From a virus, in the IMG/VR virus record IMGVR_UViG_3300017963_000254, positions 1 to 64,000 of that record: a stretch of DNA of 64,000 nt, one strand, 5' to 3'. Shown here in pieces: positions 1 through 64,000 of the stretch. The translations under genes and the position numbers were made by a program. Within the stretch, counting starts at the first letter, position 1. Each line of letters begins with the position of its first letter. The notes under the pieces were generated by a model. That model was not told the DNA's origin. It made no database searches and saw only the letters and a program-made list of their open reading frames with translations.

Positions 1-1
1 C

Positions 2-166
2 ATGTTCACGTGCACACTGCGGCGCACGCTGGCGGTGGCTCGCAACCTCGCGCGCGGTCACACGCCCAGGCGCGCCTGGGAGTTCGCGGTCCTCAACCGA
101 GCGATCCCCGAGGACGCGGCCAAGATGCCCGAGACGCTCAACCGGATCTACGGCACGAAGTGGTAG
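2..166 (+). CDS. 3' end of probable CobS/CbbQ/MoxR-type AAA+ ATPase (partial)
   Basis: Open frame FTCTLRRTLAVARNLARG...AVLNRAIPEDA...KW* resembles the CbbQ-type C-terminal lid; lies directly upstream of a vWA gene, the usual pairing. Confidence 0.5.
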   Translation: MFTCTLRRTLAVARNLARGHTPRRAWEFAVLNRAIPEDAAKMPETLNRIYGTKW

Positions 167-1812
167 ACCGCCGCGCGCTGATGGACGCGCAGCAGTCTGT
201 CGTCACCGGGCTGCTGAGCGAAGGGGTGACGGTCGTCTACGATGCCGAGACCCCGTACGCCGATCTCCACTCTCGCGTGATGCACGTCCGTCCGCTGCCG
301 GAGGAGGTCGATGACACGGCGCTTCTGCATCTCCGCGCCGATTGCGATCACGAGATGTGCCACCTCGCGCGATCCGATCCAAAGGTGCTCGACGCGATCG
401 ATCGGCCGATGCTCAAGCTGGTGCACAACGCGATCGAGGACGGCTTCGTCGAGTTCTGGGGGGCGTCCATGTGGCTCGGCGTGGGCGAGAACCTGCGCCG
501 TTCGAACGACCTGGTCAGCGCAGACCTGCGAGAGAAGGCGACCGGCTCGCGCGCGTGCAGGAGGACGCGGGCTATCTCCGCGCTACAGTTCCTCGTCCTG
601 GGCGAGGACGTCTCGATCGCGTGTGCTCGGCTCGGTGAGGACATCCGGCCGATGCTCGAGGAGATCGCCCAGCTGGTGCCCGAGCTGCGCCTGGTGCGAA
701 GCAGTTCAGACGGGCGCGCGGCGGCCGAGAGGATCTGCAACGTCTGGCGATGGGGAAACCGCTCCGAGCCGAAACACAAGCCACTGCGCACCGAGGGGAA
801 GGCTCGCGCGCGCGAGGACAAGGTCGCGGCCTCGCTCGCGCCGATGCCCACCATCGCCAAGGCCAGGAAGGCGGCCATCCGCAAGATCGGGTCGGTGCCG
901 GGCTCCTACCGTGCCTACGTCAACCGAGACATCGTCGAGACCGTGCAGGTCACGGCCGACCACAGGACCGGGGTGGGCGAGTTCCTCCGGTCGGTCCGGC
1001 ACGTGGTGCCCCCGCTCCGGCGACGCCTCCTCATGGAGTTCCGGTCGACCGGCCGGCGCTACGAGTACGACCACAGGAGCGGCCAGCTGGACCGCAGCTC
1101 CCTGCACAGGATTGCGCTCGGCGACGACCGGATCTTCCGGCGGGAGGTCCCTGTTCCGGTGGTCGACGCCGATGTCACCCTGCTGGTGGACATCTCCGGT
1201 TCCATGACCCTCAAGGCCCCGTCCGGCGTGCCTCGTATCCGGCTCGCGGCCCAGGCCGCCGGCGCGACCAGCATGGTGCTGGATCTGATCGGCGTCCCGA
1301 ACGAGTGCCTGGCGTTCACGACCCGGGATGGCTTCGTCCCCCCTGGTGTGCTCGAGGAGTTCGAGGCCGGCGCCTACCAGCGAGTTCGAGCGCTCCGCCA
1401 TCTGGTCATCAAGGACGTCCGGCAGAGCTTCCGGCAGGCCCGAGCCGGCTTCGTGGCCATGGCAGACTTCATGGGCTGCGACGAGAACATCGACGGCGAG
1501 TCTCTGCTATGGGCGTCCCGGCGGCTCCTCGCTCGAGCGAGACGCGGTGTCGTGCCGATCCTGATCGTCTACAGCGATGGCGCTCCCGCCAGCTCGCCCG
1601 AGGACTGTGGGGCTCTGGCGGTTCACCTCAAGCGCGCGGTCGAGCGCGCGACGGCTGCCGGTGTCATCGTGCTGATGGTGGGAATCGGGACCAGCTCCGT
1701 CGAACGCTTCTGCCGGAACACCGTAGTGATCGGCGACATAAGCGAGCTGGTGGAAGCGAGTTACAGCCTACTCCGCCGGGTTCTCCGGCGATCTCAAAAA
1801 GTCCGATTCTGA
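160..1812 (+). CDS. CobT-like vWA domain protein
   Basis: HEMCH and NAIED motifs near N-terminus; MIDAS LLVDISGSM ... IVYSDG. Start GTG160 or ATG181; the ORF-track extension to 10 overlaps the upstream gene. Confidence 0.8.
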   Translation: MVDRRALMDAQQSVVTGLLSEGVTVVYDAETPYADLHSRVMHVRPLPEEVDDTALLHLRADCDHEMCHLARSDPKVLDAIDRPMLKLVHNAIEDGFVEFWGASMWLGVGENLRRSNDLVSADLREKATGSRACRRTRAISALQFLVLGEDVSIACARLGEDIRPMLEEIAQLVPELRLVRSSSDGRAAAERICNVWRWGNRSEPKHKPLRTEGKARAREDKVAASLAPMPTIAKARKAAIRKIGSVPGSYRAYVNRDIVETVQVTADHRTGVGEFLRSVRHVVPPLRRRLLMEFRSTGRRYEYDHRSGQLDRSSLHRIALGDDRIFRREVPVPVVDADVTLLVDISGSMTLKAPSGVPRIRLAAQAAGATSMVLDLIGVPNECLAFTTRDGFVPPGVLEEFEAGAYQRVRALRHLVIKDVRQSFRQARAGFVAMADFMGCDENIDGESLLWASRRLLARARRGVVPILIVYSDGAPASSPEDCGALAVHLKRAVERATAAGVIVLMVGIGTSSVERFCRNTVVIGDISELVEASYSLLRRVLRRSQKVRF

Positions 1813-1822
1813 CGGATGTCCT

Positions 1823-1831
1823 GGGTATAAC
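1823..1831 (+). promoter_or_regulatory. GGGTATAAC promoter-like motif
   Basis: Member of the recurrent GGGTA[GT]AAC family; upstream of SSB gene. Confidence 0.55.
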
Positions 1832-1879
1832 GATGCCACGGCCCGTCGTGTTGTGACAAAGGCCGAGAAAGAAGGAGAA

Positions 1880-2665
1880 ATGGGTTACTCAGGTGATGGT
1901 GGACCTCCCCCGCCTCCGGGCCAGGGAGGGGGCTTCAAGAGAAACGATCCGCAGTACGGGTTCAGCGAGCAGGTCACGAAGGACGGCAAGACCTTCATGA
2001 AGAGGGTCAAGACCTGGTACCTGCCGCCCGGGGCGAACGACAAGCCGTGCGTGATGCTGGACAGGAAGGGCAACCGCTACACGCTCACGATTCACGAGTT
2101 CGTCGGCCCGGATGGACGGAAGGGTTCGATGGTCCGCTGCATCGCGCGGGCGAACCCGAAGGAGGGCTGTCCGCTCTGCGACGCCCTCGGCAAGGAGGGG
2201 CGCTGGTACTGGGCGCTCACCTGCATCGACAAGAGCCGGTTCATTCCCAAGGAGGGAAGAAACGTCGGCAACGTCTACACCAACTTCCGCCGGCTGGTCC
2301 TCGTCACGTCCAAGGGATTCGACGACATGAAGGCGATCGAGGGCAAGTCCGAGGGCGGCTGGCACGGCCGGCGGTTCGACGTCTCGCGATCCGACGACTC
2401 GAAGAGCGCGAAGATCGGGACCAACTGGTTCCCCAACACTGATCAGCCCTCGCTCACCGACGATGAGATGAAGGCCGAGTTCGCCGAGGCGGCCGACAAC
2501 TACGGCATCCCCATCGAGAAGTTCATCGAGCCGTTCAACTACGATACCGTGCTGGCCCTGCCGAGCTACGACGAGGCCAAGCAGATCGCAGCCGCGATCA
2601 AGGGCACGGTCGATGGCGGTGGCGAGGACTCCCCCGAGGGGGACTCCGGCGCTATTTCGTTTTAG
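1880..2665 (+). CDS. Phage single-stranded DNA-binding protein (gp32-like)
   Basis: AAGGAG SD; H..C...CPLC metal motif; acidic tail ending in aromatic residue (EDSPEGDSGAISF); replication context. Confidence 0.6.
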   Translation: MGYSGDGGPPPPPGQGGGFKRNDPQYGFSEQVTKDGKTFMKRVKTWYLPPGANDKPCVMLDRKGNRYTLTIHEFVGPDGRKGSMVRCIARANPKEGCPLCDALGKEGRWYWALTCIDKSRFIPKEGRNVGNVYTNFRRLVLVTSKGFDDMKAIEGKSEGGWHGRRFDVSRSDDSKSAKIGTNWFPNTDQPSLTDDEMKAEFAEAADNYGIPIEKFIEPFNYDTVLALPSYDEAKQIAAAIKGTVDGGGEDSPEGDSGAISF

Positions 2666-2716
2666 GTAGTATTCCAGAAGCCCGTGCTATCATGGTGTCT
2701 CCAGCGAGGAGGCACC

Positions 2717-3490
2717 ATGAGCACGGTAGCGGTTGGAGACGCCTACGGGATGTGGACGGTGGTCACGGCGGCGGAGCCGCTCGTTAGCGGCAAGAAGCGG
2801 AAGCGGAAGCTGCGACGGTGGCTCTGCCGATGCGACTGCGGCAACGAGCGACGTGTTCTGGAGAAGAACCTCAAGAACGGCGGCTCGACCGGGTGCGGGT
2901 GCCAGCTGTCGTACGGGATCCGATGGACCGACGAGTTGATCGAGGAGCGGCTGAGAGAGCATTCGGGAGAGTTGGGGCGTATGCCGACGTCCGTTGAGCT
3001 TTGCGAGCGGGAAGGTGACTCGGCCCTCGCGACGATCGTCGGTCGGCGCGGCGGCTATCGGGTGTGGGCCTACCGGATCGGTCTGCCGCTGTCGGGAGGT
3101 ACGGTTCACCGAGGTGCCGCGTGGGAGGATCACGAGGAGCGCTTCTTCCGGGAGCTGGGTCTTGCGGTCGTCCGACAACGGACCAAGGCGGTGTTCGATC
3201 TGCTGGTTGCCGAGCGTCGGGTAGATGTGAAGTCCGCGAGATGGTCGGCGTATGCGCGGGGCGCGACAACGGTGCGCGGCTACGTGTTCGGTAACCTGCG
3301 CGGTGGGACTGACTGCGACTTCTTCGATCTGCTCTGTATCGAGGATGGCGCCGTCGCTCACCGTTTCATCATTCCAAGCAGCGCGACTCGGGTGCAGACG
3401 CTCACGATCACCGAGCGGACCCTGGGCGGGTTCGGCAAGTACTCCGAGTGGCGGGACCGCATCGACCTGCTGTCTGGCGAGTCTCGATGA
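2717..3490 (+). CDS. Free-standing homing-endonuclease-like protein (CxCDCG domain, helical repeat, PD-(D/E)XK nuclease)
   Basis: GAGGAGG SD; WLCRCDCGN...TGCGC; WTDELI...LGRMPT; FDLLVAERRVDVKSA. Confidence 0.65.
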   Translation: MSTVAVGDAYGMWTVVTAAEPLVSGKKRKRKLRRWLCRCDCGNERRVLEKNLKNGGSTGCGCQLSYGIRWTDELIEERLREHSGELGRMPTSVELCEREGDSALATIVGRRGGYRVWAYRIGLPLSGGTVHRGAAWEDHEERFFRELGLAVVRQRTKAVFDLLVAERRVDVKSARWSAYARGATTVRGYVFGNLRGGTDCDFFDLLCIEDGAVAHRFIIPSSATRVQTLTITERTLGGFGKYSEWRDRIDLLSGESR

Positions 3491-4380
3491 AAGTTCCATG
3501 GCTCCAGTCGTTCTGCGTCGATGTCCAAGACGGTTGCCCGGACATCCCCGACGCGAGCTGCGACGTGGCGTTCTTCTCACCGCCATACAAGAAGGCGGAT
3601 GGCTACAGCGACGACCTGATGTTCTCGCTCGGCCAGGTGCTCGTCCGCGTGATGAAGCCTGGCGGTCGGATCTTCCTCAACTTCGGCTTCCTCCGGGAGA
3701 GCCTGGGCCGGCCCTACGAAGCGATGGGTCAGCTGGTGGCCGGGAGCTGGTGGAACGCCGACACGATCGGGCACGTCGGCTTCGATCAAGGCACGACGAT
3801 CGCCTGGGTCAAGAGCGCCGCCTTCCCGAGCTGGCGCGAGCTGATCCTCGAGTACCTCAAGGGGCTCCCGCGCGGTAGCAGCACAGCCGCGACGAGCGTG
3901 CTCAGGAAGATCCTCCGGGAGCCGGGCCGGATGACCCAGCGCGGCCACTACCAGCCGATCACCGGTACCGACAAGGTCTTGAACTACTGCTGGGAGCCGG
4001 TGTTCACGCTGTGGAAGCCGCCAGAGCCGGACTTCGATAGGCTCGCGGTCGGTGTCCCGTTCACGCACAAGAGCAACCAGACTCGCGGAACACGCGGGCA
4101 GTATGGCGATCTCCACTGCGCTGGCGATGTGTGGTTCATCCCGCACAAGACGACTGGCAAGGAGAAGAAGAAGAAGCACAAGCACGAGTTCCCCGAGGCG
4201 CTCGTCGAGCGGGTGCTGAAGGTGAGCGGCGTGCCGGTCGGCGGAACGGTCTTTGATCCGTTCCTCGGCTCAGGAACAACCGCCGTGGTCGCGAAGCGAC
4301 TGGGGCTGAACGTCTACGGAACCGACAAAGACCGCCGGGAGCTGCGCGTAGCGCGGACTCGGTGGGCCAAGGAGGTGTAG
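3487..4380 (+). CDS. DNA methyltransferase, N4-C/N6-A, beta class
   Basis: FFSPPY (motif IV) before FDPFLGSGTT (motif I); ATGA overlap with upstream stop. Confidence 0.85.
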   Translation: MKVPWLQSFCVDVQDGCPDIPDASCDVAFFSPPYKKADGYSDDLMFSLGQVLVRVMKPGGRIFLNFGFLRESLGRPYEAMGQLVAGSWWNADTIGHVGFDQGTTIAWVKSAAFPSWRELILEYLKGLPRGSSTAATSVLRKILREPGRMTQRGHYQPITGTDKVLNYCWEPVFTLWKPPEPDFDRLAVGVPFTHKSNQTRGTRGQYGDLHCAGDVWFIPHKTTGKEKKKKHKHEFPEALVERVLKVSGVPVGGTVFDPFLGSGTTAVVAKRLGLNVYGTDKDRRELRVARTRWAKEV

Positions 4381-4399
4381 CGACTCGATCGTCTTCACG

Positions 4400-4456
4400 G
4401 CTCCTCGTATCGGCCCGATGAGTATTCGAGGCGACAGAGACCCGGAAACGAGGGGC
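4400..4456 (+). other. Stem-loop upstream of DNA polymerase
   Basis: GCTCCTCGT (4400-4408) pairs with ACGAGGGGC (4448-4456), one G-U pair. Confidence 0.35.
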
Positions 4457-4499
4457 TTACTTCAGCGTGGTGTGCCGGGCCGCCACTGAGAGAGTTCTC

Positions 4500-7400
4500 A
4501 TGCCACAGCTCATCAAAGACATCGACACCGGCGACGTAGAGCCGGTTCGCCTCATAGACACCGCGCGTTCGCGCGGTGCTTTCGTATTCGATCTCGAGAC
4601 TACAGGTCTCGTGCCCAGGCGTGACCGTATCGAGGGCATCGCCTTCTACGTTCCGCCTGACGAGCCGACGCAGACACCCGAGCTGCGGGCCTGGTACCCG
4701 TTCATCCCCGACTCGTATCGCACGTGGGTTCAGCCTGACGATGGCGGCAAGCCGATCGTCAAGAACCTCCGGGCGGCGATGCCCCAGGCCGAGACGATGG
4801 CAGCGCTCCGGCCGCTGTTCGAGGAGAGCCCGGGAACGATCGCGGTCGCCCACAACTGCCTTCAATACAACACGCGCGTTTTGCTTGCTGATGGCTCAAC
4901 CGAGCTTATCGGGAAGATCGTCAACCAGCGGTTGCCTGTATCTGTCATGTCGTGGGATGGCGAGCGGTTTGTCGCAAAGCGGGTAACGAACTGGTGGCGG
5001 AACGGCCGGAGAGACGACTGGTACAAGCTGACCCTGTCTCACAAACCCGTGGGCGCGTGCCTGTACGTTACCGGCGACCACGAGGTCTACTTGTCGAATG
5101 AGGAGAAGAGGCGAGTAGCAGACCTTCGGCCCGGCGATGTGCTGCTGCGGTCAGAACCGCTTCTCTCTCCAGCGCAGAAGCAAGTGGTGCTCGGGACCGC
5201 GCTCGGAGACGGGAGTTTCACTAGAACATCGGCGAGCGTGAGTCACTTCCTGTCTGTGGGACATGCGCCGTCTCAGGAGGAGTATCTCGACTGGAAGGTC
5301 AGGATGCTCGGGCGCATGGTCAGTTCTCGATGGGAGGAGGCCAACAATCGCGGTTTTAGCGCCGCCGATGGTCGGATCATCAAGCTGCGGACAATCAACA
5401 GTGAGCAGTTCAGTCGTGCTGCCGAGACCGTTGTGGTGAACGGCCGGCGGCGGATTTCAGAAGAGGTGCTGGAAAACCTCGACGCTCGTGGGCTCGCCGT
5501 CTGGTACATGGATGACGGCAGCGTATGCGTCCGTAGAGGCGCGCTCTCCGCTGTTCGTCTACATGTCTACGCCTACCCGATTGACGACGTCGAACGTCTC
5601 TGCCACTGGCTCGCCGAGCGGTGGAGCATCATCGCCAAGAAGAGAAAGAAGACCGATCGCGGCGAATTCAAGGGCTACTACATCGAGATGACTGGAGAGA
5701 ACGCGCTCGCATTCTCCAAACTCGTTGCGCCGTTCGTGGTCCCGTCGATGTCGTACAAGCTGGCGCCCGGCGACCGGGGCGCGTTCGTCGATTGGACCGA
5801 GCGATTCGAGCATCCATCGCCGGCGACAGTGGTCAGCGTGGGTCGTTGTGGTATGCCGTCGAGCTACAGTCGAGTAGGTTTCGATCTGGAAGTGGAGGAC
5901 ACGCACCGATACTTCGCCAGCGGGATTCTCGTCTCGAATTGCAAGTTCGATGTCGCGTTCCTCAAGTACGCGAGCGGCTGCGCTCGCGGCTACTGGATGG
6001 AGCGTTCGGCCGTCGATCAGCTGGGCAACCTGGTCCGAGACGACGCCAACGAAGACCCGGCCCAGTGGTGGTGCAACGGCCTGCTCCTCGCCGACTCGAT
6101 GCTGGCCGACTTCCTCTGCGACGAGAACCTCTACCAGTACGGCCTGAAGCACCGGGTGAAGGACGTGCTCGGCCACGAGATGACGACCTACGTGGACGTG
6201 GCCCGTACCCGCAAGCAGGGCGTGCTGTCGTTCATGGCCGACGACGTCCAGACGCTCGGTTACTACGCGATGGAGGACTGCTACTGGACCTGGCGCCTCT
6301 TCGAGGACCGGATGCGGGAGCTGGACAGTCAGACGCCCGGCAAGCCGATTCCAGAGGAGGCGGTCGACGCGCTCGCCTGGCTCTACGAGGAGGGGCTCAA
6401 GCTCAGCCCGTTCGACAAGACTCGGGCGATGGGCAACCTCGAGCGGCTCTTCTGGGGGATCGACATGAGGATCTGCCAGATTCTCGAAGAGATGGAGAGC
6501 ACTGGCATCCTCATCGACTGGAAGTGGCTCCGGCAGGTCACCAAGGATCTCGAGGAGAAGAAGGAGAAGATCATCCGGCGGATCGAGGAGCGCATCGGCT
6601 GGACGCTGAACCCGAACAGCCAGCCGCAGGTCAGCGCGCTCCTCTTCAGCGCGAAGGAACACGGCGGCCTGGGGCTCAACTCCAAGGGGATCAAGCGCGG
6701 CAAGAGCGGCGGGATCTCGACCGGGTCGAAGGAGATCGGCCACCTACGCCGGGCCGATCCGATCGTGGCCGACATCCTCGACTGGCGATCAGCTGATACC
6801 GTGCGGGCGAACTTCTCCGAGAAGCTCGCTCGGATCGCTCAGGAGGAGCCCGACTGCCGGGTCTACTCTCACTTCAACCAGACCGGGACCGTGATCCATC
6901 GTTTGTCGTGCATCGCCGGATCGTCAAAGCTCGCCGTTCGCGTAGGAAACGACGAATACAAGCGTTCAACCAGAATCTCAGAGCTGTTGCGGTTTAGCGG
7001 CCAGACCGTTACCATCGAGACGCACAAGGGGCGGGAGCGCCGGATTACGCACCTGGTCAACAAGGGTCCGGGCTTCATGTTCGACGTGGAGACCGACGAT
7101 GGCTGCAAGATCCGCTGCACGGCCGACCACCGCTTCCTCACCGAGCGTGGGTGGCGTGCTCTCAAGGACATCCGTGTCGGGGACCGGCTTGTTCGAGCCG
7201 AGTTACGTGCGGCTCCTGCGGCCGGTGGACGGACGACGCTGGGTTCTGGATCGGCCGTCGTTCCTGCGGATCTTCGTGAAGGACACGCGGGCGGTGCGCT
7301 GGAAGATCCCGGACTACGGGCTGTCGAACGGGATCGCGCTGGTCTGCAAGGCGATCTACGGCTGGGAGTTCCCGCACCTGTTTCGGGGAACGCCGACGAA

Positions 7401-9425
7401 GCTGCCGGACCTGGCGGAGATCCTGCCGGAGTTCCCGACGTACGTGAGGCGGGCGCGCTCCAAGGGGTTCGTGCTCTCGCGGGAGTCGTTCCAGGCCGCG
7501 TTCGTGGACAGCGATCTGACGCAGGAGGAGGCGAAGGAGCGGTTCGGCATCGCGCACCAGTCGATGATTCGAGCCGTGAAGCTCTACCGCGAGTTCTCGG
7601 GCCAGCTCAAGGCCAAGCAGGCGCGGCTCATCAGCGCCCGCAAGCTGTCGGCGGAGCCGTTCTTCCCGCAGGAGGAGCTGGAGCGTCGGCTGTCGGCTGG
7701 GATGAGCGTGGAGGAGGTCGCAGCCGATTTGGGAGTCGGGTCATCGCTGGTCCTGATGGATCTGCGGCATCACGGGATCGCGCAGTCGAGCGGGAACGCT
7801 TCGCACTGGCTGGACAGCTTGTCGCAGCCGGAGCTGGATGCGCTGTCGCTGGTGAACCCGGCGATGGGAGCGCTGATCGGGGACGCGGCTACGGACTTTC
7901 CGGCGATGGTCGAGACGTACCAGCGGCTCGCGGAGCTTGCCGCGCTGCTCAAGGCGAGCTGGTCAACGCTCAAGGCGTTGCAGGTGCGCGGCGAGCTGCC
8001 GAAGGCCGCGCTGACCTTTGCCGCGAACGCGCAGGAGATGCGCCTGTCGCGCGCGCTGACGGCGGCCGGGATTCCGCACACACGACTGCTCTGCTTCCAC
8101 AAAAACTGGCAAGCGGACTTCGCGTGGCCGGAGAAGAAGCTGATGGTCGAGGTCGATGGCGAGTTTCACCGGAAGTGCGGGACGACCAAGAAGCGGGACG
8201 CCAGGAAGGCGCGCAAGGCGAAGCAGCTCGGCTACCGAGTCCTGCGCTTCACGACCGAGCAGGTGGACCGGGAGCTGCCGACCGTGGTGCGGCGGATCGC
8301 GGGCGCGCTTGGATGCGCGTTGCCGCGATCACTCCGGTTGGGGTAGAGACCGTCTGGGACATCACGGTCGAGGACGACGAAAGCTACGTCGCGCACGGGT
8401 TCCTGAACCACAACAGCAGCGATCCGGTCAATCTCCAGAACCAGCCGCGCGACCGCAACCTGATCCGCAAGGCGTTCTGCGCCTACTTCGAGGATGAGCT
8501 GGAGCCGGACATGCTCCTGTTCGGTGCCGACTACGGCCAGGTCGAGCTTCGCGTGGCCGCGCACCTGAGCGGCGACGAGGGCATGACCGAGGTCTACCAG
8601 ACCGGCAAGCCGTGCACGCGCGGCCCCGGCGGCGGCGCCTGCGAGCGCTACAAGTGGTGGGAGTGCGAGAACAAGGACGACGACGGGAACTACTGCGGGT
8701 ACACGTGGGTCCCGGAGCAGTGGGATCCGAAGAAGCCCGGCGCCCCTCTCACGTGCCCCAAGTGCGGCGGGCCGGAGATCGGTCATCAGAAGCGGTGCCG
8801 GCACGTCGACCTGCACCAGCGCACGGCCGAGGATGTCGGAGTTCCGAGAAACCCGCTCGCGAAGAACGCGAACTTCGGCTTGCTCTACCGGATGGCCGCT
8901 CCTCGGTTCTGCCAGTACGCTGATCTCTACGACGATCGCGGCGAGCCGATGATCGACTACGCGCAGTCGTTGATCGACGGATGGTTCGCGGCCTACCCGG
9001 CGATCCAGCCGTTCCACGACCGCACCGAGCGCTGGCTGCGCCAGAACGGCTGGTACGCCTGCACACTGACCGGCCGGCGTCGCCGGCTCGACCGGGAGCG
9101 ATGGAAGAACGAGTACCGTGCGGTCACGCAGGGCATCCAGTTTCGCGTCAGCGGTTCGGCACAGGACATTCTCAAGCGTGCCATGGTGGACATCGCCCAG
9201 GAGCGTGAGCGGAGGATCTTCTGGTCGCGGCCAGCTGAGAGCAAGCTCTGGCGAAGGCTCCGCTACATCATCCAGGTGCACGACGAGGTCATGCTCCAGG
9301 GGCCGGCGGTGCTCAAGGACGAGACGATCGATCTGATCAACACGAAGATGTGCGGCGCGGCCACGTTGAGCGTGCCTCTGACGGCGGACTGCAAAAGCGG
9401 GCGCACTTGGGATGACATTCACTGA
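4500..9425 (+). CDS. polA: Family A DNA polymerase (3'-5' exonuclease plus polymerase) with two inteins
   Basis: ExoI FDLETTG, ExoII AHN|CKFD, ExoIII YAMED, RLS|SSDPVNLQN, motif A ADYGQVELR, motif B AKNANFGLLY, motif C QVHDE. Confidence 0.95.
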   Translation: MPQLIKDIDTGDVEPVRLIDTARSRGAFVFDLETTGLVPRRDRIEGIAFYVPPDEPTQTPELRAWYPFIPDSYRTWVQPDDGGKPIVKNLRAAMPQAETMAALRPLFEESPGTIAVAHNCLQYNTRVLLADGSTELIGKIVNQRLPVSVMSWDGERFVAKRVTNWWRNGRRDDWYKLTLSHKPVGACLYVTGDHEVYLSNEEKRRVADLRPGDVLLRSEPLLSPAQKQVVLGTALGDGSFTRTSASVSHFLSVGHAPSQEEYLDWKVRMLGRMVSSRWEEANNRGFSAADGRIIKLRTINSEQFSRAAETVVVNGRRRISEEVLENLDARGLAVWYMDDGSVCVRRGALSAVRLHVYAYPIDDVERLCHWLAERWSIIAKKRKKTDRGEFKGYYIEMTGENALAFSKLVAPFVVPSMSYKLAPGDRGAFVDWTERFEHPSPATVVSVGRCGMPSSYSRVGFDLEVEDTHRYFASGILVSNCKFDVAFLKYASGCARGYWMERSAVDQLGNLVRDDANEDPAQWWCNGLLLADSMLADFLCDENLYQYGLKHRVKDVLGHEMTTYVDVARTRKQGVLSFMADDVQTLGYYAMEDCYWTWRLFEDRMRELDSQTPGKPIPEEAVDALAWLYEEGLKLSPFDKTRAMGNLERLFWGIDMRICQILEEMESTGILIDWKWLRQVTKDLEEKKEKIIRRIEERIGWTLNPNSQPQVSALLFSAKEHGGLGLNSKGIKRGKSGGISTGSKEIGHLRRADPIVADILDWRSADTVRANFSEKLARIAQEEPDCRVYSHFNQTGTVIHRLSCIAGSSKLAVRVGNDEYKRSTRISELLRFSGQTVTIETHKGRERRITHLVNKGPGFMFDVETDDGCKIRCTADHRFLTERGWRALKDIRVGDRLVRAELRAAPAAGGRTTLGSGSAVVPADLREGHAGGALEDPGLRAVERDRAGLQGDLRLGVPAPVSGNADEAAGPGGDPAGVPDVREAGALQGVRALAGVVPGRVRGQRSDAGGGEGAVRHRAPVDDSSREALPRVLGPAQGQAGAAHQRPQAVGGAVLPAGGAGASAVGWDERGGGRSRFGSRVIAGPDGSAASRDRAVERERFALAGQLVAAGAGCAVAGEPGDGSADRGRGYGLSGDGRDVPAARGACRAAQGELVNAQGVAGARRAAEGRADLCRERAGDAPVARADGGRDSAHTTALLPQKLASGLRVAGEEADGRGRWRVSPEVRDDQEAGRQEGAQGEAARLPSPALHDRAGGPGAADRGAADRGRAWMRVAAITPVGVETVWDITVEDDESYVAHGFLNHNSSDPVNLQNQPRDRNLIRKAFCAYFEDELEPDMLLFGADYGQVELRVAAHLSGDEGMTEVYQTGKPCTRGPGGGACERYKWWECENKDDDGNYCGYTWVPEQWDPKKPGAPLTCPKCGGPEIGHQKRCRHVDLHQRTAEDVGVPRNPLAKNANFGLLYRMAAPRFCQYADLYDDRGEPMIDYAQSLIDGWFAAYPAIQPFHDRTERWLRQNGWYACTLTGRRRRLDRERWKNEYRAVTQGIQFRVSGSAQDILKRAMVDIAQERERRIFWSRPAESKLWRRLRYIIQVHDEVMLQGPAVLKDETIDLINTKMCGAATLSVPLTADCKSGRTWDDIH
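4857..5939 (+). mobile_element. Intein Pol-1 (361 aa) with LAGLIDADG endonuclease
   Basis: Starts CLQYNTRV, block B VTGDH, LGTALGDG and AVWYMDDG, ends SGILVSN|C; splits ExoII. Confidence 0.93.
6909..8414 (+). mobile_element. Intein Pol-2 (502 aa); endonuclease lies in an alternative frame
   Basis: Starts CIAGSS, block B CTADHRF, ends VWDITVEDDESYVAHGFLNHN|S; central ~370 aa are low-complexity Ala/Gly/Arg in the intein frame. Confidence 0.9.
7174..8346 (+). CDS. Nested +1-frame DUF559/Vsr-like endonuclease with HTH-like segments, inside intein Pol-2
   Basis: C-terminus WQADFAWPEKKLMVEVDGEFH...RDARK...LGYRVLRF; GC-rich third positions fall in this frame; AAGGA 5 nt before GTG7174 (alternative TTG7189). 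Confidence 0.85.
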   Translation: MSGTGLFEPSYVRLLRPVDGRRWVLDRPSFLRIFVKDTRAVRWKIPDYGLSNGIALVCKAIYGWEFPHLFRGTPTKLPDLAEILPEFPTYVRRARSKGFVLSRESFQAAFVDSDLTQEEAKERFGIAHQSMIRAVKLYREFSGQLKAKQARLISARKLSAEPFFPQEELERRLSAGMSVEEVAADLGVGSSLVLMDLRHHGIAQSSGNASHWLDSLSQPELDALSLVNPAMGALIGDAATDFPAMVETYQRLAELAALLKASWSTLKALQVRGELPKAALTFAANAQEMRLSRALTAAGIPHTRLLCFHKNWQADFAWPEKKLMVEVDGEFHRKCGTTKKRDARKARKAKQLGYRVLRFTTEQVDRELPTVVRRIAGALGCALPRSLRLG

Positions 9426-9479
9426 GTAAGTAGTTGTGACTGTTGAGCTTATGAGTAACTGCTGTGATGGAGGTGTTCA

Positions 9480-10133
9480 GCGAAAGGCTACAGCATCCTC
9501 AACGTCCACGAAGACGAGATTCTCCGGCGCGTTCGCGCCGGGGAATCGCTGCCCAAGATCGCGGCCGACTTCGATACGACGCACACCAACCTGCACAGGT
9601 GGCTCGGGACCACCGGCATTCGGGAGGAGCAGATCAAGTGCGTCCTCATCGAGTGTGACGAGATGTTCCCGTGGAAGCCGGTCAAACTGGCCTGCTGTCG
9701 TAAGCACATCAAGCGGTACAACGCGCGGGGAAAGTCGCCAGGCGAGCTGCTTCCGTGCTGCCTGCCCGAGTGCGACGAGCTGGTGCTTGTTCCTAATCGC
9801 GTCGATGGGCAGCTGTGGTGGTGCTGCCGAAAACATGGCAACGCGCATTACAAGCGAATCGAGACCGGCTTCTACGATCGACTGCGCGATCCTGGTTACC
9901 GATGCGCCGGGCGGAATCCGAATGGTCGCCCATGCTCCGAGCGCTACTGCATCGACGAGCACCATACGGTGTTCAAGAACGGCACGAGCCACAAGAAGGG
10001 TCCGGTTATCACGCTCTGCCCGACGCATCACATGGCCCTTCATCGCGGTCTCGCCATCTACGACGAGCGCGGCTATCGGTGGATTGTGCGGGGGATCCTC
10101 GACGGGCTGCGAGCGAAGCATCCAACGCTGTAG
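9480..10133 (+). CDS. HTH plus Cys-rich plus HNH endonuclease; start codon apparently degenerate (GCG)
   Basis: C-terminal IDEHH...ITLCPTHHMALH; frame stays open upstream of ATG9663 through an HTH (ESLPKIAADFDTTHTNLHRWL) to GGAGGT SD at 9469-9474. Confidence 0.7.
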   Translation, partial: AKGYSILNVHEDEILRRVRAGESLPKIAADFDTTHTNLHRWLGTTGIREEQIKCVLIECDEMFPWKPVKLACCRKHIKRYNARGKSPGELLPCCLPECDELVLVPNRVDGQLWWCCRKHGNAHYKRIETGFYDRLRDPGYRCAGRNPNGRPCSERYCIDEHHTVFKNGTSHKKGPVITLCPTHHMALHRGLAIYDERGYRWIVRGILDGLRAKHPTL

Positions 10134-10142
10134 GAGGAGCTG

Positions 10143-10391
10143 GTGAGTAACGAGAAAGTGTTCGCGAAGGTGATCGGCAGCCCCTATCCGACATCCGTTG
10201 GTTTCGTTGTCTCCTGCGCGCGCGGCGAAACAAGGGTCTACGTTGGTGAGGTGAGCATCGAGAGGGCCATGCCGACAACGCGGTTCGTGCTCCAGAAGAA
10301 GGATGCGCGCGTATTCACCAGAGAAGCGGCCGAGGCGCTGGGCGGCGTGCTCTTCCAGCGCGAGACCGAGATCGAGCCGGCTGATGCCTAA
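10143..10391 (+). CDS. Hypothetical protein
   Basis: AGGAGG SD; fills gap between genes. Confidence 0.6.
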   Translation: MSNEKVFAKVIGSPYPTSVGFVVSCARGETRVYVGEVSIERAMPTTRFVLQKKDARVFTREAAEALGGVLFQRETEIEPADA

Positions 10392-11790
10392 GCCGACCGA
10401 CTACCCCAAGACGGCTCTCACCAAGCTGAAGCTCGACAAGAAGGTCAAAGCGCTCGTGCCCCGGCCCTCGAAAGAGGACCGGGCCGCGCTCAAGGCCGGG
10501 CTCAAGGCCGAGGGGCAGAAGAAGCCTGTCACGGTGCTACCCGACCTGACCCTGGTGGACGGCTACACGCGTGTCGAGCTGCTGAAGGAGCTGGGCGTCG
10601 AGCGGATCATGTACGAGGTCGTGGACGCCTTCCCGACCGATGCCGAGCTGCACCTCTACGCGATCTCGACCAACCTCGAGCGGCGCCAGCTAGACGACTT
10701 CCAGCGCGGGGAGCTGATCCTCTCGCGCCAGGCGATCGTTGATCGGGTCCAGGCCGAGGCGGCGAAGGCCAAGGCAGCTGGACAGCGGAAGGGCGGCGCG
10801 GCCACCAAGGGAGTGCCGAAGCGGAAGAAGGACGCACCGGAACGCTCCGGGAACACTCGTCCCCCGAGCGTTCGGAAGGAGGAGGATCGAGGTCCGCGCT
10901 CTCGCGATGTGCTCGCCAAGGCCGGTGGCCTGAAGTCGGGCCGGCAGCTCGAGAAGATCGCCAAGATCAAGAAGGCCGGCTCCACCGAGCAGCAGGAGCG
11001 GGTGCGCTCGAAGAAGGCCACGATCAACCAGGTCTACAACGAGATCCGCAAGGCGGAGAGGGCCAAGGAGGCCGCGAAGAAGGCCGCGAAGGTCAAGGAC
11101 GAGGAGCTGGGCGGCCGGATCATCTGCGCCGACGCCTTCGAGATGGAGATCGAGCACCCCGGCACCGTGGACCTGGTGATCGTGGACCCGCCCTACGGGA
11201 TCGCCCACGAGGGCAAGGGCATCAAGCAGGCCGGCGTCATGGTCTCCGTCTCGGAGGCGCTCTCCGAGTGGGGCCTGGAGGACGGCGTCGCGATCCTGAC
11301 CGACAGCCTGGTGCTCATCGACAAGCTGCTGCGAGAAGGCGGGTCGTTCTACCTGTTCATCGACCGGCTGCTGGTGACGACGGCGTGGGACGTCGCGCTC
11401 CAGCTGAAGCTGAAGCCGCGCAACACGGTCTACTGGCGTAAGACGAACCCGACGCCGTCCGGCCGAGGCAATTGGTCGTCGGCGGTCGAGGTCATGATCT
11501 ACGGAACCAAGCCGGGGAAGAAGCATACGTGGAACCTGTCCGGTGACGCTCCCAACTTCATCGAGACACCGGTGGCCGCCGGCAAGGAGCGTGTCGATCA
11601 CCCGACCCAGAAGCCGGTGAAGCTCTACTCGAAGCTCATCGAGGCCAGCTCCAACCCCGGTGACCTGGTCTGCGACTTCATGGCCGGGTCTGGGACGTGC
11701 GGGGTCGCGGCCCGCGAGCTGAAGCGCCCGTTCGTGCTCGTGGAGAAGCTGAAGAAGAACGTGAACACCATCAAGGCGAGGTTGGCATGA
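10384..11790 (+). CDS. ParB-like N-terminal domain fused to N6-A/N4-C DNA methyltransferase
   Basis: LVDGYTR...NLERRQL; IVDPPY; HPTQKP; DFMAGSGT. Confidence 0.85.
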   Translation: MPKPTDYPKTALTKLKLDKKVKALVPRPSKEDRAALKAGLKAEGQKKPVTVLPDLTLVDGYTRVELLKELGVERIMYEVVDAFPTDAELHLYAISTNLERRQLDDFQRGELILSRQAIVDRVQAEAAKAKAAGQRKGGAATKGVPKRKKDAPERSGNTRPPSVRKEEDRGPRSRDVLAKAGGLKSGRQLEKIAKIKKAGSTEQQERVRSKKATINQVYNEIRKAERAKEAAKKAAKVKDEELGGRIICADAFEMEIEHPGTVDLVIVDPPYGIAHEGKGIKQAGVMVSVSEALSEWGLEDGVAILTDSLVLIDKLLREGGSFYLFIDRLLVTTAWDVALQLKLKPRNTVYWRKTNPTPSGRGNWSSAVEVMIYGTKPGKKHTWNLSGDAPNFIETPVAAGKERVDHPTQKPVKLYSKLIEASSNPGDLVCDFMAGSGTCGVAARELKRPFVLVEKLKKNVNTIKARLA

Positions 11791-12365
11791 GCGCTTTCTT
11801 CTGCACCTGCGGCCGGAAGATCCCCGACAACCTGGTGATCCGCCTCATCCAAGGCGGCGTCACGCTCGACTGCACCGACTGCGGGAAGAAGTGGACTCGC
11901 GGCGCGATCCTCGACCACGGGCTCCAGTGCCCGGTCTGCTCGAGCCGGCTCCAGCGATACCACCGGAAGATCAACTCGGGGATGGCGCGTGTCCTGTTCG
12001 AGCTGTGGTCGCTCTCGGAGCGCGACCTGACCGCCGAGTGGTGGCACCATCGCCAGTTCGATCGCTTCGGCTCGCGCGAGGTCCACAAGCTCGTCTGGTG
12101 GCGCTTCGTCGAGCAGAAGCCAGCCGATCCAGAGGAGACGAAGAAGAAGACGTCCGGCTACTGGCGAATCACCGAGGAGGGCCGCAAGTACGCGTCCGGC
12201 CTTTCGGCTGCCAAGCCGATCGCGATCGTCTACCAGGGAAAGCTGGTCGGCTTCGAGGGAACGCCGGAGCGAATCAGCGGTGCGTTCGGCGAGAAGTTCG
12301 ACTACGGCGAGCTGATGACGGCGCACAAGGCAGGTGAGCTGACGGCGACGACGGGGGCCTCGTAG
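11787..12365 (+). CDS. Zn-ribbon plus winged-helix-like protein
   Basis: CTCG, CTDCG, CPVC; SGYWRITEEG wing. Confidence 0.55.
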   Translation: MSAFFCTCGRKIPDNLVIRLIQGGVTLDCTDCGKKWTRGAILDHGLQCPVCSSRLQRYHRKINSGMARVLFELWSLSERDLTAEWWHHRQFDRFGSREVHKLVWWRFVEQKPADPEETKKKTSGYWRITEEGRKYASGLSAAKPIAIVYQGKLVGFEGTPERISGAFGEKFDYGELMTAHKAGELTATTGAS

Positions 12366-12435
12366 AACACTCGGGCGCGGGGGAGGTCCCCGCGTCTTCC
12401 AGGCAAGCCCAGGCGAAAAGCTAGGAGGTGAGGCG

Positions 12436-12612
12436 ATGTCCGGCGGTGCGTATGGCGTGCGAGCGAGTGAGAGGGAGAAGGCGAGGATCATGAGGCTCCA
12501 CGAGGAGGGGCTGAACTACGAACAGATCGCTCGGCGGTTCGACCTTACCGCGAGGTCGGTCTCGAGGATCGTCAAGCGAGAGAAGGCGAAGGGAGAGAAG
12601 CAGCCGGCGTGA
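12436..12612 (+). CDS. Small HTH protein (58 aa, absent from ORF track)
   Basis: AGGAGGT SD; IMRLHEEGLNYEQIARRFDLTARSVSRIV. Confidence 0.75.
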   Translation: MSGGAYGVRASEREKARIMRLHEEGLNYEQIARRFDLTARSVSRIVKREKAKGEKQPA

Positions 12613-12881
12613 GTCTCGTTCGGGCGTCGTGCCAGTTCTGTCGCGGTCCGGTCTGGGCGGATGACCGGGGTACGATGGAGCTGCACAAGGACGCAAGGGG
12701 CGCGACATGTGAGGGGGCAGGCCGCCGGATTGACCGGAGCCTGATCCCCTCATGGCACCCGATGCACTCGTGCGGGATTCACTGCGACGGCCAGGACGGC
12801 ATGTTCTCTCGCTGCAACCAGGCGAGGCTGCGAGGGCCACCGTCGGCTGTCGATCAACTCAGCAAGCTGGTGGATGAATGA
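12609..12881 (+). CDS. Small Cys/His-rich protein ending in SAVDQL motif
   Basis: GTGA overlap; CQFC..H..C; C-terminal PPSAVDQLSKLVDE. Confidence 0.6.
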   Translation: MSLVRASCQFCRGPVWADDRGTMELHKDARGATCEGAGRRIDRSLIPSWHPMHSCGIHCDGQDGMFSRCNQARLRGPPSAVDQLSKLVDE

Positions 12882-13264
12882 GCAAGCTGCGTCGGCAACG
12901 AGCGTTCGAGGACGCCGAGATCCAGTCCAAGCTCCCCGAGGCCGACGCGCCTCAGTCGCGCGCGGTCAGCGCTGGCGATGTTTCTGGCGATCTGCTCACG
13001 ACCGATGATGTCCACCAGCCCTATTGGAACCTGGTGGACTACGGCTTCGACGAGCAGATCGGCCGGCGGTCTTACGACTCCTACCGATCCAGGCTCACCA
13101 TGGTCTGGTCCGAGATCGACCGCGTGCTTGCGCCGAACGGGAAGTTCTGCCTGAACGCGCCGATCATGCCGCTGCGGAAGGCGGTCTCGGCCGAGCACTT
13201 CGGCAAGACGCACACGCGGCTGCTCGAAGAGCCATGCGGAGTGAGCCAACTGAGAGCGCGATGA
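12878..13264 (+). pseudogene. Truncated beta-class DNA methyltransferase remnant
   Basis: QPYWNLVDYG...VWSEIDRVLAPNGKFCLN matches the N-terminal half; SPPY eroded, no motif I; followed by lower-GC non-coding tract. Confidence 0.6.
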
Positions 13265-13490
13265 CCAGGGCGACACGGCCACCGGTTCTCGCTTATCTGT
13301 AGTAGTTGCAGTAGGTTGCTTCTCCAAGAGGTCTTGCGTAACCTCTTTAGATTCGTCCGACTTCGTACACAAGATGCCAGCGATGTGTGCTGTCAGCGAA
13401 CAAGTGCGTCGTGGCATTTTGTGAGCCCACTTGATTCCGCTTGGGAGTTGGCGTAGAACCTGAGCGGAACGGTCTCCGACTGGAGGCTGA

Positions 13491-14480
13491 ATGGGAGAGG
13501 CAGAGAAAAGAAAAGTCATCCTTCGAAGCAGGTCTAGGAGCCGGAAGATCGTAACCGAGATCATTACGATCGCGCCGTCGCAGGCCGCGCTGATTCTCGA
13601 ACACCAGAACTATCTGAACAGGACGTTGGTCGAGGAGAGGGCAAAGACCCTCGCCAAGCTGATGACAGACGGCCTGTGGAAGATGAACGGTGACACGATT
13701 CGGTTTGCCATTGGGTCTGTGCGGCTGATGGACGGTCAGCATCGGCTGCGCGCTTGCGTGATCTCCGGGATCCCTCTCACGGTGATCGCGGTGTTCAACC
13801 TGCCCGATGACGCGATGCCGACTATCGACACAGGTGGCGGCAGGACTGCCGCGCAAGCGCTGAACCTCGACCACAAGCAGCGGTTCGGCAAGGGATTCAA
13901 GAACGCCAACGTGACCGCAGCGGTCGTTCGGCTCCTACACGCCTACGACGCTGACCCGCAGATGCCGGCCGTGAACAGGGGTAACTGGGGGAAGATGGCT
14001 CCGATTCGCGTAGTCGGCGCTGTCGACGACTATCCTCGCCTCGACGAGTCCGTCGCGATCGGCGTCGCTGGCGCAAAGGGGTTCTCTCGCACGGGCATGA
14101 CGGCGACGGTCATGGGCTTCGCTCACTACGTGTTCGCGCGGATGAATCGGAAGAGGGCGGACGAGTTCATGGAGGGTCTGATAACAGGTGCGGAGCTGGC
14201 GATCGACGCGCCGGCCTTCGCGCTTCGCAAACGACTCAGCGGCAACACAAGCACCAACCGCCGGGATGGGCCGCTCGGGGCATTCGACGCGATCTACATG
14301 ATCTTCCAGGCGTGGCGCTACTTCTGGAGCGGTGTTCCTCTCCAGAAGTCTCAGACGGCGAAGGCGACCAAGGACGGGTCCAGGCCGGCGCTGCCGGATC
14401 TCTCGAAGAAGGTCACCGAAAAGGAGCGGACCCCTGTGGTCCGCTCCAAGAGGAAGGGTCGACAGAAGTCGACCGTTTAA
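13491..14480 (+). CDS. ParB/Srx-like domain protein
   Basis: WKMNGDTI...LMDGQHRLRA...IDTG..R; GGAGG SD. Confidence 0.7.
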   Translation: MGEAEKRKVILRSRSRSRKIVTEIITIAPSQAALILEHQNYLNRTLVEERAKTLAKLMTDGLWKMNGDTIRFAIGSVRLMDGQHRLRACVISGIPLTVIAVFNLPDDAMPTIDTGGGRTAAQALNLDHKQRFGKGFKNANVTAAVVRLLHAYDADPQMPAVNRGNWGKMAPIRVVGAVDDYPRLDESVAIGVAGAKGFSRTGMTATVMGFAHYVFARMNRKRADEFMEGLITGAELAIDAPAFALRKRLSGNTSTNRRDGPLGAFDAIYMIFQAWRYFWSGVPLQKSQTAKATKDGSRPALPDLSKKVTEKERTPVVRSKRKGRQKSTV

Positions 14481-14496
14481 CCAGGAAACCGTTCCC

Positions 14497-14533
14497 AGAA
14501 CCGCCGCCGCGATACCGGCGGCGGTTTTGTTTT
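14497..14533 (+). terminator. Rho-independent terminator
   Basis: AGAACCGCCGCCG-loop-CGGCGGCGGTTTT then GTTTT. Confidence 0.85.
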
Positions 14534-14595
14534 ATCAGAACGACGCTTTTCTGCCAATAGTCGGCGAATTTGCAAGATGCGCCGTCAGAGCGGTC

Positions 14596-14604
14596 GGGTA
14601 GAGT
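14596..14604 (+). promoter_or_regulatory. GGGTAGAGT promoter-like variant
   Basis: 7 nt before ATG14612, downstream of terminator. Confidence 0.4.
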
Positions 14605-14611
14605 AGGGGTC

Positions 14612-14935
14612 ATGACCGCCGACATCTGGCCGCCGCCCGGCTACTTCTGGTCCAAGAACCCGACCATCACGACGCGGGACAGGACCGACGTGCTCGTTCC
14701 GCTCGAGGCCGTAGCTCTCGGCGAGGTGATGCGCTACCAGCTGCCCGAGACGCCGGCCGAGCCGGGCTCTGTCTTCGTGGACGGCCATCTCTACTCGCTG
14801 GCGACCGGCGAGCTGCTCGACCAGGACGGGACGCTCGCCGGCTCGGTGGACTTCGATACGGGGATGATCGAGATCGACACCTCCGTGAGCCCCGGCCTCA
14901 GCTCGCGCCGCGCCCAGTATGTCGTCGCGGCTTGA
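14612..14935 (+). CDS. Hypothetical beta-rich protein
   Basis: GC3-biased frame; GSVDFDTG repeat-like motif. Confidence 0.55.
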   Translation: MTADIWPPPGYFWSKNPTITTRDRTDVLVPLEAVALGEVMRYQLPETPAEPGSVFVDGHLYSLATGELLDQDGTLAGSVDFDTGMIEIDTSVSPGLSSRRAQYVVAA

Positions 14936-15146
14936 GGTGACCGGCGAGTTCGGCCAGGTCGATACGCCAAACGGTCCGATCTCCAAGCACTACGACGTCG
15001 CGATGGAGCCGCTCCGCGTCCTGCTCATGGAGCCGTCAGCGATCGATCGGCTCGCTGCGCTCGAGGATCCAGAGATCGCCGCGCGAGTGGAGCGGGCCGA
15101 CCGCTTCCAGTCCTACTACGGCGTGATAGACGTCACGGCGCTCTAG
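14919..15146 (+). CDS. Small protein with SAIDRL motif
   Basis: EPSAIDRLAALEDP. Confidence 0.55.
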   Translation: MSSRLEVTGEFGQVDTPNGPISKHYDVAMEPLRVLLMEPSAIDRLAALEDPEIAARVERADRFQSYYGVIDVTAL

Positions 15147-15148
15147 CT

Positions 15149-15157
15149 GGGTAGAAC
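15149..15157 (+). promoter_or_regulatory. GGGTAGAAC promoter-like motif, leaderless spacing
   Basis: Exactly 6 nt before ATG15164. Confidence 0.65.
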
Positions 15158-15163
15158 GAGGGA

Positions 15164-15826
15164 ATGGAGTCCTTCTACCCCAGTGCGATCGTCTCCGGTG
15201 GGCAGACGGGGGCCGACCGTGGTGCCCTGATCGCCGCCGCGATCCTCGGTTACCTCCACGGCGGCTGGTGCACCGACGACCGGAAGGCCGAGGACGGCAA
15301 GATCCCCGACTGCTACCCGATGACGCCGTGCGGATCGAATCGCTACCCCGACCGGACGCGCATGAACGTCGAGTGCTCCGACGCGACGATCGTGTTCACC
15401 AGGGAGGAGCATCCGAGCGGTGGGTCGGCGCTGACCTTGAAGCTGGTGCAGGAGAACCGCCGGCCCGGGATGCACGTGTGGCTCGAGCCCGACCGGCCGA
15501 AGGAGTCCAACGCCCGGGTGGCTCGGGTGATCCGGGCCTGGCTGGCCGAGGTCCGGCCCCGGGACCTGAACATCGCCGGCCAGCGCGAGAGCAAGGCTCC
15601 GGGGATCCAGAACCAGGTCGCAGAGGTGATGCTGCTGGCCCTCCAGAGGCCCTCTCGCTGCCTCTGCGGGCGTGAAATCCCTGATTCGGCCTGGGAGTCG
15701 GCCAGGCCCCAGAACAAGCCGCTCGCGTGCTCCCAGTGCGGCCACGAGACCCGGTGGAGCGACTTCGACCTGACCGGCGTAAGTCTTTCAGAATCGGTGA
15801 CAACCTACGTCGGCTCCTCGGGGTAG
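15164..15826 (+). CDS. SLOG-family / putative molybdenum-carrier-like protein with C-terminal Zn ribbon
   Basis: IVSGGQTGADRGAL, RTRMNVECSDAT, LNIAGQRES; CLCG...CSQCG. Confidence 0.8.
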   Translation: MESFYPSAIVSGGQTGADRGALIAAAILGYLHGGWCTDDRKAEDGKIPDCYPMTPCGSNRYPDRTRMNVECSDATIVFTREEHPSGGSALTLKLVQENRRPGMHVWLEPDRPKESNARVARVIRAWLAEVRPRDLNIAGQRESKAPGIQNQVAEVMLLALQRPSRCLCGREIPDSAWESARPQNKPLACSQCGHETRWSDFDLTGVSLSESVTTYVGSSG

Positions 15827-15829
15827 AAC
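15821..15829 (+). promoter_or_regulatory. GGGTAGAAC promoter-like motif, leaderless spacing
   Basis: 6 nt before ATG15836; its TAG is the upstream stop codon. Confidence 0.65.
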
Positions 15830-15835
15830 GTAGGC

Positions 15836-17302
15836 ATGAGTTCTGCGTCTACGGTCGCGATCATGCGCGGTGAGCTGGGCATCCACCTCAGCGAGCTGGA
15901 CGACGATCAGCGAGAGTTACTCGAGCAACAGCTGACCCTGGTCTCGAGGCCCTGGGGCGACAACCCGCCCAAGACGGTCCGCTGCTACCAGGAGAAGGAC
16001 GGCCGCCTCTGGATCCCGCGCCACTTCGAGCCGATGTCGATGTGGCAGCTCGTGGACAGCTGGGAGTGGAGCACCGGCCGCCATCATCAGTTCCAGGTCC
16101 AGGCGAAGCTCGACCCCGAGCGCGGTCAGGTCAGGGCTGTGCCGGCGATGATCGAGTACCTCAAGCGACACGGCGCCGGCGTCCTTCGTTCTGGCACAGG
16201 CACAGGCAAGACCGTGGTGGGGCTGATCATTGGCGCGGCCTTCGAGTGCTTCATCGGGATCCCGGTCTACAACGGGCACATGATGGACCACTGGACCGAG
16301 GACGCGATGAAGGTGCTCGGCCTGTCCGAGGACGACATCGGAATCGTGCAGAGCGACCGCTGCGATCTGGGCAAGCCGGTCACGATCATGATGGTCCAGA
16401 GCCTCCTCGCGCGCAGGTACCCGGACGAGCTGTACGAGCAGATCGGCTTCCTGATCGGCGATGAGACGCCGCACTTCGGCGCACCCGAGTGGAAGGCGAC
16501 CGTGGGGATGTTCCCGGCGCGCTACCGCCTCGGCCTCACGGCCGATCCGAAACGGAAAGACGGCCTCGGCGCGTTGATCAACTGGACGTTCGGCGAGGTC
16601 GGCTACACCGCCAGGCGCGTCCGCACGAAGGACATCAAGCCGCCGACCGTGACGGCGATCTTCTGGAAGAAGACCTACCCATGGGGCTCCTACTGCAAGT
16701 GGGAGAAGGACTCGACCGGTCAGTGGGCGATGGGCGACGAGGGGCACCCGTCCAAGTACGACAACGTGCTTGCCGCCGACGAAGATCGCACCAGGATGCT
16801 CGTGGCGGAGATCAAGAACGCGGCCGTCAAACAGCGGTCGATCTTGGTGTTCTCGGCGCGCGTCGAGCACTTGGTGGAGATGCGGGAGCTGCTGGCACGC
16901 CAGCTTGACCCGCCGACGGCGATCGAGAGACTAGCGCAGCTCCGGGCACCGCCGCCGAACCTACCCGTGCTTGGTCACCTGAAGAGCGGCCTGAAGAAGA
17001 GTCAACGGGAGTGGGTGCTCAAGGCGGACATCATCTTCGCGACCTACGCGATGGCGCGGGACGCGTTCAACGCGCCCAAGCTCGACACCGAGTTCTTCGC
17101 CACGCCTCCGGGCGATGTCGAGCAGCCCGCCGGCCGTCTCCGCGAGAAAGCCGAGGACCACGACCGCAAGCCGCTGATGATCGTGGAGGTCTACGAGGAT
17201 ACGCCCTACGGACGCGAGAAGTGGGTCAAGCGGCGCGACTGGTACAGGCAGCGAGGCTTCAAGGTCCAGGAGGTCACCCGGACTCCGAGGAGACGCAAGT
17301 GA
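15836..17302 (+). CDS. Superfamily 2 helicase
   Basis: SGTGTGKT, DETPH, LGLTADP, QPAGRLR. Confidence 0.85.
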   Translation: MSSASTVAIMRGELGIHLSELDDDQRELLEQQLTLVSRPWGDNPPKTVRCYQEKDGRLWIPRHFEPMSMWQLVDSWEWSTGRHHQFQVQAKLDPERGQVRAVPAMIEYLKRHGAGVLRSGTGTGKTVVGLIIGAAFECFIGIPVYNGHMMDHWTEDAMKVLGLSEDDIGIVQSDRCDLGKPVTIMMVQSLLARRYPDELYEQIGFLIGDETPHFGAPEWKATVGMFPARYRLGLTADPKRKDGLGALINWTFGEVGYTARRVRTKDIKPPTVTAIFWKKTYPWGSYCKWEKDSTGQWAMGDEGHPSKYDNVLAADEDRTRMLVAEIKNAAVKQRSILVFSARVEHLVEMRELLARQLDPPTAIERLAQLRAPPPNLPVLGHLKSGLKKSQREWVLKADIIFATYAMARDAFNAPKLDTEFFATPPGDVEQPAGRLREKAEDHDRKPLMIVEVYEDTPYGREKWVKRRDWYRQRGFKVQEVTRTPRRRK

Positions 17303-17805
17303 GCGGCGGCGACTGGGCGCAGTTCGTCAGCTACGACTCGGCCGAGGCGCGTCAACGCGCGCTCGAGAGAAAGCGCAAGCGCTACAAGACCGATGAGGAG
17401 TACCGCGAGTCGAAGCGAGCGTCGGCGCGGGCGCGATACAAGCCGAAGGGCCGGAAGGAGCGAAGCGGCCGGGGCCGCAACAGGCCGCGTCCGTACCCCT
17501 ACGAGGGCCGGGTGATCCTCCTCGTCGGGTTGGGCCAGCTCTCCGACGCAACCGGCGTCAGCAAGTCGACCTTACGACGCTACGAGGAGAAGGAGATCAT
17601 TCCCATCAACCGGATCATCGATGCGCGCGGCCGGCGCTGGTACCCGAAGGAGTTTGTGACCTGGCTCGCGCCGCTCCTGCTCGGCCAGGCCCAGAAGAGA
17701 GAGCCCCACTGGCGTCTGAGGACCCGGGTAGAACGTGAGTGGAAGAAGGCTCTGGCCAAGGGTATGCCCGTCCTGAAGGAGGCACGAGATGAGCGAGACG
17801 ACTGA
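17299..17805 (+). CDS. MerR-like HTH protein
   Basis: GLGQLSDATGVSKSTLRRYEEKEIIP...RGRRWY; GTGA overlap. Confidence 0.7.
   Translation: MSGGDWAQFVSYDSAEARQRALERKRKRYKTDEEYRESKRASARARYKPKGRKERSGRGRNRPRPYPYEGRVILLVGLGQLSDATGVSKSTLRRYEEKEIIPINRIIDARGRRWYPKEFVTWLAPLLLGQAQKREPHWRLRTRVEREWKKALAKGMPVLKEARDERDD
17726..17734 (+). promoter_or_regulatory. GGGTAGAAC motif within coding sequence
   Basis: Exact motif match 55 nt upstream of ATG17789. Confidence 0.4.
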
Positions 17806-18151
17806 GGTTACGACCCCTTCGATTGTTGCGGCGACCACGATCACGGTCCTGCGCACCGTCAAGGTGGGGACGGAGGACTCGGACGGTGAGTCCGAGCTGA
17901 CCGAGACCATCGAGGTCCACAAGTTCGCCGTGCCGCCGGCCATCGCCAAGGCCGGGCTGTCCGTGAGGAAGAGCAAGCAGACCGTGCGCGGCGACTGGGT
18001 CGCCGGCGAGGTCACGCTCGGCGCCGACCGGCCCTGCTACATGGAAGAGCTGCCCCAGGCCGCCGAGGTCGCCTACGACCTGGTCAAGGAGCGGATGCAG
18101 GTCGAGCTGCCGAAGATGCTCGCGGCGCTGGACCAGCTGGCCAAGTCCTGA
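17789..18151 (+). CDS. Hypothetical protein
   Basis: AAGGAGG SD; GC3 bias. Confidence 0.65.
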   Translation: MSETTEVTTPSIVAATTITVLRTVKVGTEDSDGESELTETIEVHKFAVPPAIAKAGLSVRKSKQTVRGDWVAGEVTLGADRPCYMEELPQAAEVAYDLVKERMQVELPKMLAALDQLAKS

Positions 18152-19389
18152 TGGCGGCTGCCAAGAAGAAGACCGCCAAGAAGACCAAGAGGCCGGCCGT
18201 GAAGAAGGCGGCGCCCAAGAAGGCGGCCAAGAAGAAGGACGAAGACGGATTCGCCGCGTTCACGGCCAAGGCCAAGAAGGCGTGGCCGGACACGATCATC
18301 GTCGCGTCCGAGGGCGTGCAGGAGATCCCCTGCTTCTCGACAGGCAACATCGGCCTCGACATCGCGACGTTCGGCGGCTGGCGGCGTGGGCGCATCCACC
18401 GGATCTACGGGCTCGAGAAGGCCGGCAAGACGGGCACGATGCTCAACTCGGTCCGCGCCTGGCAGCGGCACTGCGGGCTCTGCTACGAGCGCGGCCCATG
18501 CGAGCACGGGAAGGTGTCCGGCGTGGATCGGCCGAAGGCGGCGGCCCTCTACATCGACGCCGAGCACCGGCTGGCCGACATGTGGAAGCGGGTTGCCGAC
18601 CACGGAATCGACCTGGACCGGATCCTTGTCCAGCAGCCGCCGACCGGCCAGCACGTCGTGGACTTCGTGGACTCGGCCCTTCGAGAGAAGGGCGCGAACA
18701 TCGGGCTCGTCATCGTCGATTCGATCGCGCACATCGTGTCGAAGGAGGAGATCGAGAAGGCGACCATGAAGGGCCGCACGATGGCCGTCAACGCGCAGCT
18801 CATCAACAAGGCCGTGCGCAAGTGGACGGCGGCAGTCTGCTCGCTCGGCATCTCGACCGCGAAGAAGCCGACGATTCTCCTGGTCAATCAGCTGAGGCAG
18901 TCTCCCGACCAGTACGTGAAAGAGGTCCAAACGGGCGGCAAGGGTCTCGACTACGCGACCAGCCTCGACCTGCGCCTATCCGCCGGTAAGTACCACTACG
19001 TGGTGCCGACCAAGGACGGCAAGGGGTGGGAGGACAAGATCCCCAAGTTCGGCCCACAGGGCTGGAAGCCGGACGCCGACGCCGCGCCGGACTACGTGGA
19101 GATCAACTACCGCGTGACGAAGTCCGGCGTCTGCCCGAACGGGCGCTTCGGATCGTTCCAGTACTGGCTGCGGCCGACGCACGGGCGCCGGATCGGCGAC
19201 CCAGACAACATGGGCCGGCTGTGGGAGTACGCGAGGAAGTACCTCATGGAGAAGGTCGGTGGCAGCTACACCATCCTCGGTATCGAGGCCAGCACGCAGA
19301 ACAAGCTGAAGCAGAAGTTCACTCACGATCCAGATGCCGTCGAGAAGGCGTGGACGGCCCTTGTGGCGGTGCTGTCGGAGTTGTCGTGA
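18151..19389 (+). CDS. RecA/UvsX-like recombinase
   Basis: FSTGNIGLD, IYGLEKAGKT, YIDAEH, VIVDSIA, LVNQLR, TGGKGL. Confidence 0.9.
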   Translation: MAAAKKKTAKKTKRPAVKKAAPKKAAKKKDEDGFAAFTAKAKKAWPDTIIVASEGVQEIPCFSTGNIGLDIATFGGWRRGRIHRIYGLEKAGKTGTMLNSVRAWQRHCGLCYERGPCEHGKVSGVDRPKAAALYIDAEHRLADMWKRVADHGIDLDRILVQQPPTGQHVVDFVDSALREKGANIGLVIVDSIAHIVSKEEIEKATMKGRTMAVNAQLINKAVRKWTAAVCSLGISTAKKPTILLVNQLRQSPDQYVKEVQTGGKGLDYATSLDLRLSAGKYHYVVPTKDGKGWEDKIPKFGPQGWKPDADAAPDYVEINYRVTKSGVCPNGRFGSFQYWLRPTHGRRIGDPDNMGRLWEYARKYLMEKVGGSYTILGIEASTQNKLKQKFTHDPDAVEKAWTALVAVLSELS

Positions 19390-19787
19390 GCGGGCCTCGC
19401 TACTTCGACGAGGTTCACGAGGCCGAGGGGCCGGACTACTTCGGCAAGGAGAACAGGCCGAAGACCGGCGACTGGAAACAGCACGAGAAGGACATCGCCG
19501 AGCGCACAGGCGATCAACAAGTGCGCGGGTCCGGCAATCAGCCCGGCCGGCCTGGTGACACGATGGGGGCCGACTTCCTCCGCGACGGAAAACTGTCGCA
19601 CGGGGCCGGGATCACGATCAAGGCCAGCTGGCTCAGGAAGCTCATCGAGGAGGCTCTCAGCATGGGGAAGCGTCCCGTGCTCGAGGTCAGACTCGAGGGC
19701 GCCGAGACGCCTGTTCCTCGGGACTGGGTGTTCGTTCCTGCGGCCGACTACGACGACCTACAGGAGCGCGCCGGATGGTCGACATAG
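19386..19787 (+). CDS. Small PD-(D/E)XK nuclease, Holliday-junction-resolvase-like
   Basis: HE..IA...RGSGN...PGD...RDGK; GTGA overlap. Confidence 0.55.
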   Translation: MSGPRYFDEVHEAEGPDYFGKENRPKTGDWKQHEKDIAERTGDQQVRGSGNQPGRPGDTMGADFLRDGKLSHGAGITIKASWLRKLIEEALSMGKRPVLEVRLEGAETPVPRDWVFVPAADYDDLQERAGWST

Positions 19788-20695
19788 CCGACGTCCTGGG
19801 CCTGCTCGACGAGCACGCCATTACTCCGACATCTTCGCTCGTACGGACGCCGGCGTCGGACACGGCCAGCGTGTTCTTGCAGGAATTCTACGAGTGGCTC
19901 GAGGCAGATGAGCGGCGGCGGGAGCCGGACGATCCGAGCTACCTGCGCGCGTCGAGCCTGTACAAGGTCTGCGGCCGGCGCGAGGCGTTCTTCATGGAAC
20001 GGCCGGTGCTGCGGTCGGTGGAGAGCTTCTCACCGGGCCGACGCATGAACTTCGACGTTGGTCACGCGCTCCACTGGTGGTGGCAGAACCGCTACCTCGG
20101 GCCGATGGGCCGTCTGTGGGGCAACTGGTTCTGCTCGCGCTGCGATCGGATCGTGACCCAGGGGCTCATGCCGAAGCGGTGCCCCGGATGCAACCAGGGC
20201 CACAAGAAGGTGCTCACCTACGAGGAGATGTTCCTCAAGGACGAGCGGCTCAAGTACACCGCGCACCCAGACGGCCTTCTGGTCGATGCGCCCGGTCCTC
20301 CGCGCCTGCTTCTCGAGCTGAAGACGAAGAAGTCGGACAAGTTCGAGCCGCTCAAGCGGCCCGACGGCGAGCACGTGATCCAGGTGCTCGCCTACATGCG
20401 CCCGCTCGGCGTGCGCGAGGCGCTGGTGGTCTACATCGACAAGGGCAAGCAGACCTTGTGGAGGCCGATGGCCGGGCGGATCGCGCCCGTGGGGCCTCCG
20501 CGCGTGAAGGTCTTCCACGTCCTGTTCGACGACGAGATCTGGGCCGACGTCGAGAAGCGCATCCTCGATTTCTGGCGGGCAAAGGATGGCGCTCCGCCGG
20601 AAGATCTGTGTAGGATCTGTCCTTCCCCGACGAGCAGCTTCGCGCGGATCTGTCTGGCGAGAGACGACTGTTTCTCTCGGAGTGCGCCATCATGA
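19775..20695 (+). CDS. Cas4-like / PD-(D/E)XK exonuclease
   Basis: RASSL..VC, GHALH, HPDG, LELKT, QVLAYM, C-terminal Cys cluster. Confidence 0.75.
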   Translation: MVDIADVLGLLDEHAITPTSSLVRTPASDTASVFLQEFYEWLEADERRREPDDPSYLRASSLYKVCGRREAFFMERPVLRSVESFSPGRRMNFDVGHALHWWWQNRYLGPMGRLWGNWFCSRCDRIVTQGLMPKRCPGCNQGHKKVLTYEEMFLKDERLKYTAHPDGLLVDAPGPPRLLLELKTKKSDKFEPLKRPDGEHVIQVLAYMRPLGVREALVVYIDKGKQTLWRPMAGRIAPVGPPRVKVFHVLFDDEIWADVEKRILDFWRAKDGAPPEDLCRICPSPTSSFARICLARDDCFSRSAPS

Positions 20696-21216
20696 TGCCG
20701 ATTCTCACTCTGGACCTGGGCACGCACACCGGCTGGTCCCTGCGGGATACGAGGGGCAACGTCATAAGCGGCCGGCAGTCGTTCGAGCTGACCCGGTGGG
20801 AGAGCCACGGGATGCGCCAGCTCCGGTTCCGCAAGTGGATCCGTGAGATGCTCGACGAATTCCTTCTGGCGGATGACCCGGAGCAGGCGTTCGTGGCCTA
20901 CGAGCGGCCTATCATCGCGGGCCGGGGGAAGAACCAGCACAGGTCGGGCAACGAGGTCGGGAAGCTCCTGGTCGGGACGCTGCTTCCCGAGCTGGAGGAG
21001 CGCGAACTGCTCCACGCGGCGCCGACGCCGGTTCAGGTGAAGAAGCACGCGACTGGCAAGGGAAACGCGAACAAGCACGCGATGGTCGAAGCGGCCGAGA
21101 ACCGCTGGGAGCACTACTCGCGGCCGAAGGACTACAGCGAGAAGAATGGGGACGACGAGGCGGATGCGCTCGGCATCATGGGATGGGCGATCGACGAGGT
21201 TGGGGCGTCTGGGTAG
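20692..21216 (+). CDS. RuvC-like resolvase
   Basis: ILTLDLG, AYE, VKKHATGKGNANK, DDEADAL. Confidence 0.8.
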   Translation: MMPILTLDLGTHTGWSLRDTRGNVISGRQSFELTRWESHGMRQLRFRKWIREMLDEFLLADDPEQAFVAYERPIIAGRGKNQHRSGNEVGKLLVGTLLPELEERELLHAAPTPVQVKKHATGKGNANKHAMVEAAENRWEHYSRPKDYSEKNGDDEADALGIMGWAIDEVGASG

Positions 21217-21218
21217 GC

Positions 21219-21227
21219 GGGTATAAC
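21219..21227 (+). promoter_or_regulatory. GGGTATAAC promoter-like motif
   Basis: Intergenic, upstream of ATG21246. Confidence 0.55.
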
Positions 21228-21245
21228 CCAACACGGAAGCTGATC

Positions 21246-21572
21246 ATGTCGCTGCTGAGGGAGTACCTCATTGACGGACGGAGTTGTCGAGACCTTGCGG
21301 CCAAGCACGGCGTGTCTGAGGCTCTTGTCCGGGCTACTCTCGGAGAGCGCGGTATCCGCGTTGACTCTGACAGCGTTCGCGATCCCGTCTGTGCTGCTGT
21401 CGGATGGCTCGGATACGGGTCGTTCTCCCGCTTCGTTCACCAGCGCGGTCTGTCCTCGCTCAACGCCCAGGCTCAAGAGCTGGGGGTCACGAAGGCCCAG
21501 CTCCAACGGGTCTACGGGATCTTCCGGCGGCTAGCGGAAGAGGAAGGCGGCGACGATGGCGCAGGGGCGTAG
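21246..21572 (+). CDS. HTH protein
   Basis: SCRDLAAKHGVSEALV; LNAQAQELGVTKAQL. Confidence 0.6.
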   Translation: MSLLREYLIDGRSCRDLAAKHGVSEALVRATLGERGIRVDSDSVRDPVCAAVGWLGYGSFSRFVHQRGLSSLNAQAQELGVTKAQLQRVYGIFRRLAEEEGGDDGAGA

Positions 21573-22374
21573 GAGTGACGAGCCGGAGGAGATCAGGAAG
21601 CGGCTGCGGGCAAGCAAGAAGGCGATCGACGAGGAGTACATCCGCATGGGGCGCGACCTGTACCAGGTCTACCACAGGCGGCTCTTCCTCGACTGGGGGC
21701 ACGACACCTTCGACGATTTCGCCGAGAACGAGGTCAAGATCTCACGGAAGCGCGCCGAGCGCGTCCGGCTGATCTTCACGCACTTCGTCAAGGAGTGCGG
21801 CTTGAAGCCGTCGGAGCTGAGCGTCCTCGGCTACACGTGCGCGAACGAACTGCGCGGGGCAACGGACCAGAGCAATGTCCGGCAGCGGGTCAAGGCGGCG
21901 AAGGATCTCAGCTGGAGAGCGCTGCGCCGGAAGATCGCCCAGTGGAAGCAGCCTCCCAAGGACGTCACCGACGACATGCCGAAGGTGCCGGACGAGGAAC
22001 CGCCGGTCGACGACGACACAACACCGCTGGCGTCGAACGATGGCCGGATCGTGAGGAACTTCCCCCTCTACCCGTCCCAGCAGAAGGTCGTGCAGGCGGC
22101 GATCGATGAGGCCAAGCGCGGCAAGCCCAACGAGATGGCCGACAACGAAGCGCTCGCCAACATCTCGACCGAGTTCTTGGCGTCGCGGATGTCGAAAGAG
22201 GAGGAGCCGGTCACGCGATGCCGCTACATACTCTCCGTGCTGGAGCGTGTCTACGGCGGCAAGATGATCTGGATCCCGGACGACGAGGCCGCCGAGGCTC
22301 TCGCGAAGTACATGGAGAAGCACCCCGAGCTGTTCAGCGAACCAACCGAGGAACTGGAGGATGACGATGAGTGA
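21556..22374 (+). CDS. Hypothetical protein
   Basis: Long GC3-biased frame in operon. Confidence 0.7.
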   Translation: MAQGRRSDEPEEIRKRLRASKKAIDEEYIRMGRDLYQVYHRRLFLDWGHDTFDDFAENEVKISRKRAERVRLIFTHFVKECGLKPSELSVLGYTCANELRGATDQSNVRQRVKAAKDLSWRALRRKIAQWKQPPKDVTDDMPKVPDEEPPVDDDTTPLASNDGRIVRNFPLYPSQQKVVQAAIDEAKRGKPNEMADNEALANISTEFLASRMSKEEEPVTRCRYILSVLERVYGGKMIWIPDDEAAEALAKYMEKHPELFSEPTEELEDDDE

Positions 22375-22681
22375 GGCAGGGGACAAGAGGACGCGGAACG
22401 TCACGCCGCTCCACTACAGGCTGGTGGCGGTCTCGCGGGATGAGTCCGGCGAGCCGACTCGCTTCGATGTGGTGCCGGCGCCGGACGGCGTGAAGGACCC
22501 GAAGCGCAGGGACCAGTACAAGCGCTCGGTGCGGGCCGTGCTCGAGGCGGCCGAGGACGCTGACGCGGTCCAAGCCTACAACGGCAAGCAGTTGACCGTG
22601 GTCGCCTTCCCCGATCCGTTCATGTTCAAGGCGGAGGTCAAGGAGGAGACGATCCGCACGGTCCACATCACCGAGAGCTAG
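22361..22681 (+). CDS. Hypothetical protein
   Basis: GGAGG SD; GC3 bias. Confidence 0.65.
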   Translation: MTMSEAGDKRTRNVTPLHYRLVAVSRDESGEPTRFDVVPAPDGVKDPKRRDQYKRSVRAVLEAAEDADAVQAYNGKQLTVVAFPDPFMFKAEVKEETIRTVHITES

Positions 22682-23430
22682 TGACCGGCGCCGGCGCGGA
22701 TCCTCTCTTCGAGCTGCGGCTCGAGATCAAAGCCTGCACGGGCTGTCATCTGCGGCACACGAGCAAGCAACGCGTGCCGGGTGACGGGAGCAGGGCCGCG
22801 CCGATCATGTTGATTGGGGAGGCTCCCGGCTACTACGAGGACAGGGACGGCCGGGCGTTTATCGGCAAGGCCGGTCAGAAGCTCGACGCGTGGCTGGATC
22901 TCGTTGGTCTTGATCGGCACAAGCACCTGTTCATCACCAACGTCCTTCGCTGCCGCCCTCCGAACAATCGCTTCCCGGAGTACGAGCGCGGCGGTCCGGT
23001 TGACTCCTGTATGCCGTGGCTCGTGCGTCAGCTGGAGCTGGTCAACCCGTGGGCCGTGATCCTCGCGGGGAAGCGAGCGCTCCACCACGTGCTGCTGGAC
23101 GGCTCGGTCGAGATGGCCGATCCGTTCCGGCCGTGGGTAGGGCGCGTCTGCCGGCGGCGCGACCTCTACGGCGAGGTGCGCTTCTACCCGATCTGGCACC
23201 CGGCCTACATCCTGCGGAACAGGAACCCCTACGAGGAGGAGAAGTGCACCGAGGCCCTCACCGCCGCCTTCGATTACGTCGCCGCGAAGCAAGGAGGCGG
23301 CGGCGCGCCGGTGGAGGATCTCTACGAGGTCCGGCCTGTTGGCTTCGTGCAGCACCAGCAGCGGTTCCGGCTGTTCGGCGCGCCGAAGCCGATCCAGGAG
23401 CCGGAGCAGGAGACGGGAGCGGGAGCATGA
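22681..23430 (+). CDS. Uracil-DNA glycosylase family 4
   Basis: CTGC, IGEAPG, FIGKAG, TNVLRCRPP, WHPAY. Confidence 0.9.
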   Translation: MTGAGADPLFELRLEIKACTGCHLRHTSKQRVPGDGSRAAPIMLIGEAPGYYEDRDGRAFIGKAGQKLDAWLDLVGLDRHKHLFITNVLRCRPPNNRFPEYERGGPVDSCMPWLVRQLELVNPWAVILAGKRALHHVLLDGSVEMADPFRPWVGRVCRRRDLYGEVRFYPIWHPAYILRNRNPYEEEKCTEALTAAFDYVAAKQGGGGAPVEDLYEVRPVGFVQHQQRFRLFGAPKPIQEPEQETGAGA

Positions 23431-23699
23431 CGCCAGAGAAGGTACACGCCTTTGTCGAGGAGCTGGACAAGATCAACGACCTGCTTCTCGAGGTCCAGGC
23501 TGACGGCGCTTCCGATGGCGGGAGTGTGAACACGAAACTGGACATGCTATGCTACGCGGTCGCTGCGCTCGTCCGGCTTGAGAGCGAGCGGCTCTCGGCC
23601 GAGCTGAGCGACCACGAACAGGCGGAACCGGATGTCCCGACTCAGCTCGAGTTGTTTCCCGATTTACCGCCTCCAACTCCCGACGTGACCGAGACTTAG
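23427..23699 (+). CDS. Small acidic protein with beta-clamp-binding-like QLELF motif
   Basis: ATGA overlap; PTQLELFPD near C-terminus. Confidence 0.6.
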   Translation: MTPEKVHAFVEELDKINDLLLEVQADGASDGGSVNTKLDMLCYAVAALVRLESERLSAELSDHEQAEPDVPTQLELFPDLPPPTPDVTET

Positions 23700-23728
23700 G
23701 TCGCTCAGGAGAAAAACTACAAATTGGC

Positions 23729-23757
23729 GTGACAGGCTAGAGGCGTTTCGCTATTCT
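23729..23757 (+). promoter_or_regulatory. Sigma70-type promoter
   Basis: GTGACA-17 nt-TATTCT with A-rich tract upstream (GAAAAACTACAAATT). Confidence 0.6.
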
Positions 23758-23794
23758 GGGGGGTAGCTCTACCACCCGAGGAGGGACGCCGAAC

Positions 23795-25084
23795 GTGCTA
23801 TCTGTCGCTTACCGGGCTCCCTGGCCGCCGGCCAGGGTCCCTTCTACCCACAAGCCGTGCTCCGAGTGCGGGCGCGTGTTGCCCCGCGCCACTCACTACC
23901 GTCTCCGCTACGCCGACAACCCGTTCAACCTGCCCGACGGGGAAGAGGACGGCTCCGACGTGCCGGGCGATCGTGTGCTCTGCGTGCAGCCGCGCTGCAT
24001 CGCGTGCGACAACCTGCGCCGGGAGCGCAGCCGCGCGGTGACGGAGCTGCGGCGGAAGCTCTCCAAGTACAAGTCGGCCGTCGTCAAGCACGACAGCCTC
24101 TACCACACGGTCGAGATTCGCGGACGCGTGCCGCGCGCCATCCGGGAGATGCTGCTCGAGCCTGCGGCCCGTGCCGGCCTGATCGTCGTGGATGAGAAAG
24201 GAGAGCCGTTTCTGCCGAAGGATCCCGAGGCCGCGCTCCGCGTCTGCTACGCCGGCGTGCTTCCGATCTACATCAAGAAGGCCGGGTCGAGCCAGAAGAT
24301 CCGGCCGTCGCGGATCGGGCATTTCGGCCGCGAGCAGATCGCGTTGCTGAAGGCGATCCCGGGGCTCGTCAACAAGCTGCCGGACAAGCATCCGTTCGCC
24401 AAGCTCGCTCAGGACGTGGTCGACGTCGCGCTCGTCCGGGAGTGGGGCGACCACTCCGAGGAGGCGATGGATGCGATCATCGGTCGTCTCCGCCGGAAGC
24501 TGTGGAAGTTCGCCAGGGCGATGGTCGACTCGAAGATGCTCCGCCCGGACGAGGCGGAGACGCGGTTCGTGGAGGGGATCTATGACGGCGTACGAACGTG
24601 GGATCCTCTCCACCCCTCGTGCGCCGCGCTACTGACGCACTGCGGGCACCGGGTGAAGAGGTCGCTCCAGCTGCGCGGCCGGAAGGACCATCGGATCGCT
24701 GCGCGGAAGGACTCCGATGGCCGGTTCCGTGGAGGGGCGGCCAGTCTCGATACCCTGATGCCGCCCAAGATCGCGGACGAAGGCGCGTTCGTTCCTCATG
24801 CCCGGAGTTACTCGACTGGCGCAGGCGCGGTGCCGAGCGTTCAGTCCGACCGCCGCGAGGAGTCCCGCCGCCTGGCCATCCAGTCGGACGTGGCCGAGGC
24901 GCTCGAGGTGCTCGATCCCGTCAGCCGGCGGATCGTCGAGGGCGTCTTCCTGTCCGATTTCTCGATCGGACGGATGTCGGAGGAGCTTGGTATGACCACT
25001 GGTGAGCTGCGCAGGCGGGTCTCCGAGATCAAGGAAACGCTCCAGGTCGCGCTTGCGTCTTACCAGGAGGCGATGTCCGTATGA
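23795..25084 (+). CDS. Sigma70-family-like factor with N-terminal Cys-rich domain
   Basis: Region 2-like EGIYDGVRTWDP; region 4-like ALEVLDPVSRRIV...SIGRMSEELGMT; CSEC and CIAC. Confidence 0.65.
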   Translation: MLSVAYRAPWPPARVPSTHKPCSECGRVLPRATHYRLRYADNPFNLPDGEEDGSDVPGDRVLCVQPRCIACDNLRRERSRAVTELRRKLSKYKSAVVKHDSLYHTVEIRGRVPRAIREMLLEPAARAGLIVVDEKGEPFLPKDPEAALRVCYAGVLPIYIKKAGSSQKIRPSRIGHFGREQIALLKAIPGLVNKLPDKHPFAKLAQDVVDVALVREWGDHSEEAMDAIIGRLRRKLWKFARAMVDSKMLRPDEAETRFVEGIYDGVRTWDPLHPSCAALLTHCGHRVKRSLQLRGRKDHRIAARKDSDGRFRGGAASLDTLMPPKIADEGAFVPHARSYSTGAGAVPSVQSDRREESRRLAIQSDVAEALEVLDPVSRRIVEGVFLSDFSIGRMSEELGMTTGELRRRVSEIKETLQVALASYQEAMSV

Positions 25085-25551
25085 CGACCGACAACGGGAA
25101 CCTGCAAGCGGCGCTGGACGCGCTCGGCGGCGCACATCAGCAGAAGAAGGAGGGCACCGGCCCCATCGAGCCCACGCTCGTCTCGAGCGGCAGCGCGGTC
25201 GAGGATCTGGGCAAGCTGGTCGAGCGGAACGCCGGCGTCCCGCAGGGCGTCCTGGCGATGGCCGCGCGCGCTGCGCAGGCGGCAGACGAGGCGCGCGAGG
25301 CTGACGCGAAGGCCAAGATGCTCAAGGCCGAGCTGACCGAGGCGATGAAGGCAGCTGAGGTCAAGAAGATCCACATGGAGGATCGACAGCCGATCGCGTT
25401 CAAGACGAAGAGCGACCGGCAGACGACGCGCAAGGCGATCATCGGTGTGATCGGCGAGGAGGTCGGGACGAAGCTCTGGGCCAACCTGCCTACGCCGACC
25501 AAGGTCTACTTGGACATTCCCAAGAGGGAGGTCGACGACCCCGAACAGTGA
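25081..25551 (+). CDS. Hypothetical coiled-coil protein
   Basis: AGGAGG upstream, ATGA overlap. Confidence 0.65.
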   Translation: MTTDNGNLQAALDALGGAHQQKKEGTGPIEPTLVSSGSAVEDLGKLVERNAGVPQGVLAMAARAAQAADEAREADAKAKMLKAELTEAMKAAEVKKIHMEDRQPIAFKTKSDRQTTRKAIIGVIGEEVGTKLWANLPTPTKVYLDIPKREVDDPEQ

Positions 25552-25555
25552 GCCA

Positions 25556-25912
25556 GTGAGCCAGTTCGTCGCCACCAAGCCGTTCTGCAAGCCGCCGCCC
25601 GGCGAGAATCCGAAGCTCATCATCCTCGATTCGGCCGGAACGAGCCCGGGGATGTACTGGAGCTACCGGGCCTGCCTGTTGGAGCGCGGCGACATGGTGG
25701 TCTGGCACTCCGTAGAGCACGGCGACCGTCTGGCCCGGGTGTCGAGACCTGATGGGACCGGCCCATGGGACCCTGTCCATATCCGGCTGCTGCGGCCTGT
25801 CGAGATCCCCAACGGTCGTGGCTCGGTCGATCGGCGATGGGGGTTCACGGCCGAGCAGGGCGATCTGTCTGAACCCAGTGCTGTAGATCTACTTGCGGAC
25901 CTGGGCAGGTGA
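25556..25912 (+). CDS. Hypothetical protein ending in SAVDLL motif
   Basis: C-terminal EPSAVDLLADLGR. Confidence 0.6.
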   Translation: MSQFVATKPFCKPPPGENPKLIILDSAGTSPGMYWSYRACLLERGDMVVWHSVEHGDRLARVSRPDGTGPWDPVHIRLLRPVEIPNGRGSVDRRWGFTAEQGDLSEPSAVDLLADLGR

Positions 25913-25945
25913 TCTGGTAGCCTCTAGGGAACCCTGGAGGCGCCG

Positions 25946-26836
25946 ATGACCGAGGTTACGCTCACCGAGGCCCAGCAGCAGGCCCTCGACGAGTTCAACA
26001 AGTTCCCCATCTGGGGCGAAGCGCGGATGCTCCCGATCGATTCGCTCGAGTTCACCGACTGGAACGTGAACGAGATGGGCGATGCGGAGTTCTCCGAGCT
26101 GGTCGAGGAGGTTGACAAGGGCGGCTTCGATGAGCCGCTCGGCGTCATCCCGATTCCAGGCGAGACCGACAAGTACCTCGTCCCATCCGGCGAGCACCGC
26201 GCCCGAGCTGCCATCGCGCTCGAGATGGAGTCGGTACCGGCCGTCCTGAAGATCCACCTCACCGAGAAGGAGGAGCACGAGATCCAGGAGTGGTCGGTCA
26301 AGCGGAACCACATCCGGGGCAAGGTCAACGAGCAGAAGTGGCGGAAACTGGAGAAGCGCATTACCGAGCGAACCGGCCATCGGGCCGAAATCGTGCGCCA
26401 GCGCGCTCTCCTGCGCGAGGAGATGCTGCTCCAGCTGGCGAAGGGGAGGGAGGATCGGGACTCGCGCAGGCGCTCTGCGGCCAACAAGAAGAAGGGCAGC
26501 GCTGACCAGGATCCTCCGGCCGGAGACGCCCCTCCTAGCGGTCCACCGGCCGATGGCGACAAGGCCGACGCAGACCGGGCGCGTGCCAACCTCGGTCGGG
26601 CGTTCAAGGCCGCCTGGGAGGAGGCGCTCGTGAATAGCGCCGACACAGTGGAGAATGGCTACCTCATCCTCGCCGATGGGAAGGACGAGAGGGTCCACGT
26701 GGTCGTCGACACGAGCAAGTACCTGGCGCCGCTCGTCAAGCGCATGGTGGCCGCGTGTCGCGCCAGCTCGTCGCACATCGACGAGTTCCTCGTGACCGCG
26801 CTCACGAAGGAGCTGAAGGAGTGGGAGGACAAGTGA
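25946..26836 (+). CDS. ParB/Srx-like domain protein
   Basis: WNVNEM...GFDEPL...VPSGEHRARA; GGAGG SD. Confidence 0.75.
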   Translation: MTEVTLTEAQQQALDEFNKFPIWGEARMLPIDSLEFTDWNVNEMGDAEFSELVEEVDKGGFDEPLGVIPIPGETDKYLVPSGEHRARAAIALEMESVPAVLKIHLTEKEEHEIQEWSVKRNHIRGKVNEQKWRKLEKRITERTGHRAEIVRQRALLREEMLLQLAKGREDRDSRRRSAANKKKGSADQDPPAGDAPPSGPPADGDKADADRARANLGRAFKAAWEEALVNSADTVENGYLILADGKDERVHVVVDTSKYLAPLVKRMVAACRASSSHIDEFLVTALTKELKEWEDK

Positions 26837-27720
26837 ACGATCTTGCCGAGGCCGCGATCGACGCGCATCTCTTCTTCTCGCGCTACCCCCTCGTGGAAGG
26901 GGCCGGCGAGATCGAGAAGCTGGCTGTGAAGGCCATCGCCGGTGACATGGCGGCGCTCGGCGATCTGGTGACGAAGCTCGATCGGAACCTCAAGGCTACG
27001 GCTCGCGCGCGCGGCAGAGGTGCGCTCTCGAAGGAGGATGTCGAGGACGTCGTGCAGGACGCCTTGACCAAGCTGCTTGAGCCCGGCCAGCTGGCCAAGT
27101 TCAAGGACGACCCAGGCGGCATCGTGCCATGGCTCCATCGGTCCGTGATGAACGCGACGTTCAACCTGCGGAAGCAGAAGGCGCGTCGCGGTACAGTCGG
27201 CCTATCCGTGGATGTTCCGACCGGCGGCCTGGGCGCCGTCTCCGGCCTCACGCGGAAGAAGATGTCCGCCACCAAGCGCGAGATCGTGCACGGGGCCGTC
27301 AAGCGGGCGCTCGCTGGTCATTTCACCAAGCCCGAGCAGGAGTTCATCCTCAAGCTGTTCGGCAGCGATGACGATTTCAAGATGCCAACCAAGGGCGATG
27401 CCGAAGGCGCGGCCAAGGAGATCGGCCGCAAGGGAACGAAGCGCGCGATCGAGGCGTGGTCCTCGCGCGTGAAGAAGAAGTTCCTGAAGGCGCTCTGCAC
27501 CGATCGCCAGCTCTGCGACCTGCTGCCATCCCACAGGGGCGTCACAGGCCGTGTCCGCAAGAACGTCAAATACGCCTGCCGTGGCGTGGCCGGTTCATGT
27601 GTCGAGTCCGAGATCATCGAGTTCGCGTCAGCGCTGACCGAGGACAACGGAAAACTAGATGAGGGCGCGGCTTGCGAGCTGGTGCTATCCTGGTTGAAGG
27701 AGGTGCTGGCCGAGGAATGA
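26833..27720 (+). CDS. ECF-type sigma-factor-like protein
   Basis: AIAGDMAALGDL, EDVEDVVQDALTKL, WLHRSVMNATFNLRK; GGAGG SD and GTGA overlap. Confidence 0.7.
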   Translation: MNDLAEAAIDAHLFFSRYPLVEGAGEIEKLAVKAIAGDMAALGDLVTKLDRNLKATARARGRGALSKEDVEDVVQDALTKLLEPGQLAKFKDDPGGIVPWLHRSVMNATFNLRKQKARRGTVGLSVDVPTGGLGAVSGLTRKKMSATKREIVHGAVKRALAGHFTKPEQEFILKLFGSDDDFKMPTKGDAEGAAKEIGRKGTKRAIEAWSSRVKKKFLKALCTDRQLCDLLPSHRGVTGRVRKNVKYACRGVAGSCVESEIIEFASALTEDNGKLDEGAACELVLSWLKEVLAEE

Positions 27721-28385
27721 GCAACGGGACCGGCAACAACCCGAAGCGCTCTCTGGTGACACCGACGCAGGCGGCTGCGATCGGCCGGAACAAGCGTCGC
27801 TACCGGTCGCTGATCGATAAGAGGCGGCTCGCCGTATGGGAGGCTCGTCTCGCCGGCGTGCCGGTCTATCAGCTGGCCAAGGACCACGGCGTCTCCACGA
27901 AGACGATCGAGCGGGACATCAGGTGGTGGGAGGATCGGCTCGGCTACCGAGCTGACGAGCTGAAGGATCCGAAGAACGCCGCGATCGATGTCGGCATGAC
28001 GATGGCCAAGCTCCAGAAGGTGGCCGAGGATGCCTACGTCGAGTTCCTGGGGGCCGACAACGGTCACCTCAAGGCCAAGTTCCTGATGGTGATGAACAAC
28101 GCGCTCGTCAACAGGCACAAGATCGGCGCCGACGCCGGGTTCTTGCCGAAGGTCGGTCAGGACCACGAGTGGCGAGAAGAGGTCAAGGTCACCTTCACTC
28201 AGCGGTTCGGCAAGGAGTCCCCGCAGGCCGTGTTCGATGACGACAAGAGCCGGCGCCGTGTTCTCGAGGCGACCGAGGCGATTCTCAAGGAGAGCGCCAG
28301 GTCGGGTGTTCCAGTCAAGGCCCTTCTCGAGCAGGCGTCGGCCAAGCCGGTGGAAGGCCAAGTTGTCGACACTGACGATGTGTAA
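27717..28385 (+). CDS. Probable terminase small subunit (HTH)
   Basis: YQLAKDHGVSTKTIERDI; directly upstream of terminase large subunit. Confidence 0.55.
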   Translation: MSNGTGNNPKRSLVTPTQAAAIGRNKRRYRSLIDKRRLAVWEARLAGVPVYQLAKDHGVSTKTIERDIRWWEDRLGYRADELKDPKNAAIDVGMTMAKLQKVAEDAYVEFLGADNGHLKAKFLMVMNNALVNRHKIGADAGFLPKVGQDHEWREEVKVTFTQRFGKESPQAVFDDDKSRRRVLEATEAILKESARSGVPVKALLEQASAKPVEGQVVDTDDV

Positions 28386-29908
28386 TGATCAGCTACGAGC
28401 ACGGGCGTTGGCGGTCGGTTCGGACTAATACCGAGAAGCTGAACGCCGCGCTTGAAGCCGTGCGTCAGCTGACGGTCGATGAGAGGGCCGCGTTAGGGAT
28501 CGTCCTCGGCGAGTTCGAGGACACCGGCACCAGCCAGACAGCCGACGAAGCGGCCGAGTTCGAGTGGGAGGAGACGCCTCTCCCGATCGAGGAGTGGATC
28601 CTGTCTGAGTACCACGTCGGCGAGACCGGTAAGGATCTCTACCCGATCCTACGCAAGGACATCTGCGAGCTGTTCCACGCGGGCGCACTCAAGAAGGGTG
28701 GCTACGCGGAGGCCGTGCTCTGCTTGCACCCAGACACGCGGGTGCCTCTTCTCGATGGGACTGCTCCTACGATCGCCGAGCTGGCAGAGCGCTGGCAGCG
28801 TGACTCGGTGCCGTTCTGGGTCTACTCCTACGTCAACGGAGAGCTGGGGCGGGCGCAGGCGGTCCAGCCCCGGCAGACCGGCGTGGACGACTACTACCAG
28901 GTAACCCTGGACGACGGTTCGACGTTCATCGGGAACTCCAGACACCAGATGCTCCGGCGCACTGGCGAGAAGGTGATGATCCGGGACATGCGGCCCGGCG
29001 ATTCGCTGATGCCATTCGAGGTGAAGTTCTCATCGACGAGCGCCGGCGACGATTTGGACGGCTACGAGAAAACTCAGCTTCTGTCAGGAGAGTGGGCTTA
29101 CACGCACCGACTCGTTGCCAAGGCATTGTGCGAGCAGGAAAGCGAGCGGCACAGTGTCGTTCACCATGAGGATCTGGACAAGCGCAACAACACACCAGAG
29201 AACCTCACGTGGATGAAGTGGCTCGATCACTTCAGGTTGCACCACCAGGAGCGGCGAGTAGACATCACGATTGATGCGATTCGCGCTACTGGTGCCGCGA
29301 GTCTACAGGAGGCGGCGGAGGCGCTTGAGTGTAGTTACTCACGCATTCGTTACGTGCTCCAGAAGAACGGCTACACGCAGACCGAGTTCTTCGGCAACCG
29401 GCGCGGCAGACGGCGCGGTAAAGACGACCTGACGATGGCTGCCGTGCGATTGGTGATCGAGGGTGGGGCGAGGACAGCCCGCGAAGCGGCCAAGCATCTT
29501 GATCGGGACCGCTCGACGCTTCATCGGTTCCTGCGGGCACGCGGTACCACTTGGACGAAGCTGCTGCGCGGGCACGACAAGAAGCTCACGGTGGAGCGCG
29601 TGGTTGCTGCGATCCAGTCTGGTGCCGCCACTGTTACAGCGGCGGCGCACTCACTTGGTTGTTACAAGAGCACGATCTACAAGCTGCTCAACCGCGAGGG
29701 GCTTGAGTGGGCCGAACTAGGCGGAGTGGTCGGCAATCACTTCGTCGTGAGTGTCGAGAAGATAGGAAGAGGTCCGGTCTACTGCTTGTCTGTTCCCGGC
29801 GCGGGGAACTTCGCCATCAGCACTCAACACAGCGAGGAGGAAGAGGTCAGTCCCATCCATCGCTCTGGTGTTTTTTCGTCGAACACCGGAGCCATCGGAT
29901 GGGGCTGA
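28385..29908 (+). CDS. terL: Terminase large subunit, N-terminal part with intein; stops inside Walker A
   Basis: PIEEWI...LYP...EAVL|intein|TGAIGWG*. Confidence 0.8.
   Translation: MISYEHGRWRSVRTNTEKLNAALEAVRQLTVDERAALGIVLGEFEDTGTSQTADEAAEFEWEETPLPIEEWILSEYHVGETGKDLYPILRKDICELFHAGALKKGGYAEAVLCLHPDTRVPLLDGTAPTIAELAERWQRDSVPFWVYSYVNGELGRAQAVQPRQTGVDDYYQVTLDDGSTFIGNSRHQMLRRTGEKVMIRDMRPGDSLMPFEVKFSSTSAGDDLDGYEKTQLLSGEWAYTHRLVAKALCEQESERHSVVHHEDLDKRNNTPENLTWMKWLDHFRLHHQERRVDITIDAIRATGAASLQEAAEALECSYSRIRYVLQKNGYTQTEFFGNRRGRRRGKDDLTMAAVRLVIEGGARTAREAAKHLDRDRSTLHRFLRARGTTWTKLLRGHDKKLTVERVVAAIQSGAATVTAAAHSLGCYKSTIYKLLNREGLEWAELGGVVGNHFVVSVEKIGRGPVYCLSVPGAGNFAISTQHSEEEEVSPIHRSGVFSSNTGAIGWG
28721..29884 (+). 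mobile_element. Intein TerL (388 aa) with HNH endonuclease and three HTH-like repeats
   Basis: Starts CLHPDTRV; HRLVA...VVHHEDLDKRNNTPENL; ends VYCLSV...GVFSSN|T. Confidence 0.88.
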
Positions 29909-29921
29909 CCTCGAAATTCTC

Positions 29922-31592
29922 AAGGACTACTTCGCCACCTTCGCGACGATGCGTGTGCTCTACGAGCTGCTCTGTCTGAAGAACCCTCAGCACACGTTAG
30001 GGCTGGGCGCCGGCGAGCCCATTCACGTCGTCCCCATCTCTCGCACGGTCGCTCAGGCGAAGCGCGTCGTCTTCGGCGGCCTCTGCAAGAAGCTCAACCT
30101 CGCCGACTGGTTCCGTGGCAAGTTCGTCGAGACGATGGAGGAGGTCCGCTTCAAGGAGAAGGGCGTCTACATCGTCGGCGGCGCGTCACAGGATGCAAGC
30201 GCACTCGGGTTGAACGTAATTTGTGCATTGGTTGATGAATCGAATTTCATGGGAGAAGGCAAAGTCGCTACAGGAAGCGCCAGCGGTGAGGCGTATGATA
30301 AAGCAACAATGATCTACAACGCGCTCGCCCGGCGCGTGAAATCGCGCTACGAGCGACACGGAGTCTCCGGCCTGGTGTTCCTCATCTCGTCGAAGCGCTC
30401 GACGGAGGACTTCACCGAGCGCCATCTGAAGCAGGCGATGAAGGACGACGACCCGACCGTCTTCGCCCGCGACTATGCGACATGGCACGTGCACCCCGAG
30501 CCGTTCGCGGACCAGAAGTGGCACAAGGTGATGGTGTCTCCGAAGAGCGGCAAGAGCAGGCTGCTCGAGGATGGCGAGGAAGTCGAGGAAGACGAGAACA
30601 CGATCGTCTTCGAGTATCCCGATGACTATCACGAGGAGTTCATCAACGACACGGACGGCGCGGTCCGCGACTTCGGTGGCATCGCGACCGACTTCGCCGG
30701 CAAGCTGTGGATCACCAGGCGGCAGGCGATCGACGAGATGTTCGATCACGCCAGGCCGCAGTGGTTCGGTACCTCCGAGTGGAGGACCGACAGGATGCTG
30801 CGGTTCAACTGGAAGATGTGCATGGGGGAGAACGTCGACAAGGAGCCGGTGCCGGCCTGTTGTCCTGGCTCGGTCCGCCACGTCCACATCGATCTCTCCA
30901 CGAGCCAGTGCGCGACCGGGTTCTGCATGGGGCATGTGGCCGGCTCGGTTCCGGTGACCCGGCGCGACCCGGAGACGGGCGAGCAGCGCCGCGAGGATGC
31001 GGTGGTGGTCCACATCGACTGCATCCTGCGGATCGTGGCGCCAGACGGCGGCGATGTCGATCACGGCGAGGTGCGCAGCCTGGTCTACAAGCTGATGAAG
31101 GGCGGGGTCCCGATCCGGTCGGTCTCGATGGACCAGTACCTCGCCCCGTCCAACCTCCAGATGTTCAAACGCAAGGGGTTGCGCACCGAGGAGATCGGTG
31201 AGCGGCGCTTCAAGCTCAAGCCCTACATCGCGACCCGGCAGGCGCTCTACGAGGGCCGGGTGGTGGCTCCGGTCTCCGAGAACCTGGCGTCCGAGCTGAA
31301 GGTGCTCGAGCTGCACCCGTCCGGCAAGAAGGTCATCGTCCCCGCGAAGCAGTCGAAGGATCTGGCGGACGCGCTGTGCGGCGTGGTCTACTACATCTCG
31401 GAGCACATGAGGGCCGGCGTCGTCCTCGCGCCGACTCTGGGAACGTCCGGGAGCGCACGGCCGGTCGGTCCTCAATGGAGTTCCGGCGGCCATGTCGACT
31501 GGGGCGACGATGACGATTACGGTTACGATCCTCCGCTCACGTCCGATGGCTCTGGTGATGGGGGGTTCTCGTCGTGGATCATCCTCGGCTGA
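29922..31592 (+). CDS. terL: Terminase large subunit, C-terminal part (ATPase plus RNase H-like nuclease), +1 frame
   Basis: KDYFA completes Walker A; Walker B ICALVDE; FLISS; HIDLS, SMDQY, SKDLADAL. Confidence 0.85.
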   Translation, partial: KDYFATFATMRVLYELLCLKNPQHTLGLGAGEPIHVVPISRTVAQAKRVVFGGLCKKLNLADWFRGKFVETMEEVRFKEKGVYIVGGASQDASALGLNVICALVDESNFMGEGKVATGSASGEAYDKATMIYNALARRVKSRYERHGVSGLVFLISSKRSTEDFTERHLKQAMKDDDPTVFARDYATWHVHPEPFADQKWHKVMVSPKSGKSRLLEDGEEVEEDENTIVFEYPDDYHEEFINDTDGAVRDFGGIATDFAGKLWITRRQAIDEMFDHARPQWFGTSEWRTDRMLRFNWKMCMGENVDKEPVPACCPGSVRHVHIDLSTSQCATGFCMGHVAGSVPVTRRDPETGEQRREDAVVVHIDCILRIVAPDGGDVDHGEVRSLVYKLMKGGVPIRSVSMDQYLAPSNLQMFKRKGLRTEEIGERRFKLKPYIATRQALYEGRVVAPVSENLASELKVLELHPSGKKVIVPAKQSKDLADALCGVVYYISEHMRAGVVLAPTLGTSGSARPVGPQWSSGGHVDWGDDDDYGYDPPLTSDGSGDGGFSSWIILG

Positions 31593-31864
31593 GTCGTAGG
31601 CCGCTCAAGACCTTGAGCGAGATCGCAACGACCCGCGAGCCCCACAAGGCCGACCGTCTGACCAACCGGATGCGGCGGCTCTCGGACAAGTTCGCGTCCC
31701 GCCGGTTCAACCGGGCCGGCTACAACCGGCAGGAGCGGACGAACTATCACAAGCGGATCCGCCAGTCCCAGGACAAGCGGCGGATGCACCCAGCTGACGC
31801 CTCCGGCAAGAAGCGCGTCGCGCCCGAGAAGCGCGCCGGCGCGGGCAGGCTCCGCCGTCGATGA
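31574..31864 (+). CDS. Small Arg-rich protein with RRPLKTLSE motif
   Basis: Shares RRPLKTL with two other ORFs; start uncertain. Confidence 0.55.
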   Translation: MDHPRLSRRPLKTLSEIATTREPHKADRLTNRMRRLSDKFASRRFNRAGYNRQERTNYHKRIRQSQDKRRMHPADASGKKRVAPEKRAGAGRLRRR

Positions 31865-32115
31865 GATGCCCTCGCTGCACGCACCACGGCTCGAAGGTCA
31901 CCAAGACTACGCGTCCAATCGACGAGGGCTCGTTCGAGTTCGGTAACCTGAAGAAGCGCGAGCGCAAGTGTGGTGAGTGCAACGGCCGGTTCTTCACCTA
32001 CGAGATCCACGAGGATGCGTTTCGTAGAATGCTCACCCTTACCGAGGGTAAACCTGTCCGCCGGTCGCTCCGAACGGGGGGCAAGAAGCCGAGCTATCGA
32101 GCGTCGCACCTGTAG
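31861..32115 (+). CDS. NrdR-like Zn-ribbon protein lacking ATP cone
   Basis: MRCPRC...SKV...KRERKCGECNGRFFTYE. Confidence 0.7.
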   Translation: MRCPRCTHHGSKVTKTTRPIDEGSFEFGNLKKRERKCGECNGRFFTYEIHEDAFRRMLTLTEGKPVRRSLRTGGKKPSYRASHL

Positions 32116-32122
32116 GGACAGC

Positions 32123-35100
32123 ATGAACTGGGCAACCCTGATCGAAGCCGACTGCGACAAGGACATCAAGATCAAGGATCCGACGCCGAAGCCGGAGGTC
32201 CAGGCGTCTCCGGTCATCCTGGCGCGTGTCTCGACCACGATCATCAGCCGTCGCAAGGGTCTGGACGCCCAGCTGGCAAAGATGGCCAAGAAGAAGGCCA
32301 AGGCCGGCAAGGCGAAGACTGACAAGGCCAAGCACAAGGCCGACGTCGCGGTTGCGTGCGACGAGCTGCGCGTGAAGGCGCGCGCGGCCGACCTGGAGCT
32401 GGCGCTCAACAGGTGGAAGAACCTCGAGCCGATGGCCAAGAGCAACCTGGAGAAGTACCAAGGCCAGCGCGCGAACCTGGCTGCCAAGGGCAAGGATACC
32501 TCCAAGGTCGACGAGACCATCGCGAGCATCGAGGCGTGGCTCCACTTCGGCGGCAAGCAGTCCGGCGCCGGCCAGGAGCACCTTGGCGGCTACAGCGATG
32601 AGAACTTCAAGCCCCCGCCGCTGGACAACGTCTCCTACGACTTCGGCAAGAACAAGGTGTTCGGGCCGAGCGGCGAGGAGTTCGATGTCGTCGCGCACGT
32701 CGCGGCCGAGAAGGAGAAGGCGGCGACCGCTACGGCAACGGCCGTGCTCGAGCCGCCGCCAGAGCCCAAGCCGGCGGAGCCGGTGGCGAAATCGGTGGAT
32801 GCCCTGACGGCCTCCGAGCTGGCCGCGCTCAAGACCGATCTCAAGGCCGCCTACCTTGATGGTGTGAGCAAGGGAACCCTCAACCCGTTGCCGCACGATG
32901 TGTTCAAGAAGGCCGGTGTCGCTACACCCGTGGTCGGCTGGATGCTTCCGTCATCGAGCGAGACCGCCTCCAATCAGCTATGGACGTCCATCAAGGACGA
33001 GGTCGCGGTTTCCTCGCTCGACGATCTCGATATGGAGGAGGCGACGAAGCTGGTCTCGACGGCAATGAAGATCGTGTCGGACCAGATGAAGCTGGACGTG
33101 GCGGCCAGTAGCGCTTTCAAGAAGGTCACCGCCGTCAAGGCCATGCGGACCGCCAGCGCTGGCGTGATCGGCAAAGTTCTCGGCCTGAAGCCAGCGCTGG
33201 CGTTCATCGATCAGGCGCGTGACAAGTGGTACTCGGTACCGAAGCCGCTGCACGCCTACACGCCGAGCAAGCAATCTCAGATCAAAGGCATCGCGAAGTC
33301 GCTGGCGATTGAGTCCGCGTTTGCCGATCTCGGTCACGGGCCACTGGCGAGCAAGATAAAGGACAAGGCATCTACGGAGGGGCTGGGTCTATCGGCGGTA
33401 GCGGCTAGTGAGCTATCCATGGACGCTGTGGTGTCCTACACCAACCTCGGCCTCGAGCAGCTCAACGCGGATCAGAAACAGGCCGTGATGGCGGTAGCCA
33501 AGAAGGCCGTCGACTCCGGCAAGAGCGTTCACGATGCGCTCAAGGCTGCCGGGATCGTCCACCTCAACAAGTCCGGGATGAAGCAGCTCCAGGACGAGGT
33601 GGGAGCGAAGCCTGACGAGGCCGGCTTCCTGAAGGAGATCGAGGACGCGCTGGATTCGATCGCGCCGGGCGATGTGATTCCGCTCGAGCCGGCCGCCATC
33701 ATCTCGCACATCGACCAGTTCTGGGGGATGCCGTTCATCGGGTTGATGAGCAAGTACCACATCGAGAAGGTCAAGGGCACGAAGCTCGAGAACGACGTGA
33801 AGGCCAAGGCTCTCTACGTCGTGCTCAAGCGGTGGAATCCCGAGAAGCTCATCCAGTTCGTTCACGACGAGTGGGACTTCGCGTTTGGCGATAAGGAGAC
33901 CGCGCCTGGCGAGGGGTACGCGCTTCACTACGTGGATGGCGTCTTCACCATGAACACTCCATCCGTCGTCAAGCTCGGCGGATGGCCGGAGGCGATCAAA
34001 GAGATCACGAAGAAGCACCATCAGGAGTGGTTGGCCGAGAAAGCCTGGCCGCCGTGGAGCGCGAAGTGGGACAAGGATCACCCCACGGCTCCTACCCAGG
34101 ATGACATCGACAACTTCGCCGATTGGGTCATCGCAGACCCGGAGTTCATACCGCCCGGTGTTATTCCCAGTGGTAGCGCACTGCACAACGCGGTGATCAA
34201 GTGGGCCGAGGATCATCTTGGTGGTGACATGGGTCCCATCACGGATGCGATCCACAAGAAGTCTGAGACTGCGCCGATCGATATTAGCTCGGATGAGGAA
34301 CTTGGCGCGGCCAGCATCTCGATCAACGCGACGGAGACCGGCGACACCGAGCCGAAGCCGTTGCCGCAGAAGCCCGCACTACCGACCGTCTCGGGCAAGA
34401 CGAAGGTCACGAAGATCTCCAAGCCGCACCACCTGACCGGCGAGCAGAAGAAGCTCCTCGACGGATTGGTATCGGTGGCCATCGGCGGAGGTCTGCCGTT
34501 CACGAAGACCGGCGCGCTCAAGACCCAGCTGGGCTCAGTTGCCGGCGGCATCGCCAAGCAGTTCAAGGATGCCCATCTTGCGGCCGGCACCAAGCTCACG
34601 ATCGGCAAGCCGCTCGTGCAGGCGGCGCTCGAGAAGGCGCTTGTCGGGATCAAGCACTCCGACTGGCTGGCATATGAGACCTACAAGGCGCTGTCGGCCG
34701 AGGTCATCTCGAGTGCGCTGACCAATTCTCAGCTCGCGGCCCTCGGAGATCTGGTCAACGAGTGCTTCACCCATGAGACCTATCAGAAGAAGGAGGGTGG
34801 CGGCTACTACGGCGGTCCGTTCAAGAACAAGAAGCAGAAGCAGCTCTTCAACGAGCTGATCTCCAAGTGCGAGGCGGTCGCGGCGGCCCCGACTGTGCCG
34901 GAGCAGGTGACAGGGCCGGCCGGAGCCGCCTACGGCGGGTCGATGTCCGTGGCCGAGCTGTTCGGCATGAGCAAGCCGGACTTGGACGAGTTCGCCAGCC
35001 TGGGGCTGGTCTCCGGGATGACGACGGCTCCTCCGATCGACAGCTCGTGGACCAGCTCGAGTAGTGATCTCGATGACAGCGGCGGTTCCCAGGGGAGCAC

Positions 35101-38100
35101 CAAGAAGTTCCTGTCGGCCGCACTCGACGGCAAGAAGCACACCGGAGCTGGCGCCGCGCCGGCTCAGTTCCTCTTCAAGCACGACGGTTACCGAGCGCTC
35201 GGCGAGGCGGCTGCCAACCGGGTCCAGTCGCTTCTCGGTCTGGGAGGCGTCGGCACGAACAGCTACGTCATGTCGCGAGGCGGCAAGACCGGCTTCGTGC
35301 AGTTCTTCCGCGTCACCAAGAACCTGCGGCACAAGTACGGTCACGGCGGTAAGCCGTGGCTGGGTCTTCCGGGGAGCGGCAAGGCCAACCCGCCCGAGGA
35401 TGAGCGGAAGCGCCTGGCGCAGGGCCTTCAGCTGGCTCTCGTGGGCAACTGGCTGATCGACGACAAGGACGATCACGGCGGCAACTTCGTGTTCGACGAG
35501 TCCGATCAGATCACCGGGATCGACCACGGGCAGTGCTGCAAGTTCTTCGACTCGGGCGGTACTCTGCTCTCCCACTGGGACTGGTCTACCGGCAAGATCG
35601 CCAACAAGGATGGCAAGGCCACGCTCGAGGCCAACAAGGGGTGGCCGAAGCGGATGCTCTACGACTGGGCGGCCGGCGCTGACCTGGGTCCCGACCAGAC
35701 CGCGATCCCTCTCCTGGCGCTGACAGACCCGGCGTTCGAGAAGATGATCCAGCGCGCCGAGGGCATTCCCGACGACGTCTACGACAAGATGTGGCGTCCA
35801 TATGCCGAGGGAGCCGTGTCGGCCGCGCAACGGGACGGTGAGCAGCGGCTCTCGCGATACTCCCACAACCCGAAGGACAGGACGGTCGAAGGCTTCCTCG
35901 ACGGGATGCAGAAGCGGCGCAAGTCGATCCGCAAGCAGGTCGCTGAGCTGTACTCGATGCTGGCGAAGAAGCGCGCACAGGCGCTCGCCGCGCACGGGGA
36001 CACGAGACCCCTGGCCGAGATCGAGGCCGACGTCCGCGAGCAGCTCGGCTTAGACAAGTTCGCGGCCGGAGCGGTTACCGACAAGCAAGCGGCCAAGATG
36101 TCGCCGCTGGCCGACGAGATCCAGGGCAGCGCTGACGCGCCCGGATGGGACGAGTCGAAGCTGCCCGAGTCATCTCACGTGCCGACGGCGGAGACGATCG
36201 CCGAGTGGGGCGTGAAGGGCTACGACATGGCCGTGGGCGGTGATGCCATCAAGGACGGTCGTGTCACGTTCCGACAGGTTGGCGAGATCCCGATGGTGGA
36301 CTTCCGGCTGGACAACCAGGCTCGCGCGGCGTTGCAGTCCCGTCTGCCCGGGTATTCGGGTGGGTCCACTGCGCCGCCCAAGCCGGCAGAGCCGTACTTG
36401 CCGCCGTTCACGCCTCCACCCAAGCCTACGTTCAACCAGTCGAACGAGTCTCTGGGAATGCAAGCGCTGACCGGTGGCGATCCAGGCGGCATGACCGGGC
36501 TCGCCAAGGGCGGCGTCACCGGAGATAACTGGACGAAGGTCGAGAAGTACGTCAGCAAGCACTACCTGCTGGATGGCGGGCCGGTCAAGCAGCCGAAGGG
36601 TTCGGTCTACTGGCTGAAGGGGCTGAAGGCCAGCCGCGATATGAAGCTGAGCGCGGATCCGGTAGTTGCGGCGGCCGGAGCGCACTACGAGAAGGAGCTG
36701 CTGAAGTTCGGCGAGGAGGGCGGCGAGGACGGGTTCGTGTTCAAGGCCAAGGACGATGTGCCAGAGGCCGATCGTACGATCACGCCGTTCAAGCTGACGC
36801 CGGAGCTGAAGAAGCTCCAAGACGCGGCGAAGGCAGATGTCGAGGCAGCGCACGCGAAGTCTGTCGAGGAGGCTAAGGCGGCGCACGAGAAGGAGGTGGA
36901 GGGGATCAAGGACAAGCACGCCGCAGCGATGGTCGTGTGGCAGGAGAAGTATGACGCCTGGAGCAGTGGGGGAGAGGCGGCAAGCGTCATCAAGGACGCC
37001 GTCAAGTACCCTCGGCCCCAGCAGCCGATCGGCGCGAAGCAGGAATCTGCCGGCGGTAAGGCTGGAGGAGGCTCGAAGTGGGACGGGTCGTGGGGCAACG
37101 CCTGGTACGCCGGAGGATCCGCTTACGAGATCGATCTGACGGATGCTGTAACACAGCTGGGCGGAGTCGCGACGGGCGAGAAGGATAGCCGTTTCGTGAT
37201 TCGCTACAACACCGGAAAGACGGCGGACGTCGATCCTAAGTCGGTGTCACAGAGCACAGCCGGGCTGCCCACCTTCTCCGGTAAGACCACCATTCAGTTC
37301 CCAAAGGGGTCGAACAAGGAGCAGATGCGCGCCATGATGAAGCGCGCGTTCGAGGTATTGGGCATCGACGCGCGGCCGGCCTCGGAAGAGGACCACGAGC
37401 TGAACTATGTGCGCAAGATGGCCTGGCTCCTCGGTATCGAGGGCGCGCACGGGACGGCGGTGAGCGGCGGCGCGGATGCTCGGTGGCACAAGGTCGAGCC
37501 GGCCGGTGGCACCCGCAGGGAGCGCATCGACTTCTGGATCGGCAAGCTCAAGAAGAAGGTCGGCTACGATCCGCGATATGCTCCGCAGCTGGCGAAGAAC
37601 GGGACACCCAAGACGGTACCGGGCAGCCACGGCAAGGTGATGATGCAGGGAGACGGCAAGGTGCCGAATCCCGCGTGGCGTCCACAGGCCAAGCGTGTTG
37701 CGAATCGCGTCGCCCACCGGCGGTTCGATTACACCGACGAGGCAATGATCCACCAGCTCTCGCTGGCCGATCCGCATGTTCCGGTGCAGCAGTCGAGCGA
37801 CCGGCTCGGCAAGATCCTCCAGGGCACGATGATGTCGTCGGCCGAGCGCACGGCGAACGGTATTCTGACGCCGTCCGGTGGTACAGAAGGCTCGGCCAGC
37901 GCCGACGCGGCGACTGGTGGAGGGCTTTCGGTGTTCCTCTACAACCGAAAGGTCAGTACTCACCACGTCATGGGCACAATGGGCAGAGTGGAGACGCGGA
38001 TGGTGTTCCACCCGTCCATTCACCTGTACACGAACACCTACGCCGTGCCCGGCGATTCCTACGGCTCGAAGGTCTCCAAGAGCTGGACCGAAAAACGGCA

Positions 38101-38383
38101 CAGGTCGCTGGACGAGGAGCGGCTGCTCACGGAGATTCGTCAGCACTCGTCTGGTTCTGCCGAGACGATGGCGATGGACCAGATCGACATCTTCCACCAC
38201 GTCCTGTTCTACAAGCTGGCCGAGCCGAAGCGCTCGAATACGATCAAGAAGCTCAAGAAGGCCGGCATCGACACGATCGGTATGCCTCCCCGTCCGGTGG
38301 AAGAGGTCATCGTCTCCCAGTTCAGCGAGAGCGACATGAAGGCCGTGCTGAAGGCGAGCGCCAAGAGCAAGGAGTGGAGCTGA
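32123..38383 (+). CDS. Giant 2086-aa protein with HipA/PI3K-like kinase domain and possible C-terminal ADP-ribosyltransferase-like domain
   Basis: FLFK...GEAAA...NWLIDDKDDHGGNF...GIDHG; N-terminal MNWATLIEA. Confidence 0.75.
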   Translation: MNWATLIEADCDKDIKIKDPTPKPEVQASPVILARVSTTIISRRKGLDAQLAKMAKKKAKAGKAKTDKAKHKADVAVACDELRVKARAADLELALNRWKNLEPMAKSNLEKYQGQRANLAAKGKDTSKVDETIASIEAWLHFGGKQSGAGQEHLGGYSDENFKPPPLDNVSYDFGKNKVFGPSGEEFDVVAHVAAEKEKAATATATAVLEPPPEPKPAEPVAKSVDALTASELAALKTDLKAAYLDGVSKGTLNPLPHDVFKKAGVATPVVGWMLPSSSETASNQLWTSIKDEVAVSSLDDLDMEEATKLVSTAMKIVSDQMKLDVAASSAFKKVTAVKAMRTASAGVIGKVLGLKPALAFIDQARDKWYSVPKPLHAYTPSKQSQIKGIAKSLAIESAFADLGHGPLASKIKDKASTEGLGLSAVAASELSMDAVVSYTNLGLEQLNADQKQAVMAVAKKAVDSGKSVHDALKAAGIVHLNKSGMKQLQDEVGAKPDEAGFLKEIEDALDSIAPGDVIPLEPAAIISHIDQFWGMPFIGLMSKYHIEKVKGTKLENDVKAKALYVVLKRWNPEKLIQFVHDEWDFAFGDKETAPGEGYALHYVDGVFTMNTPSVVKLGGWPEAIKEITKKHHQEWLAEKAWPPWSAKWDKDHPTAPTQDDIDNFADWVIADPEFIPPGVIPSGSALHNAVIKWAEDHLGGDMGPITDAIHKKSETAPIDISSDEELGAASISINATETGDTEPKPLPQKPALPTVSGKTKVTKISKPHHLTGEQKKLLDGLVSVAIGGGLPFTKTGALKTQLGSVAGGIAKQFKDAHLAAGTKLTIGKPLVQAALEKALVGIKHSDWLAYETYKALSAEVISSALTNSQLAALGDLVNECFTHETYQKKEGGGYYGGPFKNKKQKQLFNELISKCEAVAAAPTVPEQVTGPAGAAYGGSMSVAELFGMSKPDLDEFASLGLVSGMTTAPPIDSSWTSSSSDLDDSGGSQGSTKKFLSAALDGKKHTGAGAAPAQFLFKHDGYRALGEAAANRVQSLLGLGGVGTNSYVMSRGGKTGFVQFFRVTKNLRHKYGHGGKPWLGLPGSGKANPPEDERKRLAQGLQLALVGNWLIDDKDDHGGNFVFDESDQITGIDHGQCCKFFDSGGTLLSHWDWSTGKIANKDGKATLEANKGWPKRMLYDWAAGADLGPDQTAIPLLALTDPAFEKMIQRAEGIPDDVYDKMWRPYAEGAVSAAQRDGEQRLSRYSHNPKDRTVEGFLDGMQKRRKSIRKQVAELYSMLAKKRAQALAAHGDTRPLAEIEADVREQLGLDKFAAGAVTDKQAAKMSPLADEIQGSADAPGWDESKLPESSHVPTAETIAEWGVKGYDMAVGGDAIKDGRVTFRQVGEIPMVDFRLDNQARAALQSRLPGYSGGSTAPPKPAEPYLPPFTPPPKPTFNQSNESLGMQALTGGDPGGMTGLAKGGVTGDNWTKVEKYVSKHYLLDGGPVKQPKGSVYWLKGLKASRDMKLSADPVVAAAGAHYEKELLKFGEEGGEDGFVFKAKDDVPEADRTITPFKLTPELKKLQDAAKADVEAAHAKSVEEAKAAHEKEVEGIKDKHAAAMVVWQEKYDAWSSGGEAASVIKDAVKYPRPQQPIGAKQESAGGKAGGGSKWDGSWGNAWYAGGSAYEIDLTDAVTQLGGVATGEKDSRFVIRYNTGKTADVDPKSVSQSTAGLPTFSGKTTIQFPKGSNKEQMRAMMKRAFEVLGIDARPASEEDHELNYVRKMAWLLGIEGAHGTAVSGGADARWHKVEPAGGTRRERIDFWIGKLKKKVGYDPRYAPQLAKNGTPKTVPGSHGKVMMQGDGKVPNPAWRPQAKRVANRVAHRRFDYTDEAMIHQLSLADPHVPVQQSSDRLGKILQGTMMSSAERTANGILTPSGGTEGSASADAATGGGLSVFLYNRKVSTHHVMGTMGRVETRMVFHPSIHLYTNTYAVPGDSYGSKVSKSWTEKRHRSLDEERLLTEIRQHSSGSAETMAMDQIDIFHHVLFYKLAEPKRSNTIKKLKKAGIDTIGMPPRPVEEVIVSQFSESDMKAVLKASAKSKEWS

Positions 38384-39105
38384 TGGACCTTGCACAGTTC
38401 AAGGCGCAGATCGACAGCGGCAAGTACGGTCTCGTGCGCGAGTTCCCGGAGGTCGGCGCAGAGGAGCTGTTTGGCGAGGTCATGGATGTCATCGTCGGCA
38501 GGTCCAGGCTCGCGGTCATCATCGGCAACGACGAGGAGTCCGGGCCTGGGCCTTTCCGTGTGCGTACTCTTCGTGTCAGCGAGGTCATCTCGCTTGGGCC
38601 GGACAAGGTCACGGTGGTCGAGGATGTGGGCTGGCCGGTGACCGCGTGGCAGTTCGTCAGGCGGAAGCCAGGCGAGGATGCCGTGTGGAACACCAGGCTC
38701 GCGTACTACGACGACTACGAGGACGCAGCCGAATCGCTCGCTACGCAGAAGTTGTCCGAGATGCCGGCTCACCGAGAGTCCGAGCTGCAACGCTTCGATT
38801 ACGTCCAGTGGTCGGTCATCGTCGGCGGCGAGGTGATGCCGGCCGGGGTGCTCCTCCGCCACCCGGACGGTGTCCTTCGCGTCGAGGAGTTCCATGGGCA
38901 CGAGGACGATGCCGACTACTGGAGCAGTCGCTACGAGTTCGTGCCGGAGAACTTCCTCGACGACATCAATCACTCATCAGGCCGAGACGAGGTGTTCTCG
39001 GAGACCAAGGTGGTGCTCGCCAATTCGTTTGCGGATGCGCTGGACAGGGCCAAGTACGCTTTCGCGAAGGAGCACTACGAGCAGACAGGAAGGAGCCTCT
39101 TCTGA
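38383..39105 (+). CDS. Acidic hypothetical protein coupled to the giant gene
   Basis: TGATG overlap, AAGGAG upstream. Confidence 0.7.
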   Translation: MDLAQFKAQIDSGKYGLVREFPEVGAEELFGEVMDVIVGRSRLAVIIGNDEESGPGPFRVRTLRVSEVISLGPDKVTVVEDVGWPVTAWQFVRRKPGEDAVWNTRLAYYDDYEDAAESLATQKLSEMPAHRESELQRFDYVQWSVIVGGEVMPAGVLLRHPDGVLRVEEFHGHEDDADYWSSRYEFVPENFLDDINHSSGRDEVFSETKVVLANSFADALDRAKYAFAKEHYEQTGRSLF

Positions 39106-40142
39106 TGGACGAGCAACAGCTGATCGACGCGGTGGCGACGCTCTCCACCTCGTCCGCGTTCCGGCACGGTGACGCCGGCACGTTCTCTGTCGCGTTCCTC
39201 CGGCACCAGGCTGAGCTGCCGGGGCCGGCTGATCCGCAGAGGTACCTCCGGTCCATGGAGGGACAGCTCGGGTTCAAGGTGGCCGAGGACGACAGTGTCG
39301 CGATCGTCGGCGCAGGGAACGGCGGGCTGGTGGCCGAGGCGCTCCTGGCCGGAGCCGAGCAGGCCGTCGCGATCGAGCCTCGCGCGCGCTATCGCGAGGC
39401 GGTCGACCAGGTGGTCTCGCTCCTGCGCGAGACCCACGAGCGGGTCGATGTCAAGACCTACCTCGGCTGGCCGAGCCCCAAGTCCACCCTCGGCCCGTTC
39501 GACCTGATCCTCTGGCCGGAGGGGCTCGACGAGTGCACCGATCCGGCCGTCGTCCTGGCCAACCTGCTCAAGTGCCTCCGGCCAGAGGGGTTGCTGTGTG
39601 TCGAGGTCACCCACGGCGAGAACACCAAGCTCGAGGCGCCGCTCAACTCGTTCCGGCCGACCGAGGACGCGTGGGCCGAGCTGCTCGACCAGCTGGGCGT
39701 CAAGGTCGCGGCGCAGGGCTCCGGCCGCGCGCAGAACCGCGTGCTCTACCGGCTCGATGCGGGGAAGGCCGTGAAGGCGCCGGCTCCAAAGCCGAAGCCG
39801 AAGCCCGCGCCCCTGCCGCCGTTCCCGAAGCCCGTGCCCCCCAAGGCCGCGCCCAAGCCGATGACGACGCCGATGCCCGAGAAGGATCTGTCGGTTCGCG
39901 CGCCCGACCCGGAGCCCAAGGTCGAGGAGACGAAGCCGCCGAAGCTGGTACCGAAGCCCGTGGCGAAGCCGAAGGCGGTTCCGAAGGTGGTCGAGGGGCC
40001 GAAGCCGGCCGAGAAGCCGAAGGTCACCAAGAAGAAGACCAGCAAGAAGACGTCGAGCCGGGTCAAGAAGGAGGAGGCAGCTCCGCCGCCTCCGGCGCCG
40101 GCCGAGAAGCCGAAGGCCGAGCCGAAGGACGAGACCGAGTAG
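39105..40142 (+). CDS. Class I SAM-dependent methyltransferase-like domain with Pro/Lys-rich tail
   Basis: VAIVGAGNGG, AIEP, FDLIL, LRPEGLL; TGATG overlap. Confidence 0.6.
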   Translation: MDEQQLIDAVATLSTSSAFRHGDAGTFSVAFLRHQAELPGPADPQRYLRSMEGQLGFKVAEDDSVAIVGAGNGGLVAEALLAGAEQAVAIEPRARYREAVDQVVSLLRETHERVDVKTYLGWPSPKSTLGPFDLILWPEGLDECTDPAVVLANLLKCLRPEGLLCVEVTHGENTKLEAPLNSFRPTEDAWAELLDQLGVKVAAQGSGRAQNRVLYRLDAGKAVKAPAPKPKPKPAPLPPFPKPVPPKAAPKPMTTPMPEKDLSVRAPDPEPKVEETKPPKLVPKPVAKPKAVPKVVEGPKPAEKPKVTKKKTSKKTSSRVKKEEAAPPPPAPAEKPKAEPKDETE

Positions 40143-40202
40143 CGCATACCGCGATTAGGCTCAAGTAGTTAGAATCCACGGTCAGTAGCGGAGGTCGCGC
40201 CT

Positions 40203-40562
40203 GTGTCGAAGACCGTCAAGATCCAAGCTCAGTTCCAGGTGATCGACGCTGACGGTACGCAGGCCATCAACCGGGTCACCAGGGATGAGGTCAGCATCGA
40301 GGAGGGCACCGGCGTCTTCCCTGAGAAGATCGCGCCCTCGACGGTCGATCATCCGGTCCAGTTCTCCGGCGTCACCAACGGCAAGCGCGTCTTCCTGCGC
40401 TCGAACCAGGAGGTCACGCTCAAGATCAACAACATCGGGGACATCGGCTTCCCGTTTGGCCCCGGAGATGGCTACCTCACCAGCTACACCGGAATCACCG
40501 CGCTCTACGTCACTACCGGCGGGAGCGAGACCGAGTTCGAGGCCGTGGTCACCGGAGATTGA
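40203..40562 (+). CDS. Small beta-rich protein, possibly structural
   Basis: GGAGG SD; Thr/Val/Gly-rich. Confidence 0.6.
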   Translation: MSKTVKIQAQFQVIDADGTQAINRVTRDEVSIEEGTGVFPEKIAPSTVDHPVQFSGVTNGKRVFLRSNQEVTLKINNIGDIGFPFGPGDGYLTSYTGITALYVTTGGSETEFEAVVTGD

Positions 40563-40577
40563 GCGAGGAGATAGGGC

Positions 40578-40955
40578 ATGGCTCACCAGCACCACTTCCA
40601 CGTCAAGACCGACGACTGGCCGGTGGTCTCGAACACCGATCAGCTGATGATCGTGCACCGCAATCAGCTCGCGATCAACGCGGTGCTCTACATCGGCGCG
40701 CACAAGGAGTCCGTGGTGGAGATCCGGTCGGCGACCGATCGGGAGACCGTCGAGACGGCCACCATCCCAGCCACAGGCGGGTCGGCGCTGACCATCCCCG
40801 CCGGCGGTATGGTCAAGTTCGACCTTCCCGGAGGTGGCACCACGCCACTCGACCTGGTCACGAAGCTCTCGCTTCTCAGGGGGAGCGTCTTCGTGCACAT
40901 CTCGTCGTCGGGCGAGTTCGACACGCATCTCAAGCAGGTGGACACAGGCATCTAG
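40578..40955 (+). CDS. Small beta-rich protein, possibly structural
   Basis: GAGGAG SD; GC3 bias. Confidence 0.6.
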   Translation: MAHQHHFHVKTDDWPVVSNTDQLMIVHRNQLAINAVLYIGAHKESVVEIRSATDRETVETATIPATGGSALTIPAGGMVKFDLPGGGTTPLDLVTKLSLLRGSVFVHISSSGEFDTHLKQVDTGI

Positions 40956-40989
40956 TCACTAGGGCCTCCCATTCACGATGGAGGAAGCA

Positions 40990-41277
40990 ATGAGCACGTT
41001 CGACAAGCTGGCCGGCATCGATGAGGGCGTGACCCTCACGCGTCGTCCGCTCAAGACCCTCGACGAGGCGGGCGGCGGCAAGAAGGTCACGACGGCAGCG
41101 ACGACCGACTACGGCCCCACGCCGCCGAACACCAAGCTCGGTACGCCGAACAGTGCGTTCCGGCCGATGCCGAGTTCCCAGATCGGCGGAGCGCCGCCGT
41201 TCCCCGTCAAGCGGCGTCAGGTCCGTACCGGGAAGGTGGCGTCGCCGCGCCAGCCGATTCCCGTGCGGAAGGAGTAG
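40990..41277 (+). CDS. Small basic putative internal head protein
   Basis: GGAGG SD; GIDEG, RRPLKTLDEA. Confidence 0.6.
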   Translation: MSTFDKLAGIDEGVTLTRRPLKTLDEAGGGKKVTTAATTDYGPTPPNTKLGTPNSAFRPMPSSQIGGAPPFPVKRRQVRTGKVASPRQPIPVRKE

Positions 41278-41313
41278 CGCAACTCCTCCCAACCGCGTCT
41301 GGAGGTCGCGCTA

Positions 41314-41655
41314 GTGGGCTATCTGTCTGACAACCTGGCTCCGGGGAAGTCCGTCGCGGACTGCCCGGAGCTTTACCCGTATGCGATGGTCGTCGAGTAC
41401 TCGCGCAACGACCCGTTCTTCGCACCCGGGCCGGTTGACCAGATCGCGTTAGCCATCCGCGAAGCGCTTCCCGATGTCGAGGTCTGGCAGCGTTCGATCG
41501 TCCGCCCCGACGAGAACCGCGTGAAGTTCCGGTTCCGTTCCGAGGGCGAACGCACTCAGGGCAGCGACGCTCTCACCTCCGTCGATCCGTCGATCTCGAT
41601 CCGCCGGATCGTCTTCCTGAACCCGCCCGATCGAGCGAGACGAGGAATCCCATGA
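41314..41655 (+). CDS. Hypothetical protein
   Basis: GGAGG SD. Confidence 0.6.
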   Translation: MGYLSDNLAPGKSVADCPELYPYAMVVEYSRNDPFFAPGPVDQIALAIREALPDVEVWQRSIVRPDENRVKFRFRSEGERTQGSDALTSVDPSISIRRIVFLNPPDRARRGIP

Positions 41656-43850
41656 GCGAGCCGTCCAAGACCACGCTCCCGCCGCAGATGCTCAAGAACG
41701 CGAAGAAGTGGGCGAAGATCAGCGGGAAGACGCTGTACGTTTACTGGAGCCCGGCGATGGGCCGGCCGATGTTCGCCGAGGGTCCGCCCAGCGATCCCAA
41801 GCGGTTCAAGGTGCTGGCGATCGTCTCCCCGGACGGCAGCGTCAAGAAGATGCACGGCAAGAAGGCGACGGCCGTCGCCGAGGCGCAGGACCCGTTCGAT
41901 GTCATGGTGGACCTGTCGCGCGGCGCGTTCGCCGGCTACCAGGGGCCGTTAGCCGAGGCCAAGGCGCCTCCGAAGCCGGTCGGCAAGGCGCAGATCGCGC
42001 TGATGACCTACCTCAAGAAGTCGCACACGGCCGGCGGTCCGATGTTCCCCAAGAACGAGCTGACGGATGTGGTGCGCCACCCGATGTTCCGGGCGATGCA
42101 CTTCGGCAAAGTGAGCAAGGCGGCTTCGGTCCTGGCCAAGAAGGGTCTGGTCAAGTTCGACGGTCTGAAGATCTCGCTCGTGGAGGGCTCGACGAAGCAC
42201 GGCCAGTCGATGTCGTCCGGGTTCTCCCGAGACGCCAAGCTGATGGCGCCCGGCACCCGCGAGCTGGTGCTCAAGAGCCGCATGACCGAGATCGAGGCGT
42301 TCGCCGAGGATCGCGGCTACGACCCTGCGATGGTGTTCGCCGTCGCCGAGGTCTCCATGCGGATGGGCCGAGTCCCCGACCTCCGGCAGTACGGCTTCGC
42401 CGGTGAGGATGCGAAGGCCGTCCGCCACTTCGTCGCCGGCGACATCCTCAACATCGCGGTCGAGGACGTGCAGCATCTCCGACGAGCGCCCGGCTGTTCC
42501 TACGGGTCAGCTGGCGCGCTGCCGGTTGATCTCGAGGAGGACCAGCTGGAGGAGGGCCGCCAGGATCGGCAGCTCGGGCTCCACACGAACAGCGATGGCT
42601 CGGGGTTCACTGCCCTGACCCACTCGGCCAGCAAGACGTTCAAGAGCCGGGGCGGCGCGGTCCGCTGGCTCAAGAAGCGCGGCTACGACGAGAAGGGCGG
42701 CCGGATCAAGCAGGAGGACGAGGACTGGTCCGAGGCCGAGGCCCTCTGCGAGGCGACCGCTCTGCGAGCGCCCGGCGCCGCTCATGTGCTGGCCAACTCG
42801 CTCTCCGGTGATCTGGACGAGGACCGGGTTCACCGGAACGCGGCCGGCCCGGCGATGACCGAGACCGCCTACAACATCCTCGCGACGCCGGCCGCCGCGC
42901 CGACCGGCAGCGACGTGGACAAGATGGCGAAGGAGATCGAGAAGGCCCTCGCGCCTCTCTACAAGGGTCGCTACCTCTCGGTCAAGGCGCAGGACGTGTT
43001 CGGCCAGGCGAAGTCGGTCCACATCCGCGCCGGCAACATCACCCCCGCGATGATCAAGCACAACGTGGCGTGGCACAACGACCCCTACAAGTTCCAGGCG
43101 ATCGTGGGCGGATTCCTGAAGGACGGCTCGGCCGGCCCGAAGATCAACGTCGAGCAGATCGCCGGCCACTACAACAAGAAGAGGATGCGCAAGAAGACCA
43201 TCAAGCCCGGCAAGGAGTCCTTGATGGTCCAGCACATCAAGAAGTACGTGACCGGGCTGATGAAGGACGCTCCCGCGCCTCGCGCCGAAGACGTGGGGGC
43301 GCTCGACGAGGCCAAGGTCAAGCCGAAGATCCGGCGCGAGAAGATGCTTGGGCACCAGCTCTGGGTCGTTTCTCTGTCAGGAAAGGACATCGGTTCGATC
43401 AGCAAGCCTGGGCGCGACACCAAGGCGTCGAAGTCGGCGTGGGCGGCCTACGTGGGCATCGGCAGCAAAGCGCGCCACGTCGGCAACTACTGGGACAAGA
43501 AGAAGGCGGCCAACGAGGTTGTCAAGGCGGCGGCCGTGGCCGAAGACGTGGAAGCGCTGGCCGAGGAGGGTCTCTCCGAGGTCTCCCCGCCCGGCTGGTC
43601 CGGCTCCGTCAGGGCGATGAAGGGCGAGCCGGCGGAGAAGCTCAAGAAGTACGCCGACGAGCCCAAGAGCGACGACGAGAAGAGCATCGACAACCCGTGG
43701 GCGCTCGCCTGGTACATGCACAAGAAGGGCGCGAAGCCCCACTACAAGCCCGAGAAGGGCAAGCCGAAGTACACGCCGCCGAAGAAGAAGAAGGAGGAGG
43801 ACGCCGATCTCAGATCGGCCGTCGCCGCCTTCCGCGCGATGGAGGACTAA
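41652..43850 (+). CDS. Modular putative head polyprotein
   Basis: Basic modules separated by acidic linkers with LAEA, LVEG, LEEG, LCEA, LDED, LDEA, LSEV. Confidence 0.65.
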   Translation: MSEPSKTTLPPQMLKNAKKWAKISGKTLYVYWSPAMGRPMFAEGPPSDPKRFKVLAIVSPDGSVKKMHGKKATAVAEAQDPFDVMVDLSRGAFAGYQGPLAEAKAPPKPVGKAQIALMTYLKKSHTAGGPMFPKNELTDVVRHPMFRAMHFGKVSKAASVLAKKGLVKFDGLKISLVEGSTKHGQSMSSGFSRDAKLMAPGTRELVLKSRMTEIEAFAEDRGYDPAMVFAVAEVSMRMGRVPDLRQYGFAGEDAKAVRHFVAGDILNIAVEDVQHLRRAPGCSYGSAGALPVDLEEDQLEEGRQDRQLGLHTNSDGSGFTALTHSASKTFKSRGGAVRWLKKRGYDEKGGRIKQEDEDWSEAEALCEATALRAPGAAHVLANSLSGDLDEDRVHRNAAGPAMTETAYNILATPAAAPTGSDVDKMAKEIEKALAPLYKGRYLSVKAQDVFGQAKSVHIRAGNITPAMIKHNVAWHNDPYKFQAIVGGFLKDGSAGPKINVEQIAGHYNKKRMRKKTIKPGKESLMVQHIKKYVTGLMKDAPAPRAEDVGALDEAKVKPKIRREKMLGHQLWVVSLSGKDIGSISKPGRDTKASKSAWAAYVGIGSKARHVGNYWDKKKAANEVVKAAAVAEDVEALAEEGLSEVSPPGWSGSVRAMKGEPAEKLKKYADEPKSDDEKSIDNPWALAWYMHKKGAKPHYKPEKGKPKYTPPKKKKEEDADLRSAVAAFRAMED

Positions 43851-43851
43851 C

Positions 43852-45339
43852 GTGACAACGCATCAGGAAGAAGGAGCGGGCGCTGTGGGCAAGATGGAAG
43901 AGGCCACGATGGGCGGCGCCGGCATGGGCGCCCACATGCAGCTCGGCTCGGCGTTCATGCGGCGTCCATCCTCGATGATCCCCTACAACCAGTGGGCGGA
44001 GACCGACGACGATGACCTGTCGGCCGTCGCGTCCGGCCCGGCCATCTCCGCGTTCCAGCCGTTCAGCGTGCGCGACATGCTGCGGCTCGACGACGTCGAG
44101 CAGGACGGCGAGCCGATCGATGAGGCCGCCGATCCCGAGAAGATCTGGGCCAAGGTGCAGGAGCTTCGCAAGAAGTACCCCACCAAGACCCTCGTCGCCT
44201 TGCAGAAGATGGCCGAGCGAGCGCTGCGCCACGAGGGCGTCGAGGGTGCCTCGTCGCTGCGGGAGGGCAAGACGCGCGCGCAGCGGAAGAAGGAGAACAA
44301 GGCCCGCTTCGCCAAGATGTCGCCGGAGCAGAAGGCGGCCACGAAGGGCGACGAGCCGTTCCACCCCGAGGCCGGGAAGAGCGAGGACGAGGATCTCGAC
44401 GAGTCGCGCGACTCCTACGGGCAGGCCCCGTCCCTCGGCGAGATCTTCACCGCCAAGAACGCTGCGAGAGCAGGCGACTTCCTCGCCAAGTGGATGAAGA
44501 AGCCCAAGCCCAAGACGAAGGGCAAGAAGCAGGAGGACGAGGAGCTGGTCGAGGCGTTCGACGCGACCAAGTTCGCGAAGGGCCTGGCGATGCACATGAT
44601 GTCCGGCTCGATGAAGGGGAAGCTCCCCTCGAGCAAGGTCATCTGGCTCAGCTCGGTCGCCGCCGCGTTCGTGAAGAAGAACGAGGCGAAGATCCGCAAG
44701 CAGCTCGAGACCGGGTCGCTGGACCCCAAGGCGTTCATGGCGTCGTTCAAGAAGTACGCCGAGAACGCGGCCAAGAAGTCCGAGGAGGCGCCTGTCAGCG
44801 CTGACGTCACTGGCGCCTCTGCGCTGCGAGAGGGCAGCAAGTGGCAAGGCGCGATGTCGGCGCACGAGAAGCGCGTTTCGGCGAAGACCAGCACGATGTC
44901 TGACATCAAGGCCGTCAAGAAAGGCGCGCCGAAGTCGGCAGCCGACCTCAAGCATTACGCAGAGTCGGTCTGCGCTACGGTCCTGCGAGAGGCGCGGCCG
45001 AACCCCAAGACGCATCCGAAGATGAAGGCGCACGTCAACAGCCCCAAGTTCCGGGCGCACATCGGTGACCCGAAGGACCAGGAGAAGCCCTACCACAAGG
45101 GCAAGGGCATCCAGTCCGATGAGGCGCCCGTCGGTGCCGGCGTGCTTCGCGAGGGCGGGAAGGAGAAGTGGATCGCCGGTGCGATCAAGCGGCCCGGTGC
45201 GCTCAAGGCGAAGATCGAGAAGCGCACCAAGAAGGGCACGATCCCGGCAGCTGAGCTGGCGAAGGCCGCGAAGAAGCCGGGGCTCACTGGGCAGCAGGCC
45301 CGGCTGGCGAAGACGCTCAGGAAGATCGGCAAGAAGTGA
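43852..45339 (+). CDS. Modular putative head polyprotein
   Basis: IDEA, LREG x3, LDES, LVEA, LREA between Lys-rich peptides. Confidence 0.65.
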   Translation: MTTHQEEGAGAVGKMEEATMGGAGMGAHMQLGSAFMRRPSSMIPYNQWAETDDDDLSAVASGPAISAFQPFSVRDMLRLDDVEQDGEPIDEAADPEKIWAKVQELRKKYPTKTLVALQKMAERALRHEGVEGASSLREGKTRAQRKKENKARFAKMSPEQKAATKGDEPFHPEAGKSEDEDLDESRDSYGQAPSLGEIFTAKNAARAGDFLAKWMKKPKPKTKGKKQEDEELVEAFDATKFAKGLAMHMMSGSMKGKLPSSKVIWLSSVAAAFVKKNEAKIRKQLETGSLDPKAFMASFKKYAENAAKKSEEAPVSADVTGASALREGSKWQGAMSAHEKRVSAKTSTMSDIKAVKKGAPKSAADLKHYAESVCATVLREARPNPKTHPKMKAHVNSPKFRAHIGDPKDQEKPYHKGKGIQSDEAPVGAGVLREGGKEKWIAGAIKRPGALKAKIEKRTKKGTIPAAELAKAAKKPGLTGQQARLAKTLRKIGKK

Positions 45340-45608
45340 GCCTGACCGACTCCATCCGCCGGTTCCGATCGATCGACGAGGCGACTACCTCGGCGATGCT
45401 CGGTTCACGTACGACCGGCGGTCTCCCGTTCTACGGTCGGCGCGGGCTGGCCACGATCGAGCGGGAGCGCAAGGAGCGGATGAAGCGCCGCAGGAAGTGC
45501 AAGGGCTACGACCCCAAGTGTCGCGACAAGGAGTGGGAGGTACCGGCCCCGGTCGGCGGCGTTGCGCTTCTCCGCCGCAGTCCCATCACGAGTCTATCGC
45601 CAAGTTGA
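45336..45608 (+). CDS. Small basic putative internal head protein
   Basis: MSLTDSIRRFRSIDEA; GTGA overlap. Confidence 0.6.
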   Translation: MSLTDSIRRFRSIDEATTSAMLGSRTTGGLPFYGRRGLATIERERKERMKRRRKCKGYDPKCRDKEWEVPAPVGGVALLRRSPITSLSPS

Positions 45609-45655
45609 TCGACCCCCCAGCTGTGAGCGGGTAAGATGTTGAGCCGAGGCCACCT

Positions 45656-47578
45656 ATGAGCGATTCGATCGACAAGCTGCTGCACCTGGCGATGGCAGGT
45701 CCGTTTGCCGACTTCGCGTTACCCGAGGAAGCGGCCGAAGCGGATCAGCTGGACGAAGCGCTTGACCCGTTCCAGCGCATGACCGTGGACGACATGATCC
45801 GGGCCTGGATCAAGAAGCACGGGAAGACCGGCCTCGACAGGCTCATCAAGACGATCAAGAAGAAGGTCCGGGGCATCGAGAGCGCCAGCATCAACAAGCG
45901 GCTCGCGATCGTCGGCGGCATCTCCGAGGGCGACGACCTCGACATGCTCTCGCCCGAGGAGAGGATGCTCCTGGGCCTCGAGCGCGGCTCGAGTTCCGGC
46001 CCGTGGTTCGGTGACGACATGCCGGCCGGTCCCCGGCCGCTGATGGAGGGGGACACCTCGGGCTACTTCCCCCAGCCGATGACGCTGGACGAGCACCGCT
46101 CGGACGCTCTGCCGCTCGTCGAGGAGGTGCTCGACTGCGCCGAGCCGACCGTGTCGTTCTCGGCCGGCCCGTGCTTGGACGAGACCTACACGCCGGAGCA
46201 GATGAAGCGCTACAAGCGCGGCGGCGGCAAGCCTGGCAGTGTCGGCGACTGGCTCTACCACTTCGACGAGATGGACATCCGGCCGCAGTGGGTGAAGAGG
46301 GCCAGGTCGATGATGGGGGCCGAGGAGTTCGACTCGTCCTGCGTCAAGGCGCTCGCGCGCAAGGACCAGAAGCAGGTCGTCGAGTTCCTGGAGGGGAACA
46401 AGAAGGCCGAGGCGATGGCCAAGGTCTTGAACTACGCGTCGGGCGCGAAGACCGAGGAGCTGATCCACGAGGAGCGCTCTTTCAAGCGCGGCGATGTGGT
46501 CAAGTTCAAGGGCAAGCGCGAGCGGCGGCGCTACGTGATCACGTTCGTCGACCAGTTCGGTATGCACAACATGGTCGCGCTGTCCGGCAGCGAGCGCGGG
46601 TCGGCGCCGTCCGGGCACAAGACGAGCGAGCTGGAGCTGGACAAGGACCAGTCGATCGTGTTCTCCGGGAAGAAGGCCAAGCAGCTGTTCCGCCGCTATG
46701 ACCAGTACCAGGGTGCCCACTGGGGCGGCAAGATCAACAAGCCGCACAAGGTCTCCGAGGACGAGGCGCTGTCCGAGATGGAGGCCGGCGACATCGACGG
46801 CCAGATGAAGATCATCCGCGCGAAGGTCATCAAGGGCGCGAAGCCCACTCGCGCCCGCCGGCTCGCCGGCTGCCTGCGCGCACTGCGCACGGGCGGGATC
46901 ACCGTCTCCGGCCAGTCCCAGACCAACCTGAACCCGGTGCCCAAGGCCGAGAGGAACAAGGAAGACCAGCCGAAGGACGACACGCCCGGCGAGGTGGACG
47001 AGGACACCGGCCCGCCGGACCAAGTGAACACGGAGGATGTCATGAACCTGAGTGATGCGATCCGGCGCTTCCGGGGCGAGGACGAAGAGCCCGCTCCGAG
47101 GCCCGCAAGGAAGCCCCAGACGGAGTCCCATGGCGCGCGGCCGGCTTACGGCGAGTCGTTCGACGACCTGCGCGACAAGGGAATGGCGCTCGATGACTTC
47201 GGCTCGTTCGACGACGACGGTGACGTCGAGTTCGCCGAGGCGATGCTGAACAACGACCCGACCCTGACCGGGATGGACCGCCGGCTGGCCCAGCTGGAGG
47301 CCAACATCCCCGTGAAGGGCGGCAAGTCCAAGAGCAAGTTCCGCCAGCCCTACAAGGGTCCGGGCAAGGGCGTGTACGGTCCGGTTTCGACCCCGGCCGA
47401 TCCCGAGGCGAAGGCGGCTGCCACGCGCAGCACCGCCGGCGTGAAGGGTCCGGGCTACACCCCGGACGGTCGTGAGGAGGTCGATGTTCGGACCGAGCAG
47501 CGTGAGCCTGCTACAGCCCACGAGCTGGATCTCTTCGCCGAAGGCATGGAGTACCCGACCGACCTGATCGGCCGCTAG
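45656..47578 (+). CDS. Modular putative head polyprotein
   Basis: LDEA, ISEG, LMEG, LDET, LSEM; KOW/SH3-like module FKRGDVVKFK; possible internal start ATG47042. Confidence 0.65.
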   Translation: MSDSIDKLLHLAMAGPFADFALPEEAAEADQLDEALDPFQRMTVDDMIRAWIKKHGKTGLDRLIKTIKKKVRGIESASINKRLAIVGGISEGDDLDMLSPEERMLLGLERGSSSGPWFGDDMPAGPRPLMEGDTSGYFPQPMTLDEHRSDALPLVEEVLDCAEPTVSFSAGPCLDETYTPEQMKRYKRGGGKPGSVGDWLYHFDEMDIRPQWVKRARSMMGAEEFDSSCVKALARKDQKQVVEFLEGNKKAEAMAKVLNYASGAKTEELIHEERSFKRGDVVKFKGKRERRRYVITFVDQFGMHNMVALSGSERGSAPSGHKTSELELDKDQSIVFSGKKAKQLFRRYDQYQGAHWGGKINKPHKVSEDEALSEMEAGDIDGQMKIIRAKVIKGAKPTRARRLAGCLRALRTGGITVSGQSQTNLNPVPKAERNKEDQPKDDTPGEVDEDTGPPDQVNTEDVMNLSDAIRRFRGEDEEPAPRPARKPQTESHGARPAYGESFDDLRDKGMALDDFGSFDDDGDVEFAEAMLNNDPTLTGMDRRLAQLEANIPVKGGKSKSKFRQPYKGPGKGVYGPVSTPADPEAKAAATRSTAGVKGPGYTPDGREEVDVRTEQREPATAHELDLFAEGMEYPTDLIGR

Positions 47579-47594
47579 CTCCGGGGAGGTCACC

Positions 47595-48104
47595 GTGGGC
47601 CTGAAGGACGTGGCCGAGGATCTCGCCGGCTTCCTCGCGGAGGCTGCCCCCGACCCCGAGCAGGGGTCGGTTCCGCCTGTACTCACCGAGGAGCAGGTCG
47701 GCGAGGCCGCGACAGCTGTGCTGGACTACGTGCTCAGTCGGATGGAGAGCGACGACACCCCGGCAACGCTGGGCGAGGCTCTCATCATCGGCGCGCGCGC
47801 CGTCGGCGTGGATCTCGATCAGGATGACGACCGGATCGCGCAGGCGGCCGTCGCCCGGCTCGAGGACATCGCCCGCTCGGCTCGCGCGGCGCTCGAGGCG
47901 AACGAGGGGCCGATCGAGGAGGCGGCGGCCCCCGAGACCAGCGCGATCCTCGACCTCCTCCGCAAGAAGAAGGGGGCGAAGCTGCGTGAGATCGCCAAGG
48001 CGATCGGCAGCGATGTGAAGGCGGCGGCCAAGGCGCTCAAGAAGCTCCAGGCGCAGGGGCGGCTCAGCTACAACCTCAAGACCGGCTACTCGGTGGCGCA
48101 GTGA
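47595..48104 (+). CDS. Acidic N-terminal region plus C-terminal winged-HTH
   Basis: GGAGGT SD; PIEEA then ILDLLRKKKGAKLREIAKAIG...LKKLQAQGRL. Confidence 0.65.
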   Translation: MGLKDVAEDLAGFLAEAAPDPEQGSVPPVLTEEQVGEAATAVLDYVLSRMESDDTPATLGEALIIGARAVGVDLDQDDDRIAQAAVARLEDIARSARAALEANEGPIEEAAAPETSAILDLLRKKKGAKLREIAKAIGSDVKAAAKALKKLQAQGRLSYNLKTGYSVAQ

Positions 48105-48496
48105 GCCTCTACGACCGGGTTACCCTGGCCGAAGGCACGGCCGAGACGATCCTCAAGCAGCTCCGAAAGGCGCTTGGCTGGATCGACTACGGCGCGATGG
48201 GCATCAAGAACGTGTTCTCGTTCAAGGGTGACCAGAAGTTCCTGGGCGCCGAGGACACGACCGGACCGGGCGTCCAGTTCGACGTTCGCGGGCACTGGAA
48301 GGGCCGCGTCCTGATTCGGCTCGACCCGAGCGACACCTACACGATCATCTTCGGCCGCACGCGGCGGAAGAAGGACAAGAAGCTCGGCATCTTCACGCCC
48401 TACTGGCACGTGGACAAGAAGCTGAAAGGCGTCTACGTCTCCGAGCTGGGCAAGATCGTCAAGGACCACGTGCTAGGAACGGCGCTGAGGAAGTGA
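48101..48496 (+). CDS. Basic protein with MSLYDRVTLAE leader
   Basis: GTGA overlap; shared leader. Confidence 0.7.
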   Translation: MSLYDRVTLAEGTAETILKQLRKALGWIDYGAMGIKNVFSFKGDQKFLGAEDTTGPGVQFDVRGHWKGRVLIRLDPSDTYTIIFGRTRRKKDKKLGIFTPYWHVDKKLKGVYVSELGKIVKDHVLGTALRK

Positions 48497-49980
48497 GTCT
48501 CTACGATCGAGTTCTGGCGGAGAGAGCTGCGGCCACGAAGGCCGCCGGCTTCGCATCCTTGTCTGCCGATCAGCGCGGTGCCCTCGCCGATGCGTGGGAT
48601 CGCTGGCGCTCAAGACCGTCCTGGTCGAAGCGCGGACAGAACGCGTGGTACGACTGCCCGCGCGTGAAGGCCGCGCTAGGTCTGATGCCGGGCGACAAGG
48701 TGCCCGGCTTCATCAAGCGTCTCAAGCGGAAGGATCTGAAGGAGGCGAAGCGGGGAAGCGCTGCGGCGTCCAAGAAGCTCAGCGGGACGTGGGGCCATCC
48801 GCGCCGGCACGGCAAGAAGGCGGCCAGCAAGAAGCGCCGGCAACAGGGCAAGAGGCTGGACGAGGGCAAGGCCGCGTCCAGTTCCCAGATCTCCTACGCC
48901 CAGCACCTCGCCAAGCAGCAGAAGCTCAAGAGCCCAACCGCCGACGAGATCGCGGCGATGGACGACGTCGCCATCAGCAAGCTGATCGACGGCCTCAAGA
49001 AGAAGCGCGGCGAGCCGGTGTTCTACGGCAACGGCAAGTTCAAGGGCTGGGTCAAGAAGGGCGAGCTGTGGCCCAAGGGCAAGAAGGAGTCGCTCGACGA
49101 GGCCGCCTGGGGCATGTTCACCGGCGGGGCGGCACCGCTGGATGTTCCCTACCACGTGGGCGGAGACTGGAAGGAAGGCGCGGCGCAACTGCTCCGTCGA
49201 GAGATCGCGAAGCTCAAGGGGAAGGTCACGATGGAGCGAGCGCGGCTCGCTTTCCTCGCCGACGCGCTGGAGCGGGGCGACCTCAAGACAGCCAAACGCT
49301 TCTACAAGAAGCTGTCGAAGTCCGCGCGGAACCGATACGTCACGGTGGCGGCCCGCGAGAAACTGGCCGAGGGTGCCATCAAGAAGATCACCCTGGTTCA
49401 GCCGTCCGATGCTGAGGTCAAAGCGCTGAGGAAGGAGATCCTCAAGCTCGTCGACTCAGGGGTCAGCAAGAGCGGCGGTCCAGGCGGCAAGCCGGACAAG
49501 CCGTCGGTGCGAAACATCAAGCGTGGCAGCACAGCTCCGTCCATCGAGATCCGCCGCTACACGCCATTCACGCCCGAGGAGGGTGTGCGGATCGTCAAGC
49601 TGCTGATGTCGAAGGGCTACGTCGATGCGCTCGGAGCGGTTCCCTGGCCGGAGTTCCTGCGCAAACCGTTCCACCACCCGTCCATCATCGCCGGCAAGCC
49701 CGCGAGCAGCGTGTCCGAAGCTGTGGAGCGATTCCGCGAGCTACCCCTCACTGAGTACGGCGGCATCGGCGGCCGGATCGCCGGTGGTCGTCATCCCTAC
49801 CGGGTGCCTCCGTCGAACACGATCCCGCCGGCCAACGTGATCGTCAGCCCCAAGGACATGACGGCCGAGCTGATGGCGAAACGGCAGCGGGAGCTGGAGC
49901 AGCGAGCCGAAACGCGGGAGCGGATGCGCCAGCTGGCGATCGAGTGCGACCGCCGGCCGCTGAAGACCCTGAGATCATAG
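48493..49980 (+). CDS. Modular basic polyprotein with MSLYDRVLAE leader
   Basis: LKEA, LDEG, LDEA, LAEG, LTEY; ends RRPLKTLRS. Confidence 0.7.
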   Translation: MSLYDRVLAERAAATKAAGFASLSADQRGALADAWDRWRSRPSWSKRGQNAWYDCPRVKAALGLMPGDKVPGFIKRLKRKDLKEAKRGSAAASKKLSGTWGHPRRHGKKAASKKRRQQGKRLDEGKAASSSQISYAQHLAKQQKLKSPTADEIAAMDDVAISKLIDGLKKKRGEPVFYGNGKFKGWVKKGELWPKGKKESLDEAAWGMFTGGAAPLDVPYHVGGDWKEGAAQLLRREIAKLKGKVTMERARLAFLADALERGDLKTAKRFYKKLSKSARNRYVTVAAREKLAEGAIKKITLVQPSDAEVKALRKEILKLVDSGVSKSGGPGGKPDKPSVRNIKRGSTAPSIEIRRYTPFTPEEGVRIVKLLMSKGYVDALGAVPWPEFLRKPFHHPSIIAGKPASSVSEAVERFRELPLTEYGGIGGRIAGGRHPYRVPPSNTIPPANVIVSPKDMTAELMAKRQRELEQRAETRERMRQLAIECDRRPLKTLRS

Positions 49981-50000
49981 GCCGACCAGTCGATCATCTC

Positions 50001-50009
50001 GGGTAGAAC
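50001..50009 (+). promoter_or_regulatory. GGGTAGAAC promoter-like motif
   Basis: Intergenic exact match upstream of dNMP kinase. Confidence 0.55.
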
Positions 50010-50170
50010 GTGGGTACGTCGTGAGAGCAGGTCAGCGCTGACCGAGTGCTCGTGCGGCTGTGGTTGCGAGTGCGACGCGCTCGACTACGACAGCGGCGAG
50101 CCTCTCAGTATCGACTGCTGGCAGGATGGTTTCGCGAAGCGGTGCCGGGCTCGCCGAGAGGAGACGCTAC

Positions 50171-50947
50171 GTGGTTACACGGGTTCTAGTGGTCGTGGCG
50201 GGTAACGCCAAACACGGAAAAGACACGACGGCCGACGTGCTGGCCGAGCTGCTCCCGGACGCGCGGCGGGATGCCTACGCGGCACCCCTGAAGGTGTGCG
50301 TCCACCTCAAGACGGGGATCCCGATGGACGTGCTCAATGGGCCGCAGTCGGTCAAGGAGGACCCCAAGTTCGGCCGTTACGGGCAGACTCCGCGTAAACT
50401 CATGCAGGACGAGGGCCAGGAGGCCCGGGACCGGATCGGGGAGACCGTCTGGATGGACAGGCTCGTAGAACGCACACGGGCCGCCCAGGAGCGCTGCACG
50501 ATCGTCAGCGACGGACGACACCCAAACGAGGAGATCGTTGGCGTACGGGCCGCGCTGGGCTCCCACGGGGTCGTCCTGGGTGTACGCGTGGTCCGACAGA
50601 GCGTGCCCGTCGTCCGGGGGCACCCCTCCGAGGACAAGATCGCCGACGCGCCGGACTCCCTGTTCGACGTCATCATCCGTAACGACGGAACACTGGAGGA
50701 CTTACGGGCGATGGTCCAGCAGGTCGCCGACCTGGCGGTGCTCCGGGCCAAGACGGGTGGCCGGAAGAAGGCTCCCGAGGGCTGGATCGTCCGGTGTCCG
50801 AGCGGTGGGCGGTCGGCCGAGCCGCTCGAGCTGGAGCAGACGGCGAGGGTCGTCGCCGCGCAGCCGATGGTGCCGTGCCCGGTCTGCGGGACTCACGATT
50901 CTCACGAAGTCGAGCCGGTCAGCTACGACCTGATCGAGATCGTTTGA
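50171..50947 (+). CDS. Deoxynucleoside monophosphate kinase
   Basis: VAGNAKHGKDT, YAAPLK, TPRKLMQ, IVSDGRHPNE, HPSE, IRNDGT; GAGGAG SD. Confidence 0.85.
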   Translation: MVTRVLVVVAGNAKHGKDTTADVLAELLPDARRDAYAAPLKVCVHLKTGIPMDVLNGPQSVKEDPKFGRYGQTPRKLMQDEGQEARDRIGETVWMDRLVERTRAAQERCTIVSDGRHPNEEIVGVRAALGSHGVVLGVRVVRQSVPVVRGHPSEDKIADAPDSLFDVIIRNDGTLEDLRAMVQQVADLAVLRAKTGGRKKAPEGWIVRCPSGGRSAEPLELEQTARVVAAQPMVPCPVCGTHDSHEVEPVSYDLIEIV

Positions 50948-51016
50948 GTTAGCGAATCAGTGCTGATTTCGGTCTCCGGTGCCCTCATGATGCGGGCAGC
51001 ATCGTTCGGAAGGCCC

Positions 51017-51025
51017 CGGTAGAAT
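51017..51025 (+). promoter_or_regulatory. CGGTAGAAT promoter-like motif upstream of nrdJ
   Basis: Variant of the recurrent motif, also a good -10 hexamer. Confidence 0.5.
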
Positions 51026-51074
51026 ACGTCCTGCTGGACACCCAGCAGTCCCTCTACCACCTCTGGAGACCGGT

Positions 51075-54000
51075 ATGTCGCCCGCTTTAAGTGCTGCTAG
51101 CGCCAATACTTCTGCCGTTCAGCTCAAGCCCTACTTCACCGACACCGACGACCCCTTCGAGGGGGTCGAGTGGGATCGTCGCCGAGCTGTGATCCAGAAC
51201 ACCGACGGCTCGGTCGTGTTCGAGATGGACGACGTCGAGGTGCCCGCGAGCTGGAGCCAGCGCGCGACCGACATCGTCGTCTCGAAGTACTTCCGCAAGG
51301 GCGGCGTGCCCGAGACCAGGACCGAGAAGTCGGTCCGGCAGGTCGTGCATCGGATCGCCAGCGCGCTAGCGTCGTCCGGCCAGCAGCAGGGCTACTTCTC
51401 CGCCACGACTGCGCGCGTCTTCTACCGCGAGCTGGCCTACCTGCTCGTGAACCAGGTTGGCTGCTTCAACTCGCCCGTCCTGTTCAACGTCGGCCTGGCC
51501 GAGATCTACGGCATCAAGGGCGAGTCGGCTGGTAACTGGGCCTGGGTCGAGTCGCTGAACGAGGCGGTGCAGACGAGCGACGGCTACTCGAGACCGCAGT
51601 CGTCGGCCTGCCAGCCATACCACTCGCTCGTTCTGACCGAGCGCGGCCTGATGCCCATCGGTCGGATCGTCGAGGAGAACGCTGTGGGCCTTCGTGTTCA
51701 CGACGGGGCGGGGTGGACTGAGGTCAAGGCGACCAAGGACAACAACACGAAACTGGTCTACAAGATCCAACTTGCCGATGGGCGGCAGGTCGAGGCGACG
51801 GCCGACCACCTGGTCTGTGCGCACACTCAGCGCCGCAAGAAGACCGAGGAGTGGGTGCCCGTTGGCGACCTTCAGCCGGGCATGTACATGCGCGCCTGTG
51901 TGAAGGCCGAGGAGGCCGCCTGGGATACGCGCACGGCGTCTGTCGCGGATGTGGCCAAGGCGGCGTTGGCCGGGTGGCTTCAGACGGATGGCTACGTCGG
52001 TCAACCTGAGAGCGCCGCGTCGCTCATCGTCGAGTTCGAGACGATCAACGAGCAGGAGCGGAATTGGGTGCTCCAGCACCTGCCTGTGGTGTTTGGCGAT
52101 GCCCACTACAACGTGATCGACGTAGAGACCGACGATCCGAAGGTGGACTACAAGCGCATTCGTCTCTACGGCGAGCACCTGCGACCGTTCGTCGATGACT
52201 ACGGGCTCATGGTGCGCAATCCGTCCCAGGTCGTCCCGCAGCGCGTGCTGACTGGAACACCGACCGAGCAGGTCGCCTATCTCCGCAGCGTGTTCCAGGC
52301 TGACGGTTACGTGAGTCTGAGGCGAAGCGCGGCGCTGGTCGCTGTCTCGAAGTGCTCTCGGAAGATGATGCAGGGCGTTCAGCAGATCCTCGCACGGCTC
52401 GGCGTCTACGCGCGATTGCGGCGGGCCGAGGAGAAGCGCGCCGGCCGCCACGACCGGTGGGTTGTGGCCATCGCCAACCTGTCGGAGCGCGAGCGGTTTG
52501 CGGACCTGATCGGGTTCATCGCTGCTGACAAGCAGGCCAAGCTGGACGAGAGCCTGGATCTCGATGGCAAGACCTGTCCTCCCGTGCGCTACGTGCCCGT
52601 CGAATCGATCGCCTGTGTTGGGGAGCGTCGGGTCTACGACATCCAGACCGGGACGGGAAAGTACCTCTGCGGCGACGTGCTCGTCCACAACTGCTTCATC
52701 CGCTCGGTCGAAGATGACCTCATGTCGATCGCCGAAGGGATCAAGACCGAGATGCGCCTCTTCAAGTGGGGTTCTGGCACCGGCACGAACTTCTCCAGGC
52801 TGCGCGCGCTGGGTGAGCCCCTCTCGGGCGGCGGATCGTCGTCGGGCGTGATGTCGTTCCTGCGCGCGTACGACACGGCGGCGGGTTCGGTGAAGTCCGG
52901 TGGGACGACGCGTCGGGCGGCGAAGATGGTGATTCTCGACGCCGACCACCCGGACGTTGAGCGGTTCATCGACTGGAAGGTGCAGGAGGAGAAGAAGGCG
53001 AAGGTACTCCTCGCGGCCGGCTTCTCTGGAGGCATCGACGGTGAAGCCTACCGCACCGTCTCCGGGCAGAACGCGAACAACACGGTGCGGGTGACCGATG
53101 GGTTCATGCGAGCTGCCGAGAAGGGCGAGTCGTGGTCCACGCGATTCCGCACGTCTGGTGAGGTGGCTACTAAGCTCGAGGCGAGGAGGCTGCTCCGCAA
53201 GATCGCGTCGGCCGTCTGGGAATGCGGAGATCCCGGCATCCAGTTCCACGACACGATCAACAGGTGGAACCCGACGCCGAACGCGGGCGAGATTCGGGCC
53301 ACGAACCCCTGCGTCAGCGGCGATACGCTCGTCGCTACCGCAGACGGACTACTTCCGATTCGGGATCTCGTCGGTCGCGCGCCTCGGGTGGTGACCACAG
53401 AGGGCGAGCAGGTAGCAACCGACGTGTTCTCGACGGGCCACAAGCCGGTGTACCGTCTCCGCACCAAATCGGGCTACTCGCTGAAGGTGACGGCCGATCA
53501 CCCCATCTGGGCTGCGGATCGCAACTGCTACGTGAAGGCGGCCGACCTCAAGCCTGGAAACAAGCTCCAGCTGGTGGAAGGACGGTTCGGTCAGGAGAGT
53601 CTGCCCCCTGCTCTGGCCGAGGCGATCGGCTATGCCATCGGCGACGGGTGCATCAGCGGCGGGGTGCTGATGCTTACTGCCGGTCGAGAGGGCGCCGATT
53701 TCCTCGGCGCCGTGGTGGAGACGCTCAACCGACACAAGCAGCGGCTTGCCGCCAAGAGCGGGGACGGACGGACCGGACGGCCTGTCTCCGTGGTCGAGGT
53801 GCCGACCGGCTGGCGAGTCGCGACTGAGGCGCTGGAGGTAGTCTCGATGTTCTCGGCCCACGGCGTACTGGACCGGGGGTCAGAGCACAAGGCGCTCACG
53901 GACCTGGCGCTTCGGCTCGACTCGCCGTCCATCGCGGCGCTGCTGCGTGGGCTGTTCACAGCCGATGGTACCGTGAGCTGCGACGGACCCGGGGGAAAGA

Positions 54001-56006
54001 ACGCGTACGTCGGGCTCGACAGCACCAGCATCAAGCTGCTGCGACAAGTCCAGGTCGTGCTCCTGGGATTCGGTATCAAATCGAAGCTCTACCTGAACCG
54101 TGGCGGTGATGACACGAAGGCGATGCCGGACGGACGCGGCGGTCTCAAGGACTACGAGACCAAGCCCCGGCACTCGCTCAGGATCAGCCGCTCGTCTCGG
54201 GTGGTGTTCGAGCAACGGATCGGATTCTCCCCGATGAGCCGGAGGCAGGGCGCCCTGGAGGAGATGAACCAGACGGTCGGCGCCTATGCCGACAAGATGA
54301 TCGATGCTTTCGAGGAGCTGGAACCGCTCGGCACTGAGGAAGTCTTCGACCTGCGGGTGCCCGCAGCGGCGCAGTTCGTGGCCAACGGCGTCCACGTTCA
54401 CAACTGCGGCGAGTACGGCTTCGTGGACGAGTCGGCCTGCAACCTCGCCAGCCTGAATCTGGTCAAGTTCCTCCGGCCAGATGGCTCGTTCGACACCGAG
54501 AGCTTCCGACGCGCGTGTCGGATCTTCATCCTCGCCCAGGAGATCATCGTCGATTACGCGAGCTACCCGACGAAGAAGATCGCCGAGAACAGCCACCAGC
54601 TCCGGCCCCTCGGGCTCGGCTACGCGAACCTCGGCGGCCTGCTCATGCGGCTTGGCCTGCCCTACGACAGCGACGACGGCCGCGCAGTCTGCTCGGCCGT
54701 CACGGCGCTCATGGGAGGAACCGCCTGGGAGATGTCGGCGGAGATCGCCGCGAAGGTCGGCTCGTTCGCCGGTTTCCCGTTCAACCGGGATTCCATGCTC
54801 CGCGTCGGCAAGATGCACCAGGACGCGCTCGACGACTTACCCCAGTGCCCGATCCGCGACGAGGCGAAGCTCACCTGGGAGCGCGCGCTGGACCTCGGCC
54901 GCGAGCACGGCTTCCGCAACGCGCAGTTGTCCTTGCTCGCCCCCACGGGAACCATTTCGTTCCTGATGGACTGCGACACGACGGGGATCGAGCCGACCTT
55001 CGCGTTGATCACTCAGAAGAAGCTCGCCGGCGGCGGCATGATGAAGATCACCAGCGGCGCGGTGATCGAGGCGCTCCAGACGCTCGGCTACTCGCCGGAT
55101 GAGCAGCGCGCGGTGGCCGAGTACATCGACGACAACGGGAAGATCGAGGACGCGCCGCACGTCAAGCCCGAGCACTACCCCGTATTCGCGTGCGCCACCG
55201 GCAGCAACGCGATCTCACCGGCCGGACACCTCGGGATGATGGCCGCCGCGCAGCCGTACCTCTGTGGCGGGATCTCCAAGACGTGCAACCTGCCGGAGAC
55301 GGCGACCGTCGAGGACATCGAGCGGCTCTACATGGACGCCTGGAAGATGGGGCTCAAGGCGGTGGCCGTGTTCCGTGCTGGGAGCAAGGGCTGCCAGGTG
55401 CTCACGTCGGGCCGGAAGAAGCGTCAGCCGGACGAGCCGGAGGCCGAGAAGGCGCAGGATGAGCAGGTCCGCGCGCGCCGCCGCCGCCACCGTCTGCCGA
55501 AGCGGCGGACTGGCTTCACCCAGGAAGCGACGATCGGCGGTCACAAGGTCTACCTGCGAACCGGCGAGTACGAGGATGGCTCCCTGGGGGAGATCTTCAT
55601 CGACATGCACAAGGAGGGAGCGACGTTGAGGAGTCTCCTCAACACGGTCGCCATCTCCATCTCGCTGGGGCTCCAGCACGGGGTGCCGCTCGAGGAGTAC
55701 GTGGACGCGTTCACGTGGACGCGGTTCCTGCCGGCCGGTCCGGTCGTCGGCCACGAGCACGTCAAGACGGCGACCTCGATCATCGACTACATCTTCAAGG
55801 TGCTTGCGGTCGAGTATCTCGGCAGGCATGACCTGGCTCACGTACACCCGCTCAAGAACAAGGGCGACAACAACGGGCAACCGCCGCCTCCGATAAACGG
55901 AGCTTCGCGCGAGGCTCAGATCTGTCCGCGCTGCGGTGGCCTGACGCAGACGAGCGGAACGTGCAGCGTGTGCGTTTCGTGCGGGGAGACCACAGGCTGC
56001 TCCTAA
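51075..56006 (+). CDS. nrdJ: Class II (adenosylcobalamin) ribonucleotide reductase with two inteins
   Basis: FNSPVLFN, PQSSA|CFI, GSGTG, TNP|CGE, ACNLASLNL, LAPTGT, ISKTCN, C-terminal TSCPD-like domain and Zn ribbon. Confidence 0.95.
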   Translation: MSPALSAASANTSAVQLKPYFTDTDDPFEGVEWDRRRAVIQNTDGSVVFEMDDVEVPASWSQRATDIVVSKYFRKGGVPETRTEKSVRQVVHRIASALASSGQQQGYFSATTARVFYRELAYLLVNQVGCFNSPVLFNVGLAEIYGIKGESAGNWAWVESLNEAVQTSDGYSRPQSSACQPYHSLVLTERGLMPIGRIVEENAVGLRVHDGAGWTEVKATKDNNTKLVYKIQLADGRQVEATADHLVCAHTQRRKKTEEWVPVGDLQPGMYMRACVKAEEAAWDTRTASVADVAKAALAGWLQTDGYVGQPESAASLIVEFETINEQERNWVLQHLPVVFGDAHYNVIDVETDDPKVDYKRIRLYGEHLRPFVDDYGLMVRNPSQVVPQRVLTGTPTEQVAYLRSVFQADGYVSLRRSAALVAVSKCSRKMMQGVQQILARLGVYARLRRAEEKRAGRHDRWVVAIANLSERERFADLIGFIAADKQAKLDESLDLDGKTCPPVRYVPVESIACVGERRVYDIQTGTGKYLCGDVLVHNCFIRSVEDDLMSIAEGIKTEMRLFKWGSGTGTNFSRLRALGEPLSGGGSSSGVMSFLRAYDTAAGSVKSGGTTRRAAKMVILDADHPDVERFIDWKVQEEKKAKVLLAAGFSGGIDGEAYRTVSGQNANNTVRVTDGFMRAAEKGESWSTRFRTSGEVATKLEARRLLRKIASAVWECGDPGIQFHDTINRWNPTPNAGEIRATNPCVSGDTLVATADGLLPIRDLVGRAPRVVTTEGEQVATDVFSTGHKPVYRLRTKSGYSLKVTADHPIWAADRNCYVKAADLKPGNKLQLVEGRFGQESLPPALAEAIGYAIGDGCISGGVLMLTAGREGADFLGAVVETLNRHKQRLAAKSGDGRTGRPVSVVEVPTGWRVATEALEVVSMFSAHGVLDRGSEHKALTDLALRLDSPSIAALLRGLFTADGTVSCDGPGGKNAYVGLDSTSIKLLRQVQVVLLGFGIKSKLYLNRGGDDTKAMPDGRGGLKDYETKPRHSLRISRSSRVVFEQRIGFSPMSRRQGALEEMNQTVGAYADKMIDAFEELEPLGTEEVFDLRVPAAAQFVANGVHVHNCGEYGFVDESACNLASLNLVKFLRPDGSFDTESFRRACRIFILAQEIIVDYASYPTKKIAENSHQLRPLGLGYANLGGLLMRLGLPYDSDDGRAVCSAVTALMGGTAWEMSAEIAAKVGSFAGFPFNRDSMLRVGKMHQDALDDLPQCPIRDEAKLTWERALDLGREHGFRNAQLSLLAPTGTISFLMDCDTTGIEPTFALITQKKLAGGGMMKITSGAVIEALQTLGYSPDEQRAVAEYIDDNGKIEDAPHVKPEHYPVFACATGSNAISPAGHLGMMAAAQPYLCGGISKTCNLPETATVEDIERLYMDAWKMGLKAVAVFRAGSKGCQVLTSGRKKRQPDEPEAEKAQDEQVRARRRRHRLPKRRTGFTQEATIGGHKVYLRTGEYEDGSLGEIFIDMHKEGATLRSLLNTVAISISLGLQHGVPLEEYVDAFTWTRFLPAGPVVGHEHVKTATSIIDYIFKVLAVEYLGRHDLAHVHPLKNKGDNNGQPPPPINGASREAQICPRCGGLTQTSGTCSVCVSCGETTGCS
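51609..52691 (+). mobile_element. Intein NrdJ-1 (361 aa), LAGLIDADG
   Basis: Starts CQPYHSLV, ATADH, LAGWLQTDG, SVFQADG, ends DVLVHN|C. Confidence 0.93.
53310..54404 (+). mobile_element. Intein NrdJ-2 (365 aa), LAGLIDADG
   Basis: Starts CVSGDTLV, VTADH, IGYAIGDG, RGLFTADG, ends GVHVHN|C. Confidence 0.93.
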
Positions 56007-56033
56007 TTCGGTCGTAGGGCCGGTTCACGGATA

Positions 56034-56065
56034 GGCCGCTGGGCCGCTGGGCCGCTGGGCCGCAG
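56034..56065. repeat. Tandem 8-mer (GGCCGCTG)x3 plus one near copy
   Basis: Directly visible in intergenic region. Confidence 0.85.
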
Positions 56066-56082
56066 GTTGTTACTATCGGCGT

Positions 56083-56736
56083 ATGAACGAAGCGCTCATG
56101 GCGGCCTTTATCGCGATGGCCCTCGCGCTGGTCGAGGGCTTCAAGTACGCCATCGGCCGGCTCAAAGAGCGCGACGCCGAGAAGAAGGCCCAACAGCAGG
56201 CCGAGCAGGACAAGAAGGACCGGAAGGACCGGAAGGTTCTAAGCCCAGAGGACAAGCTGAACAGCATCCTCGAGCTGGTGTCCGCTGTCCGAACAGAGAG
56301 CGCGGACCTTCACAAGTGGCACGCCGTGGAGGACCCCGCCCAACCAGGCGTGAAGCTCTGGTGGAATACCGAGAAGCAGCAGGCGCTCCAGCTGGAGATC
56401 GACGAGAAGATCGACTCGCTGACAACGATGCTCTCGAGCATGAGAGAGGTCCATCGGACGTGCAACGAGAGCCAGGTCGGCTTCATTCAGAGGATGCGGG
56501 ACGAAAACGAAGCACTTAGGAAGCGCATCGACGAGTTGCACGAGCTTCGAGTGGTTGACCGAGATACGCTGTATGAGCGTGTCATCGGTGTTACTGAGTC
56601 TTTCTCTCGGCGGATCGAGGAGGGAATCTCCGGCACTGGGACTGGATCAGGAAGCGGACCTGTTGATAGCACGGCTACCACTAGGTTCACGAGGCCACAG
56701 CCACCTTCGGGCGAAGATAACGGGGAAGAGGTGTGA
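56083..56736 (+). CDS. N-terminally membrane-anchored coiled-coil protein
   Basis: Hydrophobic N-terminus then coiled coil; TACTAT 6 nt before ATG. Confidence 0.65.
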   Translation: MNEALMAAFIAMALALVEGFKYAIGRLKERDAEKKAQQQAEQDKKDRKDRKVLSPEDKLNSILELVSAVRTESADLHKWHAVEDPAQPGVKLWWNTEKQQALQLEIDEKIDSLTTMLSSMREVHRTCNESQVGFIQRMRDENEALRKRIDELHELRVVDRDTLYERVIGVTESFSRRIEEGISGTGTGSGSGPVDSTATTRFTRPQPPSGEDNGEEV

Positions 56737-57026
56737 GTATGACCGTTCAGCCGCCGACCAAGCGTGAGCCCACCAAGAGCGAATCCGGGCGAGAGCGCGA
56801 GCTGCAAGATCGGCTGCGGGCGGCCGAGGCGCGTCTCGTCCAGACGGCGGTCAAACTCCTCAAGCACGCGAAGCGCGAGGACGTCGTACGCCAGGTGGTG
56901 TTGGAGGCCGCCGGCGAGGTGTCACCGATGAACGGCAACTCGCCGGTGCATGACATCGTTCCGTTCTGGGCTGACCTGTCGGACACCCAGAAGCACAAGG
57001 TTGGCGGGATACTGCGCGACGTCTAA
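56733..57026 (+). CDS. Hypothetical protein
   Basis: GTGA overlap. Confidence 0.55.
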   Translation: MSMTVQPPTKREPTKSESGRERELQDRLRAAEARLVQTAVKLLKHAKREDVVRQVVLEAAGEVSPMNGNSPVHDIVPFWADLSDTQKHKVGGILRDV

Positions 57027-57637
57027 GCGCGGCGCTTCCGCCGCCTCGTTCCGAGGATCTCGAACGCCTCGTCGCTGACCGCCTCCTCCAGATCGACTGG
57101 TAGCCGCCGCAGCAGTCCCTTGAACTCGCGCTTGAGCACCGTGTTCTCGTGCTCCAGCTCCCTGAGCCGCGCGGCCCACTCGTTCTCGCGCTGGACGCTG
57201 TCCTTGACCTCGAGCGATGGGGCCAGGTCCCGGAGGAGCTGCTTGTAGGTGGCCTTCGAGAGCCTGCCGCGCCCGGACTTCCCGATGCGCTTGAGCACCT
57301 CGTCGTGAACGGCCTTCCGCTCGCGCACCTTGGGCACGCGCTCGAGAAGGGAGACGCCGCCGCTCCAGCCGAGGCGCTCCCAGATCGCCTTCTCGGGCAC
57401 GCTCTTGAGCGCCGAGATCATCCGGCGGGCCGTCTTGATCTTGTTGCTGTCGAGGCCGAGACCATCAGCTGGATCGGCCAGGAACTCCCGGAACTCGTCC
57501 GGGGAGGTGCAGTCCGTCCAGAGGCCCTGGTAGCCCTTGGCCAGGTCCCACTCGGCTCCGCCGACCTTCTTGATCGCCTTCGCGATCTTGGTCTTGTGGG
57601 TCTGGAACTTCTCCAGCTTGAATCGCGGTGTAGCCAT
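57023..57637 (-). CDS. Basic hypothetical protein
   Basis: GC3 bias on minus strand; promoter motif 6 nt upstream. Confidence 0.7.
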   Translation of the reverse strand: MATPRFKLEKFQTHKTKIAKAIKKVGGAEWDLAKGYQGLWTDCTSPDEFREFLADPADGLGLDSNKIKTARRMISALKSVPEKAIWERLGWSGGVSLLERVPKVRERKAVHDEVLKRIGKSGRGRLSKATYKQLLRDLAPSLEVKDSVQRENEWAARLRELEHENTVLKREFKGLLRRLPVDLEEAVSDEAFEILGTRRRKRRA

Positions 57638-57643
57638 GGTGAC

Positions 57644-57652
57644 GTTCTACCT
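57644..57652 (-). promoter_or_regulatory. AGGTAGAAC promoter-like motif, leaderless spacing
   Basis: 6 nt before ATG57637; TAG is the upstream stop. Confidence 0.6.
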
Positions 57653-59008
57653 CGCTCTTCTGTTTTCGGAACGCTCGTCCACCGTTCTGGGGACCAGCTC
57701 CGTTCGCAGGTACTTGAGATCCCGGGTGACCTCGTCCACGCGGGCGTCCAGCTCCGAGACCTGCTTGGATCCTTCGTGGCCGAGGGCATCTCGCAGTTCC
57801 CCGCCGGTCTCGATCTCCTCGACGAGGGTCTCTGCGATGCCGCTTACCACCTTGAGGCTCTCGAGCGCCGCCTTCAGGCGCTCGCGCACTCGGTGGGGAT
57901 AGAACTCCATGCCGTCCACGATCACACGGCCGTCGCCGCGCCGGCGGTCGACCGCCTGGGCGAGTCTGGGAGAGCGTTCGCTCTCCTCATCCTCCTCGTT
58001 GTTGTAGCCGTTGACGAAGAAGCCGAGATCGGCGAGGGACAGGTCGTGCTCGGCCAGGAGGCCCTCGACCTGGAGGATGGCTGCGCCGATCGCGTGGTAC
58101 TCGACGGGGGCGTCGATGCCGGCTTCGTAGGCCGCGCGCGCCGCGCGCTTCTCGAGTGGCGCCTCCCAGTCGCGCTCCTCCTCGAAGGGCGGCGCCAGGC
58201 CGACTACCTCGACCTGCCCGAGCGCGGACTTGATCGCCTCGTCTTCGCATGTCCGACAGAGCCGGCGGCCGTCCTGTTTGGATCGGACCTTACAGACGGG
58301 ACAGAGCATGTTCTCCAGGCGCAGCCGCTCCAGCTCGGCCTCGCGCTCCTCCTGCTCGCGCTTGATCCGCGCAGCCTCTTCCTCCGCCCGGCGCTGGCGC
58401 TCGTTCTCCTCTTCCTCCTGCACGATGATCTGGAGCGCGTCGAGCTGCGTGATGCGCTCGGCACGCTTCTGTTCGGCCTCATCGACGAATTCCTTGATCG
58501 CTAACGGGTCGTCGGTGAGCACGGCGCCGCACCGCTCGTGGTAGTGGACGATGTCGATCAGCTTCGCGACCGCGTTCGGGATCTTGCACCCGCCGCGCTG
58601 CCACGAGAGCACGTCTTCCGAGTCGAGGCCGCTCGCGCGGGCTACGCCGCGATGCCCCTCCTGGACCATCGCGCAGACCGCCTGCACGTCCTGGGCGTAC
58701 ATGATCCGCATGACGTCGGCGAGATTGACGTTGTCGTCCACGGCGCGAATGTAGACGTTCTCGATGCGGTCGCCCTTCCAGGCAACTGACGACTGGAACT
58801 CGTCCATGTCGGCGAGGAGCGAGAGAGCTGCCACGAGCCGCTCGGTTGCCGCTTTACGGTCGCTCCCATTGGTCTGACCGCAGGCGTGAAGGAGCGCCTT
58901 GACCTTGACGGTAATGAACCGGTGCGCGCCGACGTCCGTGGGCAGATCGAGGATGGTCCGGCGAACGGCGTCGGCGTCGAGGAAGACCGTCTTGGGGATG
59001 TCGCTCAT
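57647..59008 (-). CDS. Hypothetical coiled-coil / Zn-finger protein
   Basis: CPVC...CRTC; GAGGAG SD. Confidence 0.7.
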   Translation of the reverse strand: MSDIPKTVFLDADAVRRTILDLPTDVGAHRFITVKVKALLHACGQTNGSDRKAATERLVAALSLLADMDEFQSSVAWKGDRIENVYIRAVDDNVNLADVMRIMYAQDVQAVCAMVQEGHRGVARASGLDSEDVLSWQRGGCKIPNAVAKLIDIVHYHERCGAVLTDDPLAIKEFVDEAEQKRAERITQLDALQIIVQEEEENERQRRAEEEAARIKREQEEREAELERLRLENMLCPVCKVRSKQDGRRLCRTCEDEAIKSALGQVEVVGLAPPFEEERDWEAPLEKRAARAAYEAGIDAPVEYHAIGAAILQVEGLLAEHDLSLADLGFFVNGYNNEEDEESERSPRLAQAVDRRRGDGRVIVDGMEFYPHRVRERLKAALESLKVVSGIAETLVEEIETGGELRDALGHEGSKQVSELDARVDEVTRDLKYLRTELVPRTVDERSENRRAR

Positions 59009-59035
59009 GTCTTGTTCCTGCTCCTCACACCCCTG

Positions 59036-59044
59036 GTTTTACCC
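59036..59044 (-). promoter_or_regulatory. GGGTAAAAC promoter-like variant
   Basis: Intergenic, upstream of ATG59008. Confidence 0.5.
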
Positions 59045-59049
59045 AGGGC

Positions 59050-59616
59050 TCACTCGCGCTTCGGTTTCTTCTGGTCGGCGCTGACCTTCTTCGCGAACCG
59101 GATGCCGAGTTTCGTCATCCCGCGCTCCGCCTGCTTGACCACGGCCGGGCCGATGCCCGGCGTCTCGCTGAGCTGCCTCTTTGTCATGCCGGCCAGCTGG
59201 TTGATGGTCTTGATGCCGGCCTTCTTCAGGCGCCACGTGTAGCAGCTCTTGATGGGGAGGGATTCGATCGGCCGCCAGAACTCCGACAGCCGAGCATCAG
59301 GCGGTGGGGGTTCGGGAGTACCGAGCGACACCCTCGCCGAGCACTCGCTCGAGGTGACGGTGGAATGTGGGTAGCCGCTGGTCGTTGTGGCGCCTGACTC
59401 GCTGGCTGGTACAGGTATCAACCCCCGGATCATGCGCTTCTCGGCGCGATCGATCAGCTCTTCCATTCGACGTACGTGCTCGCCGATCTGGGCCGGCGAC
59501 TCGACCGCCATCTCCCAGGGCGTGTTTGGGTGGATCTGGAAGAGTCTCGCGATCAACCCGTTGTCCGAGATCACGTGGACGCCTCCCACTACGGCGATCG
59601 TGAGCTTGTGCTTCAT
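59050..59616 (-). CDS. Protein with C-terminal RNA polymerase alpha-CTD-like domain
   Basis: PIESLPI...RLKKAGIKTINQLAGMTKRQLSETPGIGPAVVKQAERGMTKLGI. Confidence 0.7.
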   Translation of the reverse strand: MKHKLTIAVVGGVHVISDNGLIARLFQIHPNTPWEMAVESPAQIGEHVRRMEELIDRAEKRMIRGLIPVPASESGATTTSGYPHSTVTSSECSARVSLGTPEPPPPDARLSEFWRPIESLPIKSCYTWRLKKAGIKTINQLAGMTKRQLSETPGIGPAVVKQAERGMTKLGIRFAKKVSADQKKPKRE

Positions 59617-59628
59617 CGGATATGCCTC

Positions 59629-59680
59629 CAGTGAGGTTCTACCCGGGTCTCCGTCGGCTGGTCCGGGTATAACCTCAGTG
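59629..59680. promoter_or_regulatory. Back-to-back divergent promoter motifs forming an 18-bp imperfect inverted repeat
   Basis: CCGGGTAGAACCTCACTG (minus, 59629-59646) versus CCGGGTATAACCTCAGTG (plus, 59663-59680). Confidence 0.7.
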
Positions 59681-59682
59681 AG

Positions 59683-60117
59683 ATGAGGGAAAAACTGACG
59701 TGCGACTGCGGCCGGAACATCCCGGTGATCGCGTTCTGGACGGCCCTCGCCCAGGAGAAGGCGCTGAGATGCACGGAGTGCCGGGCCAAGATCACCAGGC
59801 AGAGCCTAATCGATAGGGCCGACACCGGGCTGATCTACGCTCGCGTAGTACTTGCGATCTACCGGCAGCTGCTCCAGTTCGGCTGGACCTCGTCGGACGT
59901 GATCACCAACGCTGTGCCGCACGCCGACGACGGCCAGGCGCTCGGCGGCCTGCTCGCCGGCCTGGTCCGCGCGGGACTGATCCAGCGCGGCGATCCGCCA
60001 CCATCCGCATCATCGGCCTTCGCTGGCCTCGTTTCAGTTCCATCGAGCCCGGTCTTCGTGCCGGGGCCGATGTTCCCCGCGCAGGAGGATGAGAGTGTCG
60101 GGAGCCACCAGAGCTAA
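59683..60117 (+). CDS. Zn-ribbon plus wHTH-like protein
   Basis: CDCG...CTEC; similar N-terminal spacing to ORF 11787. Confidence 0.55.
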   Translation: MREKLTCDCGRNIPVIAFWTALAQEKALRCTECRAKITRQSLIDRADTGLIYARVVLAIYRQLLQFGWTSSDVITNAVPHADDGQALGGLLAGLVRAGLIQRGDPPPSASSAFAGLVSVPSSPVFVPGPMFPAQEDESVGSHQS

Positions 60118-60556
60118 CCAGACGATCCGAGACGCGCTGCGATGCCCAAAGTGCGGCCAGCGCGGCAAGATTCGGCCCTCCGCGTCCGGCGCACACGATC
60201 CGGGCGTCTCGATCCGGCTGGCCTGCGCCGACTGCGGGATGCTCGGCACGTTCGTGCCGCCCGACCCTGTCGCCTGGAGCATGATCCTGCCAGCTGATGC
60301 GGTCGAGAAGATCCAGGCGTTCCTCGACAACAGCGGCCTGCCCGAGAACGCGGTGGACCTCCTCGCGACGATGCGCCGGAAGGACGAGCGGGTCGAGGAG
60401 CTGGAGGCGGAGATCCGGCAGATCGCCCAGATGGTCCACCAGGCGTACCACGGCGGCCGGCCGCCCGACGACCTCTGCGACGTGACGTGGGACAAGTGCG
60501 CGCTCGGGATCTGCCGCCGCGCTCAACACGTCCTGGGGGTGAGCGACGATTCGTGA
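60089..60556 (+). CDS. Zn-ribbon hypothetical protein
   Basis: CPKC, CADC; NAVDLLATM motif variant. Confidence 0.6.
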   Translation: MRVSGATRANQTIRDALRCPKCGQRGKIRPSASGAHDPGVSIRLACADCGMLGTFVPPDPVAWSMILPADAVEKIQAFLDNSGLPENAVDLLATMRRKDERVEELEAEIRQIAQMVHQAYHGGRPPDDLCDVTWDKCALGICRRAQHVLGVSDDS

Positions 60557-61080
60557 TCATCACGGAGCTGGGGCCGTGGAACCTCAAGGACCACCTGGAT
60601 GAGTCGATGGTCGCGGTCGGGGTGCTCGAGAACATCCGGTGCCCGGAGTGCGATCGACAGGCGCGAGTCGGCTGGAAGCGAGTGGGCGTCTCCTCGACCG
60701 AGTTCTACTGCGTGGACTGCGGCTACCTCGCGACGTTCGCTGGCACCTTCGAGCTGGAGACGGTCATCCCGTCAGGCATCTGCATGGCCGACCATGTTGG
60801 AGGACTGTCGTTGATAGCGCAGACGAGGCTCACCGAGGCGCGGATCGGTCAGTCGGCCGTGGACAAGCTGGCGAAGATCGCCTACGACGATCTGGTCGGG
60901 AAGCTCAAGCCGCTCATCGTGCGGCAGGACGAGCTGGAGAAGGCGCTCGAGGAGCTGGCGCAGTTCCGGCACCAGCGGCACGTCGTGCAGACGCACATCG
61001 ACGGCTGGCGCGATTGCTGGAAGCCGGAGTGCAAGCGGATGCAGAATCTCTTTGCGGCGAGGGTGGAGATCGATGAGTGA
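60553..61080 (+). CDS. Zn-ribbon hypothetical protein with SAVDKL motif
   Basis: CPEC, CVDC; QSAVDKLAKI; GTGA overlap. Confidence 0.6.
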   Translation: MIITELGPWNLKDHLDESMVAVGVLENIRCPECDRQARVGWKRVGVSSTEFYCVDCGYLATFAGTFELETVIPSGICMADHVGGLSLIAQTRLTEARIGQSAVDKLAKIAYDDLVGKLKPLIVRQDELEKALEELAQFRHQRHVVQTHIDGWRDCWKPECKRMQNLFAARVEIDE

Positions 61081-61441
61081 CGACCCGCTTCAGATCAGCG
61101 TGAGCTACCCGATGGACGGTCTGCCGAACAAGAACGGCCGGGTCTATCCCCCCGAGCTGTTCAAGGAGGCGATGGAGAAGGCCGTGCGCGAGGGCAAACT
61201 CAAGGTCGAGATCGGTGGCCAGTGCGAGCCGTGGCTGAAGAACAAGCCGATCTCCCTCGGCGGCAAGCGCTTCGTCAATCCCAAGATGCAGATCGAGAGC
61301 ATGGACCTGGGACCGGACGGGCTACAGGCCGTGGTCCGCGTCGAGGAGCAGGCGGGAGCGGTGGATCAGCTGGCGTCGCTCGCCGACGAGGACGAGTCGA
61401 AGTCCAGCTCGGTTTCCGAGGGCGACGGCCAGACGCGCTGA
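61073..61441 (+). CDS. Truncated T4-gp21-like prohead protease homolog
   Basis: PNKNGRVYP motif; no catalytic His/Ser motifs visible; GAVDQLASL near C-terminus. Confidence 0.5.
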   Translation: MSDDPLQISVSYPMDGLPNKNGRVYPPELFKEAMEKAVREGKLKVEIGGQCEPWLKNKPISLGGKRFVNPKMQIESMDLGPDGLQAVVRVEEQAGAVDQLASLADEDESKSSSVSEGDGQTR

Positions 61442-62175
61442 AACCCGTAGCCGCGCTCGGACACCACGAGGATGTAGATGCGGCCGTTGATCCGCGCTCG
61501 GTAGAGCGCTTCCCCGTTCTCGTGGAAGCGTCCGTCGTAGCCGGGCGCCTGGCATCCGGCGACCTTCAGAGCGGTCTCCAAGACCTCATCCAGCATCTCG
61601 AGCCGGCGGGATAGCGCGTCTCGGTAGTCCCGAGCAGCGTCGAACTCGTCTCCCAGCGCGATCTCCTCTGGCCGCGCGATGGCGGTCAGCCGGTCGATCG
61701 CGCTCGTCAGGCCCTTCCGATCGCCCCACTCCTCGAGCGTGTATGTCTCGCTGTTGCCCCGATCGTCCCACTCTGTGAACTGCCGCTCGTGGCTCGACCA
61801 GTGTCGGTGGTAGATGCGGCCGAGCGCTTTCGATCGCTCCCAGACGTCTTCCCAGACCGGAAGCGCGACCTCGTAGAGCCGCCGGGCGATGCGCCATCGA
61901 AGCGCCTCGATCCGCCGGACATCGTTGAGCTTGTCGCGGCGAACGAGCCAGGCAGCGCGGTAGCCTGACTTCCCGATCTCGGCGTACCAGCGGCCGATCA
62001 CGCGCTTGCGCCGGTAGACGCTCCCGTCGTCGGCTAGCTGGGTGCGGTGGCCGTAGTCCTCGATCGGCAACATCCCGTGGACGCTTCCGTCGTCCCGGAT
62101 GATGCCGACGTACGGGTAGATGGAGCGCTTGTAGTCCTGTAGCTCGCGGTTCGTTCGGAGTGCGGTGGCTGTCAC
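61366..62175 (-). CDS. Hypothetical protein with SAIDRL motif
   Basis: GC3 bias on minus strand; TSAIDRLTAI. Confidence 0.7.
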   Translation of the reverse strand: MTATALRTNRELQDYKRSIYPYVGIIRDDGSVHGMLPIEDYGHRTQLADDGSVYRRKRVIGRWYAEIGKSGYRAAWLVRRDKLNDVRRIEALRWRIARRLYEVALPVWEDVWERSKALGRIYHRHWSSHERQFTEWDDRGNSETYTLEEWGDRKGLTSAIDRLTAIARPEEIALGDEFDAARDYRDALSRRLEMLDEVLETALKVAGCQAPGYDGRFHENGEALYRARINGRIYILVVSERGYGFQRVWPSPSETELDFDSSSSASDAS

Positions 62176-62181
62176 ACCACC

Positions 62182-62190
62182 GTTCTACCC
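62182..62190 (-). promoter_or_regulatory. GGGTAGAAC promoter-like motif, leaderless spacing
   Basis: 6 nt before GTG62175; TAG is the upstream stop. Confidence 0.65.
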
Positions 62191-62496
62191 GGCGCCGTCC
62201 TCCGTCAGCACCTGGGGCGCGGCCTTCTCGCGCGGGTCGTAGGTGCGGAGCGCGCCCATGGGCACGCGCACGCTACCTAGCCCGCCACACGTCGCGCACT
62301 GGGAGCCCTGCTTCGTCTGAGAGCACGCTGGGCAACTCAGGACGACCGTGACCTCGGTCGATTCACGTGGCGGGTTCCGATCGCAGCTCGCGCACTTCCA
62401 CGATCCGTCGTCGTTCTCCACTGCATTCACGACGGCATCCCGATGCAACCCGCACCCTGGGCAGTGGGTCTGGGGGCCGACTTCATTCATCGTCAT
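62185..62496 (-). CDS. Small double Zn-ribbon protein
   Basis: CPGC, CASC, CPAC, CATCGGLG. Confidence 0.65.
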   Translation of the reverse strand: MTMNEVGPQTHCPGCGLHRDAVVNAVENDDGSWKCASCDRNPPRESTEVTVVLSCPACSQTKQGSQCATCGGLGSVRVPMGALRTYDPREKAAPQVLTEDGAG

Positions 62497-62959
62497 CTTC
62501 CTCGCTATCCGTCGCCGGACCGCCGGCGGCGATGATGCTACCTGGTTCCGCCTTCGTCGCCGAGCGTCCGATCTTCTCGAAGCCCGGCGGGGCTAACGGG
62601 AAAGCCTCCCGTATGGAGACGCACAAGTTGATCGCCTGGACCTCGTGCATGTCCGGGGTCTCGTCTTCGAGGACGATCGTTCGGGCGGCGATCCCGTAGA
62701 CACACGCCTCCCAGTCGCTCCTCTCGGCTAACGCGGCCCAGGCCCGGCGGAGCTGGCTTAGCGCTCGTTTCCTGGTCTTCTGATCGCACCGCACCTCGCG
62801 GATCAGCTTACGGTTCTCCTGGAGGAAGTTGGCGATGGGCACGCGTACGTTCCAGCCAGCGTTCTGGCAGGCGACGTACATTCGCCGCCACGCGATGCAG
62901 GCATCCCAGTCCCCCTGATCGTAGGGCCTTGGGGTGTCTTTCCGTCGTGATCGACCCAT
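62483..62959 (-). CDS. Hypothetical protein
   Basis: GGAG before ATG62959; overlaps next gene start. Confidence 0.55.
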   Translation of the reverse strand: MGRSRRKDTPRPYDQGDWDACIAWRRMYVACQNAGWNVRVPIANFLQENRKLIREVRCDQKTRKRALSQLRRAWAALAERSDWEACVYGIAARTIVLEDETPDMHEVQAINLCVSIREAFPLAPPGFEKIGRSATKAEPGSIIAAGGPATDSEEDDDE

Positions 62960-63027
62960 TCCCGGATTCTCCGGTCGGGCAGCTGGCGAGTCCAGAACCG
63001 AGACGGTAGTAGATCCGTACAAAGCGG

Positions 63028-63348
63028 CTACGAAGTCTTCGTGACCGGAGCAGTCGAAACAGCCGGAGCGTTCCGAAAAAGCGGCCGGTTCTGGTCGTCG
63101 ATTGCGACCATCGAAAAGACGTTCTCCGACCACAGGATCCCCTGCACGATGCCGACCCGCTGCCAGAGCTTCTGCTCCGGCCACTTGTCCCTGACCGCGT
63201 TCTGCTTGATGTCGTCGATCATCCACCTGGCGTGAGCCAGACGAAGGTCACCGGACTGAGCCGTGTGCGGCTCCTCGCGGCGGTGCACACCCTGAATCGA
63301 GAGGGTGTTCTCGTAGAGCTGTAGCAGCTCGGTGATCTGCTCGTTCAT
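63028..63348 (-). CDS. Hypothetical protein
   Basis: GGAGG SD; HARWMI...GIVQGIL. Confidence 0.65.
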   Translation of the reverse strand: MNEQITELLQLYENTLSIQGVHRREEPHTAQSGDLRLAHARWMIDDIKQNAVRDKWPEQKLWQRVGIVQGILWSENVFSMVAIDDQNRPLFRNAPAVSTAPVTKTS

Positions 63349-63366
63349 AAGTCCTCCAGAGATGGC

Positions 63367-63375
63367 GTTCTACCG
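63367..63375 (-). promoter_or_regulatory. CGGTAGAAC promoter-like motif
   Basis: Upstream of SD and ATG63348. Confidence 0.55.
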
Positions 63376-63404
63376 AATCGGTCCGACGTATAGAATGGAT
63401 TTCC

Positions 63405-63533
63405 GTGAAGTTACCGAACTGGGTCCGTCGGCTCATCTGCCGATTCCTAGGCCACATCCCTCTCGTAGTGAGGGAGAGACCGGATAAGGTCGTAATGTGC
63501 AAGCGGTGCTGGACCAGGCTGGAGGGACGATGA
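63405..63533 (+). CDS. Small CxxxGH...CxxC protein (42 aa, DUF1660-like; absent from ORF track)
   Basis: MKLPNWVRRLICRFLGH...MCKRCW; TAGAAT upstream; ATGA overlap with next gene. Confidence 0.55.
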   Translation: MKLPNWVRRLICRFLGHIPLVVRERPDKVVMCKRCWTRLEGR

Positions 63534-63865
63534 GCCTATTCGACCGAGTCGTACTGGCCGAATCGACCTCCTCCGACGTATCGGAGATCGTTGAGCACCT
63601 CAAGGACGGCATCAAGCGCGGGAAGTTCTCCCCCGGCGTCAGCATCGACGAAGTATTCGCGACGCTTCCAGTGGAGATCACCATGCGCAGGTTCTCATCG
63701 TTGCTGCGTAAGCACGCCGACGAGATCGGGAAGCGGCTGGGAGTGAAGGGATTCGCTGTGGGCGGCGGCAAGTATGTTCACTCGACTAAGAAGGAGAATT
63801 GGGGGAACATGCCGCACAACAAGGCCGGCGGGTTGCGGGCAGGAACGCTGTGGTGGGCGCGATGA
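63530..63865 (+). CDS. Basic protein with MSLFDRVVLAE leader
   Basis: GGAGG SD; shared leader. Confidence 0.7.
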   Translation: MSLFDRVVLAESTSSDVSEIVEHLKDGIKRGKFSPGVSIDEVFATLPVEITMRRFSSLLRKHADEIGKRLGVKGFAVGGGKYVHSTKKENWGNMPHNKAGGLRAGTLWWAR

Positions 63866-64000
63866 GCCTGCTCGATCGAGTCGTAGGCGAAGCGATCGGC
63901 GCGGCCGGCTCGTGGGACCAGACCAACCCGGTCGGCGTCTCCAAGCAATCGCGCAAGGTGGTCGGGAACTTCCCGCTGCCGCTCCGGCGCAGGCGCGAGA
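63862..64000 (+). CDS. Partial CDS with MSLLDRVVGEA leader
   Basis: ATGA overlap; runs off the window end. Confidence 0.6.
   Translation, partial: MSLLDRVVGEAIGAAGSWDQTNPVGVSKQSRKVVGNFPLPLRRRRE

Follow-up and report, generated by a model that had tools for sequence, protein, structure and literature searches.

A peptide of about ten residues with the consensus [PE][PL]-S-A-[VI]-[DE]-[RQ]-L-[AG]-[EDA]-[LIV]-[AV] recurs in the proteins of a jumbo phage and its relatives, and behaves like an undescribed portable protein address label that is mostly placed at C-termini. It is a portable, selected, N-capped amphipathic helix that is acquired or lost as a whole. The DNA analyzed here (the window, 64,000 nucleotides) is part of a 74.5-kb contig, a fragment of the genome of an uncultured phage of ~275 kb and 65% GC. 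For comparison, we used a complete relative (G001, 415 proteins) and a fragment of a distant relative (G002, 266 proteins), and three tagged lineages were compared in total: G000/G001, G002/G003 and G006/7.

Abundance of the tag and relationship of its carriers

An earlier note on this DNA had proposed ten such peptides in about nine unrelated proteins. All ten translate as claimed at the coordinates detailed below and lie in the frame bearing the local GC3 coding signal. The carriers named there are thus real but were undercounted, as a position matrix identified 13 coding-frame sites in the window, adding those at 25192 and 37142 and a weak one at 49615. A further 5 to 7 sites are present in the remaining part of the contig (64-74.5 kb), the range being due to two borderline frame calls, and about a sixth of the proteins on the source fragment are tagged. 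In G001, 123 sites were found in 119 of the 415 proteins, as opposed to fewer than one in each shuffled proteome, and the G002 fragment carries the tag in 104 of its 266 proteins.

The strict pattern SA[VI]D.L[AGST].[LIM] was observed seven times in frame-filtered coding segments, whereas 1000 shuffles within proteins contained 0.003 matches on average, and two relaxed forms gave 12 versus 0.029 and 13 versus 0.124 matches; for strict and relaxed patterns alike, the observed count was reached in none of the 1000 shuffles. Similarly, SA[VI][DE].L[AG].[LIV] occurred eight times on the contig (0.006 expected by composition) and 54 times in G001 (0.020 expected), so that overall 7-10 strict copies on the contig face an expectation of about 0.003-0.006. 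Other high-GC viral contigs, which were found by a DNA pattern scan, contained at most 2-3 copies each. Shuffles and analytic expectation together rule out chance or composition as the origin of the tag.

At the sensitivity of BLASTP and Pfam the carriers are indeed unrelated. After masking of the motif, just one of 68 tagged proteins fell into any paralog cluster by BLASTP, and no family common to the carriers was recognized by Pfam among 65 and 102 tagged proteins. A single large paralog family is therefore not supported, as neither approach revealed a common body. The claim that no described motif matches the tag was also borne out, since neither literature searches nor Pfam analysis of the carriers yielded a description. 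A conserved but untagged 93-aa protein within the tagged arrays likewise had no match in Pfam or the protein atlas.

Location of the tag within proteins and genomes

The DNA polymerase A gene (4467..9425, plus strand; matches to DNA_pol_A, LAGLIDADG_2 and Intein_splicing) contains two copies. It is interrupted by two intein-like inserts, both missing from G001, and a DUF559 open reading frame is located in another frame. SAVDQLGNL (6006..6032, plus strand, 34.0 bits) resides in an insertion of the 3'-5' exonuclease domain, within the extein following the first intein. Alignment to homologs revealed that this insertion is lineage-specific, as it is missing in more distant PolA homologs and in bacterial Pol I; this was established with metagenomic homologs, while alignments to solved structures stopped short of the tag regions. 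In an AlphaFold2 model of G001 PolA, the counterpart forms a helix (residues 151-159) in a loop with pLDDT<50 (residues 149-169). The second peptide, EAVDALAWL (6357..6383, plus strand, 12.4 bits), is situated in the exonuclease-polymerase linker, and in relatives this position is occupied by a clear tag or by non-tag sequence, or is missing. It is present in the coding frame as claimed; its assignment as a tag is less secure, since the weak score and the G001 model, in which its counterpart (residues 266-274) is a packed helix with a pLDDT of about 86, suggest that it may be a structural helix. Along with those at 60347 and 49615, it is one of several low-scoring internal copies that may be ordinary helices. 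Among relatives, three alternative PolA loop sites are tagged in differing combinations, and none is tagged in more distant homologs. The first site is tagged in G001 and untagged in the PolA of the window. In total, PolA carries two to three tags in the G000/G001 lineage and none in the G006/7 lineage.

The other copies are located on the plus strand, with one exception. Two of them almost end their proteins: SAVDQLSKL (12843..12869, 21.0 bits) lies three residues before the stop codon of a small open reading frame (about 12609/12675-12881) for which no Pfam family was found, and SAVDLLADL (25877..25903, 31.3 bits) lies two residues before the stop codon of a 118-aa protein (25556-25912). In the G001 ortholog of the latter the tag is kept as SAIDLLADL with altered flanks; an AlphaFold2 model built from a two-sequence alignment draws residues 107-116 as helical but is unreliable (pLDDT 35). 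SAIDRLAAL (15036..15062, 33.8 bits) belongs to a 75-aa protein (14919-15146; SAVERLAAL in the G001 ortholog) and is followed by an EDPEIxxRV...D extension, a combination that also occurs in about six other G001 proteins. GAVDQLASL (61355..61381, 23.8 bits) of a 122-129-aa protein (61052-61441) is positioned 19 residues before the stop codon and precedes an acidic tail; G001 has GAVDQLAAV. An XPB/Rad25-like SF2 helicase (15836-17302) carries TAIERLAQL (16916..16942, 21.7 bits) between the flanks DPP and RAPPPN, while its ResIII and XPB matches are confined to the N-terminal half. This tag is conserved in G001 as TAIERLARL.

The remaining copies are internal. SAVEDLGKL (25192..25218, 19.8 bits) in a 156-aa protein (25081-25551) and the D-variant DAVTQLGGV (37142..37168, 19.6 bits) in a 2137-aa protein (31970-38383) are tag-like and correspond to DAIEDLGKL and, at the same place, DVVSQLGAV in G001. 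NAVDLLATM (60347..60373, a weak 12.1 bits; DAVDLLATM in G001) is found in a small Zn-ribbon, Lar-like protein (60089/60239-60556) with a weak Lar_restr_allev match. SAVDKLAKI (60853..60879, 17.7 bits) of a 175-197-aa protein (60487/60553-61080) is identical in G001. SAIDRLTAI (61678..61704, minus strand, 14.6 bits) of a 269-aa protein (61366-62175) reads NAIDRLACL in G001, and the G002 ortholog of this protein is still tagged at 30% overall identity.

Both the positions of the sites and the PolA comparison agree with the proposal that the tag is placed at C-termini or in loops inserted into conserved enzymes. For most copies the distance to the stop codon is 1-12 residues, and the proteins concerned are small and have no other detectable mutual similarity, and 74 of the 123 G001 sites are located at most 12 residues from the C-terminus. 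Tag position 8 is always followed by at least one residue, with tails of 1-12 variable residues and often more. The tag is preceded by a short Pro/Glu-rich lead-in with a weak upstream pattern of [LIV] at position -4 and E/D at -5, and most copies lie just upstream of the start of the next gene. The carriers are located in small-gene arrays and in the replication module and include several enzymes, namely PolA, the XPB-like helicase, RNase H, a pyrimidine-dimer-glycosylase-like protein, a methylase and a nuclease. No clear copies had been noted in the head-protein block, and the large conserved late block is nearly devoid of the tag, with at most three tagged genes in G001 (about 196-262 kb).

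The tag is a capped helix under selection at the peptide level

The N-capped amphipathic helix that had been proposed for the peptide is supported by three observations. Positions 0 and 3 covary as a capping box, with S..[DE] at 183 of 188 sites and D..[TS] at 47 of 61, and an acidic residue occupies one of the two positions in 305 of 320 tags (95%). Positions 1, 2, 5, 6, 8 and 9 are hydrophobic or small and form one helical face, and the PolA copy is helical in the AlphaFold2 model.

Codons vary synonymously, as serine is encoded by both TCN and AGY and third positions track the codon usage of the genome. Between orthologs of G001 and G002/3, identity amounts to 74% at the key tag positions, whereas the flanks reach 37% and the remainder of the protein 41%. 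Of 177 conserved residues, 95 are encoded by different codons. Conservation thus acts on the peptide, as proposed, and codon analysis rules out a DNA repeat as the source of the tag, although a residual GATC bias is present: the tag aspartate is encoded by GAT rather than GAC more frequently than expected from its context (35:16 before C versus 39% GAT genome-wide; odds ratio 3.4, p = 3e-5), indicating that some DNA-level bias exists. The tagged or untagged state is concordant in 131 of 140 ortholog pairs. The tags of G001 and G003 follow one common consensus, although the core proteins of their lineages are only about 50-60% identical. In the G006/7 lineage, the consensus has moved as a whole to D-[VAP]-V-E-R-L-A-E-L-A, a lineage-wide shift that would be expected if one reader serves all carriers. 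Taken together, codon variation, capping covariation, ortholog conservation and the PolA loop insertions identify the tag as a portable helix under selection.

Proposed docking on a common partner

Docking is the most likely role of such a portable helix, and the observations are probably best explained by an address tag whose carriers meet one common partner. The tag would form a three-turn amphipathic helix with a capped N-terminus, placed behind a short link near the C-terminus or grafted into surface loops of enzymes, and its small and hydrophobic face (A1, V/I2, L5, A/G6, L8, A/V9) may plug into a groove of the partner. In this way, at least 100 proteins, most of them small and probably early, could be gathered together with several DNA enzymes in one place or handled by one machine. 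We think that the partner may be phage-encoded and part of the conserved replication module, in which case the carriers would be recruited to replicating phage DNA. We know of no precedent for one docking partner that serves a third of a proteome. Each of the three tagged lineages encodes the candidate readers, i.e., two MoxR-vWA pairs and the beta sliding clamp; therefore, phyletic patterns do not discriminate between them, and no phage-encoded candidate is singled out. Another phage protein may also act as the reader, an assignment that is possible but tentative.

A MoxR AAA+/vWA machine is a similarly tentative candidate. Either the CobS/CobT-like pair would be a chaperone that remodels or recruits tagged proteins, or the second pair would process or remove tagged, possibly early, proteins at a set time. 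The CobT-like vWA protein (1..1812, plus strand; CobT_C, CobT and VWA matches), whose 5' end is cut by the contig end, is itself untagged, possesses the MIDAS sequence D-I-S-G-S and is partnered by a CobS-like MoxR AAA+ protein. In G001, both are located in the replication operon, with the gene order clamp, DnaC-like, DnaB, primase, CobS-like and CobT-like vWA. The vWA protein of the second pair (MoxR2/DUF2201) has a zincin-like metallopeptidase domain, and this pair is among the best-conserved non-structural proteins (58-66% across lineages). Both pairs have an intact MIDAS (D-x-S-G-S), for which the acidic residue present in 95% of the tags might provide a metal ligand, and a near-terminal tag would suit engagement by an AAA+ ring. 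To our knowledge, however, no MoxR-vWA system serves many clients. In addition, the capping box by itself accounts for the acidic residue, and it is hard to see why a phage would degrade its own polymerase, a carrier of up to three tags, at a set time. Peptide capture, to which the tag could be compared, has been proposed for vWA domains of MoxR systems (PMC7159879), and the same MoxR/vWA-peptidase pair has been reported in T4-like jumbo phages (PMC7824862). The peptides bound by MIDAS sites are extended or unstructured according to the description available (PMC7159879). The tag, in contrast, is a capped helix, and no many-client tag is known for such systems.

It is somewhat doubtful that the phage beta sliding clamp is the reader. 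In that case, the tag would be an orthogonal clamp-binding motif through which the polymerase, enzymes of repair and processing and numerous small proteins are tethered to phage DNA during its replication. The replication operon starts with a gene for a complete DnaN homolog of three domains, which is conserved in each of the three lineages, and the tagged enzymes look like a list of clamp clients. The tag core [QR]-L-[AG]-[DE]-L is loosely reminiscent of the canonical QL[SD]LF motif, which PolA lacks; a regular-expression search of the 415 G001 proteins for canonical clamp motifs gave only two terminal matches, none of them in PolA. Like clamp-binding peptides (QL[SD]LF/QLxLxL, the PIP box, and the C-terminal tails of T4 gp43, gp33 and gp55 on gp45), the tag is short and located at termini and in loops of unrelated proteins (PMC2988020, PMC12867686). 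Such peptides occur on polymerases, nucleases, repair proteins and even transcription factors, and the clamp gene is present in the phage. Clamps also serve non-replicative phage proteins, as T4 gp45 acts in late transcription (PMC2988020) and MuC of phage Mu is a further example (PMC12867686). However, the tag marks about 30% of the proteome and matches no such consensus: S-A-[VI]-[DE]-[RQ]-L-[AG]-x-[LIV] differs from the bacterial QL[SD]LF or QLxLx[LF] and lacks the aromatic pair of the PIP box, Q-x-x-[LIVM]-x-x-[FY]-[FY]. Moreover, known beta-clamp motifs, which occupy a hydrophobic pocket between domains II and III of DnaN, are bound in extended form and not as capped helices. The T-D-G-H-R-L stretch of solved bacterial clamps, which lines the peptide pocket in E. 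coli clamp-peptide structures, is TNGMGI, TDGTAI and TDGVRM in the three phage lineages; it is thus non-canonical and differs between G001 and G003, whose tags have one consensus. No clamp loader was found in the phage, more than 100 clamp clients would be unprecedented, and in the G006/7 lineage the clamp and tagged small proteins coexist with an untagged PolA.

Other explanations

A host protein, such as a protease adaptor, a chaperone, the host clamp or RNA polymerase, is an unlikely reader; the tag would then be a degron or a hijacking handle. ClpP, Clp-type AAA_2 and chaperonin-60 were not found in the phage, which rules out phage Clp or chaperonin-60 as the reader and means that such activity would have to come from the host. 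A Cpn10/GroES-like gene shows that chaperone machinery of the host is indeed exploited by the phage. The unchanged consensus in two lineages with strongly diverged core proteins would be expected for a slowly evolving host target, but the shift of the whole consensus in the G006/7 lineage argues against one, and Pfam analysis of the carriers recognized no comparable bacterial motif. Classical C-terminal degrons of the ssrA type require a free C-terminal carboxylate, while the tag is never positioned at the extreme C-terminus, being followed by variable tails or occurring inside loops.

That no single reader exists, and that the helix instead caps its own protein or mediates homotypic association, thereby stabilizing or oligomerizing many small proteins, appears improbable. 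The packed PolA helix 266-274 is compatible with such a function, and the weak upstream pattern could represent the last strand of the body. On the other hand, the same ten residues are found in very different contexts, including a loop of the polymerase, a helicase, RNase H and proteins of 60 aa, the main PolA copy is predicted to lie in a low-confidence, protruding insertion, and the tag is conserved far above the bodies of its carriers. An element that acts in DNA or RNA (a junction for recombination, a promoter or operator, or a signal for translational coupling where genes end), with the peptide as a by-product, is hardly credible despite the proximity of most copies to the next gene start and the GATC bias, as it is largely refuted by the codon data, by matches that sit in the coding frame, and by loop-internal copies far from gene ends.

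Comparison with targeting peptides of other systems

Peptides that direct cargo into bacterial microcompartments or encapsulins are terminal amphipathic helices or peptides on a loose linker, which bring unrelated cargo to one shell protein. The C-terminal bias, the Pro/Glu-rich lead-in, the amphipathic pattern and the capping box of the tag resemble these signals, whereas its carriers reside in small-gene arrays and the replication module. As neither microcompartment (PF00936) nor encapsulin (PF04454) shell genes occur in G000-G004, of which G001 is complete, a cargo signal of this kind is ruled out. In T4, too, unrelated proteins are brought to one destination by a peptide encoded by the phage, the capsid-targeting sequence. 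This sequence is N-terminal, is cleaved by the prohead protease at [LI]-x-E and marks virion-internal proteins, whereas the tag is C-terminal or loop-internal, occurs on replication enzymes and is almost missing from the late block. Poxvirus ankyrin host-range proteins provide a further parallel, as many fast-evolving viral proteins with variable bodies share one conserved C-terminal element for a single hub; this F-box-like (PRANC) domain is folded, comprises about 40 residues and docks host Skp1. In contrast, the tag is a ten-residue helix whose carriers include the virus's own enzymes. An import signal of nucleus-forming (chimallin-type) phages is unlikely, since the multisubunit RNA polymerase of such phages was not found, while a sigma-like gene is present.

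Implications for large phages

Known short docking peptides each serve a single hub that has a handful of clients. As a tentative model, a clade of high-GC jumbo phages without a chimallin-type nucleus might sort a third of its proteome by one helical tag, with the polymerase, the helicase, RNase H, repair enzymes and more than 100 small, rapidly evolving early proteins tethered to one phage-encoded, replication-associated hub (an orthogonal clamp or the CobS/CobT-like MoxR-vWA pair) and thereby concentrated on replicating phage DNA. If true, this would be a virus-wide, peptide-coded localization system of a kind undescribed for bacteriophages. The ten-residue tag could serve as a bait in the search for its reader, and foreign proteins might be sent to the destination of its carriers by the same means. 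Through the tag, about a hundred orphan early proteins would be united by a common fate, and its presence on about 30-40% of the viral proteins would mean that the proteome of a large phage is organized by an address code.

Recurrence of the peptide in the window and origin of the contig

The earlier note had pointed to a short peptide, S-A-[VI]-D-x-L-[AGST]-x-[LI], in about nine unrelated proteins and proposed it as a sorting or docking signal for one hub. All ten peptides listed there are exact translations of the DNA and lie in frame with the local GC3 coding signal. The observed counts were never reached in 1000 within-protein residue shuffles with any of three search patterns, of which the note's own strict pattern occurred 7 times (shuffle mean 0.003), an intermediate one 12 times (0.029) and a relaxed one 13 times (0.124). 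On the whole contig, SA[VI][DE].L[AG].[LIV] was observed 8 times versus 0.006 expected from composition. With a position matrix, 13 coding-frame sites scored above 10 bits in the window. The remainder of the contig adds 5 to 7, according to whether two sites of borderline reading frame are included. The peptide is termed tag in the following, its Ser or N-cap residue position 0, and the proteins containing it carriers.

The window covers positions 1 to 64,000 of a viral contig of 74,515 bp (GC 63-67%). By Pfam, it encodes a CobT-like vWA protein (1-1812), a family A DNA polymerase (PolA, 4467-9425, interrupted by two inserts), three N6/N4 DNA-methylase matches (two clear, one weak), a cpYpsA protein, an XPB-like SF2 helicase, MerR, a RecA-like protein, a UDG-family protein and a sigma-70 region 4-like protein. 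PHROGs recognised few genes in the 26-57 kb block, which also contains an ORF of 507 aa that has an HNH endonuclease core (28385-29908) and immediately precedes the ORF at 29868-31592. No relative of the window was found in the GenBank phage collection. Using the helicase as query, we found IMG/VR record 3300029258_002750 (G001; 275,101 bp, direct terminal repeats, rated complete), whose 37-102 kb region is collinear with the contig at 70-92% nucleotide identity. The contig is thus a fragment of a jumbo phage of about 275 kb. IMG/VR record 3300017971_000201 (G004, 159.7 kb) ends in a CobT-like gene (G004:C1:3-788) whose product is 100% identical to that of the window. The 5' end of the contig continues into G004, which therefore represents the adjacent piece of an almost identical phage. 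Two further records are the distant relative G002 and G003, its likely second half, in which the CobT-like protein is 51% identical.

The tag is abundant throughout the phage lineage

In G001, 119 of 415 proteins carried the tag at more than 10 bits and 113 at more than 12 bits, the gene calls being GC3-based and made in this analysis, so that the protein counts carry some error. The corresponding numbers were 104 of 266 in G002, 32 of 156 in G003, 50 of 215 in G004 and about 50 of 348 in the G006/7 records (PolA 48% and clamp 38-39% identical). The matrix found 123 sites above 10 bits in G001 compared to less than one per shuffled proteome, and none in one shuffle each of G002, G003 and G004. 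Among 2.9 million viral contigs searched with a degenerate DNA pattern, those with multiple matches belonged to this clade only, and matches elsewhere were single and at chance level. Most carriers are small, with a median length of 107 aa in G001, where their genes form arrays on both strands between about 100 and 178 kb. In the large conserved block of this genome (about 196-262 kb), no more than three genes are tagged. At gene junctions of G001 and of the contig (for instance contig 72568-72583, minus strand, outside the window), several tagged genes terminate in ADPG-stop, after which a recurrent N-x-[GS]-M is read across the next start codon. The array genes thus appear to share a repeated short sequence at their junctions.

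The full consensus reads [EY][LIV]x[PE][PL]-S-A-[VI]-[DE]-[RQ]-L-[AG]-[EDA]-[LIV]-[AV]-[RDE]. Within G001, 74 of the 123 sites lie at most 12 residues from the C-terminus, 25 lie at 13-50 residues and 24 further away. At least one residue is invariably present after position 8. Position 0 tolerates S, D, N, G, T, P and C, the first five of which are favoured at helix N-caps. Positions 0 and 3 covary reciprocally: Ser is paired with Asp or Glu at 183 of 188 sites, Asp with Thr or Ser at 47 of 61, and Ser never with Thr or Ser, as in a helix capping box. It follows directly from the consensus that the helical wheel has two faces, with the small or hydrophobic positions 1, 2, 5, 6, 8 and 9 inside one 160-degree arc and the polar or charged positions 0, 3, 4, 7 and 10 on the opposite side. 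In the G006/7 lineage the consensus is shifted to D-[VAP]-V-E-R-L-A-E-L-A. In a subset of carriers (window 14919-15146; G001 25086-26936, 46396-46623, 144341-144769 and 158530-158784), another conserved segment 27-46 residues long, [ET]DPE[IV]xxRVxxxD, comes after the tag, which may thereby be extended into a larger module.

Selection acts on the peptide, which is portable between carriers

As proposed earlier, the tag is conserved as a peptide and not as a DNA repeat: codon choice within it matches that of the genome, and Ser occurs as both TCN and AGY. Between G001 and its G002/G003 orthologs, identity reached 74% at the seven key tag positions but was lower in the flanks (37%) and in the remaining protein (41%), and 95 of 177 conserved tag residues differed in their codon. 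This codon variation, together with the elevated identity of the tag, indicates that selection acts on the peptide. The tagged or untagged state agreed in 131 of 140 ortholog pairs. A codon preference was observed at the Asp of position 3: before a codon starting with C, GAT, which creates GATC, was used in 35 of 51 cases in G001 versus 39% genome-wide in this codon context (odds ratio 3.4, p = 3e-5; examples in the window at 6015-6020, 12852-12857 and 15045-15050). GATC occurs in the G001 genome at about three times the mononucleotide expectation.

At the sensitivity of BLASTP and Pfam the carriers proved unrelated. Only 1 of 68 tagged G001 proteins fell into any BLASTP paralog cluster once the nine residues were masked. 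Pfam showed no family common to 65 plus 102 tagged proteins, and no match to the tag was found in the literature searched, in agreement with the earlier view that no described motif resembles it. Single Pfam matches on carriers were to RNase H, DNA methylase, DnaB-like ATPase, staphylococcal-type nuclease, zeta-toxin-like kinase, the L7/L12 C-terminal domain, KOW and phage zinc finger.

Tags are inserted into loops of the DNA polymerase

That the tag occupies insertions in conserved enzymes was borne out for PolA, as neither the more distant homologs nor bacterial Pol I have any of the three segments in which the G001 tag sites lie (residues 54, 150 and 266). In closer relatives, the same three loops contain between one and three tags in varying combinations, and no tag occurs in the G006/7 PolA. 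At the first site, DPVTRLGDV of G001 corresponds to a six-residue stretch in PolA of the window (4620-4640, ORF residues about 62-70), meaning that an entire tag was recently gained or lost between two phages with about 85% DNA identity. In an AlphaFold2 model of G001 PolA (43-sequence alignment, mean pLDDT 83), the main tag was predicted as a helix (151-159) inside an insertion of pLDDT below 50 (residues 149-169), and the first site as a low-confidence loop. The third site, modelled as a packed helix (pLDDT about 86), may for this reason be a structural element. The helicase tag is flanked by DPP and RAPPPN. Two further inserts in PolA of the window, a LAGLIDADG intein (4842-5952, ORF residues about 140-491) and a 1.2-kb segment (7099-8346) that is open in the PolA frame but has a GC3 signal and a DUF559/Vsr-like ORF in another frame, are both absent from G001 PolA.

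Possible role of the tag and candidate partners

These findings fit a docking role, in which a short helix presented by a linker or loop would be recognised by one partner, the reader. Candidates are encoded in a conserved operon upstream of the window, seen in G001 in the order beta clamp, DnaC/IstB-like ATPase, DnaB, primase, CobS-like MoxR ATPase and CobT-like vWA protein, and by a second MoxR AAA+ gene with an adjoining DUF2201 vWA protein (G001:1960-4367, locus L005). All are present in each of the three tagged lineages, and thus presence or absence cannot single out the reader. The conserved proteins of G001 that carry no tag include the clamp, both MoxR-vWA pairs, DnaB, the primase, a 222-aa protein encoded after CobT, a ParB-like protein and a sigma-like protein.

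One of the two MoxR-vWA pairs is a possible, if tentative, reader. The MIDAS motif D-x-S-G-S is kept in both vWA domains, the second pair is strongly conserved, and its vWA-like protein is fused to a putative zincin-like metallopeptidase domain (DUF2201_N). An acidic residue occurs at position 0 or 3 in 305 of 320 tags; however, this is already accounted for by the capping box. The vWA domains of such systems have been proposed to capture peptides, and their ligand is described as extended (PMC7159879), whereas the present tag is a helix. A processing role has been proposed for a MoxR/vWA-peptidase pair in T4-like jumbo phages (PMC7824862). The pair of those phages occurs here, as MoxR and DUF2201, in an unrelated high-GC lineage. 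Another phage protein as reader is likewise a tentative possibility.

The phage beta clamp is a slightly less probable reader. The tagged enzymes resemble a list of clamp clients, PolA lacks the canonical clamp motif, and the clamps of T4 and Mu provide a precedent for serving non-replicative phage proteins (PMC2988020; PMC12867686). Against this stand the untagged PolA of G006/7 and the failure to find any clamp-loader family in the five records searched. The three-domain clamp of G001 (G001:31955-33067; L006:11955-13064) matches a solved clamp with E = 1.5e-18, but the stretch that reads T-D-G-H-R-L in bacterial clamps of solved structure is TNGMGI in it, and across the three lineages the sequence is TNGMGI, TDGTAI and TDGVRM. 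From E. coli clamp structures, we take this stretch to line the peptide pocket; it differs between G001 and G003 even though both share the tag consensus. A host protein is a still less probable reader. A phage ClpX-type reader was rejected, as neither Clp-type AAA_2 nor ClpP was found in these genomes; Cpn60, the RNA polymerase beta-subunit family (Rpb2_6) and microcompartment (BMC) or encapsulin shells were also not found. A Cpn10/GroES-like co-chaperonin gene is present in G001 (23623-24039, minus strand; L006:3626-4039), its Cpn60 partner being absent from the phage.

As a docking helix, the tag would work like clamp-binding peptides, from which it differs in consensus, like the targeting peptides of microcompartments and encapsulins, whose shell genes these phages lack, and like the capsid-targeting sequence of T4, whose N-terminal, cleaved position it does not share. 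Taken together, the findings make it fairly probable that these phages use the tag for docking to a single reader.

Follow-up and report, generated by a model that had tools for sequence, protein, structure and literature searches.

The question raised by this locus is how a large terminase (TerL) can be made from a gene that is interrupted, exactly between the Gly and Lys codons of its Walker A motif, by 16 nt beginning with a stop codon. The window, the whole stretch of DNA analysed here, comprises 64 kb of a 74.5-kb IMG/VR virus record, has a G+C content of 65% and is collinear with G001, the complete 275,101-bp genome of a jumbo phage with terminal repeats, at about 80-85% nucleotide identity. 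One TerL copy was found in the window's record and one in the complete 275-kb relative. On the plus strand, positions 29888-29933 read GGA GCC ATC GGA TGG GGC, then TGACCTCGAAATTCTC, then AAG GAC TAC TTC. The middle block is the coding gap (29906..29921); it opens with the TGA (29906-08), and its boundary may slide by one base (C at 29905 and at 29921). ORF1 (28385..29908, 507 aa) is terminated by this TGA and consists, in order, of 112 TerL residues, a 388-aa intein and the seven residues TGAIGWG. The TerL frame is picked up again at AAG 29922, in the +1 frame.

The N-extein (residues 1-112, ending ...GGYAEAVL; 28385..28720, plus strand) shows 88% identity to residues 1-112 of the TerL of the relative L005. 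The first seven C-extein codons (29885..29905, plus strand) encode TGAIGWG, i.e. Walker A up to its last Gly, with GGC 29903-05 as the putative take-off codon, and the remainder of TerL from the Walker A Lys to the stop (KDYFATF..., 556 codons; 29922..31592, plus strand) is 93% identical to residues 120-677 of the L005 protein. In the close relatives L005, L006 and L013 (92% amino acid identity) the gap is absent, TGAIGWGKDYFA is continuous at its site, and TerL is an uninterrupted protein of 677 aa with ...AEAVLTGAIGWGKDYFAT... in place. Compared with these three, the window carries two insertions, the intein between Leu and Thr and the 16 nt between Gly and Lys. A first, sequence-only reading of this DNA had placed the insert exactly between these two codons and had argued that deleting exactly 16 nt restores the P-loop; both points are borne out by the uninterrupted relatives, and the second also by distant terminases, in which the Walker A Lys and the NPQ motif are likewise 19 residues apart.

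The C-terminal part of TerL gave zero matches in the Pfam, PHROG and NCBIfam libraries, and no match was found in PDB sequence and profile searches; compared with annotated phage terminases by tblastn, it showed 31% identity over 91% of the length (E 7e-60). In the AF2 model of the relative's TerL, a strand (residues 107-114) is followed by the GWGK loop and a helix (120-136), and the best Foldseek matches of the model were the large terminases of HK97, Sf6, D6E and T4 (E 9e-14 to 1e-9). The modelled structure is consistent with the two-domain TerL fold (ATPase plus nuclease), with Walker A predicted between strand 1 and helix 1. The dN/dS of the C-terminal part versus L005 is 0.09, and purifying selection still acts on terL. 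No other conserved gene in the 64-kb window was frame-broken in a protein-level comparison with G001, which argues against a genome-wide recoding system. No tRNA genes were found within the window, and no suppressor tRNA among the 35 tRNA genes of the relative. No promoter-like or terminator-like sites were found near the gap; nothing was seen in support of the DNA-level switch that had been suggested earlier.

Misassembly, which the sequence-only reading had listed as an alternative, is excluded as the cause of the gap. A 603-nt Logan contig over 29473-30075 was recovered with 0 differences, insert included, from each of two runs (sediment, 2018; seawater, 2021), and an insert that is identical in two metagenomes of different studies is no assembly artefact. 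The first run may be the window's own assembly sample and the second is independent; the basis is Logan contigs, not raw reads, so that minor alleles are possible. The intein-less, gap-less relative was present as a separate allele in three runs. Within the window the 16-mer of the gap occurs once. The exact pattern of insert and flanks had no further match in viral contigs, and searches for the insert in genome contigs and by megablast versus phage records yielded no matches. A degenerate insert pattern was tried as well and matched 13 loci, all of them chance matches.

The key to what the gap is lies in its link to the HNH intein; the gap begins 21 nt downstream of the intein end. The intein (388 aa, CLHPDTRV ... 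GVFSSN; 28721..29884, plus strand) is located between Leu and Thr of ...AVL/TGAIGWGK, carries an HNH nuclease plus several HTH modules, and is missing at exactly that point in L005 and L006. Its Pfam matches are weak (Intein_splicing, HNH_3, NUMOD1 and HTH families), those to Intein_splicing (23.4 bits, cut-off 35.8) and HNH_3 (19.7 versus 24.8 bits) being sub-threshold; it also matches PHROG 59 (HNH endonuclease, E 3e-13) and NCBIfam intein_Nterm. The class 1 hallmarks are present (C113, SRHQM, ...SSN500, T501), with Ser, not His, as the penultimate residue, and Cys1, the block B His, the terminal Asn and Thr+1 are invariant across 16 intein homologues (alignment A2). The catalytic HNH region (residues 239-286; 29099..29242, plus strand) contains the Pfam HNH_3 match on residues 239-278, and H260, H261, N269, N273, H282 and H286 are invariant in the same 16 homologues. 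The element is thus a predicted class 1 intein with an intact HNH motif.

In a survey based on an ORF1 search, the TerL clade with GWGKD or RWGKD loops yielded about 25-27 cluster representatives whose intein occupies the same codon. Their identity to ORF1 is 40-60%, and the contigs that carry them reach 200 kb. All 20 representatives with an HNH intein have a frame break within the seven post-intein codons; in 17 the frame closes directly behind ...WG, in two behind ...TGAI, and in one it continues out of frame. The position of the break was judged from protein ORF ends in most alleles and by reading the DNA in three gap alleles. Among the mini-inteins that lack a nuclease, three of seven are broken and four are contiguous (...GWGKDY...), and HNH presence is associated with the frame break (Fisher p = 0.002, phylogeny ignored). 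Two alleles (P0020 and P0023) show an out-of-frame run-on with no immediate stop. Among the longer proteins of the GWGKD/RWGKD clade no contiguous TerL with an HNH intein was found; contiguous HNH-intein TerLs occur in a more distant clade with a GSGKT loop, and the more distant HNH inteins of L016, L018, L019 and P0116 are gap-less at the same site. The contigs with broken alleles measure 94 to 200 kb, and the C-terminal ORFs (541-570 aa) of these alleles are intact. In the GWGKD/RWGKD clade the gap accompanies the HNH intein: it is found with the nuclease and is sometimes lost after nuclease loss, as would be expected of a mobile cassette.

The earlier proposal to look for the gap in related TerL genes proved fruitful, as stop-led gaps of other lengths were found at the same junction. 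In L014 the DNA reads GGT, TGAGC, AAG (a gap of 5 nt), and in L041, a 203.5-kb contig, GGT, TGAATGGA, AAG (8 nt); the intein of L041 is a different one, LAGLIDADG-like and sited two codons further on. For the pair P0012/P0039 a third form (GGY, TAGGN, AAG; 5 nt) is deduced from the proteins. Throughout, the stop directly follows the Gly codon and AAG directly follows the gap, and the lengths of 16, 5 and 8 nt have no common frameshift direction. The codon preceding AAG is Gly in L041 and in the deduced P0012/P0039 allele, Ser (AGC) in L014 and Leu (CUC) in the window.

The divergence of the intein does not follow that of the exteins (r 0.02-0.25, compared with 0.79 between the two exteins). 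In its 5' part, 239 of 240 nt are common to the window and L014, whose exteins are about 85% identical. Between L014 and L005 the exteins hardly differ, so that the insertion in L014 is recent. The lack of correlation and the near-identity with L014 suggest that the cassette moves between phages together with the gap, and intein plus gap are best regarded as one cassette, mobile among co-occurring phages. The mobile-element scar considered in the sequence-only reading comes close to this, in that the gap is part of an intein cassette; its connection with the HNH intein had been missed.

A purely selfish cassette might simply have inactivated terL, the phage being defective or helper-dependent or the break very recent. 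The recent insertion in L014 agrees with such a null allele, as do the co-occurrence of a 92%-identical relative with intact TerL in run X2, the apparent minority status of the intein-bearing allele in the relative's population (depth about 3.4 versus 22 in X5), and the depth of the Logan unitig across the gap (4.8, versus 7.1-7.8 in the flanks, in both runs). Against it, two studies separated by three years yielded this very sequence as the assembled allele, and X1 is without the relative at this locus. Moreover, the stop after WG is found in intein lineages as far apart as 52-64% identity and on many large contigs; the HNH residues are invariant, and the ORFs downstream are intact. Diversification on this scale would be impossible for a cassette that abolishes packaging, and a dead allele is therefore considered very unlikely.

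The gap is part of an RNA hairpin (29837..29921, plus strand), with a 5' arm at 29837-29873, a loop at 29874-29880, a 3' arm at 29881-29921 and the main stem at 29843-29912. The 5' arm consists of the intein codons EEEVSPIHRSGVF, and the 3' arm of the last base of the Ser codon before Asn, the codons for N T G A I G W G, and the gap. The underlying inverted repeats I1 and I2 pair 29897-29912 with 29843-29858 and 29882-29895 with 29859-29872. Folding of 29835-29925 gave a minimum free energy of -56 kcal/mol (z -8.3), a value reached in none of 200 shuffles. Of the 16 gap bases, 12 are paired, and the base of the helix ends at 29921, directly before AAG. Without the gap the stem has -35.4 kcal/mol and with UGACCUC -51.8 (seven added Watson-Crick pairs); UUCUC of the gap pairs with GAGGA 29837-41. 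The take-off codon itself lies inside the hairpin, a geometry unlike that of the T4 stem-loops. In L041 all 8 gap bases pair with upstream intein codons, the hairpin of L014 (z -3.3) ends within the stop codon, and the hairpins of three gap-less intein alleles have z-scores of -1.0 to -1.4. On the 3' side of the gap no structure was found in a fold of 29870-29960 (z +1.6). The mini-hairpin between GGGG and CCUC that had been drawn from the sequence is not the favoured fold, as CCUC pairs with GAGG 60 nt upstream in the 30-bp hairpin. The complementarity of gap and upstream sequence could also be a footprint of fold-back repair, not a signal; as an origin of the gap such repair fits in part, TGACCTC being templated by GAGGTCA and GAAA plus TTCTC not being a straight copy.

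Removal of the 16 nt from the mRNA, by an endonuclease and a ligase acting on the hairpin or by an as yet undescribed ribozyme, would leave a contiguous message. The location of the gap at the base of a very stable hairpin is compatible with this, and RtcB-type ligases are common in phages. Searches of Rfam gave no family and no match above noise, the sub-threshold miRNA-hairpin matches being due to the hairpin itself, and no intron-like ends were found; the micro-intron of the sequence-only reading is unsupported. The 5- and 8-nt gaps are too small for any known splicing system, and no candidate enzyme was identified. Removal at the mRNA level is accordingly regarded as highly improbable, and full-length TerL can probably be made only if ribosomes skip the 16 nt.

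The junction itself bears on how a ribosome might behave there. A stop codon stands in the A site at take-off, UGA directly after GGC in the window and likewise a stop in L014, L041 and 17 of 20 HNH alleles (by ORF end). In all alleles a GGGG run precedes the stop, forming a 'shifty stop'. Ribosomes might slip by +1 or -2 on the G run at UGG-GGC-UGA, which would place 5 or 6 extra residues, (A)DLEIL, before the Lys (five for a +1 slip, as had been calculated before), while the 5- and 8-nt alleles would be read by a -1 slip with 2 or 3 extra residues. An SD-like GGAUGGGG just upstream (-6 kcal/mol versus the anti-SD) and the retention of two of three base pairs in a -2 slip to GGG would both favour such frameshifting. 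It would, however, put insertions of variable length into an otherwise length-invariant P-loop, and a loop that tolerates them should also be found with stop-less in-frame inserts, which none of the four gaps read or deduced is. Upstream attenuator hairpins favour forward ribosome movement, and an upstream refolding hairpin would do the same here, not the backward slip needed by the 5- and 8-nt alleles. Frameshifting at the same junction was rejected on the same grounds by the authors of the phage phiHau3 study (PMC10732093). A slip on the G run is thus held to be quite unlikely.

Alternatively, translation may stop at the UGA and a second polypeptide start nearby, the two halves of a split terminase assembling non-covalently, as in T4 gp39/gp60 or in split NrdA after homing-endonuclease insertions. 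Homing endonucleases are known to divide genes into working halves, and possible starts exist: L014 and L041 have UUGA start/stop overlaps as well as a TerL-frame GUG four codons before the Lys, and P0039 was called as MGLGKDYF.... Start candidates in the 5- and 8-nt alleles are a GUG or UUG overlapping the stop; in the window the only one is AUU 29916. The nearest TerL-frame AUG, GUG or UUG of the window is a GUG 18 codons upstream that has no SD, and its AUG 29899 is in the wrong frame. Restart is conceivable for the 5- and 8-nt alleles, but poorly served in the window, where the restart site would also be buried in the hairpin. A nick plus extra residues in the phosphate-binding loop is hard to square with ATPase function, and no natural variation in the G-x4-G-K length was seen in the family. 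A split terminase is on balance rather unlikely, if slightly less so than a slip.

The reading to which we give about an even chance is that the stop-led gap and the HNH intein form one mobile cassette, that the gap confers immunity to self-cleavage, and that TerL is made by a hairpin-driven hop followed by protein splicing; we infer both the immunity role and the hop. Modular HNH/HTH nucleases (I-HmuI and relatives) bind one flank and can cut element-bearing alleles. By analogy with the T4 mobA/gene 60 cassette, on which the assignment of the gap as an immunity determinant is based, the gap most likely disrupts the target of the nuclease on its downstream side and would so protect the element from self-cleavage. 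In translation, the ribosome would pause while peptidyl-tRNA-Gly occupies GGC and the A site holds UGA-C, which is read poorly; termination is slow in the context Gly-UGA-C. The upstream arm of the 30-bp hairpin would by then be free behind the ribosome and might zip up with the exiting P-loop and gap bases, pulling the mRNA forward by about 16 nt, so that decoding would restart at AAG. Protein splicing would then excise the intein to give ...AVL-TGAIGWG-KDYFA....

Some features of the locus do not favour a hop. The CUC before AAG cannot re-pair with tRNA-Gly, the gap contains no GGN triplet (the lack of a matched landing codon, already reported, holds), and use of the first downstream GGN (GGA 29924-26) would mean resumption in the wrong frame. 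No SD-like element was detected in the gap, in terms of an anti-SD duplex of -4 kcal/mol or lower within 29906-29916. Two other take-off and landing pairs were considered and rejected, AUC to AUU, which would delete GWG, and GGA to GGA, which leads into the wrong frame. A matched pair of take-off and landing codons is also lacking in L014 (AGC before AAG), nearly present in L041 (GGU/GGA) and present in the deduced P0012/P0039 allele (GGY/GGN). Since matched codons define gene-60-type bypassing and the window has none (GGC versus CUC), the gap is not filed as a member of that family; it is claimed only to work like such a bypass. The cassette reading also has against it the gap-less HNH inteins of L016, L018, L019 and P0116, and the alleles P0020 and P0023 with their out-of-frame run-on. 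A more far-reaching version of the hop, in which one enzyme would be made by two recodings (a hairpin-driven hop that dispenses with codon-anticodon re-pairing, its landing set by the end of the helix, and then splicing) encoded by one portable cassette among jumbo phages, with the insert as the immunity determinant, is put forward tentatively and is more doubtful. If true, the conserved intein linker (...NPTxRSGV...) would be shaped partly by pairing with P-loop codons.

The closest known system is T4 gene 60 with mobA, whose bypass cassette is shielded from its own endonuclease by an insert about 20 nt from the nick site (Manning & Atkins, bioRxiv 10.1101/2022.08.31.505936); its forward bypassing is proposed to be driven by pairing of the exiting mRNA (Wills et al., bioRxiv 10.1101/2024.12.09.627546). 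Both systems have a short untranslated insert in an essential, highly conserved motif. The insert opens with a stop that directly follows a Gly codon, and the site at which a homing endonuclease is inserted or nicks lies about 20 nt away. In both, the insert travels with the nuclease as one cassette, is kept with it and is sometimes lost after its loss. Structure in the mRNA contributes in T4 and may do so in the window. Unlike in T4, the nuclease of the window resides inside an intein, and protein splicing is also needed; the gap has 16 nt (5 and 8 in sister alleles) instead of 50, with neither a matched landing codon nor an SD within it; and the hairpin, instead of lying inside the gap, is formed by the gap and coding sequence upstream of it. 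The gene that hosts the cassette is terL, in T4 a topoisomerase gene.

A Streptomyces phage terminase gap mentioned in the sequence-only reading is real and is that of phiHau3, which has the same GWG/KD junction of Walker A. Its DNA reads UGG GGC, a 10-nt gap, AAG GAC. With the UUA exchanged for a stop, mass spectrometry in E. coli revealed the junction peptide between g6 and g7 of the large terminase, so that bypassing can occur at this junction (Smith et al. 2013; PMC10732093). The gap is again short and frame-breaking, and the nascent ...GWG is identical; in contrast to the window, phiHau3 has a rare UUA in place of a stop, a matched landing (GGC to GGU) and no intein. Its local hairpin has -13 kcal/mol, and the role proposed for its gap is the sensing of host growth phase (PMC10732093). 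No similarity was detectable between the phiHau3 and window TerLs, so that the common gap site is convergent.

Homing-endonuclease inteins with the ordinary Cys1...Asn/Thr+1 are also found at the same hot spot in the terminase P-loops of RcMenchie and of L016-L019, where, unlike in the window, the genes are contiguous; neighbouring codons of the terminase P-loop host different inteins. A literature search found no report of an intein with a downstream coding gap. A further comparison is offered by prfB (RF2), in which the native protein is the product of a +1 programmed frameshift at CUU UGA C with an upstream SD. There too UGA-C occupies the A site after a G-rich SD-like stretch, but one base is skipped instead of 16, and the P-site tRNA re-pairs, which it would do poorly here (GGC to GCU).

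Natural bypassing is known from very few cases, namely T4 gene 60 and its homologues, the byps of yeast mitochondria and, as a candidate, phiHau3. Here a family of uncultured jumbo phages maintains gaps of 5 to 16 nt, each opening with a stop, in the best-conserved loop of an essential motor. By analogy with T4, the locus may be another, independently arisen case of the 'endonuclease plus untranslated immunity insert' strategy, and it would account for the mis-annotation of such genes as pseudogenes or as pairs of ORFs. If ribosomes do hop, the family would provide short, varied and portable bypass cassettes with which the needs of take-off and landing could be tested, one of them devoid of a matched landing codon.

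The linker that precedes block G of the intein, ...(K)E(A)NPTxRSGV..., is kept in many of the homologous intein-bearing, broken TerL alleles (P0006-P0026). At positions 29843-29873 of the window, the stretch coding for this linker reads, almost triplet by triplet, as the reverse complement of the P-loop codons for N-T-G-A-I-G-W. A Logan unitig spanning the 3' part of this intein and the gap (within window 29473-30075) starts and stops at identical places in both runs, and its depth is about one third below that of the neighbouring unitigs in each of them; this may be a sign that the population holds a second allele here.

The 275-kb relative, whose genome is complete, has genes for approximately 35 tRNAs (L114, corresponding to G001:6000-17500, and L115, both loci of that genome), which include Gly-UCC, Gly-CCC, Gly-GCC and both Lys tRNAs; a tmRNA with the tag ANAPVRLAA is also predicted by ARAGORN. 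No suppressor tRNA was found among these approximately 35 tRNAs, the tRNA region being known from the relative (L114, L115) and lying outside the window's record.

Inteins were also seen in other terminases. The TerL in L012:3-2855 (Ga0180434_10045542), which is of the type of the uninterrupted protein in L005, carries a different intein, located at the Walker B site (...ALVDE/C...VVHN/SNFMGEG, slashes marking the junctions); its middle part is Ala/Gly/Arg-rich in frame, and an ORF of 339 aa is nested in another frame (427..1446). In a more distant TerL (L016:4067-4186) two inteins lie in one P-loop, the first at the AVL/TG site and the second beginning directly after GIGK (K/CLVGETEIY...). 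The annotated terminase of Rhodobacter phage RcMenchie (L001:46-3186; 1046 aa) has an intein immediately after the Walker A Lys (GAIGGGK/RLAVDTPIL...VTHN/TTIANLG). The apparent first residues of this intein are Arg-Leu, not Cys or Ser, so it may belong to an unusual class, or the boundary may be one residue off.

Comparison with the collinear G001 by blastn showed breaks at four more blocks specific to the window, each roughly 1.1 kb long (4857-5941, 7172-8332, 51612-52690 and 53314-54404) and all missing from that genome; they are probably further inteins or genes for homing endonucleases. Of the four, at least one corresponds to the polymerase intein of the window.

Given the near codon-for-codon complementarity of the linker and P-loop codons, conservation of the linker peptide may therefore reflect pairing of the RNA.

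What the first reader, a model, noticed from the sequence alone, without database searches (positions are those of the whole stretch)
40990..49980. Array of putative virion polyproteins: basic mini-modules joined by (L/I)-x-E protease linkers
Seen: over 9 kb, ORFs alternate Lys/Arg-rich modules of about 20-130 aa with short acidic linkers ending L/I-x-E followed mostly by A/G/S/D (LAEA, LVEG, LEEG, LDEA x4, LREG x3, LDES, LVEA, LREA, IDEA x2, IEEA, LKEA, LDEG, LAEG x2). Linkers repeat internally (EAPVSADVTGASALREG, EAPVGAGVLREG). Modules include wHTH-like and KOW-like domains. Known: T4 prohead protease gp21 cleaves after Glu in (L/I)-x-E. Inference: a cassette system in which many small cargo proteins are strung together, packaged, and released by the maturation protease for DNA condensation or injection, i.e. 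polyprotein processing in a phage.
Basis: partly seen in the sequence, partly recalled or inferred. Interest (0 to 1): 0.84.

Follow-up and report, generated by a model that had tools for sequence, protein, structure and literature searches.

The report
Protease-jointed capsid cargo polyproteins
An uncultured giant phage with a T4-type head strings about 30 small, mostly basic protein modules into a few genes, joined at the cutting motif of a T4-type head protease; they are probably loaded into the capsid and cut apart there, though no cut has been measured.

Summary
In the nine + strand genes at 40978-49980, [LI]-x-E-[AGS] occurs 27 times against 6 expected (z=9). The contig's other genes show 41 against 35. 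Changed P1 residue, reversed order and shifted spacing show no excess. The five most enriched genes of the 74.5 kb contig all lie here.

The sites are a peptide signal: 26 different 12-mers encode 27 sites. They fall in low-confidence linkers between confidently folded modules. In a 275 kb complete relative, 16 of 19 alignable sites keep the motif while P2 drifts.

Modules come and go at the sites, recur in other orders in metagenomic homologues that are also enriched (114 against 38.5), and occur as stand-alone small genes. Unrelated proteins share an MSL[YFL][DE]RV..xE leader, and one gene was inserted at a duplicated leader.

The relative encodes a gp20 portal, a gp21-type protease and a gp23 capsid protein.

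Best reading (about 0.65): a plastic locus of T4-style internal head proteins built as polyproteins. Packaging, cleavage and injection are inferred. KOW-like modules were not confirmed. It is a new variant of a known kind. This scan has noted the same architecture in other genomes (49 notes in at least 46 genomes matched the look-up, 8 shown). I found no paper describing it.

The parts
40978..41277 (+). 99-aa protein. The leader MEEAMSTFDKLAGIDE|G is followed by GVTLTRRPLKTLDE|A and then a 69-aa very basic piece (pI 11.7).
   Evidence: The protein is 86% identical in the relative G001 and both sites are kept.
41314..41655 (+). 113-aa protein with a single IRE|A site. Doubtful member of the system.
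   Evidence: It is 94.7% conserved in G001.
41652..43850 (+). 732-aa polyprotein of about six modules. Cuts are predicted after E102, E178, E301, E367 and E553, plus LDE|D at 391 and L-S-E|V at 643.
   Evidence: In the AlphaFold2 model all five [AGS] sites lie in or at the edge of segments with pLDDT below 50, between folded modules. Homologues P0009-P0017 carry its modules in other combinations.
41958..42185 (+). wHTH-like module (residues 103-178 of the 732-aa protein), bounded by LAE|A and LVE|G. It is absent from the relative.
   Evidence: In G001 the flanks join as YQG-SLAE|G, so exactly one module plus one site is missing. Predicted topology is H-H-H-E-E. It recurs at other positions in P0010 and P0012.
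42573..42683 (+). DUF1391 module (residues 308-344), a domain that elsewhere forms small stand-alone phage and prophage proteins.
   Evidence: Pfam PF07151, E=1.1e-11, 44.7 bits. PHROG 751. tblastn hit to Salicola phage CGphi29.
43852..45339 (+). 495-aa polyprotein. A 91-aa acidic, disordered N-terminal region is followed by seven small basic modules. Cuts are predicted after E91, E138, E184, E234, E327, E380 and E434.
   Evidence: It is the most motif-enriched gene of the contig (7 against 0.98). Six to seven of the seven sites lie in or at the edge of low-pLDDT linkers.
44785..44832 (+). Linker EAPVSADVTGASALRE|G.
   Evidence: In the relative the same linker start is joined directly to the next LRE|A, and the module in between is deleted.
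44833..44991 (+). 53-aa module (residues 328-380) present here and absent from the relative.
45121..45153 (+). Linker EAPVGAGVLRE|G. The relative lacks it, so the two flanking modules are fused there.
45154..45336 (+). C-terminal 61-aa module (pI 11.3). It is widespread as a stand-alone small (58-130 aa) protein, mostly viral.
   Evidence: A HMMER search of 1.84 billion representatives found 237 hits. Most match only residues about 435-495, in proteins of 58-130 aa. The nearest Atlas clusters are small Uroviricota proteins, which is a lead only.
45336..45608 (+). 90-aa protein. The leader MSLTDSIRRFRSIDE|A is followed by a 75-aa basic piece (pI 10.9).
45656..47578 (+). 640-aa acidic protein with three sites in its first 131 residues and a 509-aa remainder. 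This suggests a larger cargo or structural protein with a multi-cut propeptide, not a mini-module array.
   Evidence: The middle part is replaced by unrelated sequence in the relative.
47595..48104 (+). 169-aa protein. The leader MGLKDVAEDLAGFLAE|A and two acidic pieces are followed by IEE|A and a 60-aa basic wHTH module.
   Evidence: (HTH_24). All three sites are kept in the relative.
48101..48496 (+). 131-aa protein. The leader MSLYDRVTLAE|G is followed by a 120-aa basic piece. It is a strain-specific cassette.
   Evidence: It has no homologue in the 275 kb relative. It lies between orthologous neighbours, with the 21-nt leader-coding sequence duplicated at both junctions. PHROG 9437.
48493..49980 (+). 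495-aa polyprotein. The leader is MSLYDRVLAE|R. Cuts are predicted after E84, E124, E203 and E293, and all five pieces are basic. The C-terminus carries RRPLKTL.
   Evidence: Residues 294-418, which start exactly after LAE|G, are absent from the relative.
63530..63865 (+). Further gene with the same leader (MSLFDRVVLAE|S), outside the flagged stretch.
63862..64000 (+). Start of a further gene with the same leader (MSLLDRVVGE|A), 383 aa. It runs past the window's end, to 65013 of the contig.
   Evidence: The relative also has MSL[YF]ERV leaders at 79474, 108641 and 208921.

Best explanation
This is a plastic locus of internal head (capsid cargo) proteins in an uncultured phage of about 275 kb whose head is built on the T4 plan.

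Proposed mechanism:
1. The precursors are made as single-module proteins and as polyproteins of up to about eight small modules.
2. Short N-terminal leaders (MSLYDRV..LAE and looser variants), or longer acidic N-terminal regions, dock them to the scaffolding core of the prohead, as the T4 capsid-targeting sequence does.
3. The gp21-type serine protease then cuts after Glu in (L/I)-x-E followed by a small residue. This removes the leaders and separates the modules.
4. The resulting pieces of 4-20 kDa, mostly basic, stay with the DNA and probably enter the host with it. They would act as DNA-binding, host-takeover or anti-defence factors.

Because each module carries its own cut site, modules can be inserted, deleted, duplicated or swapped at the linkers or at the shared leader without disturbing the others.

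Shown here: the motif, its specificity, its placement in linkers, its conservation, the modular exchange, the shared leaders, and the T4-type protease, portal and capsid genes in a close relative.

Inferred: packaging, cleavage, retention, injection and the function of the pieces.
For: Enrichment and specificity:
- [LI].E[AGS] occurs 27 times against 6 expected (z=9). Other genes of the contig show 41 against 35. All control motifs are flat.
- The five most enriched genes of the contig all lie in this stretch.
- 26 different 12-mers encode the 27 sites, and no long DNA repeat lies at the linkers, so selection acts on the peptide.

Placement and conservation:
- Sites lie in or at the edge of pLDDT<50 linkers between confident modules: 5 of 5 in the 732-aa protein and 6-7 of 7 in the 495-aa protein.
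- 16 of 19 alignable sites keep the motif in a relative that is 75% identical across these proteins. P1 Glu is kept in 18 of 19, and P2 changes most often.

Modular exchange:
- Indels between the two phages begin or end exactly at sites.
- Starts of homology blocks among 41 related polyproteins lie within 5 aa of a site in 18% of cases, against 7% by chance. The HSPs are not independent, so this is supportive only.
- 37 metagenomic homologues of at least 250 aa are themselves enriched (114 against 38.5, z=13).
- Modules occur as stand-alone small genes.

Leaders:
- A shared leader sits on unrelated proteins.
- One cassette was inserted at a duplicated leader.

Head genes:
- The relative G001 encodes Portal_T4 (E=4.9e-51), Peptidase_S77 (37.1 bits against a cut-off of 27) and Gp23 (E=3.4e-54) side by side. 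Its capsid protein starts MFTARGMLAE|N, and an acidic scaffold-like protein carries nine [LI].E[AGSD] sites.
- Three of four other viral records that share one module also encode Peptidase_S77.
- T4 precedent: 10-residue capsid-targeting sequences, gp21 cutting after Glu, and diverse internal proteins that share only the targeting sequence (PMC9026906, PMC3012670, PMC5694885).
Against: - No proteomic, N-terminal or expression data exist for this uncultured phage.
- The window's own 74.5 kb contig holds no protease gene. The protease is seen only in the relative, where it is interrupted by an intein.
- The 732-aa protein has no leader-type site near its N-terminus.
- The locus lies beside the terminase and nucleotide-metabolism genes, about 115 kb from the head module in the relative.
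- The relative's capsid and portal proteins have no [LI].E[AGS] site. The capsid protein has only LAE|N and LNE|E, so the true specificity may be broader than the counted motif.
- There is no sequence homology to T4 IPI, IPII or IPIII.
- Enrichment in the relative's orthologues is weaker per gene.
Confidence: 0.65

Rival explanations
1. The sites are genuine prohead-protease sites, but the proteins are core, scaffold or charge-neutralising filler rather than delivered effectors. The protease chops them so that the basic pieces condense the 275 kb genome inside the head, or are simply cleared. They would have no role in the host.
For: Most predicted pieces are small and strongly basic. Several are low-complexity and Lys-rich. 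T4 gp22, gp67 and gp68 are cut into short fragments (PMC5694885). No enzymatic domain was found in the mini-modules.
Against: Many modules are confidently folded distinct domains, including wHTH, DUF1391 and a 130-aa alpha/beta module. They turn over quickly between close relatives and occur as stand-alone genes in many phages. This is the pattern of conflict-driven accessory cargo, not of a conserved structural filler. Known scaffold proteins are acidic and coiled-coil, and the relative already has such a protein beside its protease.
Confidence: 0.18
2. The motif marks domain junctions but is not cut. The proteins would act intact as multi-domain DNA-binding or host-takeover proteins made in the cell, comparable to uncleaved polyvalent proteins. 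L-x-E-[AG] would be a conserved linker or helix-capping feature carried along when modules recombine.
For: No cleavage has been measured. The locus is not in the head-gene cluster. Some polyvalent proteins are transferred unprocessed (PMC5512222). One linker is simply absent in the relative, so two modules can stay fused.
Against: The motif is also found 10-16 residues from the N-terminus of unrelated proteins, after a shared leader, where no domain junction exists. P3, P1 and P1' are held while P2 drifts, which matches the T4-type rule of cutting after Glu. Control motifs are not enriched, and other multi-domain genes of the same phage show no excess. The shared modules co-occur with Peptidase_S77 in other viral records.
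Confidence: 0.13
3. The pattern is a chance or compositional artefact of Ala-, Glu-, Gly- and Leu-rich proteins in a 65% GC genome.
For: The proteins are rich in A, E, G and K.
Against: Composition-preserving shuffles give 6 sites against 27 observed. Same-genome controls and eleven control motifs are flat. Independent metagenomic homologues reproduce the excess with z=13.
Confidence: 0.01

Closest known systems
Phage T4 internal proteins IPI, IPII, IPIII and Alt: capsid-targeting sequence plus gp21 processing (PMC9026906, PMC3012670)
   Same: - A short N-terminal leader ends in (L/I)-x-E.
- The protease is of the gp21 type, in a T4-type head module.
- The mature proteins are small and basic.
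- The cargo is highly diverse and shares only the leader.
- The locus is variable between relatives, with exchange at the leader.
   Different: - Here many cargo modules are chained in one polypeptide with an internal cut site at each joint. T4 internal proteins are single modules with one N-terminal cut; Alt also has a C-terminal cut.
- There is no sequence homology to the T4 internal proteins.
- The leader sequence differs (MSLYDRV..LAE).
- The phage is only a remote relative: its capsid protein is 25-31% identical to those of any isolate.
Polyvalent proteins of phages and conjugative elements (Iyer, Burroughs, Anand, de Souza, Aravind 2017, PMC5512222)
   Same: Several unrelated small domains are fused in one protein, predicted to travel with the invading DNA. 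Domain shuffling is extensive. Release of the domains by proteolysis has been proposed.
   Different: Polyvalent proteins are defined around hub domains (zincin-like metallopeptidase, MuF, ParB, ART and others), and processing is proposed to come from an embedded peptidase. None of these domains was detected here. Here the proposed cutter is the separate prohead protease, acting on a defined tripeptide rule at every joint.
Inner-body and ejection proteins of phiKZ, 201phi2-1 and SPN3US, processed by the S80 prohead protease (PMC5694885, PMC7411985, PMC10052503)
   Same: A giant phage in which many head-internal proteins are cut after Glu at a three-residue motif, sometimes at several sites in one protein.
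   Different: Their motif is (S/A/G)-x-E, which is not enriched here (9 against 15.2). Their extra sites lie mostly in propeptides that are discarded, not between retained modules. The protease family and capsid lineage also differ.
T4 core and scaffold proteins gp22, gp67 and gp68
   Same: They are cut by gp21 at several (L/I)-x-E sites into short fragments.
   Different: They are acidic, conserved assembly proteins whose fragments mostly leave the head. The modules here are basic, folded, diverse and exchangeable.

Membership tests
T4-type internal head proteins (capsid-targeting sequence + gp21 processing) | N-terminal leader of about 10-20 residues ending in (L/I)-x-E | tested here: met
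   Six of nine proteins have a site at residues 11-16 (34 in one). Several unrelated proteins share MSL[YFL][DE]RV.
T4-type internal head proteins (capsid-targeting sequence + gp21 processing) | The phage encodes a gp21-type (Peptidase_S77) prohead protease within a T4-type head module | tested here: inconclusive
   The gene is absent from the window's own 74.5 kb fragment. It is present at 37.1 bits (cut-off 27), between Portal_T4 and Gp23, in the complete 275 kb relative, which is syntenic at about 80% nucleotide identity.
T4-type internal head proteins (capsid-targeting sequence + gp21 processing) | The mature products are small basic proteins | tested here: met
   Predicted pieces are mostly 40-200 aa with pI 9.4-12.
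T4-type internal head proteins (capsid-targeting sequence + gp21 processing) | The protein is physically present in the head and cut at the site | not testable with these tools
   The phage is uncultured and no proteome exists.
T4-type internal head proteins (capsid-targeting sequence + gp21 processing) | Sequence homology to IPI, IPII, IPIII or Alt | tested here: not met
   No Pfam or PHROG match to these families. T4 internal proteins are in any case unrelated to one another outside the leader.
Polyvalent proteins (Iyer et al. 2017) | Multiple (2-15) unrelated domains in one polypeptide of a phage or plasmid | tested here: met
   Six and eight modules in the two largest arrays, shuffled among homologues.
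Polyvalent proteins (Iyer et al. 2017) | Presence of the characteristic hub or effector domains (zincin-like MPTase, MuF, ParB, ART, kinases and others) | tested here: not met
   Pfam and PHROG scans found only DUF1391 and wHTH.
phiKZ-type inner-body / ejection proteins | Cleavage motif (S/A/G)-x-E | tested here: not met
   [AGS].E[AGS] occurs 9 times against 15.2 expected.
T4 scaffold / core proteins (gp22, gp67, gp68) | Acidic, conserved assembly proteins encoded in the head-gene cluster | tested here: not met
   The modules are basic and variable, and the locus is about 115 kb from the head cluster in the relative. A separate acidic candidate lies beside the protease.

The most novel reading that the evidence does not exclude
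T4-type phages may have a general, so far undescribed way of building their injected arsenal. Tiny effector or DNA-binding modules would be strung as beads on polyproteins whose joints are prohead-protease sites. The same tripeptide rule would then serve two purposes. It releases the modules inside the capsid, and it provides the neutral joint at which cassettes are inserted, deleted, duplicated or split into separate genes. A single locus would yield about 30 different small proteins delivered with the DNA, and it would turn over between strains only about 80% identical at the DNA level.
Probability: 0.45. Interest if true: 0.75.

Novelty: new variant of a known kind. Interest (0 to 1): 0.6.

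Why it matters
If the pieces are indeed packaged and injected, this locus shows how a large phage can carry dozens of first-strike proteins into the cell before any gene is expressed, and how it can exchange them quickly. That bears on the search for anti-defence proteins. It would extend polyprotein processing, a hallmark of RNA viruses, to the cargo of tailed DNA phages. It would also provide a natural rule set (leader plus L-x-E-small joints) for loading several foreign proteins into T4-type capsids. The (L/I)xE[AGS] density test used here picks out the candidate cargo genes from sequence alone: in this contig the five most enriched genes all lie in the locus.

Tried and rejected
- Nucleotide and protein searches of the isolate-phage collection with the locus and with two of its proteins found only a DUF1391 hit in Salicola phage CGphi29. 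There is no cultured relative to borrow proteomics from.
- Peptidase_S77 is not in the own contig.
- Foldseek of both AlphaFold2 models against the PDB gave nothing at E<=0.001, only weak wHTH-type rows. The Atlas look-ups gave only sub-threshold leads to small viral hypothetical proteins.
- DNA-repeat-mediated linkers were rejected: there are no long repeats, and 26 different 12-mers encode the 27 sites.
- The T4 late-promoter sequence TATAAATA is absent from both genomes. I therefore could not assign the locus to a late class. A different upstream motif, GGGTAGAAC, is absent from both the array and the head module, which is only weak evidence of shared timing.
- The search for related loci with P0012 found nothing.
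- My first statement that the 41314-41655 gene is missing from the relative was wrong. It came from my ORF picker, and tblastn finds the gene at 94.7% identity.
Full report
**Context.** The window is the first 64 kb of a 74.5 kb IMG/VR viral contig that CheckV rates 27% complete. GC content is 65%. It carries an intein-bearing family A DNA polymerase, a class II ribonucleotide reductase with inteins, a dNMP kinase and a terminase. Because of the GC content every stretch has long ORFs on both strands. Third-position GC (0.8-0.92) identifies the real genes, which in 40-50 kb all lie on the + strand.

**The observation.** The nine genes between 40978 and 49980 encode 2,964 residues. [LI]-x-E-[AGS] occurs 27 times, against 5.9-6.0 in shuffles that keep each protein's composition (z about 9). 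In the other 18,469 residues of the contig it occurs 41 times against 35.

- The excess is specific. Asp, Gln or Lys at P1, the reversed motif, spacing shifted by one, Ala/Gly/Ser at P3, and charged, hydrophobic or other residues at P1' all lie at expectation.
- Ranked by enrichment, the five top genes of the whole contig all lie in this stretch.
- The sites are encoded by 26 different 12-mers, and there are no long DNA repeats at the linkers. The signal is therefore in the peptide.
- Cutting in silico after each Glu gives short acidic N-terminal leaders and about 30 pieces, most with pI 9.4-12.
- A wHTH module is supported at the end of the 47595 gene and by predicted topology in the 41652 gene. 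A KOW-like module is not supported.

**Sites lie in linkers.** AlphaFold2 models built on alignments of homologues show beads on a string. In the 495-aa protein, confident helical modules (pLDDT 85-97) alternate with segments below 50, and six to seven of the seven sites fall in or at the edge of those segments. In the 732-aa protein all five sites do.

**Relatives.** A 275,101 bp IMG/VR genome with terminal repeats (G001) is syntenic with the contig at about 80% nucleotide identity.

- Of 19 sites in alignable context, 16 keep the motif. Glu is kept in 18, while P2 is the position that changes most (LVEG/LAEG, LKEA/LSES, LDEA/LGEA and others).
- The differences between the two phages are largely whole modules that begin or end at a site. 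The relative lacks a 76-aa wHTH-like module (residues 103-178 of the 732-aa protein), a 53-aa module (328-380 of the 495-aa protein) and about 125 aa following LAE|G in the last gene. The relative in turn has extra or duplicated modules.
- The 48101-48496 gene has no counterpart in the relative. It sits between orthologous neighbours, with the 21 nucleotides that encode the leader MSLYDRV present at both junctions.
- Further homologues from metagenomes (437-1,225 aa) carry the same modules in other orders and combinations. They are themselves enriched for the motif (114 against 38.5, z=13). Their homology blocks tend to start just after a site: 18% lie within 5 aa, against 7% by chance. This measure is not independent across HSPs.
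- Single modules occur as stand-alone small genes. The last 61 residues of the 495-aa protein match more than a hundred proteins of 58-130 aa. DUF1391 is a known small phage and prophage protein domain.

**Leaders.** Six of the nine proteins have a site 11-16 residues from the start (34 in one). MSL[YFL][DE]RV..xE heads unrelated proteins at 48101, 48493, 63530 and 63862 here, and at three places in the relative.

**The protease.** The own fragment has no Peptidase_S77 match. The relative encodes, side by side:

- a T4-type portal (E=4.9e-51);
- an acidic scaffold-like protein with nine [LI].E[AGSD] sites;
- a 943-aa protein with the Peptidase_S77 domain (37.1 bits, cut-off 27), interrupted by a LAGLIDADG intein and extended by a coiled-coil tail;
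- a gp23-type capsid protein (E=3.4e-54) that begins MFTARGMLAE|N.

Three of four other viral records that share one of the modules also encode Peptidase_S77. The capsid protein is only 25-31% identical to that of any isolate, so the lineage is a remote member of the T4-type head group.

**Interpretation.** In T4, internal proteins and Alt reach the prohead core through a leader of about 10 residues. gp21 cuts after Glu. The internal proteins are a diverse defence-related set that share only the leader (PMC9026906, PMC3012670, PMC5694885). The (L/I)-x-E form of the gp21 rule is textbook knowledge; PMC9026906 cites LIE-9 in gp21 itself.

Every computational feature here fits that system, with one extension: many modules are chained, with a site at each joint. 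I therefore read the locus as internal head cargo made as polyproteins. They would be loaded by leaders or acidic N-terminal regions, cut apart by the prohead protease, and probably delivered with the DNA.

Packaging, cutting, retention and injection are inferred, not shown. Points against:
- the protease is documented only in the relative;
- the 732-aa protein lacks an N-terminal leader site;
- the locus is far from the head genes;
- the relative's capsid and portal lack [AGS] at P1', so the real specificity may be wider.

**Rivals.** The alternatives are structural filler rather than effectors (0.18), uncleaved multi-domain proteins whose junctions merely carry the motif (0.13), and chance (0.01). 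The last is refuted by the controls.

**Comparison and novelty.**
- The closest known system is the T4 capsid-targeting sequence with gp21-processed cargo.
- The closest published concept for chained cargo is the polyvalent proteins of Iyer et al. 2017 (PMC5512222). These are defined by other domains, and an embedded peptidase is proposed to process them.
- phiKZ-type inner-body proteins use a different motif, which is not enriched here.

Full-text searches found no paper that describes prohead-protease-jointed cargo polyproteins. Within this scan, however, the same architecture has been noted before in other genomes: the look-up matched 49 notes in at least 46 genomes and showed 8, all T4-like phages. 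I did not test those notes. I class the finding as a new variant of a known kind.

Noticed in passing
window 41041, 49951 and 31595; G001 at 22501, 62788, 72153, 80548, 104725, 179839, 185194: The peptide RRPLKT(L) recurs in unrelated proteins. It often forms a site itself (RRPLKTLDE|A, RRPLKTLSE|I, and MNLRRRPLKTLAE|A at an N-terminus), and once it lies at a C-terminus (RRPLKTLRS*). It may be a second targeting or docking peptide.
   Followed up: partly
G001 191916-194747 (L010:6916-9747): The gp21-type prohead protease gene of the relative is interrupted by an intein with a LAGLIDADG homing endonuclease (about residues 80-425). It also carries a coiled-coil C-terminal extension of about 400 aa, as if protease and scaffold were fused.
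   Followed up: partly
window 15150, 15822, 50002, 51018, 57651, 59643, 62189, 63374; about 40 places in G001: A conserved GGGTAGAAC(G) motif lies upstream of many genes, very often exactly 14 nt before the start codon. This suggests a phage-specific -10-like promoter that gives leaderless or nearly leaderless mRNAs. It is absent from the cargo array and from the head module.
   Followed up: partly
window 40203-40562 and 40578-40955: Two adjacent small beta-rich proteins (119 and 125 aa) lie just upstream of the array. They have no family match and are 96% and 78% conserved in the relative.
   Followed up: no
window 43850-43852; homologues P0015 and P0016: The 732-aa and 495-aa genes abut in different frames here. 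In metagenomic homologues, modules of both proteins lie in one polypeptide, so gene fission and fusion occur within this family.
   Followed up: partly
window 28385-31592: The terminase large subunit is read as two ORFs, and the first carries an intein with HNH and HTH parts.
   Followed up: no
L026:5181-8405 and 9557-10951: A low-GC, complete 162 kb phage with Peptidase_S77 carries the SPPGF/NPYALAW module inside Lys-rich multi-module proteins. One of them starts with a cytidylyltransferase-like domain. The module family therefore spans very different T4-type phages.
   Followed up: no
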